Below, piece by piece: positions 1-64,000 of a stretch of DNA of 64,000 nucleotides. The number at the start of each line of letters is the position of its first letter. Position 1 is the first letter of the stretch. A model generated the notes under the pieces. That model ran no database searches. It was not told where the DNA came from and saw only the letters and a list, made by a program, of their open reading frames with translations. This DNA comes from Oopsacas minuta (Eukaryota; Animalia; Porifera). The translations under genes and the position numbers were made by a program. The stretch spans positions 186,001-250,000 of the forward strand of contig JAKMXF010000298.1 of assembly GCA_024704765.1 (NCBI GenBank). The letters are read 5' to 3'.

Positions 1-1146
1 TCCACTGGCTCTCTCACACGCTCTTTATGCTGTTTGGTTTGTAAATGGAATTACGTTGGATTTCAGGCGGATGATTTGCAATTGGGTTGGTCAGATTCAT
101 TTCTGTCATCAATTGGATTATCTGAGCTAATTGACGGTAATTATTGTAAAATAGGTAACACTGTGTTTCCTCCTGGTAAATGTATTGGTGGTTTGAATGC
201 TCAGAGTGCCAAAGATCTTGGCTTGAAGCTAGGTACACCAGTAGCTACTTCAATGATTGATGCACATGCTGGTGGGATCGGAATGATAGGCCCTGAGTTA
301 CCAGTGGAATTTGCTTGTAGTTATAAAAATGATATTTGTAGGAGGATGGCGTTGATTTGTGGCACTTCAACTTGTCATATGACAATATCTCGTCTCCCCG
401 TATACACTCAAGGAATATGGGGGCCGTATTATTCTGCTATGGTTCCTGGTTTCCATTTGAACGAGGCTGGTCAGAGTGCTGCTGGAAAACTTATTGATTT
501 TGTTATTGAAACGCATCCGTCTTACAAAGAACTCGCTACACTTGCAGACGATAACAAACACACTGTATATGCTGAACTTGAAAATATACTTGTCAAGTTA
601 GCAAATAAGTTGAATATTTCGCAAATATCGCTACTCACCAAAAATTTCCATGTTCTACCGGATTTCCACGGCAACAGATCACCGCTCGCAAGACCGGAAA
701 TGACAGGAATGATATGCGGGCTAACACTCAATAATAACCTGGAAAACTTGGCGATAATATACCTAGCAACTATACAGGGCCTCGCTTACAGTAGCAGGCA
801 TATTGTAGACAAACTAATTGAGAGTGGATACGAGATAGATTTTGTATTTATGTGTGGTGGCTTAATACATAACAAATTGTACGTACAATCACATGCCGAC
901 ATTCTAAACAAAATCGTGCTTATCAACAATGAAGAAGAAGCAGTGCTAATGGGGAGTTGCCTATTAGCAACAATAGCAGCTGGGGATACAGAGAATATCG
1001 AGGAAGCTATGCGAAAATTAATATCTGTAAAGACTATAGTGAACCCTGAACCTACAACATTAGGTTACCATAAGCAGAAATATAATGTGTATTTGAGTAT
1101 GAGTCAATCTCAATTGAATTATATTGAGATGATGCAAGATGTTTGA
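1..1146 (+). CDS. FGGY: FGGY carbohydrate kinase domain protein (5'-truncated by window edge)
   Basis: Frame is open from base 1 (STGSLTRSLCCLVCKWNY) to TGA at 1146. Contains FGGY-family motifs MIDAHAGG, ICGTSTCH, GIWGPY, NEAGQSAAG and PDFHGNRSPLA. Confidence 0.93.
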   Translation, partial: STGSLTRSLCCLVCKWNYVGFQADDLQLGWSDSFLSSIGLSELIDGNYCKIGNTVFPPGKCIGGLNAQSAKDLGLKLGTPVATSMIDAHAGGIGMIGPELPVEFACSYKNDICRRMALICGTSTCHMTISRLPVYTQGIWGPYYSAMVPGFHLNEAGQSAAGKLIDFVIETHPSYKELATLADDNKHTVYAELENILVKLANKLNISQISLLTKNFHVLPDFHGNRSPLARPEMTGMICGLTLNNNLENLAIIYLATIQGLAYSSRHIVDKLIESGYEIDFVFMCGGLIHNKLYVQSHADILNKIVLINNEEEAVLMGSCLLATIAAGDTENIEEAMRKLISVKTIVNPEPTTLGYHKQKYNVYLSMSQSQLNYIEMMQDV

Positions 1147-1446
1147 ATTTTGTTGTTGTTTACTAAAATCCACAATATATTTCCAATTTCTATTAATAAT
1201 ACACCTTGAAAGTATTGAAACCAATAACCACTGAAGGTATTAAAAATGGCAAAGTTCGATTATATTGCTATAATTATAATGTTCAGAGACCTTAGATCAG
1301 TCTCTGCCGAGTAATTTCTCCGAATTTATAATATCTTTCAATTTTTCTGCGAATCATTTTGCTCCCCAGACCTGCTCCGTGTTCATTACTATATAATTGT
1401 AAAGTGAATGTAAATACGATATTACCTTTCTAGTTTGCTATCAATA

Positions 1447-4400
1447 ATGGTTAGTGAAAGGAAAAGATTCAATAGTATCGATCAGTTAGCTTTTTCTAGA
1501 CAACATGTAAAGACATCCAAGAGCGTTGAAGATCTTACAACTATTTCTGGTGAGTGTATATTTGTATAATTATGTGAATTTTTTTCTAATTTATTCCAAA
1601 TAATTTTTGTTCAGACATATCTCCCGTAAATCTTCTTCCACCCAAACCTCCAAAACCTCACAAACCATCTCATCTCTCACAGCCTATTTCTCCAATTTTC
1701 AGAAATACAACTATATCATGTTCAGACTCAACAGGTACATTCATTGACATTCCTTTTGACAGATTTAGTAACCAACGTAAGAGCGAGCCTATTGTTCCAA
1801 CATTAAGCATTATAAATAAAGTAGAACCTGCAAAACCTCCAACGCGGCCTCCTAAGCCTCACAAGCCTGTTTTCATCCCCAGAATATCTGTAATAGACAC
1901 TACAGACTCATCTAAATGCTTGAAGCGAGCAGCTAGCTCTCCTAGTAGAAGAAGAGCTAACTATTCTAACTTTACTCTTGGTGAAGAAGATATAACAGAG
2001 GTAAGTATCTAACACCCCAGCACAGTGTACTATAGGAATGACGAATTGTTCTGAGACATAATTCTTCGGGAAGAGGACACTCTGAACTACCTTTTTGCAA
2101 TTTTGAGCAAATAAAACAGATTTATTGGTTTTGAGATGTGACCCTTTGTAGTGTAATAAGTATTTATTATATTATATTACTGATCTATTATTTGCCTGAA
2201 ACCTGTGTACGTACATACAATAATAAAAAAAAAAACTGTCTTTAGATAAAGATACATGACAAAGAATTGAGTGATTTCGCTTCACACATCCAGAATATGC
2301 TTGAGAAAGCAAGCAAAGAGAGACGTATTTCAGATGTAGCTACATTTGCTAACGAGCTGTTATCAGCTCCGATACTAACAGAGGAACATTTAGCTCTACA
2401 ACACAGCCAAAAACTAAAGTTATTCAGCCTAATGGTCTTGACAATAGAACCCAATACAGAAATCAGCTCTTTTGGATTTGATATAGATCTTTCTAACAAA
2501 GCAGTACACGTTTTGGTCGAGAAAAATACATCTTTTCCAAAGACGAAATCTTCGCCAACTTTGATAAATGTAATCTTGAAATCAAATGCTAAAGATTTGA
2601 TATCAATCTTCTTACAAACTGTAGATAGTGATTATGATAGAAATGAAAGTGATGATTATCTATTGAGGATATCTGGTACTCAGTTTTACCTTAAAAACAC
2701 AAAACTACCTCTTCATAGGTAAGTTTAGTAAAGTCTGGTTATACGTTGTTATGACGAGAATGGTGGTCCTTATATGCTTATTAGTTTCTTAACCATGGAT
2801 AGTGGATTTGATTTTCTTAAATTTACAGGTTTCAGTATATTCGCTATTGTCTGAGAAGGCGAGAAGCTCCGCGTTTTATGCTAGAACATGTACCTCGCTT
2901 ATATACAGAGTTTTGTAATACTATATACGAGGAAATTGATATAATCTCTAATGAGAAGTTCTTTGAAAATGCCTTCACTGATATTCTAAAAGAGTCATGT
3001 CCAGAATTGCTCTACTATCAACTCTTACAAGTACCAGTTGTCTATAAGACTCTCCTGGATAATCTGGAGATGATGAGAGAGAGCAAGGTTGAGGGTAAAG
3101 AATGGATGCATATTGGAAAACTTAAACATTTAGAACAAACTATTAAGTTATTAACTCTACAGATGGGTAAATTCAATTCATTTCTATTAGAAAATTCTCT
3201 CAATCAAATTTTCAAACTGCATTCTAGGTATGTTTCACAATTTGACTGGAATTTCTTTTTTACTATATTTTTCTTGATTTCTCACATTTGTTTTCATAAT
3301 AGTATATTTTATGTAAGCGGCTCCTACCTGTGTCAATCTCCCCTTGAAAACGGTTGGGGAGCGCAACTTCATGTGACGAAAATTATCTAATTTCTCATTT
3401 AGACATAAAAACTCAGGCTTAGACGCTAAAACCAAACAAACAATTGCAAATGAAATTCAGACCATAATCCTTGAGGTAGAAGATCAAGTAATCATGCATA
3501 TACAAGCATACTCCCTTTTGACTAAAATTCCTATTTCTCTTGGTTCAAACAAGAGTATTGAACAGGTATCACAGACAAGAACTTATCAACCTAACTTCCC
3601 ACGAAATAAGAACTCTAATCTTCACGTATGGATTGGAGGTATACACCGTATCCTGGATCATCAACCAACTAGACCGAAGCTGTACTATCTAGAAGCAGTG
3701 TTGATGTGTGGTGGAAATGAATTTTTAACTCCAGTGAGTTTTATCTCAGTCAAATCTCGTTAGATTGATATTTAGTATACATCGGTTATATCGAAGAATT
3801 ATCGTGGCTCTTGAGCTTGGGCATAACGGGAGTTAACTCTATACCTAGAAGTTATGATTAAATTATAATTATCCATTTTTCTATAGACTCGCTCAAGTTA
3901 TTGTCGATGTAATCCAGGCAGATTCTTCACATACATTCACTGTAATCTCAGTCTAGACTTAGGCGTTAATTTATACCAGATACCCAGAGAATGTTATCTC
4001 CGTATCTCTCTACACTCACAGCTTGAGACTGATGATTCATTCATCAACGCATCATTGAAAGCAACAGGGTATACACCTATATTCTGTACAAACGGAACTG
4101 TTAACAAACATTATGCGTATATACCATTAGCTGAAGATAAGGCAGATTTTCCTTGTGATTATTTAGCTCTTAATCATACTGAGAACAACTTAATGTTGTT
4201 AGAAATTCAGTTACAGAATATTCCTAAAAATTCATGGGATAGTCTACATCAGGAATTGACTGTAATTCCAGAAATATCTAACTCTAATTTAAATACGAGT
4301 ATTGATTCTGAATACTGTACACTTGGATCTTCCTTCAACACTCTGGGTAAGTTTATATTATACAGGAAACCTCCACTAAAGGGGAAACTGGGACCCTGTC

Positions 4401-7400
4401 ACCCCGTTTATGGAGTTTACACTGTAATTAAATTTATAATGGTGGTTTGTAACCATGGATAGAGTATTTTCTCATTGTCTGCTCCAATACTTCGCATAGG
4501 CTCCTCCAGCAGTATTTCATTTGGTACCAGCACAGCAAGCAGTCTCAGTACAAGTGCTGTATCAGAAGATTCCTGGAAATCTGCTCCTTCCTACAGTAGC
4601 AGAACTGTATCTATGTTTAATAATGCTGAACTCACTCAACACGAAGAGAAATACGTCACTCAGTTAATTCATAAAGATATATTCCAGAATCTGAGTAGAT
4701 ATGATAGGAAACTTATTTGGAGTCAGCGATTAAGGAATACTTATCCACACAACTTAACAACCTTGTCATTAATATGTCAATCAATGCCATACTGTGATTA
4801 TCAAGCCAGGAGAGAATTGACTTATTTCCTGAAGGATTGGCCACAGGAAAGGAGCCCTGGTTTATTACAAGGTCTGCACCCTTCTATTTGGCAAGCTGAG
4901 GTAAGTCTCTATCATATATCATTTAATTTATTCGGAAATAAGACCATTTATAATTTTCTAAATTTTAAGTGATACATGTCCCCTACAGAGGTTTATCCGG
5001 GAATTTCTGGGATAGTTAGCACTTTATGTCCTTCATGACTGCTGAACTGACCCTTTAGATGTCCGCCAAGCACCTAAATAAACCCATGTCCTCGTGTAAG
5101 CACCCTATGTTATATATTTCTCATATTTCCAGGCTAGAAATTGGATCATCGACAACATCTCAAAACTTGAAACAGAAACATTATGCTTAATGGCTCCACA
5201 GCTATTATACGCTGTACACTATGAGCCTTATCACTGGAATAGACTTGTTGAATTACTATTAGAGAAATGTCAATCTTCTCTAAGCTTTGCTCATACGCTA
5301 TTCTGGATATTGTCTTGTTCTATTCAATTGGATGGCGTAAAGGGAAATATCAAAATGAGGTTATTATTAATCAAATCGGCTATATTAGGGCTTTTGAATC
5401 ACAATGATAGAAGCGATCTATTGAGTCAAGAAACTTTATCTTCTTGTTTGAGTGAATTAGCTGAAGAAGTTAAGAATTCTAAGGAAGAATTACGTAAGAT
5501 TGTTCTGAAAGAAGGGCTCCTTGAAATATTGAAAAAGTTAGTTATAATGCATTCTAAGAATTTCTCCGTTTCCACAGGCCCGCTGTGGAGGTTTTATTGT
5601 AATATATTCAATATTATTCATGTAGAATGCCAGAGAAATTCAGTCTACCTGTAAATGCAGCAAGTTGCACTACTGGATTCAAGATAGCTCGTTGTAACTA
5701 TTTCAATAGTAACGCAGTACCACTCAGACTAAGTTTTATAAATTCAGATTCTTTGGGAGAAGATATAACATTGATGTTTAAGAAAGGAGACGATTTACGA
5801 CAAGATATGCTAGTGTTGCAAATCGTTAATATGATGGATAATCTATGGCAGAGCTATGGACTTGATTTGAATGTGTTAACATTCGCATGTAAACCTACTG
5901 GAAAAGATTCAGGATTTATTGAATTGGTTAAAGAATGCGAAACTTTTCGCGAAATACAGACACAAGTAAGTTTGAAATTTTTTGAATTCTGAAACTGGAA
6001 AATTCTGAAAAATTTGTTAAAATTTGTAAATTTTCTATGTTTTCCTATTGCAAAAATATTATAGGTTGGACAAGGCTTAATGGGTAGCGTGGCAGTAGCT
6101 CCGTTAGCTCAATGGCTACACAGACACAACCCTACAGAAGAGCTATACAAGTTAGCAGTAGAGACGTTTACTCGTTCATGTGCTGCTTGGTGTGTTGCTT
6201 CATATGTGTTAGGATTATGTGACAGACATAATGATAATATTATGCTCACTAGACAAGGCCATATCTTTCATATAGACTTTGGTAAGTTATCTGACCTACC
6301 AAAACGTTTTCCTGGGACCTGTATTTTACAGAGCTGTATTATATGATAATTTCCAGGTAAAATACTTGGACACGCACAAATGTTCGGTAAGATAAAGAGA
6401 GACAGAGCACCTTTCGTTCTAACCCCAGACATGGCTTATGTAATTGACGGGTGTGAACATAGTACTGTGTTCTTCCAACGATTCATAGATCTTGCCTGCT
6501 ACGCATACAATATTCTAAGAGAACATATGAATGTATTTCTCGGTCTAATTATGTTAACTCTACCTGCTAAAATGGATGTACCTAACTCTATTGAAGACGT
6601 TAAGTAAGTATATTTTATAAAAAAACGAGAAATTGAAAGTTAATTTTTCCGAAATGTTAGGTTCGTACATGATCAGTTACTGCCACTGGCAAGTAATGAT
6701 GAAGCAACAACTCATTTCACACGACTTATACGCGAAAGTAGAGCCTCACTTTCTACGAGATTGAACTTTTTCGTTCATAGTGTAGCTCAGCTTCGTAGCG
6801 GTAAATCTACTAGCAATACTCCGTTACTATCCTTTATTCTTGGGAATTATTCTAAACAGACAGAACCTGAAATTGTTAATATAAAAATGAAATCTTTTCA
6901 GAAAAGATATCATCCTGAAAAGTACTATTCATACATTCTAGAAGTAAGTTTCGATTTGTTTGTTAGTTTGTTAGTTTGTTTACTTTGTTTGTTTGTTTGT
7001 TTGTTATATTTTTAGGTTACAAAACAAATAAAGACTGATATGAGACAATTCAGTAGATCAGTTGAGTTATGTGCAAGTTTTGATCAAGATGGAAGGAATA
7101 AAGAAATAATCTTTCGCCGTTTCAAAGAGTTTCACGAGTTACACACAAAGTTACAAGAGACATTCCTCGAAGCTCCGTTACCAACTTTACCAGCTAAAAT
7201 TATATTAGGGAGGAGTTCTGTTAAAACTGTAGCTCAAACGAGGTTTAACGAATTAACACGGTTAGTTTATTATTGGCCACTTATTGACCCACGGACGACA
7301 ACAGGGGGTCCTCAGGATCTCAAAATTTGTATTGTAGTATAGGATGGGTCCATAGAAGTTGGGATATGGGACTGCTGCCCTAGGGGTTGCTGTTCTTCGA

Positions 7401-7997
7401 ATTTTTACATTGGATTCTTACAGGTATATTGAAGAACTATTAGCACTGCCTCCAAGAATATCACATTGTGATTTAATATATACTTTCTTCCATGGAACCT
7501 TACGTGACCGACAAGATTACGTATTCTACAGTACGACACATCCCTGCTCCTCACCGTTAACCAATTCTTCTGATTGCACGAAAACTCCACAAGCAAAACT
7601 CTGTATAACTCATTTTAAAGATAGAGGTCTGTTAAGTGTAATGGTAATGCATGTTAGGCATCTATCTGGTGCTAATATTACCATGATAAATGCTTCATTA
7701 CTACCTACGACAAAGGTAAAGTTAAAATTACAATTGAAAAACGGTGCAAATATTAAACGAAAAACACATTCAGTATCAAATTCGCCTGACCCAACTTTCA
7801 ATGAATCTTTCACGTTTAACACACAAGACTCTGATATAACTTCAATTATATTGAATGTATCTGTAAAAGAAATGAATTTAGGGAATATTATCTGTTGTAC
7901 AAATATTCATATTAGCGACCTTAATTTTACTCCCAAAACTTGTGTAAGATGGTTTGAGCTTGAAGTACTTGAGAAGGGTGAGCTATTTTTTAAATGA
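1447..7997 (+). CDS. PIK3C2A: Class II phosphatidylinositol 3-kinase (Pro-rich N-terminus, RBD, C2, helical, kinase, PX, C2); about 14 exons
   Basis: Kinase motifs [32 protein letters not shown] and KRDRAPF; PX ([10 protein letters not shown]) and C-terminal C2 domains define class II. Inferred exons: 1447-1549, 1615-2000, 2246-2718, 2829-3227, 3403-3733, 3887-4346, 4500-4900, 5133-5536, 5626-5965, 6065-6281, 6357-6603, 6661-6943, 7016-7260, 7414-7997. The vertebrate paralogue label (alpha) is nominal. Confidence 0.92.
3776..3843. mobile_element. MITE family A fragment in a PI3K intron
   Basis: GGTTATATCGAAG..GTGGCTCTTGAGCTT..ACGGGAGTTAACTCTATA matches the right part of the 14729 copy. Confidence 0.62.
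4361..4426. mobile_element. Very short TA-flanked MITE, family D
   Basis: TACAGGAAACCTCCACTAAAGGGG / CCCCGTTTATGGAGTTTACACTGTA form imperfect inverted termini; a related end lies at 8336-8358. Confidence 0.62.
6953..7005. repeat. Imperfect (TTTG)n simple repeat in a PI3K intron
   Basis: TTTGTTTGTTAGTTTGTTAGTTTGTTTACTTTGTTTGTTTGTTTGTTTGTT. Confidence 0.85.
7288..7377. mobile_element. MITE family C (hAT/Charlie-like) in a PI3K intron
   Basis: Core CGGACGACA..GGGGTCC.CAGGATCTCAAAATTTGTATTGTAGT is shared with 10462-10560. Confidence 0.7.
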
Positions 7998-8255
7998 TAC
8001 GTATACGCATATGTATATGCATACATCATATTTATTTGTATATATTTGTTTGTAAACGCATGCATGTTTATTTTATACGGATTTTAACATTTTATTATTG
8101 TTAAATATGTGTAATTATCGCTATTTATATGACTGTTTAATTATTTCACAGTCTTCAGATTATGATCGTTCTAGAGAGATTATTTCTTTTTGATGAGTAG
8201 GGGAAACTTCTGGGAGTGTAGTGAAATAAAATTGGGCGAAATCCTAGTCCCATAC

Positions 8256-8358
8256 GAATAGACCTCCACAAAAGGGCAATTTGCCGGAAACATGAGGAGG
8301 GGTAACATGTCTTGGCGTTCTTGGCAGGCTGGCACCCCCGTTTGTGGAGGTTACACTG
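8256..8358. mobile_element. MITE family D copy in the PI3K-MSP spacer
   Basis: ACCTCCACAAAAGGG ... CCCCGTTTGTGGAGGTTACACTG. Confidence 0.6.
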
Positions 8359-8416
8359 CATGTTGTTCCTCTCAAAATTAAATTATTTTAAGATTTATCC
8401 CGCTTCATAGTAAAGT

Positions 8417-9367
8417 ATGGCTGCTGAATGTGTGTTATCAATTTCGCCTGATGTTCTAAACTTCCCAGGATCTTACACACAAAATACATCTACAGAAATC
8501 ACATTGGCTAACACTTCGTTTAAGTCAGTGTACTTTAAGTTTAGTGTAAATCTGGCTAAAGGACATTGTCTTATACCTGCTCGAGGTGTTCTGCTACCAC
8601 ATGAATCTTGTCAAGTGAAAATAATGCTTGAAGCGTTCAAGGAAGAATCTATTGCAATAAACACAAAGTTTAGATTAGAATACTTGCAGAAAAATGATGA
8701 TTCTGTTATTGATAGTGTTGAGAATGTTTTCAAATGTTTCCCAGGCCGTAAACCTTTTCATTTGTTGAAATGTAATTTTGTCTGTACTAATCCCTTCGAG
8801 AATATTAGTAGTCATCAAGTTGAAACCTACGAAAATTTGCATAATCAAATAGGTATACTCCTTAAGGAAAATAGAGAATTGAAATGTCAAATTCAAAATT
8901 TGAATGCTATAGTCTTTCCTGCAAATGTTGAAAACTTCACTGACCCAATCGAGGGAATTGTTAACATTGAAAATCCATTCACGATAAATACGATTGCGGA
9001 AAGTATAAATAATTCCTTCCTAAAATTGGTGGATAAAATCAACCTGAAAAAGCATTCTATCTTGCTAGAAATTCAAAAAATACGAGAAAAGCATAAATCT
9101 GAGCTACAAACCCACACAAGCAAACTAATCCAATATAAAGAACAATTGAACAAGCATTGCAGCTACATTTCTAACGTACACGAAAACGTGGAACTTCAGG
9201 TTCTCGAAGATGTACACAAATTCTATACAAAGCGAGTAGACGAGCTCTCCCAAACAACTATTCCTGAACCAAAGTTATATTTTCGCATTCAAATGCAACC
9301 GATTGAAACAGCTTTTGATGTAAATATCCAATTTGGAGTTGAGGACTGTGAGACTCTTAAGAAATGA
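8417..9367 (+). CDS. MSP (major sperm protein / VAP-type) domain protein with C-terminal coiled coil and no transmembrane tail
   Basis: Single-exon 316 aa ORF. The N-terminus LSISPDVLNFPG..ITLANTSFKSVYFKF..LIPARGVLLPHESCQVKI fits the MSP-fold pattern. The C-terminal half is helical with heptad character. Confidence 0.7.
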   Translation: MAAECVLSISPDVLNFPGSYTQNTSTEITLANTSFKSVYFKFSVNLAKGHCLIPARGVLLPHESCQVKIMLEAFKEESIAINTKFRLEYLQKNDDSVIDSVENVFKCFPGRKPFHLLKCNFVCTNPFENISSHQVETYENLHNQIGILLKENRELKCQIQNLNAIVFPANVENFTDPIEGIVNIENPFTINTIAESINNSFLKLVDKINLKKHSILLEIQKIREKHKSELQTHTSKLIQYKEQLNKHCSYISNVHENVELQVLEDVHKFYTKRVDELSQTTIPEPKLYFRIQMQPIETAFDVNIQFGVEDCETLKK

Positions 9368-9443
9368 CTTGTGTGATACATAATTTTTGATATTTTCCTA
9401 GATTAATACGCAAGATTTTTGATAAATTTTGTTACAAATACTG

Positions 9444-9589
9444 TACAGTCTATAGGCGCTCAAGGGGCCGCTATATTTGCTTCGATATAACCGATGGAAT
9501 AAATATATGTTAGTTGACGGTTTGGGACCATATTTGCATAAATTCAGACTTCCATATATTACCGTATTTGATAACGGGAGTTGACTGTA
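9444..9589. mobile_element. MITE family A (Tc1/pogo-Tigger-like, TA-flanked)
   Basis: TACAGTC...GGGAGTTGACTGTA; shares GCTCAAGGGGCCGC and TTTGGGACCATATTTG..TTCAGACTT with the copy at 25278-25457. Confidence 0.8.
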
Positions 9590-9605
9590 TAGTATTTTAG
9601 CTTCT

Positions 9606-12209
9606 ATGTCTCATCCAAATTTACAATTAACGAAGAGCAGAGGATTACAAAGCTCATTGCCTCTGAATAAGAAGAGATCTACAGAGCTAACTCTTATAAC
9701 AACACCCAATCTTCTGGATCTACAGCTGAACCTTCCTGATCCTATAAATAGGCCAACATTCTCACTTGTGAGAGGTGTCAAAGTACCAACAACAAGTTCA
9801 TATTCTCAACCTAGCGTCACGTACTACCATCCTCCTACACAGCATCTCCCCAAGACACAACACCCTTCCAAACCACAAGTAAGTTGAACAACAATTATTC
9901 CTAGATTTGTAGATTTTAACACTTTTATACAGATGCCATTCCAAACACCCTTACCACACAGACAATACACTGCACCAGAACTTGGCAGTAGGAACAAGCT
10001 TCACATCGCGAATAATAACACACAAATACAAACACGTCCACACACACACCACCAGCTACAGAGAAATAGCATTATAAATACAGTACAGAGCTTAGATACA
10101 CCCAAAAACAGACCTGAAGAGAAAATATACAAACATACACGAGGTATATTCATATAATATGTTTATTAAAATTATTTATAATATTTGTATACACATAGAT
10201 GCAATGTTGTCAGAAAGCGCAGATTTTCCTGGTATACCTGTTATATACCGTTCAGATGAGATAAAGAGGTTATCTCCAGACAGACTTAATCTAGAAGGCA
10301 GACATCTAACTGTCATGCCTATATTTGAGAAGGAAGAACAGTTACGATTGCTTAACCTACAAATGAACATGATATCACGTATACAGCATATATCTTCATT
10401 GAAGAGTTTAATCTTCCTCGACTTATACGACAATCTAATTTCTGAGGTGCACCGTAAGAACCAGCAGTTCCCAACCTGGAGTCCATGAACCTGTGGGTGG
10501 TCCGCGGACGACAGTATGGGGTCCACATGATCTCAAATTTGTATTGTAGTCTATGGAACTAGTTTGACTAATATGTATCCCACCTATCTTTATAATATTT
10601 CCTTATTTAGATAACTGGACTAGATTCTCTGGTGTCTCTACGTGTACTAATGCTAGGCAAGAATCGTATTAGATTTATTTGTGGACTATCAAACCTCAAG
10701 AGATTGGATGTATTAGATTTACATGGAAACTTAATACAGGAAATCAAGAATCTGGACGAATTGCTAAATTTACGAGTTCTTAATCTTGCTGGAAATCAGC
10801 TTAGCATTGTGGATGGATTGGAGAAGTTAAAGAATTTAGATGAGCTTAATTTCCGTAGAAATAAGATTAGAAATGTGATAGGTTTGAATGAATTACCACT
10901 ATTACAGAGATTGTTTCTGGCTCACAATAATATCACAGATATTGATAACCTCAATAGCTTTATACAGTGTAATGCTCTACAGGTAATTACAAGTGTATTG
11001 AACACCGGCCAGTCAATTGACTGTATTCTTAGTTTTAAAGTATTTATTACCTTCAATTAGGATTTGACGCTTGATAACAATCCAATACAACACAGTGTTC
11101 TATACAGACCTGCTGTACTTCAAATATGTCCTACACTAAGACATCTGGATGGTATAGCTGTTGATGAAGAGGATAGGAAAACATTAATTACTGCTATGAA
11201 GAAGATTGAAGCTAAGAAAGATGAAGAGAATAGACAAGTTCTTATGAAGGCGAGAAGACAGCAAACTTTAGTATTTTTGAGAGAAAAATTCTTTTCTTTG
11301 CATCCTCAACTTAAGATTGATGATTATGGTATTGAGCAGGTAAATATTTCTAATTAAAGATGAATTAAAGTGGAAACAACAATGGAAACTGTTGCAGTGT
11401 ATTCCTGCAATTTGTTCAATTTCCCTTTTCCGAGCTGTTCTTAAATCTTAGTTTCCACTTTCCCATTTGTTTAGTAGAATATTGTTTATTAGTTGCATAC
11501 ATTTCGATATTTCCAGACAGAAGAGAGTAGTATTCCTCATCAAGAAGTAGCTGATTGTATATACGAAATATCTGGCGATAGCATCAGGTTCTACGGAGAA
11601 GCTAGTCTTGAGTATTTAGACAAAACTCATCCTCATGGAATAAAAGAAATAATATTCTTGTATATCGATTTTGATTCCTTTCTTCCTTATTTACAACGTC
11701 TGAGGGTAAAATTACCTGATGTTAGAAAGATAGAATTCTTCTACAATAATATTAATACCTTAAATCAGATTAATGCGTTGGGTTTCATTGGATTGGAAAT
11801 AAATGAATTGACCATTTCACCGGATGGAAACCCAGTCACTTTATGCAGTTTCTTCGCGAATTACGTCAAATTTCGTTTAAGACATTTGAGACTTAAAATA
11901 CTCAACGGGGAGCCAATTACTGAAGTAGAATTTCCACCAACTTTTTTGTTTAAACACGAGAAATATCCATCAGAAAATTCCTCAAATTTTCTCGATTATT
12001 GTACTGAGAATATTTCAGAATTTTATCCTAAACATTTGAAGGAAGCTAACAGAATTACTTTACAAACTAAAGATAATTCTATCAAGAGAAGGGTTAGAGA
12101 TATTTGGTTCTATGAGGTCTGGAGTGAAGTATTCAGTGAGGTAATACAAGATAATTTAAGAGAAATGCAGGATTTGGATAAATATACGAACAAATATTTA
12201 TCGCAATAA
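9606..12209 (+). CDS. LRRC49: Leucine-rich repeat-containing protein 49 (tubulin polyglutamylase complex subunit); multi-exon
   Basis: FPGIPVIYRS..DRLNLEGRHLTVMP..LRLLNLQMNMI..LIFLDLYDNLI..LRVLMLGKNRI..LDVLDLHGN matches LRRC49 as I recall it. The ORF-track pieces join through GT-AG introns (about 9878-9932, 10144-10198, 10447-10611, 10983-11060, 11340-11516). Confidence 0.88.
10462..10560. mobile_element. MITE family C in an LRRC49 intron
   Basis: Left end CAGCAGTTCCCAACCTGG (Charlie-type TIR) plus the GATCTCAAATTTGTATTG core. Confidence 0.72.
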
Positions 12210-12344
12210 GTTGTAAAAATGATCAGATATCACGAATATATTATTATCATAATTACCTAAATATTTTTATTTATTCGTTCTCCGCGAAAAATTACCAATT
12301 TATACATTCTTTCGCGAAATTCAGTTAGATAAATCAACAAATCC

Positions 12345-13475
12345 ATGGCTACTTGTAATGATAATGACGATAAAGTTGAAACTTTTACTACAGCCAAACC
12401 CAAGCTATATTCAAAATGTGTTAAATGCGGAAATAAAGCTAGTATAATAGCCAGGATTAAAGATGCTATGTGTATAGGCTGTTTCGATGCATACTATGTG
12501 CATAAATTTAGAGCAGCTTTAGGAAAATCCCGTCTCTTTCTAAACGAAGAACGTGTTTTATTAGCTTATTCAGGTGGAATAAACTCTGTTTCTCTATTGA
12601 GTATGGTGAAGAGAGGGCTTGATGAATCAAGTCATAAGAAACTACAATTCTTAGTTGATGTTATTTTTATTGATGAAGGATGTTTGTTTGGTGATACTTG
12701 GAATTCAGAAAATATATTAATGATTGAAAATCTCACTACCTTGGGGTTTCGTTTCTATATTTTGAAACTTGAATCTTATCTTCATCCATCGTTAAAACTA
12801 TGTATTCAAACATTTGACACATTAACGATAGGTTGGCCAGTTTACACTATCCATTTGGAATGTGAAAAGTCGCGATTATTGAAGATATTTGAGAGTTGTC
12901 ACAGCAGTAATAAGCAACAACTTTTGGAACTAATTCGTTACAAATTATTAACAAAATTCGCATATGAATTTGGTTATAATAAGATATTGATGGGAGATAA
13001 TGCTACGAGATTGTCAACACAGTTATTACATGGAATTTGTCGTGGAAAAGGTTCATTGGCAAATTATGATATTACATTCGCAGATACGAGATTCCCTGGT
13101 TTATATTTCTGTAGACCGATGAGGGAATTTCTAGCAAAAGAGATAGTATTTTCAGTTAATATTTCTAAGTTAAAATATTTCAATTTCCCGAATTTCGATA
13201 GTGTAAATAGAAGTGCAAATAAGTCTTCAATCTTCCACGTAACTGAGGATTTTCTCGCGGAACTTCACAGTTTACAACCATTCACTACGAGTACAGTATT
13301 CAGAACAGGAAACAAATTATCTCCTTTAAATACTGGACAATCTAATATATGTGCTCTGTGTATGTTAACACACGAATATTCTATAACGAATACTACTCTA
13401 TGTTATTCCTGTCAGAGGATATGTGATAATGTAAAAGGAGAGTTTGTTACTTTGTTACCGATTCTATTCATGTAA
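12345..13475 (+). CDS. CTU2: Cytoplasmic tRNA 2-thiolation protein 2
   Basis: CVKC..C..CF..Y..HKFRAALGK, degenerate PP-loop LLAYSGGINS, RPMREFLAKEI, STVFRTGNKL, and C-terminal CYSC. Single exon. Confidence 0.92.
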   Translation: MATCNDNDDKVETFTTAKPKLYSKCVKCGNKASIIARIKDAMCIGCFDAYYVHKFRAALGKSRLFLNEERVLLAYSGGINSVSLLSMVKRGLDESSHKKLQFLVDVIFIDEGCLFGDTWNSENILMIENLTTLGFRFYILKLESYLHPSLKLCIQTFDTLTIGWPVYTIHLECEKSRLLKIFESCHSSNKQQLLELIRYKLLTKFAYEFGYNKILMGDNATRLSTQLLHGICRGKGSLANYDITFADTRFPGLYFCRPMREFLAKEIVFSVNISKLKYFNFPNFDSVNRSANKSSIFHVTEDFLAELHSLQPFTTSTVFRTGNKLSPLNTGQSNICALCMLTHEYSITNTTLCYSCQRICDNVKGEFVTLLPILFM

Positions 13476-13560
13476 TGGTGTATTGTATTATTATAATTTC
13501 ATAGGAGAATTCTATGTAAATTTCTTTATAAATTCGTGGTTTTCGTATATTTTAGAAAAA

Positions 13561-14670
13561 ATGTATCGGCTAGTCTTCTCTAACGATTTCCGTCACATTT
13601 CTCGTCTCAGAACTATTCTAATCTCGAAAACAACTCCACAGCCCCAGCGTTATATCTCAACAACACCAGTCCTTGCTAGTACCAGTAATAACCCAAAACA
13701 CCAGTTAATCGCATCACAAGAAATCTTAGAGAATGCTCTGACAGATTTTAAGTTAGAAACTGAGCTAACAAAAGCTCGGAGTATGCAAATATGGACAGCA
13801 GCAATGACTACATTCAGAACCAGAGATCGATTTAACACTGGCTTTATGATATTTATAGAGAACGCAATGAATCGCATGGAAGAGCTCAATGTTGATCTCG
13901 AGGTAGAAGCATACAACCAATTGCTAGACTGTTTCCCTAAAGATAAATACGTCACACGGACATATCTTGACATAATATTTCCACCACCATACCCTGCCAT
14001 GGAACTATCATTAGATATCTTAACCAAAATGGAAGAGAAAGGCATTAGACCAAATGACAATACGTTTAGTATTGTGTATAAAGGTTTTGGCCGTGCTAGC
14101 TTACCCCTACTCAAATGTAATAGGATAATGTATTGGTTTGATAGATTTGAGAATCATGATCCTTACTCAATGAAAGGCGATATTCCTTATACAAATCCTC
14201 TTGCTTTATTCGACTTAACTTGTTCTAGAATTTTCCAAGAGTTTTACCAGCCGAAACATCTCACTGTATTTCTCGAAGACACTAATAGCGCTTTTAAATA
14301 TGTATACGGATATGAAAGTGATAGTATTAGGAAATCCTGTGAATCATTTGATCCTGTTGAAAAAGATTTGATTATAGAAGGCCCGCATTTAATGTGGTTA
14401 CAAAAGCATAAAGAACATTATTTTACAGTCCGTGAGTTAGCGAAGAATCGTGCAGCAGAAGATGAAGGTGAAGTTCTTGCTATTGGGTTAACAGGATCTG
14501 GTTGTGTGCGCTCTCTTGAATATTTTGTTGAAAAATTATCAAAGAAATATAGTAACATTGCAGATGCTACTCCCTTCTATTCTATTAAAGAACCTGATGT
14601 TGTTAAAGGATTGGTTGTTCCCTCTGATGTTTTTCTAGAATCAGATGTTGAGAATCTTACTACAGTGTAG
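13561..14670 (+). CDS. ECSIT: ECSIT (complex I assembly factor / Toll pathway intermediate)
   Basis: ATG at 13561 begins an Arg/Ser-rich presequence-like segment (MYRLVFSNDFRHISRLR). YNQLLDCFPK, LTKMEEKGIRP..FGRASLP..WFDRF and IIEGPHLMWL match ECSIT. Confidence 0.88.
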   Translation: MYRLVFSNDFRHISRLRTILISKTTPQPQRYISTTPVLASTSNNPKHQLIASQEILENALTDFKLETELTKARSMQIWTAAMTTFRTRDRFNTGFMIFIENAMNRMEELNVDLEVEAYNQLLDCFPKDKYVTRTYLDIIFPPPYPAMELSLDILTKMEEKGIRPNDNTFSIVYKGFGRASLPLLKCNRIMYWFDRFENHDPYSMKGDIPYTNPLALFDLTCSRIFQEFYQPKHLTVFLEDTNSAFKYVYGYESDSIRKSCESFDPVEKDLIIEGPHLMWLQKHKEHYFTVRELAKNRAAEDEGEVLAIGLTGSGCVRSLEYFVEKLSKKYSNIADATPFYSIKEPDVVKGLVVPSDVFLESDVENLTTV

Positions 14671-14728
14671 AAACGATTTTACTGACGGTATTCAATTATA
14701 TCCCATGTTAAAATACTATTTCTAACTC

Positions 14729-14889
14729 CAGTGAACTCCAGTTATATCGAACACGGATACATCGAATACCCGCTTAGAATGAAATTATACAAATATGGTC
14801 ACAAAACGTCGAATAACTTCTATTTCATCGATTATAGCGAAGTATTATTGCGGTCCCTTGAGCTTCGATAGGACGGGAGTTGACCTGTA
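14729..14889. mobile_element. MITE family A, opposite orientation
   Basis: CAGTGAACTCC...GGGAGTTGACCTGTA; carries the reverse complements of the family-A internal motifs (GCGGTCCCTTGAGC; TACAAATATGGTCACAAA). Confidence 0.78.
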
Positions 14890-14956
14890 TTTATCATAAT
14901 ATTTCTCATAATTTCAAAGTTTTTATGCCTTTTAAGATAGAATTTAGATTTTCAAA

Positions 14957-17050
14957 ATGTTCACTCAATTAATTCAAATAGTTTTCAACTATCTAAGAGA
15001 TCTGATAACCCGAATTTTCACTTGGATAAGACATGGACACATGATCACTGACAACAACCAGCAATCTCCCATACCCTCTCCTACTCGAATTCTCCACACC
15101 CCCCCATATTACTATAACCAAATATCATTTAATTCAAATACTCCAATACAATACACTAGTATTGGTTCAAATACTTGTGAATACAGACATGAATGCTATC
15201 AATTTGAAGACGATGGTTGGAATTCAGATCCTGATACAAATGATCCAACATTATTCAATTCTAATACACTCACTACATCATATTTGACCTCAAACGAATA
15301 CATAAACTCAATGTCCCATCTATCTGAGTATGAGCTACTCAATGATTTGTATTCATATTTCTTCTCACAAAAACAAGCTACAATCGATGATATTGGTAAC
15401 ATTCTAAACCATTTATTAGTTAGGCAGCAAGATCCTTATTCATTCTCAATTAGAGTTGTAAATCTTATGAAAAAGTTGAAGTTAGGGCGTTGTTCTCCAT
15501 CAAAACTCTGCTTAACAGTTCTTGAAAATTTTCTACAGGAAAATACTTTCCCTGTACTAACACTCACTCACCAAATACAAGCACTAGAAGTTGGTGTATT
15601 ATGTCCACCCTCAATACTCGATGAGCTATGCAGAATATATCATTGCGATTCTCTTAGCGATGAAATAAAATGTCGAGTAATGAAAGAACTAATAACATCA
15701 AATCAATACAAGGAAGCAAGCGTGGCCATTACAAGATTCGGGCTTCAAGCCTTTTTCTCGGTTGAGGAAATATTGCCTCCGCTGATTGGTACGGACCAGA
15801 TTAACCTAATTCAAGCCTATATAGGATCAGACACTGATCTACAAATACAATTTATAATGCTATTAGATAAACTATGTTCTCCACACACAGATTATCTGAG
15901 ACTCTATTCTTACTATCAAAGCAGTGGTTTTGCTAAAGGAAGTATTGCTAATAATAAACTGTGTGAGCATCAAATTAAGCGTCTAGCAGGCAGGCTTATC
16001 AATACGTATGAACTAGATGCTAGTCTATTTGTCCACTTCACTACAGCTAAAGTTTCCTCCTTCACTGCTTCATTACTACATCAGTATTATGTTTTAAAGG
16101 GTAATGACAAGCAAATTCATGCCAAGAATTGGATCGACCTTTTGACTGCTTCTGTAGCACAGAGTGAAGAGTTACAGATTAATCTTGTTGAAGAATTGGT
16201 CCTTTACAATGATTATAAAATCGCGGTTTATATCGTGAATTATTTCAACTTATCACAGAAAATTCCAGAATCGATTTCAGACCTACTTTCTAATACAAGG
16301 CCATATGATCCAAGTAACTATCGTAATTCAATTTCTGGTTTTAAAAATACAAAATTCTACCCTCTAAATATCAATTTTGATAATATCATACTAATAGATA
16401 CACCAGCTAAACTACAAAAATGTCAAGAGAATATTTCCAATAAAGGCACTGTAATAGGAATTGATGCTGAATGGCTAATGCCAAATTGTAATTTCGGAAT
16501 TCTAAGACTTGCTATTCTCCAATTAGCTACAAGAGATTTCATTTTCCTTCTCGATATGGTTGTCCTTACGGGAGCTGTTTCTCAATCACAACAAGTTTCG
16601 TTTATCCAAACTCTCTTCCATTCGTCTGACACGATAAAGCTCGGTTTCGCTATTGAAGGTGATTTGAAAATGCTGGGTAGAACTTGGCCATGTGTAGCAA
16701 AACTATTAAATGATCCTACGTCTACGATTGACCTACAAACTGTAGCTGATAGCATAAAATCTAGAAGCGACGGTTTGACGAATACGCCCTCAAATTCAGA
16801 TATTAGTCCACAAGTATGTGAAGCTCGAAATGCCGAGGCCATGTCAATCCAATCTTTATCCAAGAAGACAAGTTTGACCAAACTAATAGAAGAATGTTTT
16901 GGTCTCCCAATGGATAAATCTAACCAGATTGCAAACTGGGAGAAGAGACCTATACGAGATGATATGAAAATTTATGCTGCACTGGATGCCTTCTGTTTAA
17001 TTGAACTTTTTGATTATTTTAAGGATAAATTTGGTGATACGATATTTTAG
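14957..17050 (+). CDS. EXD3: Mut-7/Nibbler-type DEDDy 3'-5' exonuclease
   Basis: ExoI GIDAEW, ExoII EGDLKML and ExoIII YAALDA are intact; DKSNQIANWEKRP; N-terminal helical region. The ORF stops directly after the nuclease domain. Single exon, 697 aa. Confidence 0.88.
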   Translation: MFTQLIQIVFNYLRDLITRIFTWIRHGHMITDNNQQSPIPSPTRILHTPPYYYNQISFNSNTPIQYTSIGSNTCEYRHECYQFEDDGWNSDPDTNDPTLFNSNTLTTSYLTSNEYINSMSHLSEYELLNDLYSYFFSQKQATIDDIGNILNHLLVRQQDPYSFSIRVVNLMKKLKLGRCSPSKLCLTVLENFLQENTFPVLTLTHQIQALEVGVLCPPSILDELCRIYHCDSLSDEIKCRVMKELITSNQYKEASVAITRFGLQAFFSVEEILPPLIGTDQINLIQAYIGSDTDLQIQFIMLLDKLCSPHTDYLRLYSYYQSSGFAKGSIANNKLCEHQIKRLAGRLINTYELDASLFVHFTTAKVSSFTASLLHQYYVLKGNDKQIHAKNWIDLLTASVAQSEELQINLVEELVLYNDYKIAVYIVNYFNLSQKIPESISDLLSNTRPYDPSNYRNSISGFKNTKFYPLNINFDNIILIDTPAKLQKCQENISNKGTVIGIDAEWLMPNCNFGILRLAILQLATRDFIFLLDMVVLTGAVSQSQQVSFIQTLFHSSDTIKLGFAIEGDLKMLGRTWPCVAKLLNDPTSTIDLQTVADSIKSRSDGLTNTPSNSDISPQVCEARNAEAMSIQSLSKKTSLTKLIEECFGLPMDKSNQIANWEKRPIRDDMKIYAALDAFCLIELFDYFKDKFGDTIF

Positions 17051-17252
17051 CATATTTTCCTAATCGGTTTCTAATTCGTTGAATATGATCTTTTTACGAT
17101 TAATAATGTTAACAATAATTTATATTACTTCCCGTATAGCATCTTTTAGTTTCAACTAATTATTAGTCTTCATTCAATAGTCATAGTTTACTCGTTTGTA
17201 TAATAACATTACGTTAATGTATTACAGTCAATTAATTTTAAATAGAGTTAGA

Positions 17253-18421
17253 ATGGTTAAGCTATGGCTCAACATACTCATAGTATTTACTATGATCTTA
17301 ACGTGTTCATTTGCATCAGATTGTATTGAATGCCCAGCTGGTACATACAGTAATCATAGTGATATTAGCTGCAGTAATTGTACAGCAGGTTCATGTACAG
17401 ATACAAAAGATTGTGTTCCATGTCCCCCTGGGTTTTATTCAGCTGATTCGGGACAAGAAGCTTGTTTTGAGTGCGAGAGAGGATATAACCAGTCACAACC
17501 GAAAAAAACTGAATGCAAGCCTTGCCCTGTTGGTACTTATGGTAATAAAACACAGCTACTTCTATGTGAGCTTTGTAATCCAGGTACTTACAATAATATA
17601 ACAGGTCAAACTGAATGTGTTCCCTGCGCCAAGGGTAAATTTCAATCACAGAAGGGGCGAAATCAATGTTTAGATTGTATTAAAGGTAGAGTATGTAACG
17701 AGACAGGTTGTGATGTGTGCACGCTATGTCAAGCAGGCGAAGCTTCTCAGAATGCTCTCTACTGTAATCCATGTATGCCTGGTACCAGTACCTCAGGGAA
17801 GGAGGGATATTCCGTATGTGTAGGTTGTAGTGCTGGAACCTTTTGTTCTGATATCGGTTGTAAAGTTTGTGACGATTGTAAAAAAGGTAAGCACTGCTTA
17901 TTAAGTACTTTAAATTTTACAGCGTGTTATGCATTTATTTTGTAGGTGAATACTCGCCTTATTCTTCATCAAAGAAGTGTTTGAAGTGTAATATTGGGCA
18001 GTACCAGCCCAAAGTTGGGAGTCGAGAATGTTTACCTTGCGACCCTGGAAAATATCAAATTGCACACGCTCAAAGCAAATGTATAAATTGTCCGCCAGGG
18101 TATTTCTGTCCAAATACTAACTCAGGGCCCATAGATTGTCCGGATAATGCATACTGTCCGGAAAATTCGGCATCTCCTCAAACATGCCAAGCTCTATTCG
18201 TACCAAACAATGCTAGTCTAGCTAGGTACTGTATTCCAGATACTATTTTGTATGTTACTGTTGCTATTTCATTAGCGATGGTAATTCTCATCGTAGCTTC
18301 ACTAGCCTTTGCGATTGCATGTCGAATCCATAAGAATAAGATCCTTAAAATTGAAGAGAGTAAATCATTATTGCCCTCAATGAGAAAGCCAGTGAAGAAC
18401 CCAGATTACCAAGGATTGTGA
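17253..18421 (+). CDS. Type I membrane protein with Cys-rich CxxCxxGxY repeats (ephrin-receptor-like/GCC2-GCC3, TNFR-like)
   Basis: Signal peptide MVKLWLNILIVFTMILTCSFA, tandem C..C..G.Y units, TM ILYVTVAISLAMVILIVASLAFAIAC, and a 32 aa tail. Exons 17253-17886 and 17946-18421. Confidence 0.8.
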
Positions 18422-18646
18422 AGGTTTTTAGAGAAATCGTTGTATATTTTACCTATTTTGATTGGAATATATCTACATTTGACATACTTGTCTTTGGTTC
18501 ATGTATTTTACTAGCTCTATTCTGAGTATTGTGATTAAGCAGGTTTTGTTAGAATGAATTTGGTTTTTTTGCAAATATATTACCATATAAATTCAGATTA
18601 TTTGTGATGTTTTAATCTTACTAGTTTGTTCATAAAATTCATTTTA

Positions 18647-21358
18647 ATGTCACGAATAATAATAAAAAACCTCCCACAAAAAATCAAAGATGATAAACTA
18701 AAGAATAAATTTCAAGAGATTGGTCACGTCACAGATTTACGGATTATTCGTACGAAAGATGGATTTTCGCGGCATTTTGGTTATATTGGATTTATGGAGA
18801 GTGATTCAGGTCTGAGAGCTGTTGAGCAGTTTAACGATACATATCTTGAAGGAATGAAAATTCAGGTCGAAATCGCGAAAAGTTTTAATGACCCAAATTT
18901 ACCACGGCCATGGAGTCGTTTTTCGAAAGGAAGCTCAGCTTATAACCAGAGAGAAGTTAAAAATATTGTTAAAAGGCCTAAACATACTACTAAAAATGAT
19001 TCTGATAGCAAAACGAATTCGGCTAGCACTGACAAAGAGAAAAATCCGGATTTGGACGAATTCCTCTCTATGTTTGATAAAAGATCTAAATTGGAAACAG
19101 AGAGAATACCTGAAATAAATGATTTGAAAGCTTCAACTGACCCTATGACAGATTTGGATTACATTAAATCTAAAGTTAACAAGAATATGCCCAACGATAC
19201 AACTCCAGTAAAATTCACAATTAAGATTATAGGTTTGCCATTCAAATCAACTCCACACGACATTAAACAGTTCTTCTTGCCAATAATGCTAGAAGATGAT
19301 GCTATTAGGATAATAAGAAATAAGAAAAACCGTCCTACAGGTAGAGCTTATGTAGATTTCAAATCTCGTAAGGAGATGTACAAGGCTCTTAGAAGAAATG
19401 GAGAGTTTATTAAAGATAGGTGAGTATACATTAAACCATTAGTGGTCCATTGAAGGTCCATTGAAGATAGCAGGGGTTCGCTGGATCTCAATTATTTGTA
19501 TTGTTTTTATGGGAGCGTGTCCACAGAATGTTTTAAATTTGTATAAGGGGTGGAGTCTACGGAGTTAAAGATGTTGGGAACCACTGCTATATGATCCTCT
19601 GTATATCCAATTTCCGTGTTTTGATACTTCAATTCTCTTCTTAGATACATAGAACTATTTCAAGACACACTCAACAATGAATCAATAGAATCCTCAGTGA
19701 GAGAACAGCAAGAAGAAACAACAGATCAACTATTAGACCACGGTAGATTATTCGTTAGAAATCTATCTTACAATGTAACTGAATCTGATATACAAGAGCT
19801 ATTCTCTCAATACGGAGCCCTCTCAGAAACTCATCTTCCTGTTGACTCTCTTACACATAACTCTATCGGGTTTTGCTTTGTAACGTTCATGTTTTCTGAG
19901 CATGCTTGTCTAGCTATGTCTGAGCTAGATGCTTCTATATTCATGGGTAGGATTATACATATAATGCCAGCAGAACCTAAACCAGAGAAAGAAATTATAG
20001 AAATGGACATGAAACCAACTAGCTATAAGGATAAGAAAAAGAAGGAATTGAAATTACAAGCTAATAGCTCATATAATTGGAATACATTATTTTTAGGTAA
20101 TGCTTATGTTTCCATGGCAACGAAAGATATGTCTATCAATTAGTAATTGATTTTAACAAAAATTCACCAAATTTTATCTCTCTTAGGTTCCAATGCAGTT
20201 GCAGAAGCTATTTCAAAGAAATACGGTGTTACCAAGGGTAAATTACTGGACCGAGAAGAATCATCGTCTCTAGCTGTAAGGATGGCTTTAGCTGAAACTG
20301 AGATTGTAAGCGAGACGAAACAATTTTTGCAACAAAATGGGATTGATATTGACGTATTAACAAATACAGATGGCAAGATACAAAGATCTAAAACTATTAT
20401 TCTAGTCAAGAACTTACCATTCGGTACAACTGCTGAAGAACTGGATGTATTATTTTCACCATTTGGTACTCTAGATAGAGTTATAATTCCGAAATATGGA
20501 ATAACTGGTGTTGTAGAATATTTAAGCAAGAGTCAAGCTAAAATTGCATTCAGTAGACTAGCGTATTCCAAATTTAAGCATTTACCGTTGTATTTAGAAT
20601 GGGCACCCAATGGCATATTCACTCTTAAAGATGATGATGCTGATATTGGTAATGAGCAAAAATTGAACAGTGAAACTACTCACTACACAATCTATGTGAA
20701 AAATCTTAACTTTTCGACTGAAGAAAAAACTCTTGAAAAATTATTTGAATCGTTTAAGCCAATTCAAACTTCCATTTCTCGAAAACGTAATCCAAATAAT
20801 CCAAAGGAGATGCAATCAATGGGGTATGGATTTGTAAAATTCGGAGATTTTCTCAGTGCTAAAAATGCGATTATAGAAAAACAAGGCTGTATAGTGGATG
20901 ATCATAAGTTAGAGATAAGTTTAGCGAAGCAGCCTAAAGAACACAAAATGGCTCTCCCTAAAAAGCAAGTTGTGACTACACCGAATGAAAATGCTCCAAA
21001 TGTACTTGTAATTAAAAATATCCCATTCGAAGCATCGAAAGCTGAAATCTACGCACTTTTCAATAGATTTGGACAACTCAGATCCTTACGGTTACCGAAA
21101 AAAGTTATTACTCGTGACAATACAAAACATCGCGGATTCTGTTTTGTGGATTTTTTCAGCAAAGACGATGCTTCGTTAGCTTTCAATTCTCTCAGAAGTT
21201 CAACTCATCTCTACGGAAGAAGGTTAATCCTTGAATATGCAACGGATGAAAATGATATTGAGAGACTTAGGGATAAGACAAAACAGCAATTTGTTTCTGA
21301 CAAGACAACAATATCTACCAACAAGAAATCTAAAATAGAAATTGAAGATATTAGGTAG
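18647..21358 (+). CDS. RBM19: Multi-RRM nucleolar protein RBM19/Mrd1
   Basis: MSRIIIKNLP, GRLFVRNLSY, YNWNTLF, AVRMALAETE, RSKTIILVKNLP, PLYLEWAP and HLYGRRLILEYA. Exons about 18647-19419, 19645-20097 and 20187-21358. Confidence 0.93.
19441..19586. mobile_element. MITE family C in RBM19 intron 1
   Basis: Core GGATCTCAATTATTTGTATTG and right end GTTGGGAACCACTG. Confidence 0.72.
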
Positions 21359-21839
21359 ATTTATTCAATTGATTAAAAATATTATCCACAGTGACAACAT
21401 TATGAGTAGATTATTAATATCGCCAGCAAATTAGATCGCAGTAGAAATTATAGTCTACCTACCAAACTTAAGCTACATACATAAATTGCTTACTCAGTTT
21501 GCTATGTAGCAGTTTCATGTTTAAGTATTAGGTTTTCATTTTATTTACTGATACATTTACAATATTGTCGCCATTTTTTGTCTTTTTGAACTTAACAGCT
21601 AAAAAGTACTCCCAATGCCACTGATTTACAATCTTATATAAACCATTAGAAACAAACTCCATACAGGAAATATTTTGCTTCAAGCATTGGGCATTGCCCA
21701 AGACTCTAGGTTGTTTGTAACTACATTTATTTACAAATAAACTAGGGGACGATAATAATAATAATCTAATACATTTCCTAAATCTAATAATATTTTATAC
21801 ATGCAATGTCCTATTTTATGCTTTCATTCTTGTTGGCCT

Positions 21840-23162
21840 TTATGGATGTTGGAGATTTGTAATATCAGTAGCAATCTTTATGTAGAGGTTTCCGCTTTTT
21901 ACAAAAGCTTGTTTTTTGAAGATATCTTGTTTTGCGAATCTTTTGAAACCTGAAGGTATATTATGAGCCTCACGCGGTTTAGCGAATGACGAAGAAGTTT
22001 TTTCTGGGGTAAAAACTTCCGTGATTGTTTCTACATCTCCGAAAGCCAATATTTGGATAGCAACCTTTTGTAAAAATGGCCATTGAAGTATGTCGTCATA
22101 TGGTCCTTTGTATATACAAAAGAACAAGGATATATACTCCCCATTGGCATCGCCTTCGCCATTCAGATACAATTTGACACCCATTTTGTATCCGTTTTCG
22201 TGGGAATAAAAATGCGGTGAGTATAATGGGATCTGGTTCTGTTGAGCTATCTCATGTTTCTTGACTACATTTTCGATTATCCACACTAAACATCCATCAG
22301 TTCTGCCTCTGCCGACCTGAGTTAGCTGGCTCACCTCATTTTTCAATTGGTTTATTTCACATTCAAGTCGCAATGTAGTAATTTTACATACATTTGCTGT
22401 ATTTTGGGCAGTTTTAATTTCTTCAATCATATCTTTAAGGTGATCTGCCCCACTTATTCCTTGCTCGATTATGTGATTTTTCGCGTGTGTGAACATTTTT
22501 TGGTGATCAATCACCTCCTTGCAGGATTTGCAGAACATATTTTTGCAATTTTTAGCATGATTTTCAAAATTTGTGTGAGCAACTTGATCCTGACAATTTG
22601 CACAAGTGATATACAAATCGCATTCAATCCTATGCTTTTTACGCTCAGATCTATAGAAAACTAGTCCACAGATGCAGGTCTCAAACGTGCATAGATCTCT
22701 GTGTTCACTTTCATCTCTTCTAAGATAAACCATATCACAGTGTATACATTGGACGGGAATCATTTCACATTCATTCATATGCTGATCCAATAGTCTGATT
22801 TCATTTTTCCATCCACAACCTAATTTTCTATAATTGCAGTAGCAGATTAAGGTTGCGATTTTATTCTCCAGTTCTTCATCTTTCTCAAATATCGGAATCA
22901 TATCTGAGCTAGTGAATTCCTGCTTGGAAAGATAGCATATCCGACAGTAGCTTGCTCCATCTACAGCTTTTATTGGATTTCGCATCACCCCTCCACACAA
23001 CATGCACACTACATCAGGTGGTACTGTTGGAAATTTCTCTACAGAAATCTTTGTATTCCCGTTCTGCCCTGTTACATAATTCTTATCTGTAAATTCTTTA
23101 TGTATTATATTGCCTAGGTTGTCACTCCTCGCTATATTACTTGTAATTCTCCTCGTAGCCAT
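21840..23162 (-). CDS. TRAF-family protein (degenerate RING, TRAF zinc fingers, coiled coil, MATH/TRAF-C)
   Basis: The MATH domain is clear (DGCLVWII, LYSPHFYSHENGYKMGVKLYLNGEG..YISLFF, YDDILQWPF, F.KP...NIPSGF). Zinc-finger repeats C...C...H...C are present. Single exon. Confidence 0.9.
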   Translation of the reverse strand: MATRRITSNIARSDNLGNIIHKEFTDKNYVTGQNGNTKISVEKFPTVPPDVVCMLCGGVMRNPIKAVDGASYCRICYLSKQEFTSSDMIPIFEKDEELENKIATLICYCNYRKLGCGWKNEIRLLDQHMNECEMIPVQCIHCDMVYLRRDESEHRDLCTFETCICGLVFYRSERKKHRIECDLYITCANCQDQVAHTNFENHAKNCKNMFCKSCKEVIDHQKMFTHAKNHIIEQGISGADHLKDMIEEIKTAQNTANVCKITTLRLECEINQLKNEVSQLTQVGRGRTDGCLVWIIENVVKKHEIAQQNQIPLYSPHFYSHENGYKMGVKLYLNGEGDANGEYISLFFCIYKGPYDDILQWPFLQKVAIQILAFGDVETITEVFTPEKTSSSFAKPREAHNIPSGFKRFAKQDIFKKQAFVKSGNLYIKIATDITNLQHP

Positions 23163-23431
23163 TTGGTTTTGACTTTACATAAGTGTATTTTGTAATAAAT
23201 AAGCTCTTATATAATTTATACTGCAGAGTCTATCGCAACTATGCTAGAATATTCAATTTTAATATAACTCGACAATCATATATTAATGTCTAACATGCTT
23301 ATTGTAAAATACGTAAAAATGTACACGTATAACGCTTAATGACGTCTAACCACATTTGTAATTGAATAAGTAACTCCATTTCTAATTATGTTTTCTTAAA
23401 ATATTTCTCTACCATTTTACTAGACCAATTA

Positions 23432-24487
23432 ATGGCATGTAATACAGATGACAGAAAACTTAGTAAACAATCTACTTGTTGGGTTGGCACGAATTTAGGA
23501 ATTCTCAAGTCTGTAAATATAGAAAATTGTAATTATGAAAACTATTTCTACTCGGGAGAGACAATCTCGACAGTAGATAGAAATATATCAATTGCTAAAT
23601 TAATCTGGGGTGATACCACCAACAGCTTGTTTGTGGGACTCCACAATGGATTAGTACGAGAATTTGACACAAATTCACGAGTATTTACCCGCCAATGCAA
23701 TGTAACGGATAATAAAAGTGAATTACAAGGATTGCACTATTACAATAATACAATTATAAGTTGTACCAGAGCTGGGCGTATTTCTGCATGGCCATTCGAC
23801 GGAGATCCGCTTGTAATAAGTACAGGAAACTTATCCTGTATGTCCGGTCAACCAAATTCACTCACAGTCGCAACCGGGGGTGAGGAAAACGACCTGAAAA
23901 TATGGGATTTTTCAATGTATAAAGGTGAACAAACTCTGCCAATATTTCAATCTAAAAACGTCCGTGAAGATAAACTCTGTATGAGACAGCCAGTATATAT
24001 TACATCAGTTGACTATGTACCTAATTCGGACTATAAGATATTAATTACGGGCACGGGATATAACCAGATCAGACAATATGATACAAGAGTTCAAAGGAGA
24101 CCAGTATTAGATACGAGAATAGGAGCATTTCCGATTACATGTGTTTCAGCACAGGAAGATTTTGTAATTGTAGCAAATTCTGTTGGGACTGTTCAGATTT
24201 ATGATTTCAGAAAGCAATCACTTCGTGGAAATCTCAAAGGCAGTACTGGGAGTGTGCGAGATGTAAGCTACGACCGGGGGTATGTAGGTGTATGTGGTAT
24301 AGATAGATTTACACGTATTTACACTGAAGATCGTAAACTAGTCAATAAAGTATACACAAAATTAGAACAAACTTCCATATTATTAGATCCCCAAGGTATA
24401 GAACGATTGATGGGTAAAGATACGGATGAAGAAGTTGATGAGTTATGGGATGGTATTCAACCTCCTGCCAAAAGACAGAAAACTTAG
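23432..24487 (+). CDS. WDR74: WD40 protein WDR74/NSA1 (60S ribosome biogenesis)
   Basis: WVGTNLGILK, VATGGEENDLKIWD, FQSKNVREDKL, IRQYDTRVQRRPV and GIDRFTRIY. Single exon, divergent from the TRAF gene. Confidence 0.9.
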   Translation: MACNTDDRKLSKQSTCWVGTNLGILKSVNIENCNYENYFYSGETISTVDRNISIAKLIWGDTTNSLFVGLHNGLVREFDTNSRVFTRQCNVTDNKSELQGLHYYNNTIISCTRAGRISAWPFDGDPLVISTGNLSCMSGQPNSLTVATGGEENDLKIWDFSMYKGEQTLPIFQSKNVREDKLCMRQPVYITSVDYVPNSDYKILITGTGYNQIRQYDTRVQRRPVLDTRIGAFPITCVSAQEDFVIVANSVGTVQIYDFRKQSLRGNLKGSTGSVRDVSYDRGYVGVCGIDRFTRIYTEDRKLVNKVYTKLEQTSILLDPQGIERLMGKDTDEEVDELWDGIQPPAKRQKT

Positions 24488-24546
24488 TTTAGAAAATTAA
24501 TTAATAGTATTATTAATGATAACTATATTTTTATATTTTCATAAAA

Positions 24547-24713
24547 TACAGTGGAGTTCGCCTAATAGCAAATCGTAATTTGCACGAATTTCCCTTGCTA
24601 AAACGCGAACTTTTATTAGAAGAATTATTTCCAATACAAAATGGACTGGAAGTCTCTGAAAACACTTCCCATTTGGCGAATATATATATTCCTAATAGGC
24701 GAACACCACTGAT
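24547..24713. mobile_element. MITE family B (Tigger-like TIRs)
   Basis: TACAGTGGAGTTCGCCTAATAG ... CCTAATAGGCGAACACCACTG form inverted termini; a second copy lies at 58925-59062. Confidence 0.78.
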
Positions 24714-24786
24714 AGGCTTATTTACTATACTAAATGAAAGTAAGTTTATTCACAATTCTGTATTTAGTGAAAATTAGCTAATAGAG

Positions 24787-25835
24787 ATGTCGATGGGTAA
24801 AACAAAGCTCTATGTGGGTGGTTTGGGTGACAGGATTACTCGGTACGATTTGGAACGAGAATTTGAGATATACGGTCATTTGAGAGAGGCCTGGGTAGCC
24901 AGGAAACCTCCTGGTTTTGGGTTCATCGAGTTTGAAGATCCGAGGGATTCAACTGATGCTGTAAGAGAGATGGATGGAGCTGTCATAATGGTTAGTTTTC
25001 AAAAATATTAACTATACAAAGTTCTTGATTTATTGTCTGTAGGGAATGAAGATACGCGTCGAATACGCTAAGAAGATGGGACGTGAACCTAGCAAGTCAG
25101 GGACCTCTCGCTACTCTGGTGGAAGAGATAGTCCAAGCTATTCAAGTTCCAGGCGTAGCAGAGATAGACATCAATCTCCTGATAGATATCGCTCTAAGAA
25201 GTACTCACCAGGTAAGTAAGATGTTATAAACTCAAACTTTATTTTCGTATTTCTAAACTCAATTTTGAATTTTTAATAACAGTCAATTCCTGTTATATCC
25301 AAGCTCAAGGGGGCCGCGATAATACTTCGATAGAAGCAGAGTTCGATATTACCCCGATGTAATTTATGTTACTTTGACAGTTTGGGACCATATTTGTACA
25401 ATTTCAGACTTGGATATAAGCGGGTATGTCGATGTCGATATAATGGAGTTGACTGTATTATTTCATTTCGAGCATTCTTATAACATTTAGTCTCACTTTT
25501 TTCGATATTTTTTTATTATAACATTTCCAAAAGATAGACACAGCGGTCGAAACCGTAAACGCTCACCTTCTCCTTACAGAAGCAGGAAGCATCGTTCTCG
25601 CAGTGAGGATTCTTATGACCGCAAGAAGAGCCGAAGAGACAGAACTCGTAGTCGTAGCAGGTCTCGATCTCCTTACGAGAAACACACTAAGTACTCTCGC
25701 TCTCGTACTCACTCTCGTGATCGCCGAGACAGAGATAGGTACTCACAGTCGAATAGCAGATCCCCTCTGGACCACAAAAATGGAGGAGACAATAGCCCCC
25801 TCACAAAGCGGAGGAATTCAGATCTCAGCGACTGA
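24787..25835 (+). CDS. SRSF3: Single-RRM SR splicing factor (SRSF3/RBP1-like; no zinc knuckle)
   Basis: [11 protein letters not shown]...[29 protein letters not shown] followed by an RS-rich tail. Exons about 24787-24990, 25042-25211 and 25533-25835 (stop TGA at 25833-25835). The absence of a CCHC knuckle favours SRSF3 over SRSF7. Confidence 0.8.
25278..25457. mobile_element. MITE family A in SRSF3-like intron 2
   Basis: TIRs CAGTCAATTCC / GGAGTTGACTG followed by TA. Confidence 0.82.
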
Positions 25836-26226
25836 CTTTTCTTTTCTTTTCTCAATGACTCTAAAAGTTAGTCACAAACTGAGATTACTAGTTTACTTAT
25901 TTCCCCTTAATACTCTGACTAGTGTATTTGTTGATTGTAGTTAGGCTCTCTTTCATACCATTTAATTGTTTCTGTTAATAATGTAGGGCCCAGCGTGCTG
26001 CACAACTTGCATCTATTTTCAACTTAATTTTCAACCATCTTTCTACCATCTAATTGCTACTATTACAACTACTACACATCCATCTAACTACTTTCCATCT
26101 AAATACACCTGCGCTTCACTTGATGACTAACTTGCACTGTTCCAACTATCCAAATTTGCCATTTTTATTCGTCTATATTTATTCACATTTGTTTCTGTAT
26201 GTTTGCTATTAGTGTTAGCTTGTTAA

Positions 26227-29200
26227 ATGAACGAAAGCGTCGATGACATGTTGGATTTATTTCCAGACGATGGAGAACTGTTTTCTGCGAATGAAAGCGA
26301 CAAAACTGCAACACCCAACGAGAAGGGACCCCTCAAAAGTGAAGAATTATACCCTGTACACATATCTCCAATTGCATTCGAAAAATCACAAGAGACATTT
26401 GATACACTTTCTGAAGCAATTAGAATTCCCTTAGTTAACCCAAAGCTATGTGAAGGCATTAAACGAACTGTAACTTCAAGATTAGGCAAGTTTATTATTG
26501 TGTATCTGTCCAGCAAATCTTACGAGTTGTCATTCTTAATTTCGTCTACGTATATAAATTGTTACTATAGATTATATTTCACTTGAGTAAGCTATAATAT
26601 TTTAATTCGTTATTTCACGTACACATTTACATAGGTACAGCCAAGCAAAATCGATGGAATAATCCTCCCTACCCTATGAGAGAAATACCGAATCAAAATT
26701 TCATCTCCCATCCAACACAGGACAATTTTACAGTTCCTGTCATGAACAGATATCCACATCGTCACACACCTCAATATCCCTTCCCTAACAACACACATAT
26801 TTTACCGACACGTCAGCATTCACCTGATTTCAGTTATAATAATCGTTTTCAATCTCCAGGACCAGCTGAAATTCTATACGGACCTAAATTTCCACGTTCT
26901 CCCCTATATAATACACCAAACTTTAATGACAACCCGAGTCACTTCCGACCTGACACACTAAGCATTAACTTTGAACAACTCAATTCTTCTATCCAAGAAG
27001 GAAATTTACTTCACGCTTGGATTAATTTCTATGAAGTTAGTCCCAATTGTGTGCCTGTTCCTATTGGAATTCTCTTAGATTTTATTAGTCTTGTCTGTAA
27101 ACCTGATGCGTTTTCAAACTGGCCTGATAACTATCAAAGTCCACACGAATGTATATTCATACTCGTGAGCTATTTGAATAGGAATAATTTTAATGATAAC
27201 GAGATCTATGATAATATTATGCTGGCTTTTTCGCGGTTACCACAGAATGAAGGATTATTTCGTTGTCTGGAACTACTAAGAACACGTTGTTACAAACCAA
27301 CGCGAAATACTCTTCTATCAATAATGAAATGTTATAAAGAATGCGAAATATCTTACAGATTATTAGAACTATTTCCTATCTTGAGTAAAAATAATTATCT
27401 TGATCCTGAAATGTTAAATGCGTTTTTGTACTCAATCCAGTCTCTTTTCTTCTCAAAACGTGAACAAGTTATTGATATTCTTCTCCGCATTTCTTCAGAT
27501 AATACACCTCTATCTCTTGAGTCTTACATCCTTTTAATCGAGTGCTCTCTTAACGCGAACGAAATCACTTTCACATTACAAGTTATCTCTTACTTTCCTC
27601 CTAAAACACAGCTTGAAAATAAACATATTGAATCGATTATATTGAAATCACCGGCTCATATGATCTCGAAGATATTTAAGTTTGTAGAACAGCTGAATGA
27701 CAGTCAACGTTCTATGCTCAGCCAATCTTGCTATTCAACATTAATTGACAAATCTATTACTTCGAATTATCCATACGGTATCTCTTATCTATTCGGTTTG
27801 TTTATTAACTTTAATAAATTAATTGAAACAAGCTTGATGGTGAAATTACTCGAATTTATTTTCCGTAATAAACACACGTTACAAGCAACGAAGATATTTC
27901 AAATGATGGAATCTTTTCGCACTTCAGGTGAACTGAATTCCCTCACGAACATATTTATTCCGCCTACAATGCATAAAATTTCGCAGATATTGATTGAGCA
28001 TGAATCTTATACAAATCTATATACATTCGTGATGGCGATGCTCAAAGAAAAAATTGTACCATTGAAGCCAGTACTCAAAAGCCTTGTAGAGCATTTGAAG
28101 GCGGTTAAAGACAATGAGAAAGTAACTGAAATATACAATTTCGCGGTTGAAAACGAGCTTGTTTTCGACGCAGAGATATTCAATGAGCAAAAAGAAACAC
28201 AACAATTCGATGAACATTTCATTCTACAAATCGACACTCCAATAGTTAATACATCCGAATTCAACTTTCCCAAGAAAACAACCAATAAATCGAATAAGAT
28301 AGAAATTCTCATATCTGCAATAGATAGTATGGTATGTAATGAGATCCCACAAGAGCATGTATTCAATCATATTCTAGTGTCTATGGGTCAGAATATAGAT
28401 ATACTTTCCTCGTTCAAGATACTTTTAGAAACTTTCATACCAGGAGACCCAGATCGATCTGTTGAACACAAAAATAAAAATCATATTTTATTAATACGCA
28501 CGGCTATGCGATTGACTACGAATTTTGCGTTTATAAAAGACTGGAAAAGTTCTATTAAATTCCTCGAACTTTTAAACAAAAGTAGATTACTCAAATTCCA
28601 AATTCCTCCAAACTATTCGAAAGAATTATTCCAATTCCTTTATTCATCAATTGAAGCGTCTTTGAAAGAGAACAATTTAATAGAACTTTTCAAGATATTC
28701 GAGAAGATAAATTGGCCATCTTTTACCCTGTTTGAACAATCTGACCTTTTCCTATACAAAACACAGTTATTATCTCTATTCACACATTGTTTGGAGCAGC
28801 TCTCCCTCAAGAATGCTTATCTCATAATTACGTATATCCTACAGGACAAAGGCGATGAAACCTCGAGGGAATGTTTTTCCAAGCTTTTACGGGTAACTAG
28901 CACAATGGATCAGACAAGCATTGCCCTGATGTTATTCACATTTATGAATACGAATAAAATCGATATTTCAATTGAACATAGAACATATCAACAGTTAATA
29001 ACACACTTAGGCCAAGAAAACAAGCTTCAACAGGCTAAAATGGTGTTCCAACATGCTCTTGATAACTCATGCTACACTGCTATGCTAAATGTCACGGCTA
29101 GTCCGAATCAGATTAATTTATACTCAAATTTAATTCCGATTGAGATAAAGTTCCTTCTCGAAAAACGTTTACAATCTCTATACAATATGAATAAGGACTT

Positions 29201-29879
29201 CTTAACAGATGTTCATAATATTGTATCGATCCAACCTTTTGAAATATCATTCCTGCGGAACATGTTAACTACGAATAGAACTGCCTACCAAGAATCTATT
29301 CGTAGTTTCCTTCTAATTGTCTCAGAAGAATTTACTCCACCTCTGATTGAAAATCCCTCCAACTGTCTCAAGGATATTAATTTTCTTAAAATTTACAAAA
29401 TCACGATTCCTCCAGGATTATTACGCCAGTATCTTCTGGAGAATTTTGTAGCTGATAAAGACAAACCATCTCCAAACACCTCAATCGAATCTTTGAATTT
29501 ATTTATTCCAAATGAGAAGGACAACTCAAATTCTAGCACTTGTAAATCTCAATTTATTTCTCCTGACATTGAAATAAAACAAGAAGTAAGTGAAGATTCC
29601 TACAATGCATCTCCTCAAATCCATTCATCCACACAACTATCATCATCATCATGGTTTTGCGAAGTGAAACGCAGCATTAACTCTAAACTGTCAAAATACT
29701 ACTGGACCGGGCCTATACCCAGCAAGGAAGATTATAACTTAATCGCTAAGAGAGTTACTAAACTATTTCGAGAAAGTATTTCAAATCCTGAATTGGAAGT
29801 AAATGGAATATTAACGTCTTGTCATAACGACAAGATTGATGCCTTGATAAAAGGGGAAATTTCAAAGTTTACAAAATAG
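26227..29879 (+). CDS. TOPAZ1: TOPAZ1-like large helical (PPR-like) protein
   Basis: Exons 26227-26485 and 26635-29879. The C-terminal FTFMNTNKIDISIEHRTYQQLITHLGQENKLQQAKMVFQHALDNSCY...NLYSNL.PIEIKFLLE resembles the vertebrate TOPAZ1 C-terminus ([43 protein letters not shown]), recalled from memory and not searched. Confidence 0.62.
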
Positions 29880-30218
29880 ATTGTATCAATAGCTGAGATT
29901 ATTTGTTTACGTACAAGCTATAGTTACATGTGATGATTCGCGAGATTAATAGCATCGAACTAATATTATATAATCACAGTTATTTCTGGAATATTGTGGG
30001 CAAATGTAAAGATTCTAAGATGGACAAAAATACCAAATATTTCATTGGGGAATATGTTGTTGATTTCTTTCTGGGACTGTCATTATTCCAATTGCAAATT
30101 TATTACACTTTTTCTCGTGGCTTGTGAATGCATGCTTATTGATAAATGTATTACTGTAGATTATTAGTTATTAGCTTATACGTCGTAAAGAGAAATTGTC
30201 AACACGTACGTAGATAAA

Positions 30219-31091
30219 ATGGCAGGTAAATTATGTGATGAATCCATTACGAGTACAGGAAACCACGAAAACGTAGTTCTTGCAATTAACTTTTCAGCTA
30301 CGCAAACAAATCTGAAAGATTTCAAGCAAGAGCTGCCTTGTCATGCCTATACTCCCGTGATTTCAAATAAAGAAGTTATAATGCTCAAATTAGATAATAA
30401 ATACTACACAGCTGATATAAAGATCTTAATTTACGAGAATATTGATGCAAATACGGAATTAGATAAAATCTTGGGAATTATCCCGAATTCTCAAGCTATA
30501 GTTATAATAATAGATGATAATATAAACAGCTGGGCTCTGCTACAGGAAATTTGGGATAAGTTATCTGCAGAATCAAATGCTGAAATACAATTAGCACTGG
30601 TGTATGGTGATATTGAAGTTTCTAATTCTGATAATCCAAATTTCATTTGGTGTATAAAACACCATTTTGAATATATTCCAATGATTGAACAGAAAGTTCC
30701 TGAGGATGATGAAAATTATTTTAAAGAAAAATTCGGGATTCCACGAATGATTGAAGCTCTACAGACACACGTATGGGATAATTTAGAAATGAAAGACAAA
30801 TCTCCACGAAAACCAATAATTACAGATACAACAAACGAACATAACAGAAATGAGAAATTTGATTTGAAATCTGAAGATAAAATAGATTCTTTGCTAGATG
30901 GAATGACTATTGAGAATAAATTGAATGGAGCAGATGATGATGATGATGAAGAATCGTTTGAAAAGTTATTTGGGAGTATAATGGAGATGAGGAAGAAGGC
31001 AGCTGGTTTGGAAGGAGAAGAGAGATTGGATTATGCTGAGAAGATGGTTAACTTGTTCATGAACGCTATACCAAATAGTGATGACGATTAA
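30219..31091 (+). CDS. AAGAB: Alpha- and gamma-adaptin-binding protein p34
   Basis: N-terminal GTPase-like fold with DNKYYTADI, WCIKHHFEY and GIPRMIEALQTHVW; C-terminal SFEKLFGSIMEMRKKAAGL..EERLDYAEKM. Single exon. Confidence 0.92.
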   Translation: MAGKLCDESITSTGNHENVVLAINFSATQTNLKDFKQELPCHAYTPVISNKEVIMLKLDNKYYTADIKILIYENIDANTELDKILGIIPNSQAIVIIIDDNINSWALLQEIWDKLSAESNAEIQLALVYGDIEVSNSDNPNFIWCIKHHFEYIPMIEQKVPEDDENYFKEKFGIPRMIEALQTHVWDNLEMKDKSPRKPIITDTTNEHNRNEKFDLKSEDKIDSLLDGMTIENKLNGADDDDDEESFEKLFGSIMEMRKKAAGLEGEERLDYAEKMVNLFMNAIPNSDDD

Positions 31092-31387
31092 ACTGAGGAA
31101 TATATGTACCTCTTGTGATTATACTTTGAATATATTATTTAGTAATTATTATTTTAATATTAATAATCGGAATCTGAATTATAAGAAATCACATATTTCA
31201 TAAAACAATAGAAAATTTAGAATTCAAGGAAGTCTTTCATAAGACAAAGATAATCACCAATCTCAGGTTTCAGTGATTTCCCATGACATGTCTTAATTTC
31301 TATAAATAGATCTTGTGCTCAGCTGCCCGATACTAGATACCATTGGAGATTATTAATCATTATCATTAGCATAGTTTGATATACTAA

Positions 31388-32700
31388 ATGCCTAAAAAAG
31401 GTAAGAAAGGTAAGAAGAAAGGAGATAAAGTTGCAGAAGCTGCTAAACCTAAGGAAGACAAGGATGATGATGAAGTTCCTGGATATGAAAAGCAACTTGC
31501 TCTTGAGGCAGAACTAAATGATGTTAACAATGAAATTAAAGAACTCAAAGAACATATATCTCTTCTCCAAAAGTAATAAAAATATTTTTAGATTTTACAC
31601 TTTAAAATTTTCAATTTTAGGGAACACACAATGTTGGTTGAAGAGACAGATCGTACAAAGCAGGAAAGTGAAGAATACATCACTTTTATGAGCAAGAAGA
31701 CCATAAAGAGGCAGTCTTTGATAATATCACTGGGAGATAAGAACAAGCATGAGTTGGCTGAGATTGAGAAATTACGTAGAGTTGAGGAAAATGAATTTAA
31801 AGGTAGGCAAATTTAAAATGTTCAAACTCATAAGCCCCGCTGGTTTCCAACCTGGGTTCGTAGCCCCTTTGGTGGTACACGGACAGGGTTCACAGGATCT
31901 CAAATTTGTATTGCAATCTATTGGATTGGCCCAATGAATGTGATATAATTGGTATAGGCGGCCCATTGATGAAATAGGTTCGGAACTGCTGCTCTATATA
32001 TTTGTGATCAAATATGTAGGAAACACACTTTTAAATATAATTTTCTTTTAGCTAAGAAGGAAAAAGTTCAAAAGAGACTCAAAGAAAAAGAAGATGAATT
32101 ATTTCAAGTAAAACAAGAACTTTCTGACTTGAAACGATTCCAAGATTTACAGATAGAGCAAGAGAATGAAATCAAGAAGTTGGAATCAAACTTAGAAGAA
32201 ATGAAGTTTAAACACGCAAAGAGAACACGTGATTTGAAGAGCAAATTTCTCAAAGACAAAGAAAACTTCAGGTAGTATTTTTTCTCATAATTGTTAACAC
32301 ATGATTGCTGAATAATCTTACCAATATCCCGAATATTTATACTTAATATTCCTTCAGTCAAGAAGCTGACCTAAAAGTGAAAGATATGGCTAAAGAAGCT
32401 AATACTCGTGCATGGAAATGTTTGGGAAATCATGTGCTAGATGTCCGAGAAGAAAACGAACTTCTGCGGAATCAGTTAACCAGTTTAGTACTTCAATCTA
32501 GCAATCTTCAAGCTAGAAAGAGAAAATTAGAGAAACAGCAAATGGAACTACTCCGTAGAGAACAGCTGCAGCAAGAAATGACAGAAATATCCCAACAATT
32601 TTCAGGATTTAAGTTAAGAAGCCCTACACCTAGTTTAGTAGCCCTGCAGCAAACAGCTAGTGATAATGCTATATCATTCCCGAGGCTATCTACTATTTAA
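31388..32700 (+). CDS. CCDC166: DUF4515 coiled-coil protein (CCDC166-like)
   Basis: MPKKGKKGKK start and coiled-coil pattern EN..L.EE..R...ES.EY..FMS. Exons 31388-31572, 31621-31802, 32051-32271 and 32358-32700 join in frame. Confidence 0.68.
31838..31991. mobile_element. MITE family C in CCDC166 intron 2
   Basis: TTTCCAACCTGGG...GGATCTCAAATTTGTATTG...GGTTCGGAACTGCTG. Confidence 0.72.
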
Positions 32701-33044
32701 TAAATGTATTCAAATAGCAACACGATCACCATTATAATCTTAAATCAAGTTTGTTTACTTCATATGATCAGAGAAATTAATATATTTACCGTTAAACCGC
32801 AATTTTCAGTCTGTGTGTTAGTTACGGAATTTTGCATCTGGCTTATTGAATTCCAGAAATTTCTATTCAAATATTACAAGAAAGTGTAATACAAATTTTT
32901 TTGATAACAATCTCCAACATAATTACTTAGTCCCTTAATTGATTCACCTTTTGTTAAAATTAATTGTGAGTATAATCATGTACAATAGTCTTCTCATACT
33001 TCCTCTATAACAAATATGTGTTTATGTTATACAAATGTGTAGAG

Positions 33045-35621
33045 ATGTCACTATCTAGTTTAGTAAGTAAAAACTCAATCGATTCAAACACAGATTCTAT
33101 TCTCTTACCTTCTATACGACCATCTGGTGCAAATCAAGTCGTATCAAGTACACCGAATTTACTAGTAGAGAGTACACGTATTCAACCTGTGTCTAGAAAT
33201 AGGAATAGTCCTGATGATACATTACATAACATCTCACTTCGCAGTCAAAGTTCAAGTTCTCTTAATTTGAGACCAAACAGCGCTAAATCACTTCGAACCA
33301 AACCAATTCTCGGGAACTCTACAACCTTAAATTTGACTCCAAATGGGAAACAGTTCATTGACATGCAACAGAAGTTAAAAGCTGAAAAACATCGTTCAGA
33401 ATTACGCGAAATGACGATAATATCGTTGAAGCAACAGCTAGCTCTTTTGCTTAAAGATAATCAAGAAAGTAAGCTTGCTACTTGTCAACTAGAACAGTAC
33501 AAGAATGCCTTTAATAAGATTGAATCTGTTTTCGATTTCGAGTTGGAATCTGAACAAGCAATTGAACCTTGTGTAGTGATTGCTCGTGTAGAACAAGTAT
33601 TAACAGAGACAATTAATCTTAAAGTTGAGCTAGACACAATGAACTGTTATATCAGTCAGTTGCAGAGGGAATTATATAGAGAAAAAGAATTGTCAACTGG
33701 TCTGAGGGAAGAAATCGAAATTAAAGAATCGAATGTTCTAGAACTAGAAGGAAGTAGTGTAGCAACTTCTAACAATCCTCAATATTTTAATGAAAATATT
33801 TTCGAACACCAACAAGTGGATCTCAACTCATCTTTACCCTGTCAAGAAACAGTTAAACAAAATTGCCTCATAAATACTGAAACCCCAGAAGTCGCACAAC
33901 GTATTATTGACTGTATTAATCGGCTACAGGACATACCATGTACCATGGATGATACGAACAGTTCAATCCTTGATTTGGTATCTGAATTAGAAAACGCGAC
34001 TTTTCATGTTGAATGCAATAAATCTCATTTAATATCAGGGCAGGAGCGATATGAAAGGTTGAGTGTTGAAAACCGCGCTAATAGAGAGACAATATCTAGA
34101 TTAGCATCTCAGCTGCAACATTCAGAAGAAGAGAAGTCTCATCACGATAAGATAGTATCAAGTCTCAAAGATGATGCCAGAAAATCGGAAATACAATCTA
34201 AATGCCTTGAAGCTGATATTATATCCCTTAAACTACAACTTGACCAGATTGTAGATTCAAAAACAACCTTACTTCAACAGTTAACACAATTACAGAACAA
34301 TCAAGAAAACGCTAAACGTAAATCTATTCAGCTATCAAATGAAAAATTAGAATTAGAATCAAAATTGAGTTCATTAGAAAATGCTTTGCAGCCATTCACA
34401 CAGTCTCTTAATCAAGGAGAAAGCCTAGATAATCACATAAAGAATTGTATCCATGGTTTAGAAGCTAAAACAAATGAAATAAACGAGTCTAATGTCATTA
34501 TAAGTCAGCTCAAATCTCGTATTGAAGAGCTAGAAACAGAGCTAACTACTGTACAAACACAATATAATGAAGTACAAACAAACAACAATAAATTTGCCCA
34601 AGAATTAACCTACTATGAATCTCAAAGTGAACTAATTCAAAGGAAAGAACAGCAATTCTCTGATTTCTGTCATCAACTAGGTCATGATATGTTAATAGAA
34701 CCTGAGCTTAACTATGTAATAGAAGGAGGAATAGCTTATGATACCCTGCTTGCTCGTGCTGAACAGCTAGCTAGATATGAGACTGAAAAATTGACTGAAA
34801 AGAGTCAAGCAATTGTTTCACTTAGAAACAAATTAAAACTCACTCAGCAACAATTACATAATAAAGAATTACAGATAGATGTGTTGCAACGTAGATACCA
34901 AGGTTTAGATGAAAAACATCGCGAGTTACAAGCTAATGAAGATGCAAGTAAAAAAGCGAATGAAGAGCATCAAAAAATCGCGAAAGATTGTTCACAGCTT
35001 AGAAAACAAGCTCTAACTAACCGCAATATTATCCAGAAATTAAAAGATGAATTGGAGCAAACTTGCGAAATTCGCAGGGATAACAAAAGCATGTCAACTG
35101 AAATAACACACTTAGACTGTCAAATACAGCAATTAACCATGGATAAGAAAAGATTACATCAACAAGTAGCCAGAGCAGCCAAGGAAATCACTCAACAAAT
35201 TCCAAAACAAGAGGTGATTAAAATCGAAGTTAATAATACGAAAATCGAAGAATTAAAATTAGAAAATGATAATCTACGTTCTGAGGCAATTAAGACAATA
35301 TCAGGACTAGACTCTATTAAAGCGAGAGAAGGCGAATTGATAGAAATAATTTGTACAATTGCAAATATGCTAGAATTGCCTGTGAAGACAAAGAAAAAAG
35401 GTTCAAAAGAAACATTTATAATTCCAACACAAGATGACATCAAATCCGCACTCACAGACCTGATTGAATCTAGTCGTATGCAACATGATGCAAACCGAGC
35501 ACTTAGAGAAAGTCTACTTGATATGGAGAAAACCTTTCGAAAGAATGTATGCCACACACTAGCATACATTAACGATGATGACACCATGGATAAATACGTA
35601 TTAGAAGTACCTGAACTATAA
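33045..35621 (+). CDS. CCDC170: Long coiled-coil protein, CCDC170-like
   Basis: DTLLARAEQLARYETEKLTEKSQAIVSLRNKLK..QQLHNKELQIDVLQRR parallels CCDC170 (VVLARTEQLVRLES..NLQRKLK..KELHMSLLRQK) as recalled. Single exon. Confidence 0.75.
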   Translation: MSLSSLVSKNSIDSNTDSILLPSIRPSGANQVVSSTPNLLVESTRIQPVSRNRNSPDDTLHNISLRSQSSSSLNLRPNSAKSLRTKPILGNSTTLNLTPNGKQFIDMQQKLKAEKHRSELREMTIISLKQQLALLLKDNQESKLATCQLEQYKNAFNKIESVFDFELESEQAIEPCVVIARVEQVLTETINLKVELDTMNCYISQLQRELYREKELSTGLREEIEIKESNVLELEGSSVATSNNPQYFNENIFEHQQVDLNSSLPCQETVKQNCLINTETPEVAQRIIDCINRLQDIPCTMDDTNSSILDLVSELENATFHVECNKSHLISGQERYERLSVENRANRETISRLASQLQHSEEEKSHHDKIVSSLKDDARKSEIQSKCLEADIISLKLQLDQIVDSKTTLLQQLTQLQNNQENAKRKSIQLSNEKLELESKLSSLENALQPFTQSLNQGESLDNHIKNCIHGLEAKTNEINESNVIISQLKSRIEELETELTTVQTQYNEVQTNNNKFAQELTYYESQSELIQRKEQQFSDFCHQLGHDMLIEPELNYVIEGGIAYDTLLARAEQLARYETEKLTEKSQAIVSLRNKLKLTQQQLHNKELQIDVLQRRYQGLDEKHRELQANEDASKKANEEHQKIAKDCSQLRKQALTNRNIIQKLKDELEQTCEIRRDNKSMSTEITHLDCQIQQLTMDKKRLHQQVARAAKEITQQIPKQEVIKIEVNNTKIEELKLENDNLRSEAIKTISGLDSIKAREGELIEIICTIANMLELPVKTKKKGSKETFIIPTQDDIKSALTDLIESSRMQHDANRALRESLLDMEKTFRKNVCHTLAYINDDDTMDKYVLEVPEL

Positions 35622-35740
35622 TACTATACTCTTAATATTTCTATGTTATTTCCTTATATTAATATCTCTATTTATCTCAAAATATATTTTCATAATTTTT
35701 ATTTGTTATCATATTGTTTATCGTATGTATTATTAGCGTA

Positions 35741-37535
35741 ATGAGTACTAGTTTGTCTGCTGGAGAATCTACCGAGGCGTTGACTGATCCACCTCCAAGT
35801 TCTGGTACTCTCTCTCCTACCTTAAGACTTGAAAATCTTCTTAAAAAGTGTAAAGATACACTAGATACACATCTAGCTAATCAATCCGATCTGTCTATTA
35901 ATGATTATTTTCCGTTAGCTCCTATAGAAAATGAGGGTAGCGATTTTAGGTCTGCTTCCCGAGAGTATAGGAATATTTCCTGGAAAGATATCAATCAGGA
36001 ATTGTTGATTCGGGGTCTACCGAGCATTTCTATCCCACTTGAAGTAGAAGGTATTATAATGTCTTTATCCATGGTCCAATACAATTATCATGTAGTAATT
36101 TCTTTGCCTGTATTCCTGTAGATGGTAGATTAATTCCTGGTCCTAATTTCCAAGATGTCGGCTTCATAATTACAAAGCTGTTACAAGAAATTAGTGAACA
36201 AAAATCTCAGCTTAGCGTTAATGAAGAAACTTTTACCAAAATGACTTACAACATGGAACAACACAACCATGAAGTTATTCAATTACAAGAGTTATTAACT
36301 ACGAAGGATAAGATCATAGGACAGCTAAATGACAGATGTTCCTTGTTAGATGCAAACTGTAACCAACTCAAAAGTGAATTGAATAGTCCACATTTGAGGG
36401 AGATTGAAGATATTCTTGAAGAAGGTAAATTATCGAAGGAAGGTTTGATTAATGCCCAGCAACGCGTGAAGAGATTGGAATGTGAGCTAATGACCCTCAA
36501 GTCTAATCAATTCGATGTGGTTATGCATGAAACTAACCCTTTCCTACAGCCTGGTCTACACTCACGTACTTTTGATAAGGAAGATAATTACCAAATGGCA
36601 GATAGCGGAGAAATTAAAATCGATAATTCCAACGAACTCCTCCAACAAATAGGTAAGATTACTTCCACTCTTATATTAAAGTGTGATCATTTAATTCTCA
36701 TACATTTATAGGTAGCTTTATACGATTATTATGCAATGAGGTTGGAGTTGATACGATAGCAGAGCTCTATACATCCATACGGAGTATTAAGGAATCGAAA
36801 CAAAATGCTGAGTCAATGGCAATACCTGTTTTCGAAGAGTGTGTACAATTAATGAACAATTCATCACTTCCACCCAAGCTTAGACCACAATCCTACGATA
36901 AAATAACGTTGAACGGATTTGTAGAACTCGTTAAAGTGTGGGTGGAAGAAATGTGTGGAATTAGACATTTACAGAATGTAATACGACAGTTGAGTTCTTA
37001 TGCAGTAGAAACCTGTTATAGCGGAAAAGAAAGGTATTTTCTTTTGGATTCTACAGATTATTCAGATGAATGGAGTATAATTGAAATGTCAGAATTTATA
37101 CAATCTGTGTTTCTAAATTCTACAAATGAAAAGTTGTTATCTTTCGATGTTCTAAAAGGTTTGTTTACGCATTTCGCGAATTTATTTAAAGTGCATGAAC
37201 CTGTCAATATTTTGACATTGATGAGTGACATACAGCGACGATTTGAAGAAATGGAAAATGTTCTCCGCGCGTGTAAAATCGCGATTGGTTTGAAAGAAAA
37301 TTCTTCGAATTCTTCCCTAACGAAATCTATCCAAAATATGTCCCTGAAAGATAATAATGACAATCTACCTATATCAACATTCGACCATTTAGAATTGTTG
37401 GAAAGAGTCAAATTCTATGAACAATTTTTCTTCCATTTCGAATGGATTATTGCGAAACTTTTTAAACTTTTGAGTATTGACAAACTCAGCGAGGTAATCC
37501 CAAAAATCGAACTTCTTACTCAATCAAAAAATTAA
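35741..37535 (+). CDS. CEP70: Centrosomal protein of 70 kDa-like
   Basis: N-terminal WKDINQELLIRGLPSI, a central coiled coil, and C-terminal FYEQFF..F..II.KL..LLSIDKLSEVIP. Exons 35741-36051, 36122-36652 and 36711-37535. Confidence 0.72.
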
Positions 37536-37679
37536 CATAACCTTCTTCACTTAGGCATGCTCATCTTATAAACATATTATCGTGTCTTTTATTTATTTAT
37601 TATTAATGCTATTCATTTGTTTAGTATTGTATTATAATAATTTCTTACCGAATTCGTTTGTTAAATAGTACTGTCAAGA

Positions 37680-37826
37680 TACGTTAGATGCTGGTTATAA
37701 GAAGACCCTTGGGAGTAGTAATACAAGTTCTTATAACCAATTTATATACAGGAATATATGAGAACCGTTTTCCAGAGGATTGTGCTTATATCCAACATGT
37801 TCTTCTCATATCCGACATCCACTGTA
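37680..37826. mobile_element. Degenerate Tigger-like MITE
   Basis: Left TACGTTAGATGCTGGTTATAAGAAGA versus the reverse complement of the right end TACAGTGGATGTCGGATATGAGAAGA. Confidence 0.6.
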
Positions 37827-39145
37827 TTGCTCTATAAAAATTGAAACAGATAAATGAATCCCGTTTTGCTCCTGACAAATATTTGTATAATCTCCATCTC
37901 TAAGGCTCCATCCTATCTACATGTCAAATCCCTAACTTATATTCTACAACTTGAACCCATATACCCTTTATCAAGTATATATTTATACATCTAATCTGCA
38001 TTTAAACCACTTGTCAATCATATATTGAATCTATCGCTAATAATACTTTGAATTAATAAATTGGCTAATCACTTTAATGTTTGACACGGGTTGAATAACA
38101 TAAAAGTGAATAGGATAATACTTCAAATGATTCCTATAATTACAACAGAACATGATTATACAATGATATACTACTTCATTCGTGTATGTTTCATGTTCCT
38201 AGTGTTTTAGAGGAAAAAAACAAATATTAGAGGGCTTTCATAATTCGTGTGTTTTTACTATATTTGTTTATTTTAGACATTTTCGAGTACTTTTCATTGA
38301 ACTGGTTCTTGAATGAATTGCATTATCATAAGATTAATTTTTATAAATTTGAAGAGACATGTCACTCCTTCCAAAATCATAGGATTTGACCGATTACGGG
38401 CTATGTTTATCACCGCAATGACCGAAACTAAATTCCCACAAAAATTTCTACATTTTTACACATTTCGATATTCAAAAATTCAAAAATTCGGTTAAACTTC
38501 ATATTCGCTTACGATTGTTGCAACATTTTCTACAAATCGAGACACTAATCGAATCTCAATAGTTACATTAAGAATTAAAGGTTAATAATTATTTCGAAAT
38601 TGCCCATTTTAGAATTATGTAACAATATTAATCTACTAAGGACTTGCTATGTTTTATTGTCTAAAACTATTGTTAATTCAAACCCCATCAATGTTCATTA
38701 ATTCCTCTTTAATTTTACCATCTGTGACTGACTCAAGGACAATTAATAACCTGATGTGATATTTGCACCTGATTAAACTCTTGTCCACACAATCTGCTCT
38801 ACACAAACTGCTAATAATGGACTTGAATACATTTATCGTTAGAAACCATCCAATGCATTCCCATTAATTAGCTATTTAGATAACTGAATGATAATTATCA
38901 GCTCACATACGAAACAGTAGTTATGTATTTGCTTATTCCTTTATGAGGATTCGAATTGATAGGACAATTAATTAATAATTAGGAAATTGTCTCTTTAATC
39001 ATAATAACCTGAAGACATTAATATTCGAGATAAACAGCTCTCATATGCTAACGTTCTTTGTGTTAGCAACTTGATTGATCGAAAGGAATTTGTTGTTTGT
39101 AATATTTAATTGAATTCCAAATGATTAACTTTATCATTAGCACCG

Positions 39146-41383
39146 ATGTATAGATGGCTACGAATCAGTTTAATTACAGTCGCGACAATCATTCCCATTT
39201 CTATGGTTATATTCTTAACAAAACGATTATTCTCACAAAGTGACACTAACGATCGAATAACACACACTTCCACACGGACTGACTCTAGAAATACAAACCA
39301 AACTTCGCGAAATTCTCCACAAATAATTCATAACTATAACGCGAATGTTGTTGAGTTCAATATTGATCAGAGAAATATCGGATTTATCATTGGGAAGGGT
39401 GGAGAAAAGATAAAACGGATACAGAATGAAGCTAATGTCCGCATTAATTTTCGTGATCGAGTGATTATGCCTACTTCACCTGAATCGCCTGCGAATAATT
39501 TTGATAGAATCGCGGTTATTTCAGGTCGTCCCGAGTGTACTCAACTCGCGAAGAGTATGATAGAAAAAATGTTACAAGAGAAATTTAGTGATGAGCGAGC
39601 AATGGAAGTTCGCATACAAATTCCAGATTGGATTTGTGGTCGTGTAATAGGTCACAGAGGCCAAAATATTAGAAGTATGCAGGCATCATCTGGCGCAAGA
39701 ATTGTTATAGAAAATCCCCCAAGCAATGTCCAACCAAGACAATTACGTAATTGTACTATATCCGGTTCACCTGATCAGATTCGCACCGCGAATGAGCTAA
39801 TCGAATACATCGTAGAACGCGAAACAAAGGCTAGAGCTCAAAGATCTGCTAGCAGTAGTTTCTATGGCAAATCAAGGAATATTTCAGCATCTAGTTATCT
39901 ATCTAGTCCTACTCGAGACAGGAGTAATCGAATGCATTACCTTACCAACTCAGATTTGAGGACAGATATAGATCCATTGGATAGTCCAATTAAAACTACG
40001 CCCTTTAAAAAGCTTATTTCCTTAGAACAAAGAGTCTACCTGATGTATTTCTGCCAACAAGTACAAACACATTTACAGACACTCCCATTGAATCAGGAAT
40101 TCTTCACAGCGTATGTATCTACTGTAGACAGAAACGCGTTTATCTGGATTCAATTGTTAGATAATATTGCAATGGAATTACAAAATTTAATCGATAAAAT
40201 GACTTTATATTATGCAGAATTATCGCTTGAAAATACGACAGAGTTCACTGATATAGCTATGCGTACAGACAATCTACCTGCGTTTGACACAGAGTCTGTT
40301 GATGAGAGTGTTGATATAGCTATAGCTGATAAGAGAAAGTTATCTTTGGAAACGACTAATAGCAGTCCAGGTAATAAACCCTTCTTAAGAATACAATTAC
40401 TGATTATATTCTGCCTGTAGCGACCACATAAATTCGGTCCCATTTGAATAGTAATCAACCCGTAAATAATGCCAATTTCGACCACAGTGGTGTACCCAAG
40501 ATCTGGTATACCCGGGGTTGGGAAGTGGCCAGGATTTCGGACCGGGGGAGATTTCCAGTTTTCCCCTCCCTAGGACTGCCACTGTTTCGTTCAACCGACA
40601 AGTTTCAATGTACGTCTGTATAGCTATGTGATCATTGTACCTTATAAGTTACCTCAGAAATGATGGTTTTATTCCTTCTAGTACTTCACAAATTAACATT
40701 AATTGAAAGGCATTGCATATTGACGGTAATGATCTTTTGCTATTTAATTTAACAAAAACTTTTTTCCAATAGACACTTCTGAAAGGGAACAAATCCAATT
40801 ACAGACTAATTATGACACAATTTGTGATTCAGACAATAGTACCGGATCATATAGTGAATCTCCCTCAGAATTAATTGAGTGTGCGATTACTCCAAATAAA
40901 TCAAGTATAACAATTTCCAATTTTCACCCAGGAATGCTCGTAGCTGCTCCTTACATAGATGATGACAAATATTACAGAGCTATTATAGATAAGTTAGATG
41001 AAAATTCAGCTCATATTTATTTTGTTGATTTTGGAGATTATGATATTTGTAAATTATCACTTTTACACAATCTTAAAGAAGAATTCAAATTTCTACCTTT
41101 TCAAGCTATCCTCTGTCAACTAAACGATATAGAAGTTGGCCCAAATGGTTTAAGCGAAAAGGCTTTTGATCGTCTTCAAGAATTAACCTATTGTGCTCAA
41201 TGGAAACGTATATGTGTTCTCCCATCCAAAAACACAGATCAACATATTCATGACAGTTGTATCCGTCAGTGTCCTAGAGTAACATTAATTGATACAAACA
41301 GTGAACATGATATTAATATAAATCAATCTTTGATTCAAGAACATTTAGTAACTAAAGCAGAATACCAGCATACCTTTAATTGA
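39146..41383 (+). CDS. TDRKH: Tudor and KH domain protein (TDRKH/Papi)
   Basis: N-terminal TM anchor, two KH domains (IIGKGGEKI; VIGHRGQNI), and an extended Tudor domain (GMLVAAPY..KYYRA..YFVDFGD). Intron about 40371-40811. Confidence 0.88.
40485..40584. mobile_element. 100-bp GC-rich TIR element in a TDRKH intron
   Basis: CAGTGGTGTACCCAAG...CTAGGACTGCCACTG, with flanks TTTCGACCA / TTTCGTTCA (7 of 9 match, an apparent target-site duplication). Confidence 0.62.
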
Positions 41384-41482
41384 TATACTCGTAAGTTCGT
41401 TTGGTGAGTGAGGTTGAAGGATCAAACATTTTTAGCAGATACAATATTTGTAGAGTTTAACTTTAATCAAACATAAACATAC

Positions 41483-41503
41483 ATATATATATATATATAT
41501 ATA
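41483..41503. repeat. (AT)n microsatellite
   Basis: About 10 AT units. Confidence 0.9.
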
Positions 41504-41583
41504 GTTTATTTCTTATCGTTTTGCTCTGAAACGGAATTGGGTCATTGCAAACGTTACCCTCTACAATCTCCCATCAGTATTTC

Positions 41584-41591
41584 TGACGTCA
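41584..41591. promoter_or_regulatory. Full CRE palindrome TGACGTCA between TDRKH and the homeobox gene
   Basis: Exact 8-mer; function unverified. Confidence 0.25.
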
Positions 41592-41601
41592 TAGTCGCAG
41601 T

Positions 41602-41710
41602 GAGGTCCAATGAACCCCAAAATCTATATGTCGTTGTAGTCTTTGTGGGGTCTTTTTGAACCCAAATTAATGGGGTCAAATTGGACCCGATGGTGTCACT
41701 CGTGGGTTAA
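41602..41710. mobile_element. piggyBac-like MITE remnant
   Basis: Repeated GGGGTC....GA(A/C)CC motifs and a GGGTTAA terminus typical of TTAA-specific elements; the left end is not seen. Confidence 0.45.
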
Positions 41711-43421
41711 ACAGTTGGTTAAGCACAATATAGTTCTCTTAAAAGAGCCATTAGTTAATCAAGCCACTTGGCCAGAAATAAAACCATGCAAAAGTGTTAA
41801 ATTACTCCATTTAATTGTGATCCTATTAAGCAGACAGTAAAATGGATATCTCATTAACACGAATGCGATTAATTTTTAAGCTCAGGATTTCTGGCCCCAT
41901 CAATATTTTCATTTATATTTGCCTTGGTGTTACCTATCACGGATAGGAGTACAAAATTTAATTAACAATCTCATAGCTTATTTAAGAGAGTCCACATTAT
42001 CCTACAAATATGGTAATTATCACCAAATGGTTACTTATTGGTCTCGTGTAACCATATTTAACTTTCCTCATATAAGTGTGATTAATTCTACACTTTATCA
42101 CTTCCTTACCGATTTCCCATTATCTCTTACTCCACAGATAATTAATTCACCCTAGAGATAGTATCTTGGTGATATTTAATTGAATATAGTTGACTACTAC
42201 TTCTTATCATTCATCACCTGATTATTGGCCTCAGGCACATATAACTGTACACAGTATACTTTATTATCATTGTAAATAAGCACTTAGCATAGCAGATTAT
42301 TCCAGATGTATGCTTCACAATTCATCTATTTATCTTACAAATATGACATCTTGCCCAAAAGTTAAGGTTTCTATCATAAAATGCTTGTTGAATGATTTAG
42401 CTATTACTCTATTAAGTTAGCGGACTTATTTGAATCCTTTCTGACTCTAAATTTCATTTGTACTCGATGGCTGCCAGGTCTTTCTTCCTGTCACCTCATC
42501 GTGATTAAATATGGGCTCAACGCAAATGTAATTTGTCTATGTTTTCGTTATATTATATAATTAATTCCACGTGATACATTGGCCCAATATCGATACCTGA
42601 GGATATAACATTAATATTCATTCATTTCATTCATTAATATATTTCAATTTACGGATTCACTGATTAAGCAATTGGTACCTATTTGACAATTTTGAACAGT
42701 TATCCAGGGAAACAGATTATTTATCGCCAGAAAGATTGTTGGTACAATTTCACGGGACCCTGTCAAGCATTAATCGATGAATTAGAATCATTTTGTTACT
42801 CTCTTAATCGTAATTTCCCTATATATTAGTGAAATAGATGCTTAAATATTGTGCATTTATTAAGTCTGAATTAGCATTTAGCGAGTAGATGTGAAATGCA
42901 AGCCTTGATTAGTTTCACAATTAGATGTGAGTGCTGTATACATAATTCTTACTTAGCTTAATATCTTAACCCATTCAATAATTTCATAAATTTCCACTGT
43001 AAACTATGTGGAAAATATCATTAGTAATATTCTGCTACGGAAACTGGTTAGCTACCAACTTCTATGTTATCTGGCATTTATGCAGTCGATTTCCAATAAT
43101 TTTCAACCTGTGGCCATTCACTGGCCAAGGATTGTCATTTTCACATAAAGTTTATAATAATAGAAATAAAGTAGCTTCAGTATAATTAGCAGATAGTTAT
43201 AATAGTTATGCATTGAATTTCATCTAAACTTCGCTTAATATACATTGAATTACATACATATATTGAAAGAAAAGGAACTCATTTAACGCATTACAAATTA
43301 TGCAGACAAATATGCAAGTGTATTATTTTTATTATTTTCTAGCTTTTTTGTGTTCATGAAGTGTAAGCGAGTCCTGCGAGGATCTTAGCGGCTTGCGAGT
43401 ACATCACATTGCACTGGTTAG

Positions 43422-44175
43422 TTAGACAGCTGGGGCGGTTACCTGTACAGAACTAGCTAATGGCATCGGGTATAGTGCAGGTGGTTGGATATTTGCCAAT
43501 GAGACAAATTGGTTAACTTGTGGCAATGCAGTACTCAACATCTGCTGACCCTGGATGCAGTAGCTGGTGGGTATGTTCAGGATTCCTTGGTTGGGGATAA
43601 CTTGTGCCATGTGTAGTTGGTAAGGGTTTAGTGCAGAGAGGAGGGCTCTGTTAGGGTCAACACGAAGTTTTTCGCGTTTTCTCCACTTTGCACGTCTATT
43701 TTGAAACCAAACCTATAATAGGAAATATCATCATAAATATGAGTTGATGTTTTGCGGAAATATTAAATGTTTTGATATTTACCTGAACTCGAGCTTCACT
43801 CAGATCCACATGAAAAGCCAGTTCTTCACGGGTAAATACATCTGGGTAGTGCATCTTTTGAAATGTACGCTCTAGCTCAGAGAGTTGCAAGTTGGTGAAA
43901 GTTGTCCTGTAACGACGTTTCTTTTTGCCTGGGGTTTCCTCATCCATTGAGTCTGTTTGGAAATCTTTCTCACTGTCTTCCCCGAGTAAATTCTTTTCAT
44001 TCTCATTCTCATCTGACAAGCTCTCATCTGAATTGTCCAGACAGTCAATCTTAACTCCTTCTTCCTCACTAATATCCATTGATAGTGAAGAACTCCTGCT
44101 AACAGCTGTATCAACTTTCAAGCCTAGTAATCCATTGATAGTATAGTTGTAATTTTTTGTGTTTTCGCGATCCAT
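43422..44175 (-). CDS. PRD-class Q50 homeodomain transcription factor (aristaless/Arx-like)
   Basis: [48 protein letters not shown]|[12 protein letters not shown], with an intron (43782-43713) at the classic codon 46/47 position. The 3' end is uncertain (see findings). Confidence 0.92.
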
Positions 44176-46083
44176 TTGGTCGTTAATTCAACGATTTATT
44201 TTGTGCGCTTTAACTATATTCTTCGTATATTTATAGTGCATGCAGTTTTCTAATAGAATGAATGTATTGCGAAACTAATTGCCAGAATATCTCTCTTCAA
44301 GGTCTTCAGCCTTACTGTATACAGCGCTAGCTAGAGCCTTTTTAAACTGAGGATATTCTTAAAGTTGATTTTTCTTGAGAGCTATTCTTTGTATCTTTAT
44401 ATAGATTTTCCTGCGAGCTCAAATTATCTCTTTAGATGATGAGTATCACAACTAATTATCGTATTCTTTCATCCACACACTTCTAATTACCTCTTTATCG
44501 ATCACATGTGGTCTATTAGTTCATAGCTACATTTTAGCTGCTGTTACATAGTATTATTTACTAATTGGCCTATTGTATTGTCGATTTACTCTTCTAATCT
44601 ACTTGTCACATCATAGTCCTACCACATAAACTAGAATCAATGTTTATTGCTTAATCGTGTAAGTACTAGTGAGTAATATTATTTCAATGCTCTCTTGACA
44701 ATGCTACATAAAATCATAATGCCTTAGCTTATTGGCGGATTTATCGTTTGTTGAGATATTCATTATATACAAATTTCGATATCAAATAGTTGGATTTTGT
44801 TGTGAATACCTAGGATCTGTCAATGCATTATTTGGCCTAATGACTTGTGAATTTTGACGGAAACCATGAAAAAGGTCTGAACTACCAAACGCAAGCCTAC
44901 AAGAACTCAAACCCCCAAAATATTAATCAACACAATAAAACACCCAATTGCAATCGTTGCATTGTAGAAAAGAAAATGGTTTGTTGTCTGAGTGTTCTAC
45001 TTTCAAAAGATATTGGCAAGGAACTAACTCATTACCATATTTTTCAAGTTATAATTTGATCTTTTGTTCTGGTTCCTCCTACCAATATTCTAATTGTATA
45101 ATTTGATATACCTCAACCATTTATTTACATAAGATTAGCTTAATAATTTGATTAGATTTTAATTAGCATAAAATGAGATAATTACTTTTTTCTGAATTAA
45201 TTATGCCAATTAATTACGAATTATATTTCTTATTATTAATTGCATTATGTCTTATATAACTTTGCACTACTTAGTTAGTAGTAGAATTGATCAGTTTATT
45301 AACTTACAAACTGTTTTATAGCATTTTTGTAATTGCTAAAATGATTTTGAATTGTTTGGAAAAGACGCATTTCTTTGAATTCTACTAAATATCCATTTTA
45401 GCAAAGATTGATAAGATTGAATTTTGATAATCTTGTTAGACATTACAAATGTCAAAATCGAAGTATACGTCCTGTTTACTCCTAATTAACAAGTGGAGGC
45501 TAATCTCTAGGATAATTTTGTAATATTCACCAAAAGGTGTGAAAATATACACAGGAAATTTTTCAAATGTCAGGTGCACATCTAGATGTCACTACGAGCA
45601 CATATGCCCAATTTGGTGTCTTAATCTCTAAAGGTGTGAACAGCTGACCGAAATATAGGTACTTAGTCGCACACAGTAAAAGTTGTTTCATTTCATATAT
45701 TATTATTTGATTTGAATATTTTCTAGCAAATGGTTGGGAACATTATTGAGTTGTTGTTTCGTACCACGGTGACCTACTTATTCTCGAAATTTATATTGCT
45801 TATGTTTGATCATATTAAGTTATAAAATTCAAATTATCTCAATAAACTTCTCGCAAAGTCCACACAATTATAAATTACTTAGTAGACTTTTAGTTCAACA
45901 AGGTTACAATTCTTTGCTCTAAAAAGAATGTGGAATAATGAGAGAACCAATTTTAGTTATTTATCATGCCAGCAAACAAAAATACATTATTATATTTTGT
46001 CTAGACCTCTCGTGTTGATCCACCCTTCTCTATTGTTGAAATTGATATTTCTTTATAAACAAAGTCTAGATTTACAAACATAA

Positions 46084-48469
46084 ATGCAGTCTAGGAAGAA
46101 TAGTACAATATCAACGGAAAATGAATACAATGATAATTTGCATGCAGGACATATCTTATCTGGATTAAGTTCATTTTACAGTAACAGCAATTACACAGAT
46201 GTAACTATTCGCACACAGGGAGTAGAATTTAGCGCACATCGTGTTGTGCTAGCTGCTTCGTCTCCTTATTTCCATACAATGTTCACTTCAACAATCGGCG
46301 AGCCTAATTCAGATTTCATCGACTTACAATGCACAAGTCCTAACACGTTTAAAGAAATTCTTGAATTCATATATACAGGGCATATTGAAGTTAACGGAAC
46401 AAATATTGAGGAGATACTTGAGGCATCTTGTCTACTTCAAATCGTTTCTATACAAAATGCCTGTGAAATGTATCTCAAATCAGAAATAGACTCTGTTAAC
46501 TGTATTGGGATTCGTTACATCGCAGAGAGATTTAGCTGTATTGAGCTGTTGAGTCATGCGAATGATTTTATTGTCGATAATTTCTGTGAGGTTATGGAGC
46601 AAACTGAATTTCTCGAAATTCCATATTTTGAGCTAATCTCTCTGATAAAGCAAGAGACGCTTAAAGTTAAAGATGAGATTGAGGTTCTAGACTGTTGTCT
46701 TAAATGGTATTGTCATAAGAAAGAAGAACGATTAACATTCATGAAAGCGATATTCTGTTATGTAAAATTGCCATTAATCCCACTTGAAAATGTTAAACAA
46801 TCTTTAAAGAATTTTCCAGAGATCTTAGATGTATGCTCTAGCATGTTTGAGGAATTACAATTATTCCATTCAAATCCTGAGCAGTTCATTTCAAGAAACA
46901 GTTTCCAATTTATTCCACGTTTCTCCACCTGTGTACACTCAACCTTGTATCTTGTTGGTGGGGAAATGAATCCAGGCAGAACAACAGTCAACACTGTACA
47001 GAAATATGATCTATTCCGACGGACATGGGAACAGTGTGTGCCGATGCATGTAGCACGTCGTGGCGCTGGAGTTGTGCTAGTGCAAGGACGTCTTTTCGTG
47101 TTTGGAGGCTCAGATGGTTATGAGGCTCTGTCTACTTGTGAGTGCTATGATACAGTCAAAAACCAATGGAACATGATTACTTCTATGTCAGAGGTCTGTT
47201 AACATCATTCCTATTAATTATCTAAATTATACAATATGTTATCAGCTCCATTTGTCTTAAACAGGCACGAAGCAGTGTGGGAACTTCTGCTATAGGGAAT
47301 AACATATACGCTGTGGGTGGATATGATGGGATAAGTGCTTGCTTGCTAACTGTAGAAGCTTACAATCTTGACACTCAAGAATGGGAATATTGTGAGAGTA
47401 TGGATTCAAGACGTTCAATGATGGCTGTCTCTGTACTTAACGGATCTCTTTATGCGATTGGAGGATATGATGGTATTGAAGATTTGGGTAAGTGTGCAAA
47501 CAAGGTTTGAATTAGATAATTTATCTCAAATTTAAAGTGATTGATATACCATAGAATTGAGGGATTACTGAATTATCAACTCTTATTTCGGTTGTAACAT
47601 TAGTCTGTGCTCTTGTAAAAGTTCATTTTTCAGCCAGTCAATTTCCAGTATATATCACTGTTAATTAATAGTTTATTAATGGATTAGTGAAGAAATTTTG
47701 AATCAGCTGCATTTTTATGACTTAAGGCCACGAAACAAAAAATTTCCAACAACTTCATAATCCCCACTCTATAGGAAAGCCACTTCACTTCATACAAAGA
47801 CACACGGGCTTCCATTGTTAAAAAACAAGTAATTTAATTGTTATAGCCAAATACTTGAATTAATTAAGTTTTACATAATTATAGCATGATTTGTTACAGA
47901 AAGGTATTTACCCTTAAATAAAGATTATAATTACTGATAGTAGTCCGCATCTCATTATATGAACACGATTGATACGTCAATCCAGGGTGATATGTACTTC
48001 AAATAAGGAGTGCGAGATATTACAGTCCCATGTAGTGCATATTAACAAGATTATTCCTCTCTATTTGGTTTCTTATGAAATATTTGTATCACAAGGTTCA
48101 TGTGAGGTATATTGCCCTACAGCACGCGTCTGGCATAGCATATCTCCAATGCAGCATAAACGTTCAATGGCAGGAGCTGTGTGTGTTGAGAACCGTCTCT
48201 ACGTTGCTGGGGGATGCGAACAAGCAGAAACACTTAATATTGTAGAGATATACAATCCTGATGCAGATCAATGGTATATCACTAAGCCTATGCTATGTCC
48301 AAGGAGTGGTTTCGGGTTTTCCTTATTGGGCGAGAATATATATGCTGTAGGCGGTTACAACGGTTCTCAGTGCTTGAACACGATGGAAGCTTATGATCCG
48401 AAAAAAGGGAAGTGGACTTTAGTAGCTGAAATGCCTCTTACAAGGAGAAGATTTGGTTGTTGTTCGTAA
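46084..48469 (+). CDS. Kelch-like protein (BTB-BACK-6 Kelch)
   Basis: BTB (FSAHRVVLAASSPYF), BACK, and Kelch repeats with GG..Y/W motifs. Exons about 46084-47193, 47265-47487 and 48095-48469. Confidence 0.92.
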
Positions 48470-49625
48470 TAATATAAGTGAATAGATTACAGTTGAGTTT
48501 AACTATATATTTTCACGTTTTCTATAGACTTGGTTTAAAGCTATCCTTGATCTCTTACATTTCTTGTATTTTACTTTCTCAATGATTCTATTTTTCTATT
48601 TTCAAGGTTTGCTTCATAGCAAATCACTTTCAATCCGTCAAACGCCAGATTTTCAGTAAATTTAATATCCTACTCTTTTATCGCTTGCTAACTCTTCTCA
48701 TCAACATTATACAAATATAGTACATACATGCTACATACATGTTCTTTCTATTTCAAACTGCATTTCTAACTTGAATAAGCATTATAATACACGTGTATAA
48801 TATATTAAGCTGCTCTCTCTCTTCATTTAATTATGGCCTGCGACATAACGAAATACAATAGGATGTTTTGTTCAATCAAGTATCCATTACTTAGACAAAA
48901 CAAGTAAGTACCGAAAAACCAAATTATTTAATTGGACCATAATAAAGTTCAAAGAAATCCATGAATTTGATTTTATGGAAATTGGAACTTTATTTGCTGC
49001 AAATTGTGTGTTTTTATGCATTGTTTTAATAATGTATTACTCTCTTATCAGCTAATTTAAGTTTAATTTATCTGTCTTCATGTCTATGCGTTTTTCAAAC
49101 AAAGCAAACACAAATTGTTTTTCTAACGTATTGTCTAACTTAATTACTAAATTTTTGATCTTTATGTGTTTCTTGTTAGAGCAAATTGTTGTTAAATACG
49201 TCGTTCAATTATTTGTTTATTGCAATATTATTTCTCCATTGAATAATAATTATATTATACTTGAATAATTAATATTAAATTGAGTATTAAATATTTCATT
49301 AATTGGGTTCTTATAAATTATATACCAATTAAACTAGATTTGTGATGAATTGTTTTTGGTCACAGACGTGAATTTACATTTACTTACTGAAATCTATGAT
49401 ATTACTTTCATAAACTTCCTACAATCATACATGCAATACGAATACATTACATTCTTTCATATGTAAATCCTACATATATTGTTACATAAATTCGCGAAAT
49501 TAGAAAGTAGACAATGTTCATAGAACCCCCCAGATAGGGTGGAGAGTGTTGTCCATTTCATAGACATAAAGTTTACGTGTTTCCTACATTGCATTAATTA
49601 AATTAGCTTACTATCGCGCAGAAAG

Positions 49626-50747
49626 ATGACTAATCTCAATATTTTAACAATTCTATCTTTGTTATTCATCTCCTACTCCTATACATCTGTTGAAATTGAG
49701 AATAATGTACGAAAATGTCCCTGTAAATATTCAGATTCTTGTGATATAATTCCTCTCCAGAAAGATAAAAAAATCATCATTGGTTTCATGACCGATCTTG
49801 GTTATTCATTTTTCCGATTTTATGAAATGTACAAATTGACTACTGTATTTCTACCTTTAAATGACACTGAATTTCTCCAAGATTTCTTGTGTTACGCACA
49901 TGAACAAAAGGTTTCAGTTCTACTACGTGTAGATCCAACCTTAAAAGTAGTGCTTAACAATTCACTCCATCGCCAATGGGCTCAAGAAACCATTAAAACT
50001 GTCCAAGATCGTTACCTTGATGGCATAAACTTTGATTTTCAAAGCCCCCTTGATTTCGATCATGCTTCTTACTACACCAGCCTAGTAAACTATACATGCA
50101 CTAACCTTCGTGTAGCTAACAAGGAGTATCAATGTAGTCTCAATATGCCTTGGTCTGGTGATTGTATAGATGGTCGCTGTTATAACGTTTATTCAATAGC
50201 TGAAGTGGTTGACTACATTGTTATATTGTCTTTTGATGTGCAAGATGATGAGGATGGACCACCCTGCTACGCACGAGCTAATAGTCCATTCTACCAAGGA
50301 TTAGGTGCTGTAGTTGTCTATGTGGAAGCTGGACTTGCTCTGAAGCAAGTTGTAGTCGCATTACCATGGTATGGCTATATGTACGATTGTCTATCAGTTG
50401 ACAAAAGTAATCTATGCACCATCAAGGAGAGAACGTCTGAACCTTACTGCAGTGATCGTGTAGGGAAGAAAATGACGTATAATGATTTTGTGAGCCTTAT
50501 CAATAATCCAAAAGCTAATGTAACTTCGCATTGGAATTCTACCTATATGTCTCCTTATTTAATGATTTATAATGGAGACAGTATTCAGCAGGGCTGGTAT
50601 GATAACCCAATGAGTCTCTCGTTTAAGATTAATGCAGTTAAACAAATGGAACTTGGAGGTATAGGTGTATATAATATGGATTGTCTATCGTATATTGATG
50701 ATATGCAGGTTAGAGAGATGTGGAATACCTTGGATCTTATCAATTAA
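49626..50747 (+). CDS. CTBS: GH18 di-N-acetylchitobiase-like secreted/lysosomal protein, with the catalytic Glu replaced by Gln
   Basis: Signal peptide, CPCKYSDSC, LCYAH, LDGINFDFQ, WSGDCIDGRCYN, ARANSP, WYDNPMSLSFK and LGGIGVYNMDCL. Single exon. Confidence 0.85.
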   Translation: MTNLNILTILSLLFISYSYTSVEIENNVRKCPCKYSDSCDIIPLQKDKKIIIGFMTDLGYSFFRFYEMYKLTTVFLPLNDTEFLQDFLCYAHEQKVSVLLRVDPTLKVVLNNSLHRQWAQETIKTVQDRYLDGINFDFQSPLDFDHASYYTSLVNYTCTNLRVANKEYQCSLNMPWSGDCIDGRCYNVYSIAEVVDYIVILSFDVQDDEDGPPCYARANSPFYQGLGAVVVYVEAGLALKQVVVALPWYGYMYDCLSVDKSNLCTIKERTSEPYCSDRVGKKMTYNDFVSLINNPKANVTSHWNSTYMSPYLMIYNGDSIQQGWYDNPMSLSFKINAVKQMELGGIGVYNMDCLSYIDDMQVREMWNTLDLIN

Positions 50748-51539
50748 CGAAAACTGATTACAGTAGATTATCATTTTCTTGTTTATTTCAATTATTTGTA
50801 ATTTAGTTGGCATATTATTTTTTATTGTATTTCCAGAATGCTTGCGTCAATCACATATATGGTATAATTCATAAATATGTACCGTTTTCTTCGTCCAACC
50901 CCCATTCGGGGAAATGCATGTGCAGAAAATTTAATCCTTCAATTCCCTTACGAGTAAGATAACTTTTTAATATATTAGCTAATTCATTGTATATTCTTTA
51001 CTTTTGCTTCTCAAGCAATACATAATCCACTTGCCCTTTCTGCTATTTAAATATGATGACGCTAACACTGAAATTTTAGCATTTGTGTGCTTGTAACCAT
51101 ACACCGCTGATAACGTTAGGCATTGAGATATTTAGCTGTCTTTTTTGATTTGCCAGCCAGAATCTTACTTTGTTTCTCTCCCACCATTGCATTCTTTTTG
51201 TATACAACCCTTCGTATGACGTAACTACGCTAATATCTTACTCGAATATCCATCCACTATTTATTGATATTTGAGATCTTTCCCCATTACTTCGTGGTTA
51301 AAACTTTTACTATTTCTATGACTAATAATTTCATATTCTCCTTTGTTAACTATTTGATATATTTTATCGTCAAACTATCGGATAATTATGCGCATTATTT
51401 AACTTGATTAAATGTAAAATCATAAGCATTAACTGCGTTTTCAATTTTCTGCACACGAGCAATTAGTTTTGACAGATCCCTCAATAATTCTCTATCATTC
51501 CAAATTGTTTTAGATCTCAATACTTTCTAGAAAGGAAGA

Positions 51540-52352
51540 ATGGGCAAGAAAGCGCTGATAAGTAAAATATGTCTTGTTTCGATTCTGATTATTGTAAACA
51601 TCCTCGCGGTTCTTCTCAGTTTATTCTTGATAATCGCTGGTATTACACTGTTCATACTGAATAATGTAACTCCTCTGAGACTGGAATCGTTAGTATCCCT
51701 GTTTGCGTTCTTTCTCTCACTGGGAGTCCTATTCTTAATAATTTCAATATTTGGTCTCATTTCGAGTATTTCCTCAATTCCCAGCCGTCATGCTTTCCGT
51801 GTCTTCTCCACTGTGACTATCACCATATACATGATAGTATTGCTATTGCTAATCCTGCTTCAGATTGGAGTTGTGATAGCAGGGATTTTGTTGAGAGATC
51901 AGCTGACTACTGATACTGCGTTTGAAAGTATATTCGCCGAATTTACCATGTTTTATGAGGATAACGAAGCCTTGATGGTTATAGTAGACGGATTTCAAAC
52001 TGGGTTTCAGTGCTGTGGGTTTAACAATTACACCAGTTGGTATGCGGATGGAACAAATTTCACCTTTCCAAATCTTCCCGAATCTTGCTGTATTATGAAC
52101 GCTAGCCAATCATCAGAACATACCTGTGAGGCTGGGAAAGCTTACACAGTAGGATGTAGTCAGAGTTTGATCGAAATTGATTCTCTATACCTAGGCGTAG
52201 CTATCGGAATATTCGTATTTATTACTGTATTCCAGATAGTAATTCTGCTTATTAACCTCGTGCTTATATGCTGTATTCGGTTAGACAAACGTGCTGTTGC
52301 TTATCGTTTCCGGACTCAGAGTATCTTTGCTCAGGAATCGTATGCTCATTGA
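51540..52352 (+). CDS. Tetraspanin (tandem copy 1)
   Basis: Four TM helices; the large loop has FQCCG, PESCC and a final GC (6 Cys). Intronless. Confidence 0.92.
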   Translation: MGKKALISKICLVSILIIVNILAVLLSLFLIIAGITLFILNNVTPLRLESLVSLFAFFLSLGVLFLIISIFGLISSISSIPSRHAFRVFSTVTITIYMIVLLLLILLQIGVVIAGILLRDQLTTDTAFESIFAEFTMFYEDNEALMVIVDGFQTGFQCCGFNNYTSWYADGTNFTFPNLPESCCIMNASQSSEHTCEAGKAYTVGCSQSLIEIDSLYLGVAIGIFVFITVFQIVILLINLVLICCIRLDKRAVAYRFRTQSIFAQESYAH

Positions 52353-52962
52353 TAATACAGACTTTTGCTTTTAACTTTGTAGTCTATTTTGTATATATGT
52401 TTGAGAGAGATTGTATTTTGTTGGCTGTTTTTATTTATCACAGAAGTATTACTATTGTTAGTAATAGGTTTAGGCGTTTATCAAGTTTAATTAACACCAC
52501 GGATTTTTATCATTTCCTTTGTAATTCTTCGTTTATATGTTTATACATGTCTAAACTTTTATCCATTGTTCATTACGAATATATTCGGTGATGAATTTTC
52601 GTGCTTCCTCATGTTTGGCACGCTCTGTCTTTGCCACATCTGGGTGTTTATACCGAGGAACATTTGTGATTCCTTCTTATTTTCTCCTTTTCTAGACTAT
52701 TATATCTAGTTCTATCTACTGATATAAATTTTTGTTTAAGTTATGAACAAAGCAATTCATCAACAATGGTATAATAATTGAATTATTTATTATCTTTTAG
52801 GAATTCTAATTCTGTAAGATAGACAATGCATCTGTAATCTTAAGATATGATTACAACAACTGTATTAGGTATAGGAAAATATGATAAATTGATCATATTA
52901 CATCTAGAACATAAAATATACCTAACTTTTATTATTCTCTATAGAATTTTGGTTTTAGTAAG

Positions 52963-53760
52963 ATGGGAAAGAAGGCACTTGTCAGTAAATTATGTATCGT
53001 TACGCTGTTGATATTGATAAATCTCTTCGCGGTTGTATTAAGTTTGTTTCTGATATCTGCTGGTATAACACTCATTGTTATTGCAAGTGAGAACGCACTA
53101 AAGCTGGAATCATTATTATCACTAATCGCAATCCTTCTTGCGTTGGGCGTTCTATTCCTGCTCATCTCCATTCTGGGTTTCATTTCGAGTATTTCCTCGA
53201 TTCCTTCACGAAAAGGTTTCCGTATATTCTCCACTATTTCACTCACCGTGTACATGATCGTTCTGCTCGTGTTGATTCTAGCTCAGATCGGAGCGGTAAT
53301 TGCAGGGTTAATTCTTAGAGATAATATCGCCACTGACGGTACACTCAATGAAGTCTTTGAGGGATTCGTCCAACTGTATACCAACCCTGCTGTGATGGCT
53401 ATCTTAGACGGATGGCAAAATGGATTCGGTTGTTGTGGGTATATCAATTATACAAGTTGGTATATTAACGATTCAAACTTTACCTCCCCTAATCTCCCAG
53501 ATTCTTGCTGCAACATAACCTCATCACAACAATGTAATATTGCTAATGCTTATACAGATGGGTGTAGCCCAAGACTACTCGATATTGTTACTAACTACCT
53601 TGGCGCAGTTATCGGAGTTTTCGCTGGCATATCTGTGTTTCAAATCGCTGTACTTATTGTTAACCTGTTTTTGATTTGCTGCATCTGGCTGGATAAAACA
53701 GGAGGGGACTACGACTTCAAAAAGGGCCAAAACTATGCGATGGGTACATCATATCCTTGA
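52963..53760 (+). CDS. Tetraspanin (tandem copy 2)
   Basis: Four TM helices; FGCCG, PDSCC, GC. Shares MGKKAL, LESL and ISSISSIPSR with copy 1. Intronless. Confidence 0.92.
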   Translation: MGKKALVSKLCIVTLLILINLFAVVLSLFLISAGITLIVIASENALKLESLLSLIAILLALGVLFLLISILGFISSISSIPSRKGFRIFSTISLTVYMIVLLVLILAQIGAVIAGLILRDNIATDGTLNEVFEGFVQLYTNPAVMAILDGWQNGFGCCGYINYTSWYINDSNFTSPNLPDSCCNITSSQQCNIANAYTDGCSPRLLDIVTNYLGAVIGVFAGISVFQIAVLIVNLFLICCIWLDKTGGDYDFKKGQNYAMGTSYP

Positions 53761-54614
53761 ATTTTTATTATTATTTTCCCTAATAGATATACATTTCTTT
53801 AATTAACGAATGCTAATAGCTGTATAGTACTGTTTGTTTGCATACATAAATGTATATATTTGTGTATATTTAGAGTTTATTATTTTGCTGAAATATGATA
53901 AGGATAAAGAAAGCAGAGCATTAAGGGAGCGCTCTAATTTAATTACAAACAATTTACAAATTTCATCTTAGTTCTATAATAAGTGGAAGCTGGGACACTT
54001 TTGTATAATTCACAATTTATGGAAATCGATTGGAGCTAGGATCCCAGATTTCCAAAAGTCCAATACCGATTTCTTTTCGGGGCTGCTTTTTACGAAGGTC
54101 TTCTAAGAAAGGTTTCTTGATAGGGATGAGCCCTTGTTCAGCAAGCACTACTGCCAGCAATATTGATCATATATATTGATTACTAAAACCTGCTTCATTA
54201 TATCGCTGAATCGTTAATTACCCATAATTTCTATAGGGATTCCCTAAGACATGTAATTTCATGGTGTAGGACGTAGGAAGCAAAAAATAATTTTGATACG
54301 TCAGGTATATTGTATCGGTCTTAGATCTCACTCGTGGCCAAAAAATGATGAACGCTTAACATTATCAAAGGTAGTCCAAAACAATAAATTTTACTGAATA
54401 ATAATACCTAATTAGGAAATTTGTCCTTTTTTAGATTGTGCTTAAGAGTCTGAGTTTAATTTAGTACTATTCGTAAGATGACATCAAAATATCTTTCAGC
54501 TGAAGCTAATAGACAGAATCATTATTTGGAAATTCATTCGCTATCGAATGTTTTCTGCAATTCTATTTGTATGTTTGTTATTGTTATTTTCCTGTTGTCA
54601 TTTTAGACATTATA

Positions 54615-57600
54615 ATGGGTCGTGATAAAGAATCAGAGAAAAGAAAGGATTACAGAAATAGAGGGAGGGATGATGTGAAGAAAATAAGTAGTAGTAGATC
54701 ACAGGATAAATCTCGTTATTCCCCAACTAAATCACGGAGGACTACTCCACCAAGATCAAGGAAGAGGTCACGGTCACTCTCTCCTAAATCAAGGAGATCT
54801 TCTCCCAGGAGAAGATCTAGGTCTAGATCTCCACGGATGAAACGAAGGTCTCCTTCCCCTAGATCAAAGAGACGCACCCCATCTCCGAGACACAAGAGGA
54901 GATCTCGATCCCCTAAAGGAAGAAGGAGATCACCTTCCCCCAAGAAGAGAAGATCTAGTATTGAGCGATCTAAGAATCATCTATCAAAAGAACGAGAATA
55001 TAGAAAAGGTAGAAATTATATAATCAATAGCCTCTACGTAATTTTACTAAGTTTGGTCCAAAAATGGGTCGATTTTCGCGAATTTTGAATTGTAATTCGT
55101 TGCTGGAAAACTACCCCAATAAATGGAGTGAGAATTTACTGTACTTAAAATTGTGATTAATTATTCTAGAAAAATCGGAGCCGAATGGAGTTTCAAAACC
55201 GAAACCACAAGTTCCGGAGGATACGGTAAGTTTCCCAATGGAACAGTCTAATATTGATGATGAGATGAAACGTCGCAGAGAAAGAATCGAAGCCTGGCGA
55301 CTCTCTCGAAAACCTGATGAACCGCTAGAACAACCCGAGGTCAAAAAACCGCGAAAGGAGTGGACGCTAGACGACGATGAAGACGATGGAATTTCAAGTG
55401 ATTCAGAGGTTGAAGCTGGAGAAGATAAACTAGAAGATATTTCTGATAAAAGTGATGGAGCTGATCCATTGGATGAGTTTATGGAAGGAATACATACTGA
55501 AGTATCTGGATTAAGTGGAGTTCAGTTAACAGGAAATTTAAATAACGTTGATAAAGATGGGAAAGGTTTTGTGGTGATATCAGGCGAGAAAAAGCGCGAT
55601 AAAATCACAAAATTTGGTGCTAATAAGGGAGACATAATGGTGGACATGGCTGATGGTTATACAGGAGAATCTGAGGAAGAACCAGGTGAAGAGAGTTTTG
55701 CTACAATAACCAATATGTATCGTAAGAAGGAATTAGCTACAGTCGATCACTCACTAATACAATATCCTGAATACAGGAAAAGTTTCTATGTTGAAGTGCC
55801 AGAGTTAACACGAATGAGTCCAGAAGATGTGGAAATAATGCGTCAAGAATTGGAATCTATTACTGTTGTCGGGAATGATTGTCCTAACCCAATTAAGCGT
55901 TGGAGTCAGTGTGGTATATCTTCAAAGGTAAACTTTAAAAATACGATAATTGGGGGAATATAGAAAAATATTTAAATCTGATATCTTTGAAGCCATTCCA
56001 ACATGAATTGAAACATTTTAGGTATCTATTCGTTAAATGCCATATAGAGTGAAACAATTTCCTGGGTATTCCAATTGAATGACATCTTCATCTTATCCTG
56101 AAATTCGTATTACGCGGTGCCACATTATAAACATTGTTGATATTTTCTCTAGGTAGCAGATATAATGAAGAAAAACAAGTACGAGAATCCAACTCCAATT
56201 CAAGCACAATCTCTACCCGTAATTATGAGTGGTAGAGATATGATAGGCATTGCTAGGACTGGGAGTGGGAAAACTTTAGCATTTATATTACCCATGCTAC
56301 GTCACGTTATGGATCAACCACCGTTACAATTATTTGACGGACCAATAGCATTATTATTATCTCCAACCAGAGAACTTGCATTGCAGACTTATAAAGAAGT
56401 TAAAAAGTTCAGTAAATCGCTAAAATTATGCGTTACATGTGTGTATGGAGGTGCTGGCATAAAAGAACAGATTGCTGACTTGAAAAGAGGAAGTGAAATT
56501 GTGGTTTGTACGCCAGGTAATCCCATATGTACTTTCATATTTTTAATAATTATGGGAAATTACAAAATCCTAAATTTGGATGAAAAATTTTCTGAGTCGG
56601 GTTGTCTAAGTGAAAAATATGCGTGAGTAAGTTTGAAATATAGATTAGTAAGTTTGAAATATACAGTGCCAGTCAAATTAATAAGCACGATAGAAATTAT
56701 TTTAAAAGTATACATTTATCCGGATTATAGCATATATTTCAATGAGTAGGAATAGGGAGAGACATCTCAGATTCATATCTTTGAAAACATGCTCGAGAAC
56801 AGTGTAATTTGAATATAACAAGAGGATAATCTGCTGAAACTCAAAATATTTGAGAGAAAAAAATAATGTAGACGTATATCAAAAGTTAAAATGTAGGGGG
56901 ATGATTATATAGAGCATCCCCCCCGGATCTACGCCCCTGTATATATTTATTTATACTATGCATTTTGTATAGGACGGATGATAGAGTTATTAGCAGCAAA
57001 TAATGGTAAAGTTACTAATCTCAGAAGAGTAACATATGTTGTATTGGATGAAGCCGATAGGATGTTTGATTTCGGTTTTGAGCCACAAGTATCTAAGATT
57101 ATGAATAACACGCGGCCTGATAAACAAACAGTAATGTTTTCAGCCACATTTCCGCGTTCAATGGAGATTCTAGCAAGGAAGATTCTTGTCAAACCAATTC
57201 AGGTGCAAGTTGGTGGTCGTAGTGTTGTGTGTAAAGACGTGGAGCAAAATGTGGTTGTTCTAGACGAAGATAAAAAATTTTTTAAATTACTAGAGTTATT
57301 GGGAAACTATCTGCAGGATGGCTCATGTTTGATCTTTGTTGACAAACAAGAAATTGCTGACATGATTTTACGTGATTTATGGAAAGCCAGTTATACATGT
57401 CTTTCTCTACACGGAGGTATGGATCAATATGATCGTGCTTCAACTATTTCTGATTTCAAATCTGGCAATATCAATGTCCTTGTTGCAACATCGATTGCAG
57501 CTCGTGGTCTAGACGTACGTCATCTATATCTTGTGGTTAATTATGACTGTCCTAATCATTATGAAGATTATGTACATCGTTGTGGACGTACTGGTCGTGC

Positions 57601-58612
57601 AGGAAATAAAGGAATAGCTTACACATTCATTACACCGGAGCAGAAAAATTATTTCGGCATATTAATTCGCGCTTTTAAACTTTCAGAAACAGAGGTACCA
57701 CGAGATCTCCAAGAACTTTATGATAAATATGTTGAGCAGCTCAAAGCTGAAGGCAAGAAATTGCCCTCATTTGATAAGACAGACGGTTTTAATAAGCGTT
57801 GTAGTGGGTACAAATTCGATGAGAGAGAGGAAGCGACTCGTGATGAAATGCGACGTGTTCAGAAATCAATACACGGTGTAGATTCGGATGATGAAGAAGT
57901 TTCCACTGCTTTGGATCATTATGGGAATAAACTGGACAGTGCTTTTAAGAGTAAACCACATATACGTGAAGCTAGTATTAATCCGTATCTGCCTCTAGCA
58001 GGACCACAGGTAAGTAAGGAAACGGGTAACATTGCCGCGGTGAAGAAAGCGCAGTTAATAGCTCAGCGTTTCGAGCTGAACAAGAAAATTGTAGTCCCGA
58101 ATCCAGTTGAAAATCCTCATCAACGTGCTGCAAATGAATTTGTAAACACAGGGACATTGAAATCTTCTGTCTCAGCTAAAGACATTGCTAGCCATTTAGC
58201 AGCCAGCATAAACATGCGGATTGGTGCGCCTACAACCTCTCTATCTCAAGCTATACTCCCCCCTGGTGCAAGACAAGCATTGGATGGGAAAGATGGTAGG
58301 CCTAATGCTGTATACGAGGATGAAGTTGAGATAAATGATTTCCCTCAACAAGCACGATTTAGAATAACTCACAGAGATACACTTGATCAGATAACTGAAG
58401 ATACAGAATGTGGTATTACAGTACGTGGTATTTATATACCGGATAATCAGAAGCCGAAATCTGACGAAAAGAGGGTTTACTTAGCAATGGAAGCACACAC
58501 AGAGAATGCAATTGAACTGGCAAAGAATGAAGTAAAAAGAATTTTGAGGGAAGAGTTACAAAAAATCGCACTTAGACCTACTCCCAAAACTGGTAGATAT
58601 AAAGTGTTGTAG
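54615..58612 (+). CDS. DDX46: DEAD-box helicase DDX46/Prp5
   Basis: RS-rich N-terminus, [41 protein letters not shown], and a C-terminal KH-like [10 protein letters not shown]. Exons about 54615-55008, 55170-55927, 56153-56517 and 56972-58612. Confidence 0.95.
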
Positions 58613-58924
58613 GATTTGTGTGTTGTATCAACAGATTATTAGGCAGAACTTCATTCAGAATCATATCTATATTTCCTAAAAATATTCAATGAAATGATAA
58701 CTTTCCACTTTTGCTTATTTATTTGGCTATTTATTAGGTTAGAAGTTTGATGTACGGTGTGAAAAGACTGGTATACTTAGCTTGATAGTATCTTGATGGG
58801 AAGATTATCTTATCAGGTAAGTAAATACAGTTGGTATATCTTACAGAAGAAGATGGTATTCCAAATTGGTCAAAAGTTTGCATACAAAAATATTCAATGA
58901 AGTTCTCATATTAATAAATCGTAT

Positions 58925-59062
58925 TTTGTATGAATTTCCTTGCTAATACGCGAATTTGCTACTTTTTTCCTTACAAAAAGCTCCCTATGAATCTCCATGA
59001 ATACACTTGCTAATAGGCATATTTTCAATTAGACGAATTGCTAATAGGAGAACACCACTCTA
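58925..59062. mobile_element. MITE family B, 5'-truncated copy
   Basis: Shares GAATTTCC(C)TTGCTAA(A/T)ACGCGAA and the terminus CTAATAGG.GAACACCACT with the 24547 copy. Confidence 0.7.
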
Positions 59063-59617
59063 CTTATCAAATAGCTAAAATGTATCCATTATTTTTTCAG
59101 TGAACCTATGAACTTTTAACTGCCTTTTCATATTTGTTTCGTATTCGTTCTATACCCCACACTGTTTAAGATTAAGAGTTGTAATTTTGTCAAAAGGTTT
59201 ATTATGACATGTGGCTCTGCATACGATTTTCTCTGACGCAATGACATATTTATGCCAATTTAAGCCCTTTTTACTCTCAGCAATAGTTTTTTCCTTAATT
59301 ATATTTCCATTATATTAACACCAGTACAGTAGAACTCGGATAAGACGTACATTCTTCTCAATATAATGTCTATTCAGTTAAGACTTCTACTCAGATAGTA
59401 CGTATGTCCTATTTACAATTCATTAAATTATTTTCTAGCCCAGTAATATTAATTGGGAGTCAATTTAATAGCATTTTCACACATACACAAGCAAGCATTC
59501 AAAGAAAAGTATTGTACTTATTTTTTTCCTATTTTAACCCATGCGTGAGTTAGCAACAAATACTAATGTTTACAGCAATACGCTAAATAGAACCTACTCC
59601 ATGTTCAATTGTAGGAA

Positions 59618-60049
59618 TTAATATCGGTCGTCGAAAAAAGAATACTTACATTTCTTCACGCTAGCGTGCAACGGAATTCCACTGTTTTCAGCTTGCATTA
59701 GAGCCTGATACTTTTGGATATCAAGTTCTAGTTCAAATTTTTCCTCCTTCAACTTCTTTCTCCTATCAAATAACCTGTGTTGTTCTGTATTCCATCGTCT
59801 CTGCTCTTTTCTACGAAGAATCATAATTTCTTCGTATTTATAATGGTTCTTTGGATAAAGAATTCTAAGCGTTTTTAATGTCATTTCAGCTAATTCTTCC
59901 CTTGTGTGCTCGTATGGCCTATCCTTGTTTCTCATCCTCGATTGACCCATATCAACGGCGAAAGTTAGCTCTGTTCTGAAATTCTCTTCCACAAATAATG
60001 TGTTTATAGCTTCACAATTTTCGTCTCCGCTTATTCCATGGAAGTCCAT
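59618..60049 (-). CDS. Small divergent Maf/CNC-like bZIP protein (paralogue 1)
   Basis: TREELAEMTLKTL..YEEIMILRRKEQRRWN...R followed by the zipper LKEEKFELELDIQKYQAL; clearly related to the 60737-61093 ORF. A possible GTAAGT donor near 59648 means the C-terminus may differ. Confidence 0.55.
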   Translation of the reverse strand: MDFHGISGDENCEAINTLFVEENFRTELTFAVDMGQSRMRNKDRPYEHTREELAEMTLKTLRILYPKNHYKYEEIMILRRKEQRRWNTEQHRLFDRRKKLKEEKFELELDIQKYQALMQAENSGIPLHASVKKCKYSFFDDRY

Positions 60050-60208
60050 ATCTTACTGTTTGTTTTAAACAAATTTGTTATTTGTTTTATAATGTATAAT
60101 ATTTGGCCTTTTATACTTCAAACTAATATTTTTTATAATGTATGATATATGTTTATACAATCGAAATTTTCTGTGATATCCCAGAATGAGGTATTAAAAA
60201 GTAAGCTA

Positions 60209-60228
60209 GCGCCTGCGCCTGCGCCTGC
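60209..60228. promoter_or_regulatory. (GCGCCT)3 GC-rich motif, NRF1-site-like, upstream of bZIP-like paralogue 1
   Basis: GCGCCTGCGCCTGCGCCTGC sits in very AT-rich context about 160 bp 5' of the ATG. GCGCCTGCGC resembles the NRF1 consensus YGCGCAYGCGCR. Confidence 0.35.
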
Positions 60229-60736
60229 TACTATTTAATATATGCCCGTAATCTACCTCTGAGTCTTTCTAATGTGGACATGTTTGTATGACATATTTAT
60301 TCTGATAATAGCTTATATGAAAACTCTCTCTAGTAATCATTTTTGGTAATGGAACTTTAATTGGCTTTAATGCTCCCTTCTTAGATCCTAGAGTAATCCA
60401 TTTCCGAGAGTTATATTTAGCACCATGTAACGGTTAATCAGATTTAAGTGTTACTTCCTGACTAAAATTGTACCATTCTACAATATTATCACCGAGGGGA
60501 ATTTTACCGAATCATGATATTAATCCCCCGTTAAAGACTCGTAGCAAATTGCTACGGATTATAGATTTACTTTGTATAAGTGCACTATAATTATTGCAAT
60601 ATCTATGTAACTTAGACATAATAATTACTCTAGCTGTATTAATATTGAAAGTCAAATAGATACGTGCCTCTTGCTTATTGAATGTATTGCCAAAGCTATA
60701 TGGTGTATATTAGTTTTATGCGATAGCAGGTGTCTT

Positions 60737-61093
60737 TTAAATAACCGTCAGTTTTTGTAATTTCTTGATTTCTTCTATAAGAGTTTGTTTCTCGTTTAAG
60801 ATCGCCTCTTTCGTTTCTTTTAGAATTTGTAATTCCTTGCGAGAGTTAGCTACATTTATTCTGACCTGTTCTCTTCGTCTTATGATTTTGAATTCTTCAT
60901 TCTCTCTTTCACTGCGACCGGTTAAGAAATCATTCAGTTCGATTCTATTCATTTTATGTAACTTTTTCGATAGTGCTTTATCTTTTGTGTGCTTTTTTTT
61001 CAAATAACACATCAAGATTTTCCCAGCTAATACTGTCTCAGTTTGTTTAATTTCCATTAGTATTCGGATGTTTGTTTGTTTGTTTATTGTCAT
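60737..61093 (-). CDS. Small divergent Maf/CNC-like bZIP protein (paralogue 2)
   Basis: LHKMNRIELNDFLTGRSERENEEFKIIRRREQVRINVANSR aligns without gaps to the Maf extended homology plus basic region [41 protein letters not shown] (15/41 identical by hand), followed by L/I heptads. Confidence 0.62.
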   Translation of the reverse strand: MTINKQTNIRILMEIKQTETVLAGKILMCYLKKKHTKDKALSKKLHKMNRIELNDFLTGRSERENEEFKIIRRREQVRINVANSRKELQILKETKEAILNEKQTLIEEIKKLQKLTVI

Positions 61094-61766
61094 TCCTCCT
61101 TTTATACGTAATTTTTGGACACTGAAATACCTTTTACAAATTGTACAAGCTAATGAGCTTACATTTTCAATTACTCTCTAATTCTTTGAACTTGGATCTA
61201 AGTTCTATCGGTAATTTTCCCTTGAATGGTGCTTATTGTTACACCTAACTAAAATGTTGTACAACTAGAGATTATCAATCGAAACACTTGAAAGCATTTA
61301 ATGCGTAGATAAAATATACAGTTTAGCCAACATCGTTTACATAATTACAAATACTGTAATATCATATATCTAAGGGATTTTCTAACAATGTATATTTGAA
61401 CTAAATCCATGATACATCCCTTGTTGGATGGAGCAACTCTTAAGGCAATATTCTTGCACCAAAGTATTGTCTCTAAAATTGCTATTTGTAACTTACAAAT
61501 TTCAGAATTATTCTTTTAGGACAAATATATTGTGGACAGTTCTACGGGTAGCTATTTGGAATACTGTTTAGCTTACACACGTGTATTTCTTTATTTTTTT
61601 GCTTGTATTCAATACCATGTTTTTTTCCGCGTAATACAAGCATTTGACAAAAATTTATTTGATACTAACTTTAGAGACAATCGCCTTTGTATATAGCTTT
61701 GGTATTTGCAATGATATCAATAAAGATATTTTAATTGAGGAAATGTATTGTTATTCCATTAGCTAG

Positions 61767-64000
61767 ATGTCTAGGTTATTATTTTATGGTTGTCGTGAGG
61801 GATATGCAGATGTTGCCAATACCCTGCAAGGGTTAAAACATGGCATAAGATCATTTTCAAATACACACTTACTCCCGCCATCGAATTATGCCCTACGGAA
61901 TAATCATAACAATTTGATCCAAACAACCGCGAAATGGGCGCGAAACATACAAACTGAGACACAAACTTCAGGCTCTAGCATACCTCCGTTTCAACCACCT
62001 AATGGAAAAGTCACAACAGCTCTATCTCAAGCTCCACCTTTACCCACTCAAGAGAATATTCTGGAACAAAGTGCGAAGGTTAAAGATTTGCGAGATGAAA
62101 TATCTGATATAGCAAATGCTGAGAAGAATGCAGATAAGAAAATGGAGAAAAAAGTATCTGCCAAACCGAGTATTTGGGTTAGAATTAAAAATGAGACATT
62201 GCATTACTATCATGGTTTCAAGTTGTTCTTTTACGAAGTGAAAATATCAACTAAATTCCTTGGGAAGATTCTGAGGGGGCATTCACTAACGAGAAGAGAG
62301 AAGAGACAACTTGAACGAACTGTTGCAGATATCTTCAGACTTGTACCATTTTCCATATTTATTATACTTCCGTTTATGGAGTTTTTGTTACCAGTTGCAA
62401 TCAAAATATTTCCAGGATTGTTGCCTTCAACTTTCCAAACTGTCCAAACGAAAAATGAGAAAATTCGTGCTGAATTGAAGGTCAAGTTGGAGATGTCAAA
62501 ATTTCTTAGAAATACCATGGGAGGTATTAATTACCAAAATATTTCGTAGATATTTTCTGTAAATGCTTTTTGTTTTTTTTTTTCAGAAATGAGTGTACTA
62601 AATGAAAAGAAAGAAGGGCCAACAATTCATGAATTTGTGGAATTTTTTGAAGCAATTCGTGAGAGAGGAGAGAATGCTCATGTTGATGATGTGATTAGAT
62701 TCTCACAACTTTTCAGAGATGAGTTTACGTTGGACAACATGGCACATGCTCAATTGAAGGTATGTGAAGTATTTATACTTATAATGTTTTCAAAATAAAC
62801 TATTTCATTTTATGAATGATATACATACATGCACCATGTTCATTGTGCATGATCGGCTTTACACCGTATATGTCGATATGTCCATGGTTGTAACTTGTAG
62901 TAATAATTATTGTATCAATTCACTCCTGCTTTAGCCTATAATACCTGGTTATTCTCCTGGGTAATTCATATTTATTCAATTCGCAATATCCACAATAATA
63001 ATAATTACACTGTATTTATCCCTAGTTAAATTTTTATATATTCGTTGTTATTGATACACCATGGCTAAGTAGTTAAGTTTACCTGTCTAGTTTATAAACT
63101 TAGTTGATTCAAAAAGTTATGGCAGCGGTGGGATTCGAACCCACGCCTCCGAAGAGAATAGTGCCTTAAACTATCGCCTTAGACCGCTCGGCCACGCTAC
63201 CTATAATTCATAAAATTACATTTTTCACCTTATAAACCATTATTCCGTACATATTCTTTTCTACTTTAAATCTATGAAAATATCTTGACAATTATCCTGA
63301 AAATTAACAATAGGCTCTCTGCAAGTTATTGATGCTAAACTCTGTTGGTACAAGCGCACTGCTTCGACTGCAACTAAACATGTGTCTGCGACATTTGAAA
63401 GCTGATGATAATCTCATCAGAAAAGAAGGTATTGACAATATGACATCTTCAGAATTGCAATCTGCTTGTCAAGCTCGTGGAATGAGAGCTGTGGGCATGA
63501 ATGGGAGAAAGCTGAAGGAGCAATTATCATTATGGCTAAACTTACATTTAGATAAACAGGTGCAGTTCTTATATGCAGGTTTAACAATTTCATAATTTTA
63601 CGATGGATTCTCATCGTAAATTTGCTTCGAAATGCTGAATTTCTTTCGCAAATATGATTTGATTTTAGTATTTTTCAAATTTAGCAATCTGTATTGATAA
63701 TTTAGCCAATGAATCTACAGCAAAGAATTAAAGAATTATTAATTACAAATTCTAAAATGTGTAATCTAGAAAAATCGAGGACAAAAGTTCATTTTTGATT
63801 AAAGTGTTTTGATGTTGCAATCACTAATTTAATGTATTAATATTGCTAACTAAACTATCTTTGACAACGAATCAATTGTTATACGTTTTCATAAATAGGT
63901 TCCTCCATCTCTTTTACTACTCACACAAGCCCTCACTTTAAAATCACATGCTCCAAATCCAGAAGGATTAGGCAAAACTCTTTCTGCTCTACCAGAAGAG
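61767..64000 (+). CDS. LETM1: Mitochondrial inner membrane protein LETM1 (3'-truncated by window edge)
   Basis: HYYHGFKLF, LTRREKRQLERTVADIFRLVPF, FPGLLPSTF, LQSACQARGMR and WLNLHL. Exons about 61767-62523, 62588-62760, 63314-63559 and 63899 to the end. Confidence 0.94.
63111..63115 (-). terminator. Pol III T5 terminator of tRNA-Leu
   Basis: TTTTT on the minus strand, 4 nt after the tRNA 3' end. Confidence 0.8.
63120..63201 (-). tRNA. tRNA-Leu(AAG)
   Basis: The reverse complement GGTAGCGTGGCCGAGCGGTCTAAGGCG-ATAGT-TTAAGGC-ACTAT-TCTCTTCGGAGGCGTGGGTTCGAATCCCACCGCTGCCA has A and B boxes, a long variable arm and a paired anticodon stem. Lies in a LETM1 intron. Confidence 0.96.

Follow-up and report, generated by a model that had tools for sequence, protein, structure and literature searches.

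The window analysed here is a stretch of 64,000 nucleotides from the Oopsacas minuta contig JAKMXF010000298.1, for which the deposited gene calls (GCA_024704765.1) match the starts and stops that had been derived previously. It opens with an array of nine consecutive genes on the + strand, followed by a TRAF gene on the opposite strand (Table 1). The identities proposed for these genes in an earlier note on this DNA were confirmed at the domain level by Pfam matches (FGGY_C, PI3_PI4_kinase, Motile_Sperm, LRR, CTU2, ECSIT_N, 3'-5' exonuclease, Ephrin_rec_like, RRM and TRAF-MATH), the gene labelled LRRC49 being only LRR-type at that level. The product of the exonuclease gene matches "Exonuclease mut-7 homolog", i.e., EXD3. 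For genes with several exons, each exon was searched separately, and intron positions were inferred by script for the splice-site statistics; for the PI3K gene, the start at 1447 and the intron model agree with the annotated length of 1620 amino acids. Rfam and tRNA scans of the array gave no matches.

Table 1. Genes and intergenic gaps of the array and its downstream end, in window coordinates
Feature	Position	Strand	Size	Remarks
FGGY carbohydrate-kinase gene, 3' part	1..1146	+		truncated by window start; ORF 34-1146 vs FGGY_C, 3.9e-47
FGGY-PI3K gap	1147..1446	+	300 bp	ATTAAA at +92; TATATA at -57; CTAG acceptor-like site ending 1433
PI3K gene, class II-type	1447..7997	+	1620 aa	~13 introns; PI3K_rbd, PI3Ka, kinase, PX, C2 (deposited call)
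PI3K-MSP gap	7998..8416	+	419 bp	first ~170 nt conserved PI3K 3'UTR; TAG ending 8410
MSP-domain gene	8417..9367	+	316 aa	single exon
MSP-LRR gap	9368..9605	+	238 bp	MITE ~9444-9589; TTAG ending 9600
LRR gene (labelled LRRC49 earlier)	9606..12209	+	691 aa	~5 introns
LRR-CTU2 gap	12210..12344	+	135 bp	CAG ending 12324, TAG ending 12328; no canonical poly(A) hexamer
CTU2 gene	12345..13475	+	376 aa	single exon
CTU2-ECSIT gap	13476..13560	+	85 bp	TATAAA 13527; T-rich tract with TAG ending 13555
ECSIT gene	13561..14670	+	369 aa	single exon
ECSIT-EXD3 gap	14671..14956	+	286 bp	MITE ~14728-14889; TAGs ending 14940 and 14947
EXD3 (mut-7 homologue) gene	14957..17050	+	697 aa	single exon
EXD3-receptor gap	17051..17252	+	202 bp	block 17166-17185; TATA-like box 17199-17206; CAGT ~27 nt past box
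Cys-rich receptor gene	17253..18421	+		Ephrin_rec_like repeats; one 59-nt intron
Receptor-RBM19 gap	18422..18646	+	225 bp	TATAAA 18586; CTAG ending 18624, then conserved ~20-nt leader
RBM19-like gene	18647..21358	+	798 aa	several RRM domains
RBM19-TRAF convergent gap, end of run	21359..21839	.	481 bp	ATTAAA at +13 (RBM19); AATAAA at +108 (TRAF)
TRAF gene	21840..23162	-		no YAG before ATG; TATAAA at -58

The eight stop-to-ATG gaps within the array have exactly the lengths that the earlier note had given, and the deposited gene calls agree, so that nine + strand genes are separated by as little as 85 bp and at most 419 bp. Two of the gaps (MSP-LRR and ECSIT-EXD3) contain copies of a single repeat family (MITE), other copies of which lie in introns (3749-3837 and 25282-25453); removal of the MITE leaves about 92 and 124 bp, much as had been proposed. 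The PI3K-MSP gap carries an Oopsacas-specific GC-rich insertion with a 15-nt inverted repeat (approximately 8150-8365).

The gene order PI3K-MSP-LRR-CTU2-ECSIT-EXD3-receptor-RBM19, followed by TRAF on the - strand and then by a WD40 gene, is common to six genomes, i.e., those of O. minuta and five related sponges. Because the opposite-strand TRAF gene is part of the conserved block, this synteny is general rather than operon-specific. In the six-genome comparison, the tandem gaps at the locus measured 67-419 bp, whereas the convergent gap measured 453-843 bp; the divergent TRAF/WD40 gap is 269 bp in O. minuta and about 700 bp in three relatives, and the tandem gaps are much shorter. Counts of 9-mers shared between orthologous gaps were mostly at the null level, and alignments of the six genomes were more informative. 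The count of 23 + strand genes among the 27 in the window was reproduced (two-sided binomial p = 3.1 × 10⁻⁴), and 20 of the 26 neighbouring pairs share a strand (p = 0.005), both tests being post hoc in a window that had been picked for looking unusual.

Of the 24 window genes scored, 22 have a YAG no more than 25 nt from the ATG, compared with 42% of background windows (p = 4 × 10⁻⁷). In only five of these 22 is the YAG in frame, which excludes a stop-codon artefact. All eight downstream genes of the array have such a site within 25 nt before the ATG, and it was found in every orthologue examined. A donor scan turned up few strong splice donors in the gaps, so that the acceptor-like sites are left unpaired. 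Their scores on a position weight matrix are below those of true intron acceptors (median about 3 versus 8.5 bits), and some of the YAGs, which lie at a TATA-to-initiator distance, could alternatively be transcription start motifs. Genes whose upstream gaps measure 0.6-1.9 kb also had acceptor-like sites, and an acceptor is therefore no marker of operon membership.

Spliced-leader trans-splicing in Hexactinellida is described by Douris et al. (2010), as cited in PMC7986045, and a spliced leader of about 37 nt is known from the glass sponge Aphrocallistes vastus (PMC10282587). This leader system occurs in the same animal class; acceptor-like sites by start codons are its expected genomic footprint, and the YAG enrichment that we read from the sequence fits the published trans-splicing. 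However, the reports on Hexactinellida concern the leader itself, not operons; operons have not been reported in glass sponges according to PMC7986045, and we found no report of them in the literature.

Conserved non-coding blocks lie within the array. A block conserved in all six genomes, together with a TATAAT-like box, lies some 50-90 nt before the receptor gene, and O. minuta and L007 share an identical 17-mer in this footprint. The block and its TATA-like box appear promoter-like, which argues for an internal promoter. The six-genome alignment also revealed conserved 3'UTR blocks for the PI3K and receptor genes (the latter at approximately 18463-18510), and these, with the upstream footprint, argue against a single nine-gene unit. 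The proposal that the nine genes form one operon is partly supported: the layout (co-orientation, short gaps and acceptor-like sites) looks like that of an operon, while a single transcription unit is disfavoured. Elsewhere, four genes (PI3K, RBM19, TRAF and the homeobox gene) show a weak cluster of TATAWA at -57 to -61, although the boxes of PI3K and RBM19 may not be conserved in relatives. A k-mer enrichment analysis of the 100-nt stretches preceding 24 start codons yielded no shared promoter motif that survived multiple testing.

With regard to 3' ends, AATAAA or ATTAAA occurs in three of the eight array gaps and is missing from those after the LRR, CTU2, ECSIT, EXD3 and receptor genes, although these canonical hexamers may not be the signal used by this sponge. 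Two of the occurrences fall within inserted sequence, i.e., the AATAAA of the MSP-LRR gap (9498) within the MITE and that of the PI3K-MSP gap (8225) within the Oopsacas-specific insertion. In the window as a whole, 11 of the 14 dense tandem gaps lack either hexamer. A hexamer within 175 nt was found in 6/8 cases for the run-terminal RBM19 and TRAF genes versus 7/26 internal gaps (Fisher p = 0.03, post hoc). Tandem gaps that are shorter than convergent and divergent ones, and poor in hexamers, are features that an operon predicts. A 'GTATATTTTA'-type motif was also considered as a general 3'-end signal, and was rejected because it is not general.

The most compact junction is that between CTU2 and ECSIT, where the gap is 85, 69, 75, 87, 141 and 67 bp in the six genomes, i.e., 67-87 bp in five of six. 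Alignment of the six genomes revealed no conserved sequence in this gap. A promoter hidden in the coding end of CTU2 was rejected, synonymous sites at its 3' end having no excess conservation. The TATAAA at 13527, at -34 of ECSIT, could be a TATA box or a variant poly(A) signal. The earlier argument that 85 bp can hardly accommodate a 3' UTR, a promoter, a first exon and a 5' UTR intron stands for this pair only, where the spacing is short in five of the six genomes and there is no conserved trace of a promoter. CTU2-ECSIT is the best candidate bicistron of the array, and the lone serious candidate for a two-gene operon; we put the chance that it is a real one at about even. Exact and cluster look-ups of six single-exon proteins returned only the genome copy of each, as singletons, and no transcript-derived copies. 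A short Logan contig (L006) with a relative of ECSIT contains ECSIT alone, and is indistinguishable from DNA.

Three known systems offer comparisons. The operons of Caenorhabditis elegans resemble the array in having co-oriented, unrelated genes with gaps of approximately 100-400 bp and an acceptor just before the downstream ATGs, in a lineage that uses spliced leaders, and some C. elegans operons, termed "hybrid", include internal promoters. However, upstream genes in C. elegans have AAUAAA roughly 100 nt from the acceptor, whereas most of the O. minuta gaps lack a canonical hexamer, and downstream genes in C. elegans receive a dedicated leader, SL2, whereas those of O. minuta are not known to receive a specialised one. 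Operons in Ciona and Oikopleura are similar in that they occur in compact genomes with a single leader type and have very short or absent intercistronic regions. Most of these regions are no longer than a few tens of bases, a length that only CTU2-ECSIT comes near in the array, and tunicate operons, unlike the present array, are backed by transcript data. They reportedly favour housekeeping genes and exclude developmental regulators, which is echoed in the earlier note's remark that the minus-strand genes of the window are all regulatory; by name this is so for TRAF and the homeobox gene, and four genes are too few for the remark to carry weight. Kinetoplastid directional gene clusters and the locus have in common extended runs of unrelated genes on one strand, strand-switch regions and an apparent lack of a consensus poly(A) signal; kinetoplastids couple the formation of 3' ends to trans-splicing downstream. 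However, those clusters contain tens to hundreds of genes and essentially no gene-specific promoters, whereas the runs in O. minuta are broken by opposite-strand, TATA-bearing genes and a conserved promoter-like element belongs to at least one internal gene. With nine genes, an interruption by TRAF and a promoter-like footprint before the receptor gene, the array is not a cluster of the kinetoplastid type.

How might such an array be transcribed? A true polycistron of nine or more genes would have one promoter upstream of FGGY, and its primary transcript would be divided into mRNAs by leader trans-splicing at every acceptor, linked to formation of the preceding gene's 3' end, in the manner of nematode or tunicate operons or of kinetoplastid directional clusters. 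It would account for nine co-oriented genes in a window with 23 of 27 on one strand, for an acceptor-like site before every downstream ATG, for hexamers that are absent from five of the eight array gaps and most dense tandem gaps but commoner at the ends of runs, and for tandem gaps far shorter than their convergent and divergent neighbours. However, the conserved block and TATA-like box before the receptor gene argue against it, the array combines genes of mixed function, those for a membrane receptor and an MSP-domain protein among them, the synteny takes in an opposite-strand gene and so is not specific to an operon, and genes with 0.6-1.9 kb of gap upstream have acceptors too; we regard a polycistron of this size as very unlikely. 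The gaps might instead hide ordinary cis-spliced 5'UTR introns and missed non-coding first exons, the real starts lying further upstream and the gaps being smaller or overlapping the preceding genes. Several gaps do contain weak donor-like sites, and there is one strong donor, 47 nt upstream of the ATG of a gene encoding a 224-residue RRM protein. However, in the LRR, CTU2, receptor and CEP70 gaps no donor reaches the 10th percentile of true donors, and most other candidates would create introns below the 48-nt minimum inferred in the window; we consider this explanation very unlikely.

Alternatively, the nine genes could be strictly separate units with very compact promoters, their co-orientation having arisen passively through compaction and slow rearrangement, and the TAG or CAG before each ATG being either a leader acceptor on the gene's own short outron or part of an initiator-like start motif. 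That the 269-bp divergent TRAF/WD40 gap holds two promoters implies that a promoter and 5'UTR can fit into about 135 bp. The TATA-like boxes at -57 to -61 of PI3K, RBM19, TRAF and the homeobox gene point the same way, as do the ECSIT box, whose position at -34 is at TATA-to-initiator distance from the TAG, two E2F-like CGCGAAA sites just upstream of CTU2 in the LRR-CTU2 gap (12283 and 12310-12319), and the promoter-like footprint of the receptor gene. Nevertheless, strict separation must contend with the strong strand bias, with the lack of a promoter motif common to the gaps, and with CTU2-ECSIT, where 67-87 bp hold no conserved element and the 3' end of CTU2 is free of synonymous-site constraint; termination in gaps of this kind also fits poorly with the known behaviour of RNA polymerase II. 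We consider strict separation possible though doubtful.

The reading to which we give somewhat better than an even chance is that of a conserved, very dense head-to-tail run of functionally unrelated genes, in which a spliced leader would most likely be added to each mRNA at the acceptor-like TAG or CAG that most of the genes have just ahead of the start codon. The nine genes are then probably not one transcription unit, the receptor gene having its own promoter-like element and upstream genes their own 3'UTRs. Read-through RNA can be rescued by a spliced leader, which allows neighbouring tandem genes to lie very near each other, and some read-through into the next gene probably occurs. Co-transcription of any pair in this compact array is conceivable, with CTU2-ECSIT as the even-chance case discussed above. 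A bolder extension, which we hold to be rather unlikely, is that parts of the same-strand arrays of glass sponges are polycistrons cut by leader trans-splicing, with CTU2-ECSIT a conserved bicistron and the hexamer-free gaps sites of kinetoplastid-like 3'-end formation coupled to trans-splicing downstream.

To our knowledge, animal operons are known in a handful of lineages, all of them users of spliced leaders, and none has been reported in sponges. If the extension were true, these would be the first operons in Porifera; polycistronic transcription in glass sponges would place it in one of the earliest-branching animal groups, and would provide a fresh case on whether spliced leaders drive operon formation. 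CTU2-ECSIT offers a concrete and cheap site for a test, with an 85-bp gap between two intronless genes and a spacing kept in five of six genomes, and the receptor gene, with its own conserved upstream element, provides an internal contrast at the same locus.

Pfam domains along the array (FGGY_C, PI3/PI4 kinase, MSP, LRR, CTU2, ECSIT_N, 3'-5' exonuclease, Ephrin_rec_like repeats and RRMs) and in its neighbour (TRAF-MATH) bore out those underlying the gene names of an earlier note, which had read the nine plus-strand genes as one operon. The exonuclease matched solved chains of "Exonuclease mut-7 homolog", i.e., EXD3, and the LRR gene gave generic matches to LRR proteins only, "LRRC49" being that note's label. 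Its starts and stops were those of the deposited gene calls, and its eight stop-to-ATG gaps (300, 419, 238, 135, 85, 286, 202 and 225 bp) were exact. Across the window (G+C about 35%), 23 of the 27 annotated genes were on the plus strand (two-sided binomial 3.1e-4, as had been claimed), and 20/26 neighbouring pairs shared a strand (p = 0.005). Gene spacing was dense over the first 37 kb (tandem gaps 85-419 bp) and looser thereafter (gaps 610-1610 bp). In a large protein collection, six single-exon proteins of the window matched the genome's own copy only.

Through ECSIT homologues (60-75% identity), we reached genomic contigs from related sponges, five genomes in all (L002, L007, L008, L012 and L013/L014). 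PI3K, MSP, the LRR gene, CTU2, ECSIT, EXD3, the Cys-rich receptor gene and RBM19 were co-stranded in every contig long enough, and here too TRAF on the opposite strand, then the WD40 gene, lay beyond RBM19. Around a more distant ECSIT (L009, 41% identity), the neighbours differed. The layout of the array is real and conserved; because the opposite-strand gene is also kept, this conservation represents general microsynteny and is not specific to a co-transcribed block. Another ECSIT sequence, L003/L004 (ENA ERZ26869290 ctg151826, 3141 bp), carried the same gene twice as inverted copies, probably a fold-back assembly artefact.

The CTU2 to ECSIT gap was 85 bp in O. minuta and 69, 75, 87, 141 and 67 bp in L002, L007, L008, L012 and L013, respectively; in the same order of genomes, the EXD3 to receptor gene gap was 202, 183, 178, 148, 191 and 184 bp, and the receptor gene to RBM19 gap 225, 175, 209, 239, 188 and 203 bp. 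The remaining array gaps varied two- to three-fold, in part from insertions. Among the genomes compared, the convergent RBM19/TRAF gap was 453-843 bp, and the divergent TRAF/WD40 gap was 269 bp in O. minuta and close to 700 bp in three of the relatives. Tandem gaps were thus clearly smaller than half the divergent plus half the convergent gap, which, with one locus as its basis, favours overlapping or shared transcription. The 269-bp gap also contained a CRE-like site, about 90 nt upstream of the WD40 ATG.

Of 24 genes, 22 had a TAG or CAG in the 25 nt preceding the ATG, compared with 42% of random intergenic windows and 10/24 antisense (p = 4e-7), and a pyrimidine-rich tract accompanied the site at 13/24 genes versus 16% of background windows. 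Because just five of the 22 sites were in frame, they are not a stop-codon artefact. The site was found at all orthologues in the relatives, and at RBM19 the sequence of about 20 nt from TAG to ATG was conserved in three species. Judged against 44 introns inferred from annotated protein lengths, the gaps mostly lacked strong donors, so the sites are unpaired; their median score was about 3 bits, versus 8.5 for true cis acceptors. Genes with an upstream gap of 0.6-1.9 kb carried them as well; what the sites indicate is therefore leader use (or a start motif), not operon membership. This signature fits the spliced-leader trans-splicing already published for hexactinellid sponges, where operons were stated to be unreported (PMC7986045); in Aphrocallistes vastus, about 4% of long cDNA reads bore a leader of about 37 nt (PMC10282587). 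The Oopsacas genome paper (PMC10280926), in which intergenic regions average 2 kb, is silent on operons and on trans-splicing, and our literature search found no report of glass-sponge operons.

A YAG ahead of the ATG was lacking only at TRAF and the homeobox gene. In each, TATAAA stood at -58 or -60 and the stop was followed by AATAAA some 90-110 nt later; the two may represent a conventional class of gene, as opposed to the array genes that accept a leader.

We regard the single nine-gene unit of polycistronic transcription proposed in the earlier note as very improbable. In favour of an operon, the CTU2-ECSIT gap showed no conserved sequence in the six-genome alignment, and synonymous sites in the last 40 CTU2 codons were no more conserved than elsewhere, so no trace of an ECSIT promoter was detectable. 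Canonical AATAAA/ATTAAA was also missing from 5/8 array gaps and, over all dense tandem gaps of the window, from 11/14; across species it occurred within 175 nt past run-terminal RBM19 and TRAF in 6/8 cases versus 7/26 internal gaps (p = 0.03, post hoc). However, six-genome alignment of the EXD3-receptor gap revealed a block conserved in 6/6 genomes, a TATAAT-like box 10-15 nt past it and CAGT about 27 nt beyond the box, i.e., a classic promoter arrangement and putative promoter about 50-90 nt before the receptor ATG. Conserved blocks, some UGUA-type, were also present immediately 3' of two stop codons, in the first ~170 nt for PI3K and ~100 nt for the receptor gene; therefore, both genes have real 3'UTRs, and Pumilio-like elements within these blocks suggest conserved 3'UTR regulation.

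These promoter-like and 3'UTR features favour separate transcription units; strictly separate units for all genes are, in our view, less likely than not. A pair of E2F-like CGCGAAA motifs 30 and 60 nt ahead of the CTU2 ATG points the same way, weakly, because the heptamer is over-represented window-wide, genes included: there were 24 sites versus 2.6 expected from dinucleotide-preserving shuffles (about tenfold), about 10/24 no more than 250 nt from a start codon and many within coding sequence. The likeliest reading is that the array genes would be mostly self-promoted, each accepting a leader, with read-through tolerated. For CTU2-ECSIT, the chance of a true bicistron is about even; TATAAA in that gap may serve as a TATA box, its distance from the TAG being that expected for an initiator, or as a poly(A)-signal variant just ahead of the acceptor.

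Sequence features of the window and of one related contig
Feature	Position	Remarks
MITE-like family (~90-170 bp)	3749-3837, ~9444-9589, ~14728-14889, 25282-25453	inverted ends of form ACGGGAGTTGAC; two copies intergenic in array gaps, two intronic
CGCGAAA sites (examples)	5945-5954, 12283-12289, 12310-12319, 18765, 18874, 61928, 61939	12283-12289 and 12310-12319 precede CTU2; palindrome TTTCGCGAAA at each of two sites
Pumilio-like elements, UGUAUAUA type	8037-8046 (PI3K), 18440-18447 (receptor gene)	also in relatives' post-receptor gaps
GC-rich insertion (~215 bp)	~8150-8365	PI3K-MSP gap; missing in four related genomes
15-nt inverted repeat	8262-8276 / 8337-8351	within GC-rich insertion
TATAAA	13527	CTU2-ECSIT gap
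Conserved block	17166-17185	EXD3-receptor gap; 17166-17206 with TATAAT-like box
17-mer GTCTTCATTCAATAGTC	L007 13642-13658	upstream of receptor gene; identical in O. minuta and L007, near-identical in other four
TRAF gene	21840-23162 (-)	
CRE-like site TGACGTCT	23338-23350	TRAF/WD40 gap
Homeobox gene	43422-44175 (-)	
tRNA-Leu (AAG) gene	63120-63201 (-)	near LETM1-like gene

The GC-rich insertion had no second copy in the window and no Rfam match. Excision of the MITE-like copies cut two gaps to about 92 and 124 bp, in agreement with the earlier reading.

Follow-up and report, generated by a model that had tools for sequence, protein, structure and literature searches.

Spliced-leader (SL) trans-splicing is already a known mechanism in glass sponges (Douris et al. 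2010; Aphrocallistes vastus, 2023). The hexactinellid evidence of Douris et al. 2010, to which PMC7986045 and PMC5619915 refer, came from ESTs; SL addition reported from ESTs of hexactinellids is also mentioned in a preliminary description of the DNA studied here. For A. vastus (Francis et al. 2023, PMC10282587), the available passages describe a leader of ~37 bp that is carried by only 4% of long cDNA reads; they give no leader sequence and do not analyse where acceptors lie or how genes are spaced. The genome paper of Oopsacas minuta leaves SL trans-splicing unmentioned. The window considered here is the whole stretch of DNA that was analysed, 64 kb of scaffold JAKMXF010000298.1 of O. minuta (Hexactinellida). 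As far as the passages on A. vastus extend, the two hexactinellids share a leader at mRNA 5' ends that is not encoded next to the gene, several leader variants, a compact genome in which many genes have a single exon, and extensive synteny between the two. Of the O. minuta leader 21 nt are seen.

TAG triplets before + strand start codons

Our analysis of the GenBank gene starts revealed a TAG 0-22 nt 5' of the ATG in 22/22 + strand genes, reproducing exactly every distance given in the preliminary description. Under a blind rule that took the first in-frame ATG of each ORF as its start, 20/22 genes had a TAG <=22 nt before the ATG; two GenBank starts, those of the Cys-rich receptor (17253) and CCDC170 (33045), are second in-frame ATGs. 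The preliminary description had assumed a TAG frequency of 0.02/nt and a chance of 0.35-0.45 per gene, and while its conclusion that 22/22 is very unlikely by chance stands, the measured values are lower: 0.0148/nt on the + strand (0.0175/nt in non-coding sequence) and an empirical chance of 0.29-0.31 of a TAG <=22 nt away, whether taken over all positions, 1183 other ATGs or 284 non-coding ATGs. Against this chance 20/22 has a binomial p of 2e-9 to 6e-9, and a threshold-free Mann-Whitney test on TAG distance (median 8 nt in genes vs 45-47 expected) gives p = 7e-9 to 2e-7. The T-rich tract said usually to precede these TAGs is present in a milder form, with a T fraction at -15..-4 of 0.42 before gene TAGs vs 0.33 for all TAGs; the enrichment is moderate but significant (p = 9e-4).

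An effect of compositional or translational context, such as an AT-rich Kozak-like surrounding or selection for upstream stops, could in principle enrich TAG with no role in splicing, and TAA and TAT are indeed also frequent <=22 nt before starts (13-14/22), as expected in AT-rich spacers. Although TAG is the rarest among these triplets, it alone is enriched (20-22/22), while CAG, GAG, AAG and TGA show no enrichment before the 22 + strand starts and TGA is depleted. Of the 22 TAGs, only 4 share the reading frame of the ATG, so that the enrichment is not an ORF-boundary artefact. Given also that RNA ends fall at the acceptor AGs and that four minus-strand genes carry no such TAG (both described below), we regard a context effect as having practically no probability.

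The signature extends to related assemblies. Gene order is retained in three of them, in which ECSIT is 65-76% identical, and 17/17 orthologous ATGs have a TAG <=22 nt upstream (null 0.31, p = 3e-9). Inspection of the upstream sequences by eye across these three assemblies found no evident similarity.

Leader junctions on RNA from four genes

RNA evidence came from assembled RNA-seq contigs of a single run, X4, over 49550-55549, an interval with 4 of the 22 + strand genes. X4 has the properties of RNA: its depth varies 1000-fold from exons to spacers, it shows two joints of the GT..AG type, and some of its ends are TruSeq adapter. Runs X1 and X3 of this sample are DNA with flat depth. At all four genes (4/4) the start is joined to a leader, each junction being represented by one assembled contig rather than by raw or 5'-complete reads. 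The identical leader, ...TCTTCATAAAAAAACTTAC(AG), precedes CTBS, TSPAN1 and DDX46, which are 3/4 of the covered starts, and a related variant precedes TSPAN2. The leader has at least 21 nt (...TCTTCATAAAAAAACTTACAG) and is seen only in part. In the three identical cases the first genomic letter matched is precisely the A of the AG in a T-rich acceptor, which is what a leader with a terminal AG of its own would give. The loose ends listed for X1 and X3 do not include the leader.

For the chitobiase-like CTBS gene (ATG 49626), 19 unmatched letters, TCTTCATAAAAAAACTTAC, stand before the genomic match of the contig at 49605, within the TAG at 49604..49606 (+), 19 nt from the ATG. For the DDX46-like helicase (ATG 54615), the loose end AAAAAACTTAC stands before 54605, within the TTTTAG acceptor at 54604..54606 (+), 8 nt from the ATG. 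In both genes the acceptor seen in RNA is the TAG named in the preliminary description. The two tetraspanin genes turned out differently. For TSPAN1 (ATG 51540), AAAAAACTTAC stands before 51512, and the acceptor used is the TTTTAG at 51511..51513 (+), 26 nt before the ATG, so that the predicted TAG at 9 nt (51528-51530) is internal to the RNA form. For TSPAN2 (ATG 52963), the variant end CTTTCATAAAACTAAA stands before 52939, and the junction lies in the zone 52939..52944 (+), at or before the end of the acceptor TATAG at 52944; the six letters CTATAG fit leader or genome, which makes the exact splice point ambiguous, and the predicted TAG at 4 nt (52956-52958) is again internal. An AG upstream of the nearest TAG is thus used in 2/4 RNA-covered genes, so that nearest-TAG predictions could miss the acceptor by tens of nt in the remaining 18 genes.

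It is very improbable that these ends are artefacts of library or assembly, that is, of template switching, chimeric contigs or adapter remnants. Only a single assembled contig lies behind each junction and adapter sequences occur as loose ends elsewhere in X4, but the leader is unlike all adapter sequences among the loose ends of the runs, and meets an acceptor AG precisely in four independent genes, just 5' of annotated ATGs. Logan contigs are assembled with k=31, and such a contig crosses a junction only if reads do. The same mechanism is moreover published for the related sponge A. vastus (PMC10282587).

A short leader is thus added at an AG that lies 0-26 nt 5' of the ATG, and it has at least one related variant. 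The check proposed in the preliminary description, a shared non-genomic leader at the acceptor AGs, returned in the assembled contigs the same leader at three genes and a variant at the fourth, and these junctions support its reading of the TAGs as outron acceptors that receive a common leader. We consider it highly likely that the TAGs before O. minuta start codons are 3' splice sites for SL trans-splicing.

Read-through RNA, minus-strand genes and the leader's source

Unspliced read-through of the acceptors amounts to about 0.5-4% of downstream exon depth in X4. Upstream of DDX46, read-through RNA (outron or precursor) spans 53991..54634 (+) at a depth of 20 vs about 1000 in the exon. Within it lies a 64-nt cis intron at ~54369-54434 (joint 54368->54433, GT..AG, RNA run only); as the read-through contig is itself cis-spliced, it represents RNA and not DNA contamination. 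Low-depth RNA also covers the CTBS-TSPAN1 spacer (50892..51494, +; 36.8 vs ~1000 upstream and >10000 downstream) and the TSPAN1-TSPAN2 spacer (52379..52971, +; 184 and 69 vs about 13700 in the exon), the latter running through both candidate TSPAN2 acceptors.

The intron upstream of the DDX46 acceptor could be taken to mean that the TAGs end ordinary introns of the 5' UTR that are spliced in cis, with a separate upstream non-coding first exon for every gene, and some spacers (600-1600 nt) could hold such an exon. We nevertheless give this explanation very little credence: no joints lead from upstream exons into the acceptors in X4 over 49550-55549, spacers of 85-135 nt could not accommodate promoter, exon and intron together, and an identical 11-19 nt is found on three genes 2-5 kb apart while being nowhere encoded in the window. 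Searches of the 64-kb window gave 0 matches for the leader 19-mer (<=3 mismatches), the leader 13-mer (<=1 mismatch) and the variant leader (<=2 mismatches), and the 12-mer of the leader 3' end (AAAAACTTACAG) was not matched exactly anywhere in the stretches of scaffold examined around the window. The leader is encoded outside the 64-kb window; an SL RNA gene with its donor site and Sm site was not found by searching for the leader in the window and the surrounding scaffold stretches.

The minus-strand genes form a contrast class. All four (4/4) have TATA boxes upstream and lack a nearby TAG, which extends to each of them what the preliminary description had noticed for the homeobox gene. Upstream of the MATH/TRAF gene (ATG 23162; 23162..23230, -) TATAWAW lies at -58/-51, without a TAG within 67 nt; the homeobox gene (ATG 44175; 44175..44240, -) has TATAAATA at -60 and its nearest TAG at 38 nt; the small bZIP-like gene (ATG 60049; 60049..60140, -) has TATAWAW at -42/-66/-88 and its nearest TAG at 73 nt; and a second small gene (first ATG 61093; 61093..61160, -) has TATAAAA at -13 and its nearest TAG at 56 nt. 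Expression of these four genes probably starts at promoters of their own and does without the leader.

Two of them bear on the idea that the shared 5' sequence is a cis exon >49 kb upstream, alternatively spliced within one giant transcription unit. Such a unit would fit the long runs of genes on one strand and the continuous RNA at low level over the spacers, but TATA-bearing minus-strand genes (43422-44175, 21840-23162) break the + run upstream of the tested genes, the 49 kb of window upstream of those genes is without the leader, a second leader variant exists and SL trans-splicing is documented in the clade. We judge this arrangement to be exceedingly improbable.

Predicted acceptors, gene spacing and comparison with other systems

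For the other 18 + strand genes the acceptors are predictions from sequence position, RNA coverage being restricted to the four genes above. The predicted TTTTAG sites precede LRRC49-like (ATG 9606; 9598..9600) and ECSIT (ATG 13561; 13553..13555), each by 5 nt. Predicted TAGs lie 13 nt before PI3K (ATG 1447; 1431..1433), 6 nt before the MSP-domain gene (ATG 8417; 8408..8410), 16 nt before CTU2 (ATG 12345; 12326..12328), 9 nt before EXD3-like (ATG 14957; 14945..14947), 22 nt before RBM19 (ATG 18647; 18622..18624) and 8 nt before WDR74 (ATG 23432; 23421..23423), the first + gene past a minus-strand gene. They continue at 2 nt for the SR-protein gene SRSF3 (ATG 24787; 24782..24784), 8 nt for TOPAZ1-like (ATG 26227; 26216..26218), 5 nt for AAGAB (ATG 30219; 30211..30213, weak pyrimidine tract), 13 nt for DUF4515/CCDC166-like (ATG 31388; 31372..31374), 4 nt for CEP70 (ATG 35741; 35734..35736), 5 nt for TDRKH-like (ATG 39146; 39138..39140) and 14 nt for the BTB-Kelch gene (ATG 46084; 46067..46069), and the TAG of LETM1 (ATG 61767; 61764..61766) abuts the ATG at distance 0. 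For the Cys-rich receptor (annotated ATG 17253; TAG 17249..17251, 1 nt) and CCDC170-like (annotated ATG 33045; TAG 33040..33042, 2 nt), the in-frame ATGs at 17217 and 33024 would fall in the outron. PI3K also has a TATAWAW at -57, besides its predicted acceptor.

The closest + gene pairs are separated by 85-135 nt from stop to ATG: CTU2 begins only 135 nt past the upstream stop, CEP70 119 nt, and ECSIT only 85 nt past the CTU2 stop, a spacer of 69-87 nt in the three relatives. This spacing is suggestive of an operon-like arrangement. Like O. minuta, C. elegans with its SL1/SL2 leaders has acceptors a few nt before the ATG with the outron discarded, same-strand runs with spacers of about 100 nt, and genes of both kinds, trans-spliced and not. 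It differs in acceptor consensus (TTTCAG in nematodes vs TAG followed by a non-G base) and in having operons, whereas polycistronic precursors in O. minuta are so far an inference; although two leader variants were seen, there is no evidence in O. minuta for an SL2-type leader of downstream genes. Oikopleura dioica and Ciona resemble O. minuta in their compact genomes, very short 5' UTRs, operon-like gene runs and acceptors near or abutting the ATG, as in LETM1, but belong to a different phylum with an unrelated leader, and tunicate operons are often nearly without intercistronic spacer, where the closest genes of O. minuta have 85 nt. We know of no report of operon-like organisation in ctenophores or Hydra. 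Their leaders have no known relation to that of O. minuta, with which they share a non-bilaterian position and several leader variants (Derelle et al. 2010; Hormiphora, PMC8527503).

The acceptor signature at 22/22 + strand genes and the leader at 4/4 tested contrast with the 4% of reads given for A. vastus in the available text, and pervasive SL use in glass sponges is, on that account, not established elsewhere. Joining of the leader replaces any upstream-transcribed sequence, and the resulting mRNAs share their 5' end and keep only a very short 5' UTR specific to the gene. The leader may derive from a small SL RNA that has a GU donor as well as an Sm site, and its acceptor would mostly be a TAG with a non-G base after it. 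The majority of + strand genes in the window would be trans-spliced in this manner, and in the closest gene pairs (85-135 nt) trans-splicing may also separate the genes of a common precursor.

A common leader at the starts of four neighbouring genes

Assembled RNA and DNA contigs placed on positions 49550-55549 provide a direct view of transcript 5′ ends at four of the 22 + strand gene starts in the window, namely those of the chitobiase-like gene (ATG 49626), tetraspanin 1 (51540), tetraspanin 2 (52963) and the DDX46-like gene (54615). The data come from five sequencing runs, four from one sample and the fifth from a relative, and each junction is read from one assembled RNA contig. Run X4 is RNA: exons are covered at a depth of 700-23000 and spacers at 14-180, two GT..AG joints occur in it and in no other run, and it carries TruSeq adapter ends. 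The depth of runs X1 and X3 is flat (88 and 195), which identifies them as DNA.

At all four starts the X4 contigs carry 5′ letters that do not match the genome: TCTTCATAAAAAAACTTAC before 49605, AAAAAACTTAC before both 51512 and 54605, and the variant leader CTTTCATAAAACTAAA before 52939, all on the + strand. The ...AAAAAACTTAC end is identical on three genes (49605, 51512, 54605) and related to the variant on the fourth (52939), the 3′ part of the leader family being ...CATAAAAAAACTTACAG. These junctions fall at a canonical 3′ splice site of the pre-mRNA, with a pyrimidine-rich tract and AG (aattAG at 49605, ttttAG at 51512 and 54605, ctatAG at 52939). In the three identical-leader cases the genomic match begins at the A of the acceptor AG, and this is most simply read as a leader with a terminal AG of its own, attached immediately behind the acceptor AG (49606, 51513, 54606). 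The leader had no match in the 64-kb window with up to 3 mismatches allowed, its 3′-end 12-mer AAAAACTTACAG was absent, as an exact string, from the scaffold stretches fetched, and its junction was not among the listed loose ends, the unmatched contig ends, of the DNA runs. Four neighbouring genes receive, at an AG shortly before their ATG, a common leader that is not locally encoded.

The preliminary description had named a shared non-genomic leader at such AG sites as support, and one was found at 4/4 starts within 49550-55549 (three identical, one variant). The contrary outcome named there, reads running through the AG, was seen in X4 at only 0.5-4% of exon depth, counting unspliced RNA that reads through or up to the acceptors. 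One read-through contig is cis-spliced and is therefore precursor RNA; precursors reading through the acceptor are rare. [quoted passage not shown] An exact-protein look-up (ECSIT, the tetraspanins and others) returned the genome assembly only and no transcript contigs.

Acceptor choice proved less simple than the preliminary description had assumed in taking the nearest TAG as the acceptor. Tetraspanin 1 uses a site 26 nt before the ATG rather than the TAG at 9 nt, and the RNA form of tetraspanin 2 begins at or before 52944 and passes through the proposed TTTTAG at 52958, so the nearest TAG is a good marker and not always the site used. Alternative acceptor sites may coexist with those seen among the listed loose ends. 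The variant leader was found on one of the four leader-bearing genes (n = 1), tetraspanin 2; it has TTCATAAAA in common with the main leader and likewise ends in AG, and the junction is uncertain within 52939-52944 because the last six letters of the variant equal the genome.

The same contigs provided further observations on this stretch. In X4, contigs run directly into adapter at 50806 and 53809, 59 and 49 nt past the stops of the chitobiase-like and tetraspanin 2 genes, possibly marking defined 3′ ends and very short 3′ UTRs; no A-tail is visible in the contigs ending there. Both DNA runs and the organism B run show a ~20-fold excess of depth at 53937-54235. This short part of the spacer ahead of the DDX46-like gene is a multi-copy repeat, at whose edges the DNA contigs break. 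Organism B, represented by the 2024 run X5 and labelled as a different organism, is a close relative or divergent population: this run holds the coding stretches 49663-50742 and 54572-55549 with ~4% differences, together with small indels just before the DDX46 acceptor.

As SL trans-splicing is generally understood, the leader would be the 5′ exon of a small SL RNA, the spliceosome would join it to the acceptor of the outron, and the RNA upstream of that acceptor would be discarded; the other 18 + strand acceptors would be expected to act likewise. An SL RNA gene consists of the leader exon, a GU donor, an Sm-binding site of the AATTTTGG type and stem-loops, and is usually multi-copy. No such gene was found in the window or the fetched loci, and Rfam returned only a tRNA for the window. 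A minus-strand tRNA-Leu (anticodon AAG) occupies 63120-63201, downstream of the LETM1 start and probably within the span of that gene. The leader 19-mer gave 40 matches in public metagenome contigs, unrelated and in mostly bacterial-looking contexts, and these were rejected as chance matches rather than SL RNA genes. Two contigs from one animal-associated metagenome series (L043:234-432 and L045:1857-2055) have ~29 nt in common, including the leader 19-mer; no GT donor follows this stretch, no Sm-type motif is recognisable by eye, and we regard the pair as copies of a host repeat that resembles the leader by chance.

The TAG signature before + strand start codons

By exact protein matches the window falls on scaffold JAKMXF010000298.1 of the Oopsacas minuta (Hexactinellida) assembly GCA_024704765.1, at about 186001-250000, and the accession prefix is that of the O. 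minuta genome paper. The window is gene-dense with 35% G+C, and gene starts were taken from the GenBank gene calls: 22 on the + strand, besides 4 minus-strand genes. These + strand starts are exactly the ATGs of the preliminary description, and its 22 distances from TAG to ATG, all of 0-22 nt, were reproduced in full. At 17253 and 33045 the called start is the second ATG in frame, and under a blind first-ATG rule a TAG lies within 22 nt at 20/22 starts. The + strand TAG frequency in the window is 0.0148 per nt. For a TAG within 22 nt the empirical chance level is 0.29-0.31 over all positions, over 1183 other ATGs and over 284 non-coding ATGs alike; against it, 20/22 has p ~3e-9. A threshold-free rank test of TAG distance gives p = 7e-9 to 2e-7, with a median TAG-ATG distance of 8 nt versus a background of ~46 nt.

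This enrichment is restricted to TAG, as CAG occurs within 22 nt at 2/22 starts and TGA at 4/22. A general AG or YAG enrichment is ruled out by the lack of CAG enrichment, and an in-frame stop-codon artefact by the finding that just 4/22 TAGs are in frame with the ATG, so that ORF definition is not the cause of the signature. The T-rich tract described before the TAG is real (T fraction 0.42 versus 0.33, p = 9e-4), albeit modest. The base 3′ of the acceptor AG is never G, and the acceptor rule reads TAG plus a non-G base, lying 0-26 nt ahead of the ATG. Exon-structure rebuilding with a dynamic-programming gene finder gave models equal to the annotated protein length for only 5/11 genes, and of the cis introns just two, both verified by RNA, were used. 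In the Cys-rich receptor and CCDC170-like genes, the in-frame ATGs 17217 and 33024 precede the predicted acceptor and would go with the outron; their predicted loss agrees with the choice of the second ATG by GenBank.

The signature extends to related genomes. Long contigs from other assemblies, presumably those of other glass sponges, carry ECSIT homologues with 65-76% identity. At orthologous ATGs located by tblastn, a TAG lies within 22 nt in 17/17 cases (null 0.31, p = 3e-9), and by eye the upstream sequences of the orthologues have no evident similarity. In the contig of one relative (L012), which begins 38 nt before the ECSIT ATG, no leader is present, its start being plain genomic sequence identical to contig L009; contig L013, from a more distant relative, held nothing informative on the leader.

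Gene classes and gene runs

The four minus-strand genes called by GenBank, a MATH/TRAF gene (21840-23162), a homeobox gene (43422-44175) and two small bZIP-like genes (59618-60049 and ~60740-61093), have no TAG within 38-73 nt before their ATGs. Each of them (4/4) carries a TATAWAW box between 13 and 66 nt ahead of its ATG, a motif that is met roughly every 1000-1300 nt across the window and is rare before the + strand genes. From these sequence features we infer that the minus-strand genes would have conventional promoters and perhaps no leader. The contrast between acceptor-before-ATG and TATA-box genes suggests two expression classes in one locus and supplies an internal control within that locus.

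The + strand genes form consecutive runs of nine (1-21358), eight (23432-41383) and five (46084-58742). In the first run, the order MSP, LRRC49, CTU2, ECSIT, EXD3, Cys-rich receptor and RBM19 on one strand is kept in three related assemblies, and all four species have a CTU2-ECSIT spacer of 69-87 nt. Some same-strand neighbours have spacers that seem too short for a promoter, the distance from stop to ATG being 85 nt for CTU2-ECSIT (13475-13561), 119 nt for CCDC170-CEP70 (35621-35741) and 135 nt for LRRC49-CTU2 (12209-12345), all on the + strand. Spacers of 85-135 nt seem to leave little room for both a 3′ UTR and a promoter, and a common precursor is therefore possible. The three spacers of 49550-55549 are covered by low-depth RNA contigs, which need not stem from one molecule; at 610-854 nt, these spacers could hold promoters. 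On the basis of spacer length, we tentatively consider that at least the tight pairs may be released from a shared precursor in the manner of nematode and tunicate operons. A broader model, in which most genes belong to conserved same-strand polycistronic runs cut by SL trans-splicing and a TATA-box minority is conventional, is conceivable to the same extent, falling somewhat short of an even chance.

Implications for glass sponge gene expression

SL trans-splicing in hexactinellid sponges is attributed to Douris et al. 2010 in PMC7986045 and PMC5619915, and the O. minuta case therefore adds to a known mechanism. None of the terms trans-splicing, spliced leader, operon and polycistron appears in the O. 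minuta genome paper. New here are a partial O. minuta leader, the acceptor rule and its near-universal presence on one strand, as well as the conservation of the acceptor in relatives and the contrasting TATA-box class. According to Francis et al. 2023 (PMC10282587), the leader of Aphrocallistes vastus is ~37 bp, has many variants and is found on 4% of long cDNA reads; the presence of the signature at every + strand gene of the window suggests that trans-splicing in glass sponges is far more pervasive than this figure. Together, the leader and the acceptor rule fix start codons and 5′ UTRs in annotation, as for the ATGs 17217 and 33024.

Operons have not been reported in hexactinellids, according to a 2021 survey (PMC7986045). 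If true, the polycistronic model would give sponges, and non-bilaterian animals as a whole, their first case of an operon-type genome organisation, and the signature together with conserved spacers of 70-135 nt makes operons in an early-branching animal lineage directly testable.
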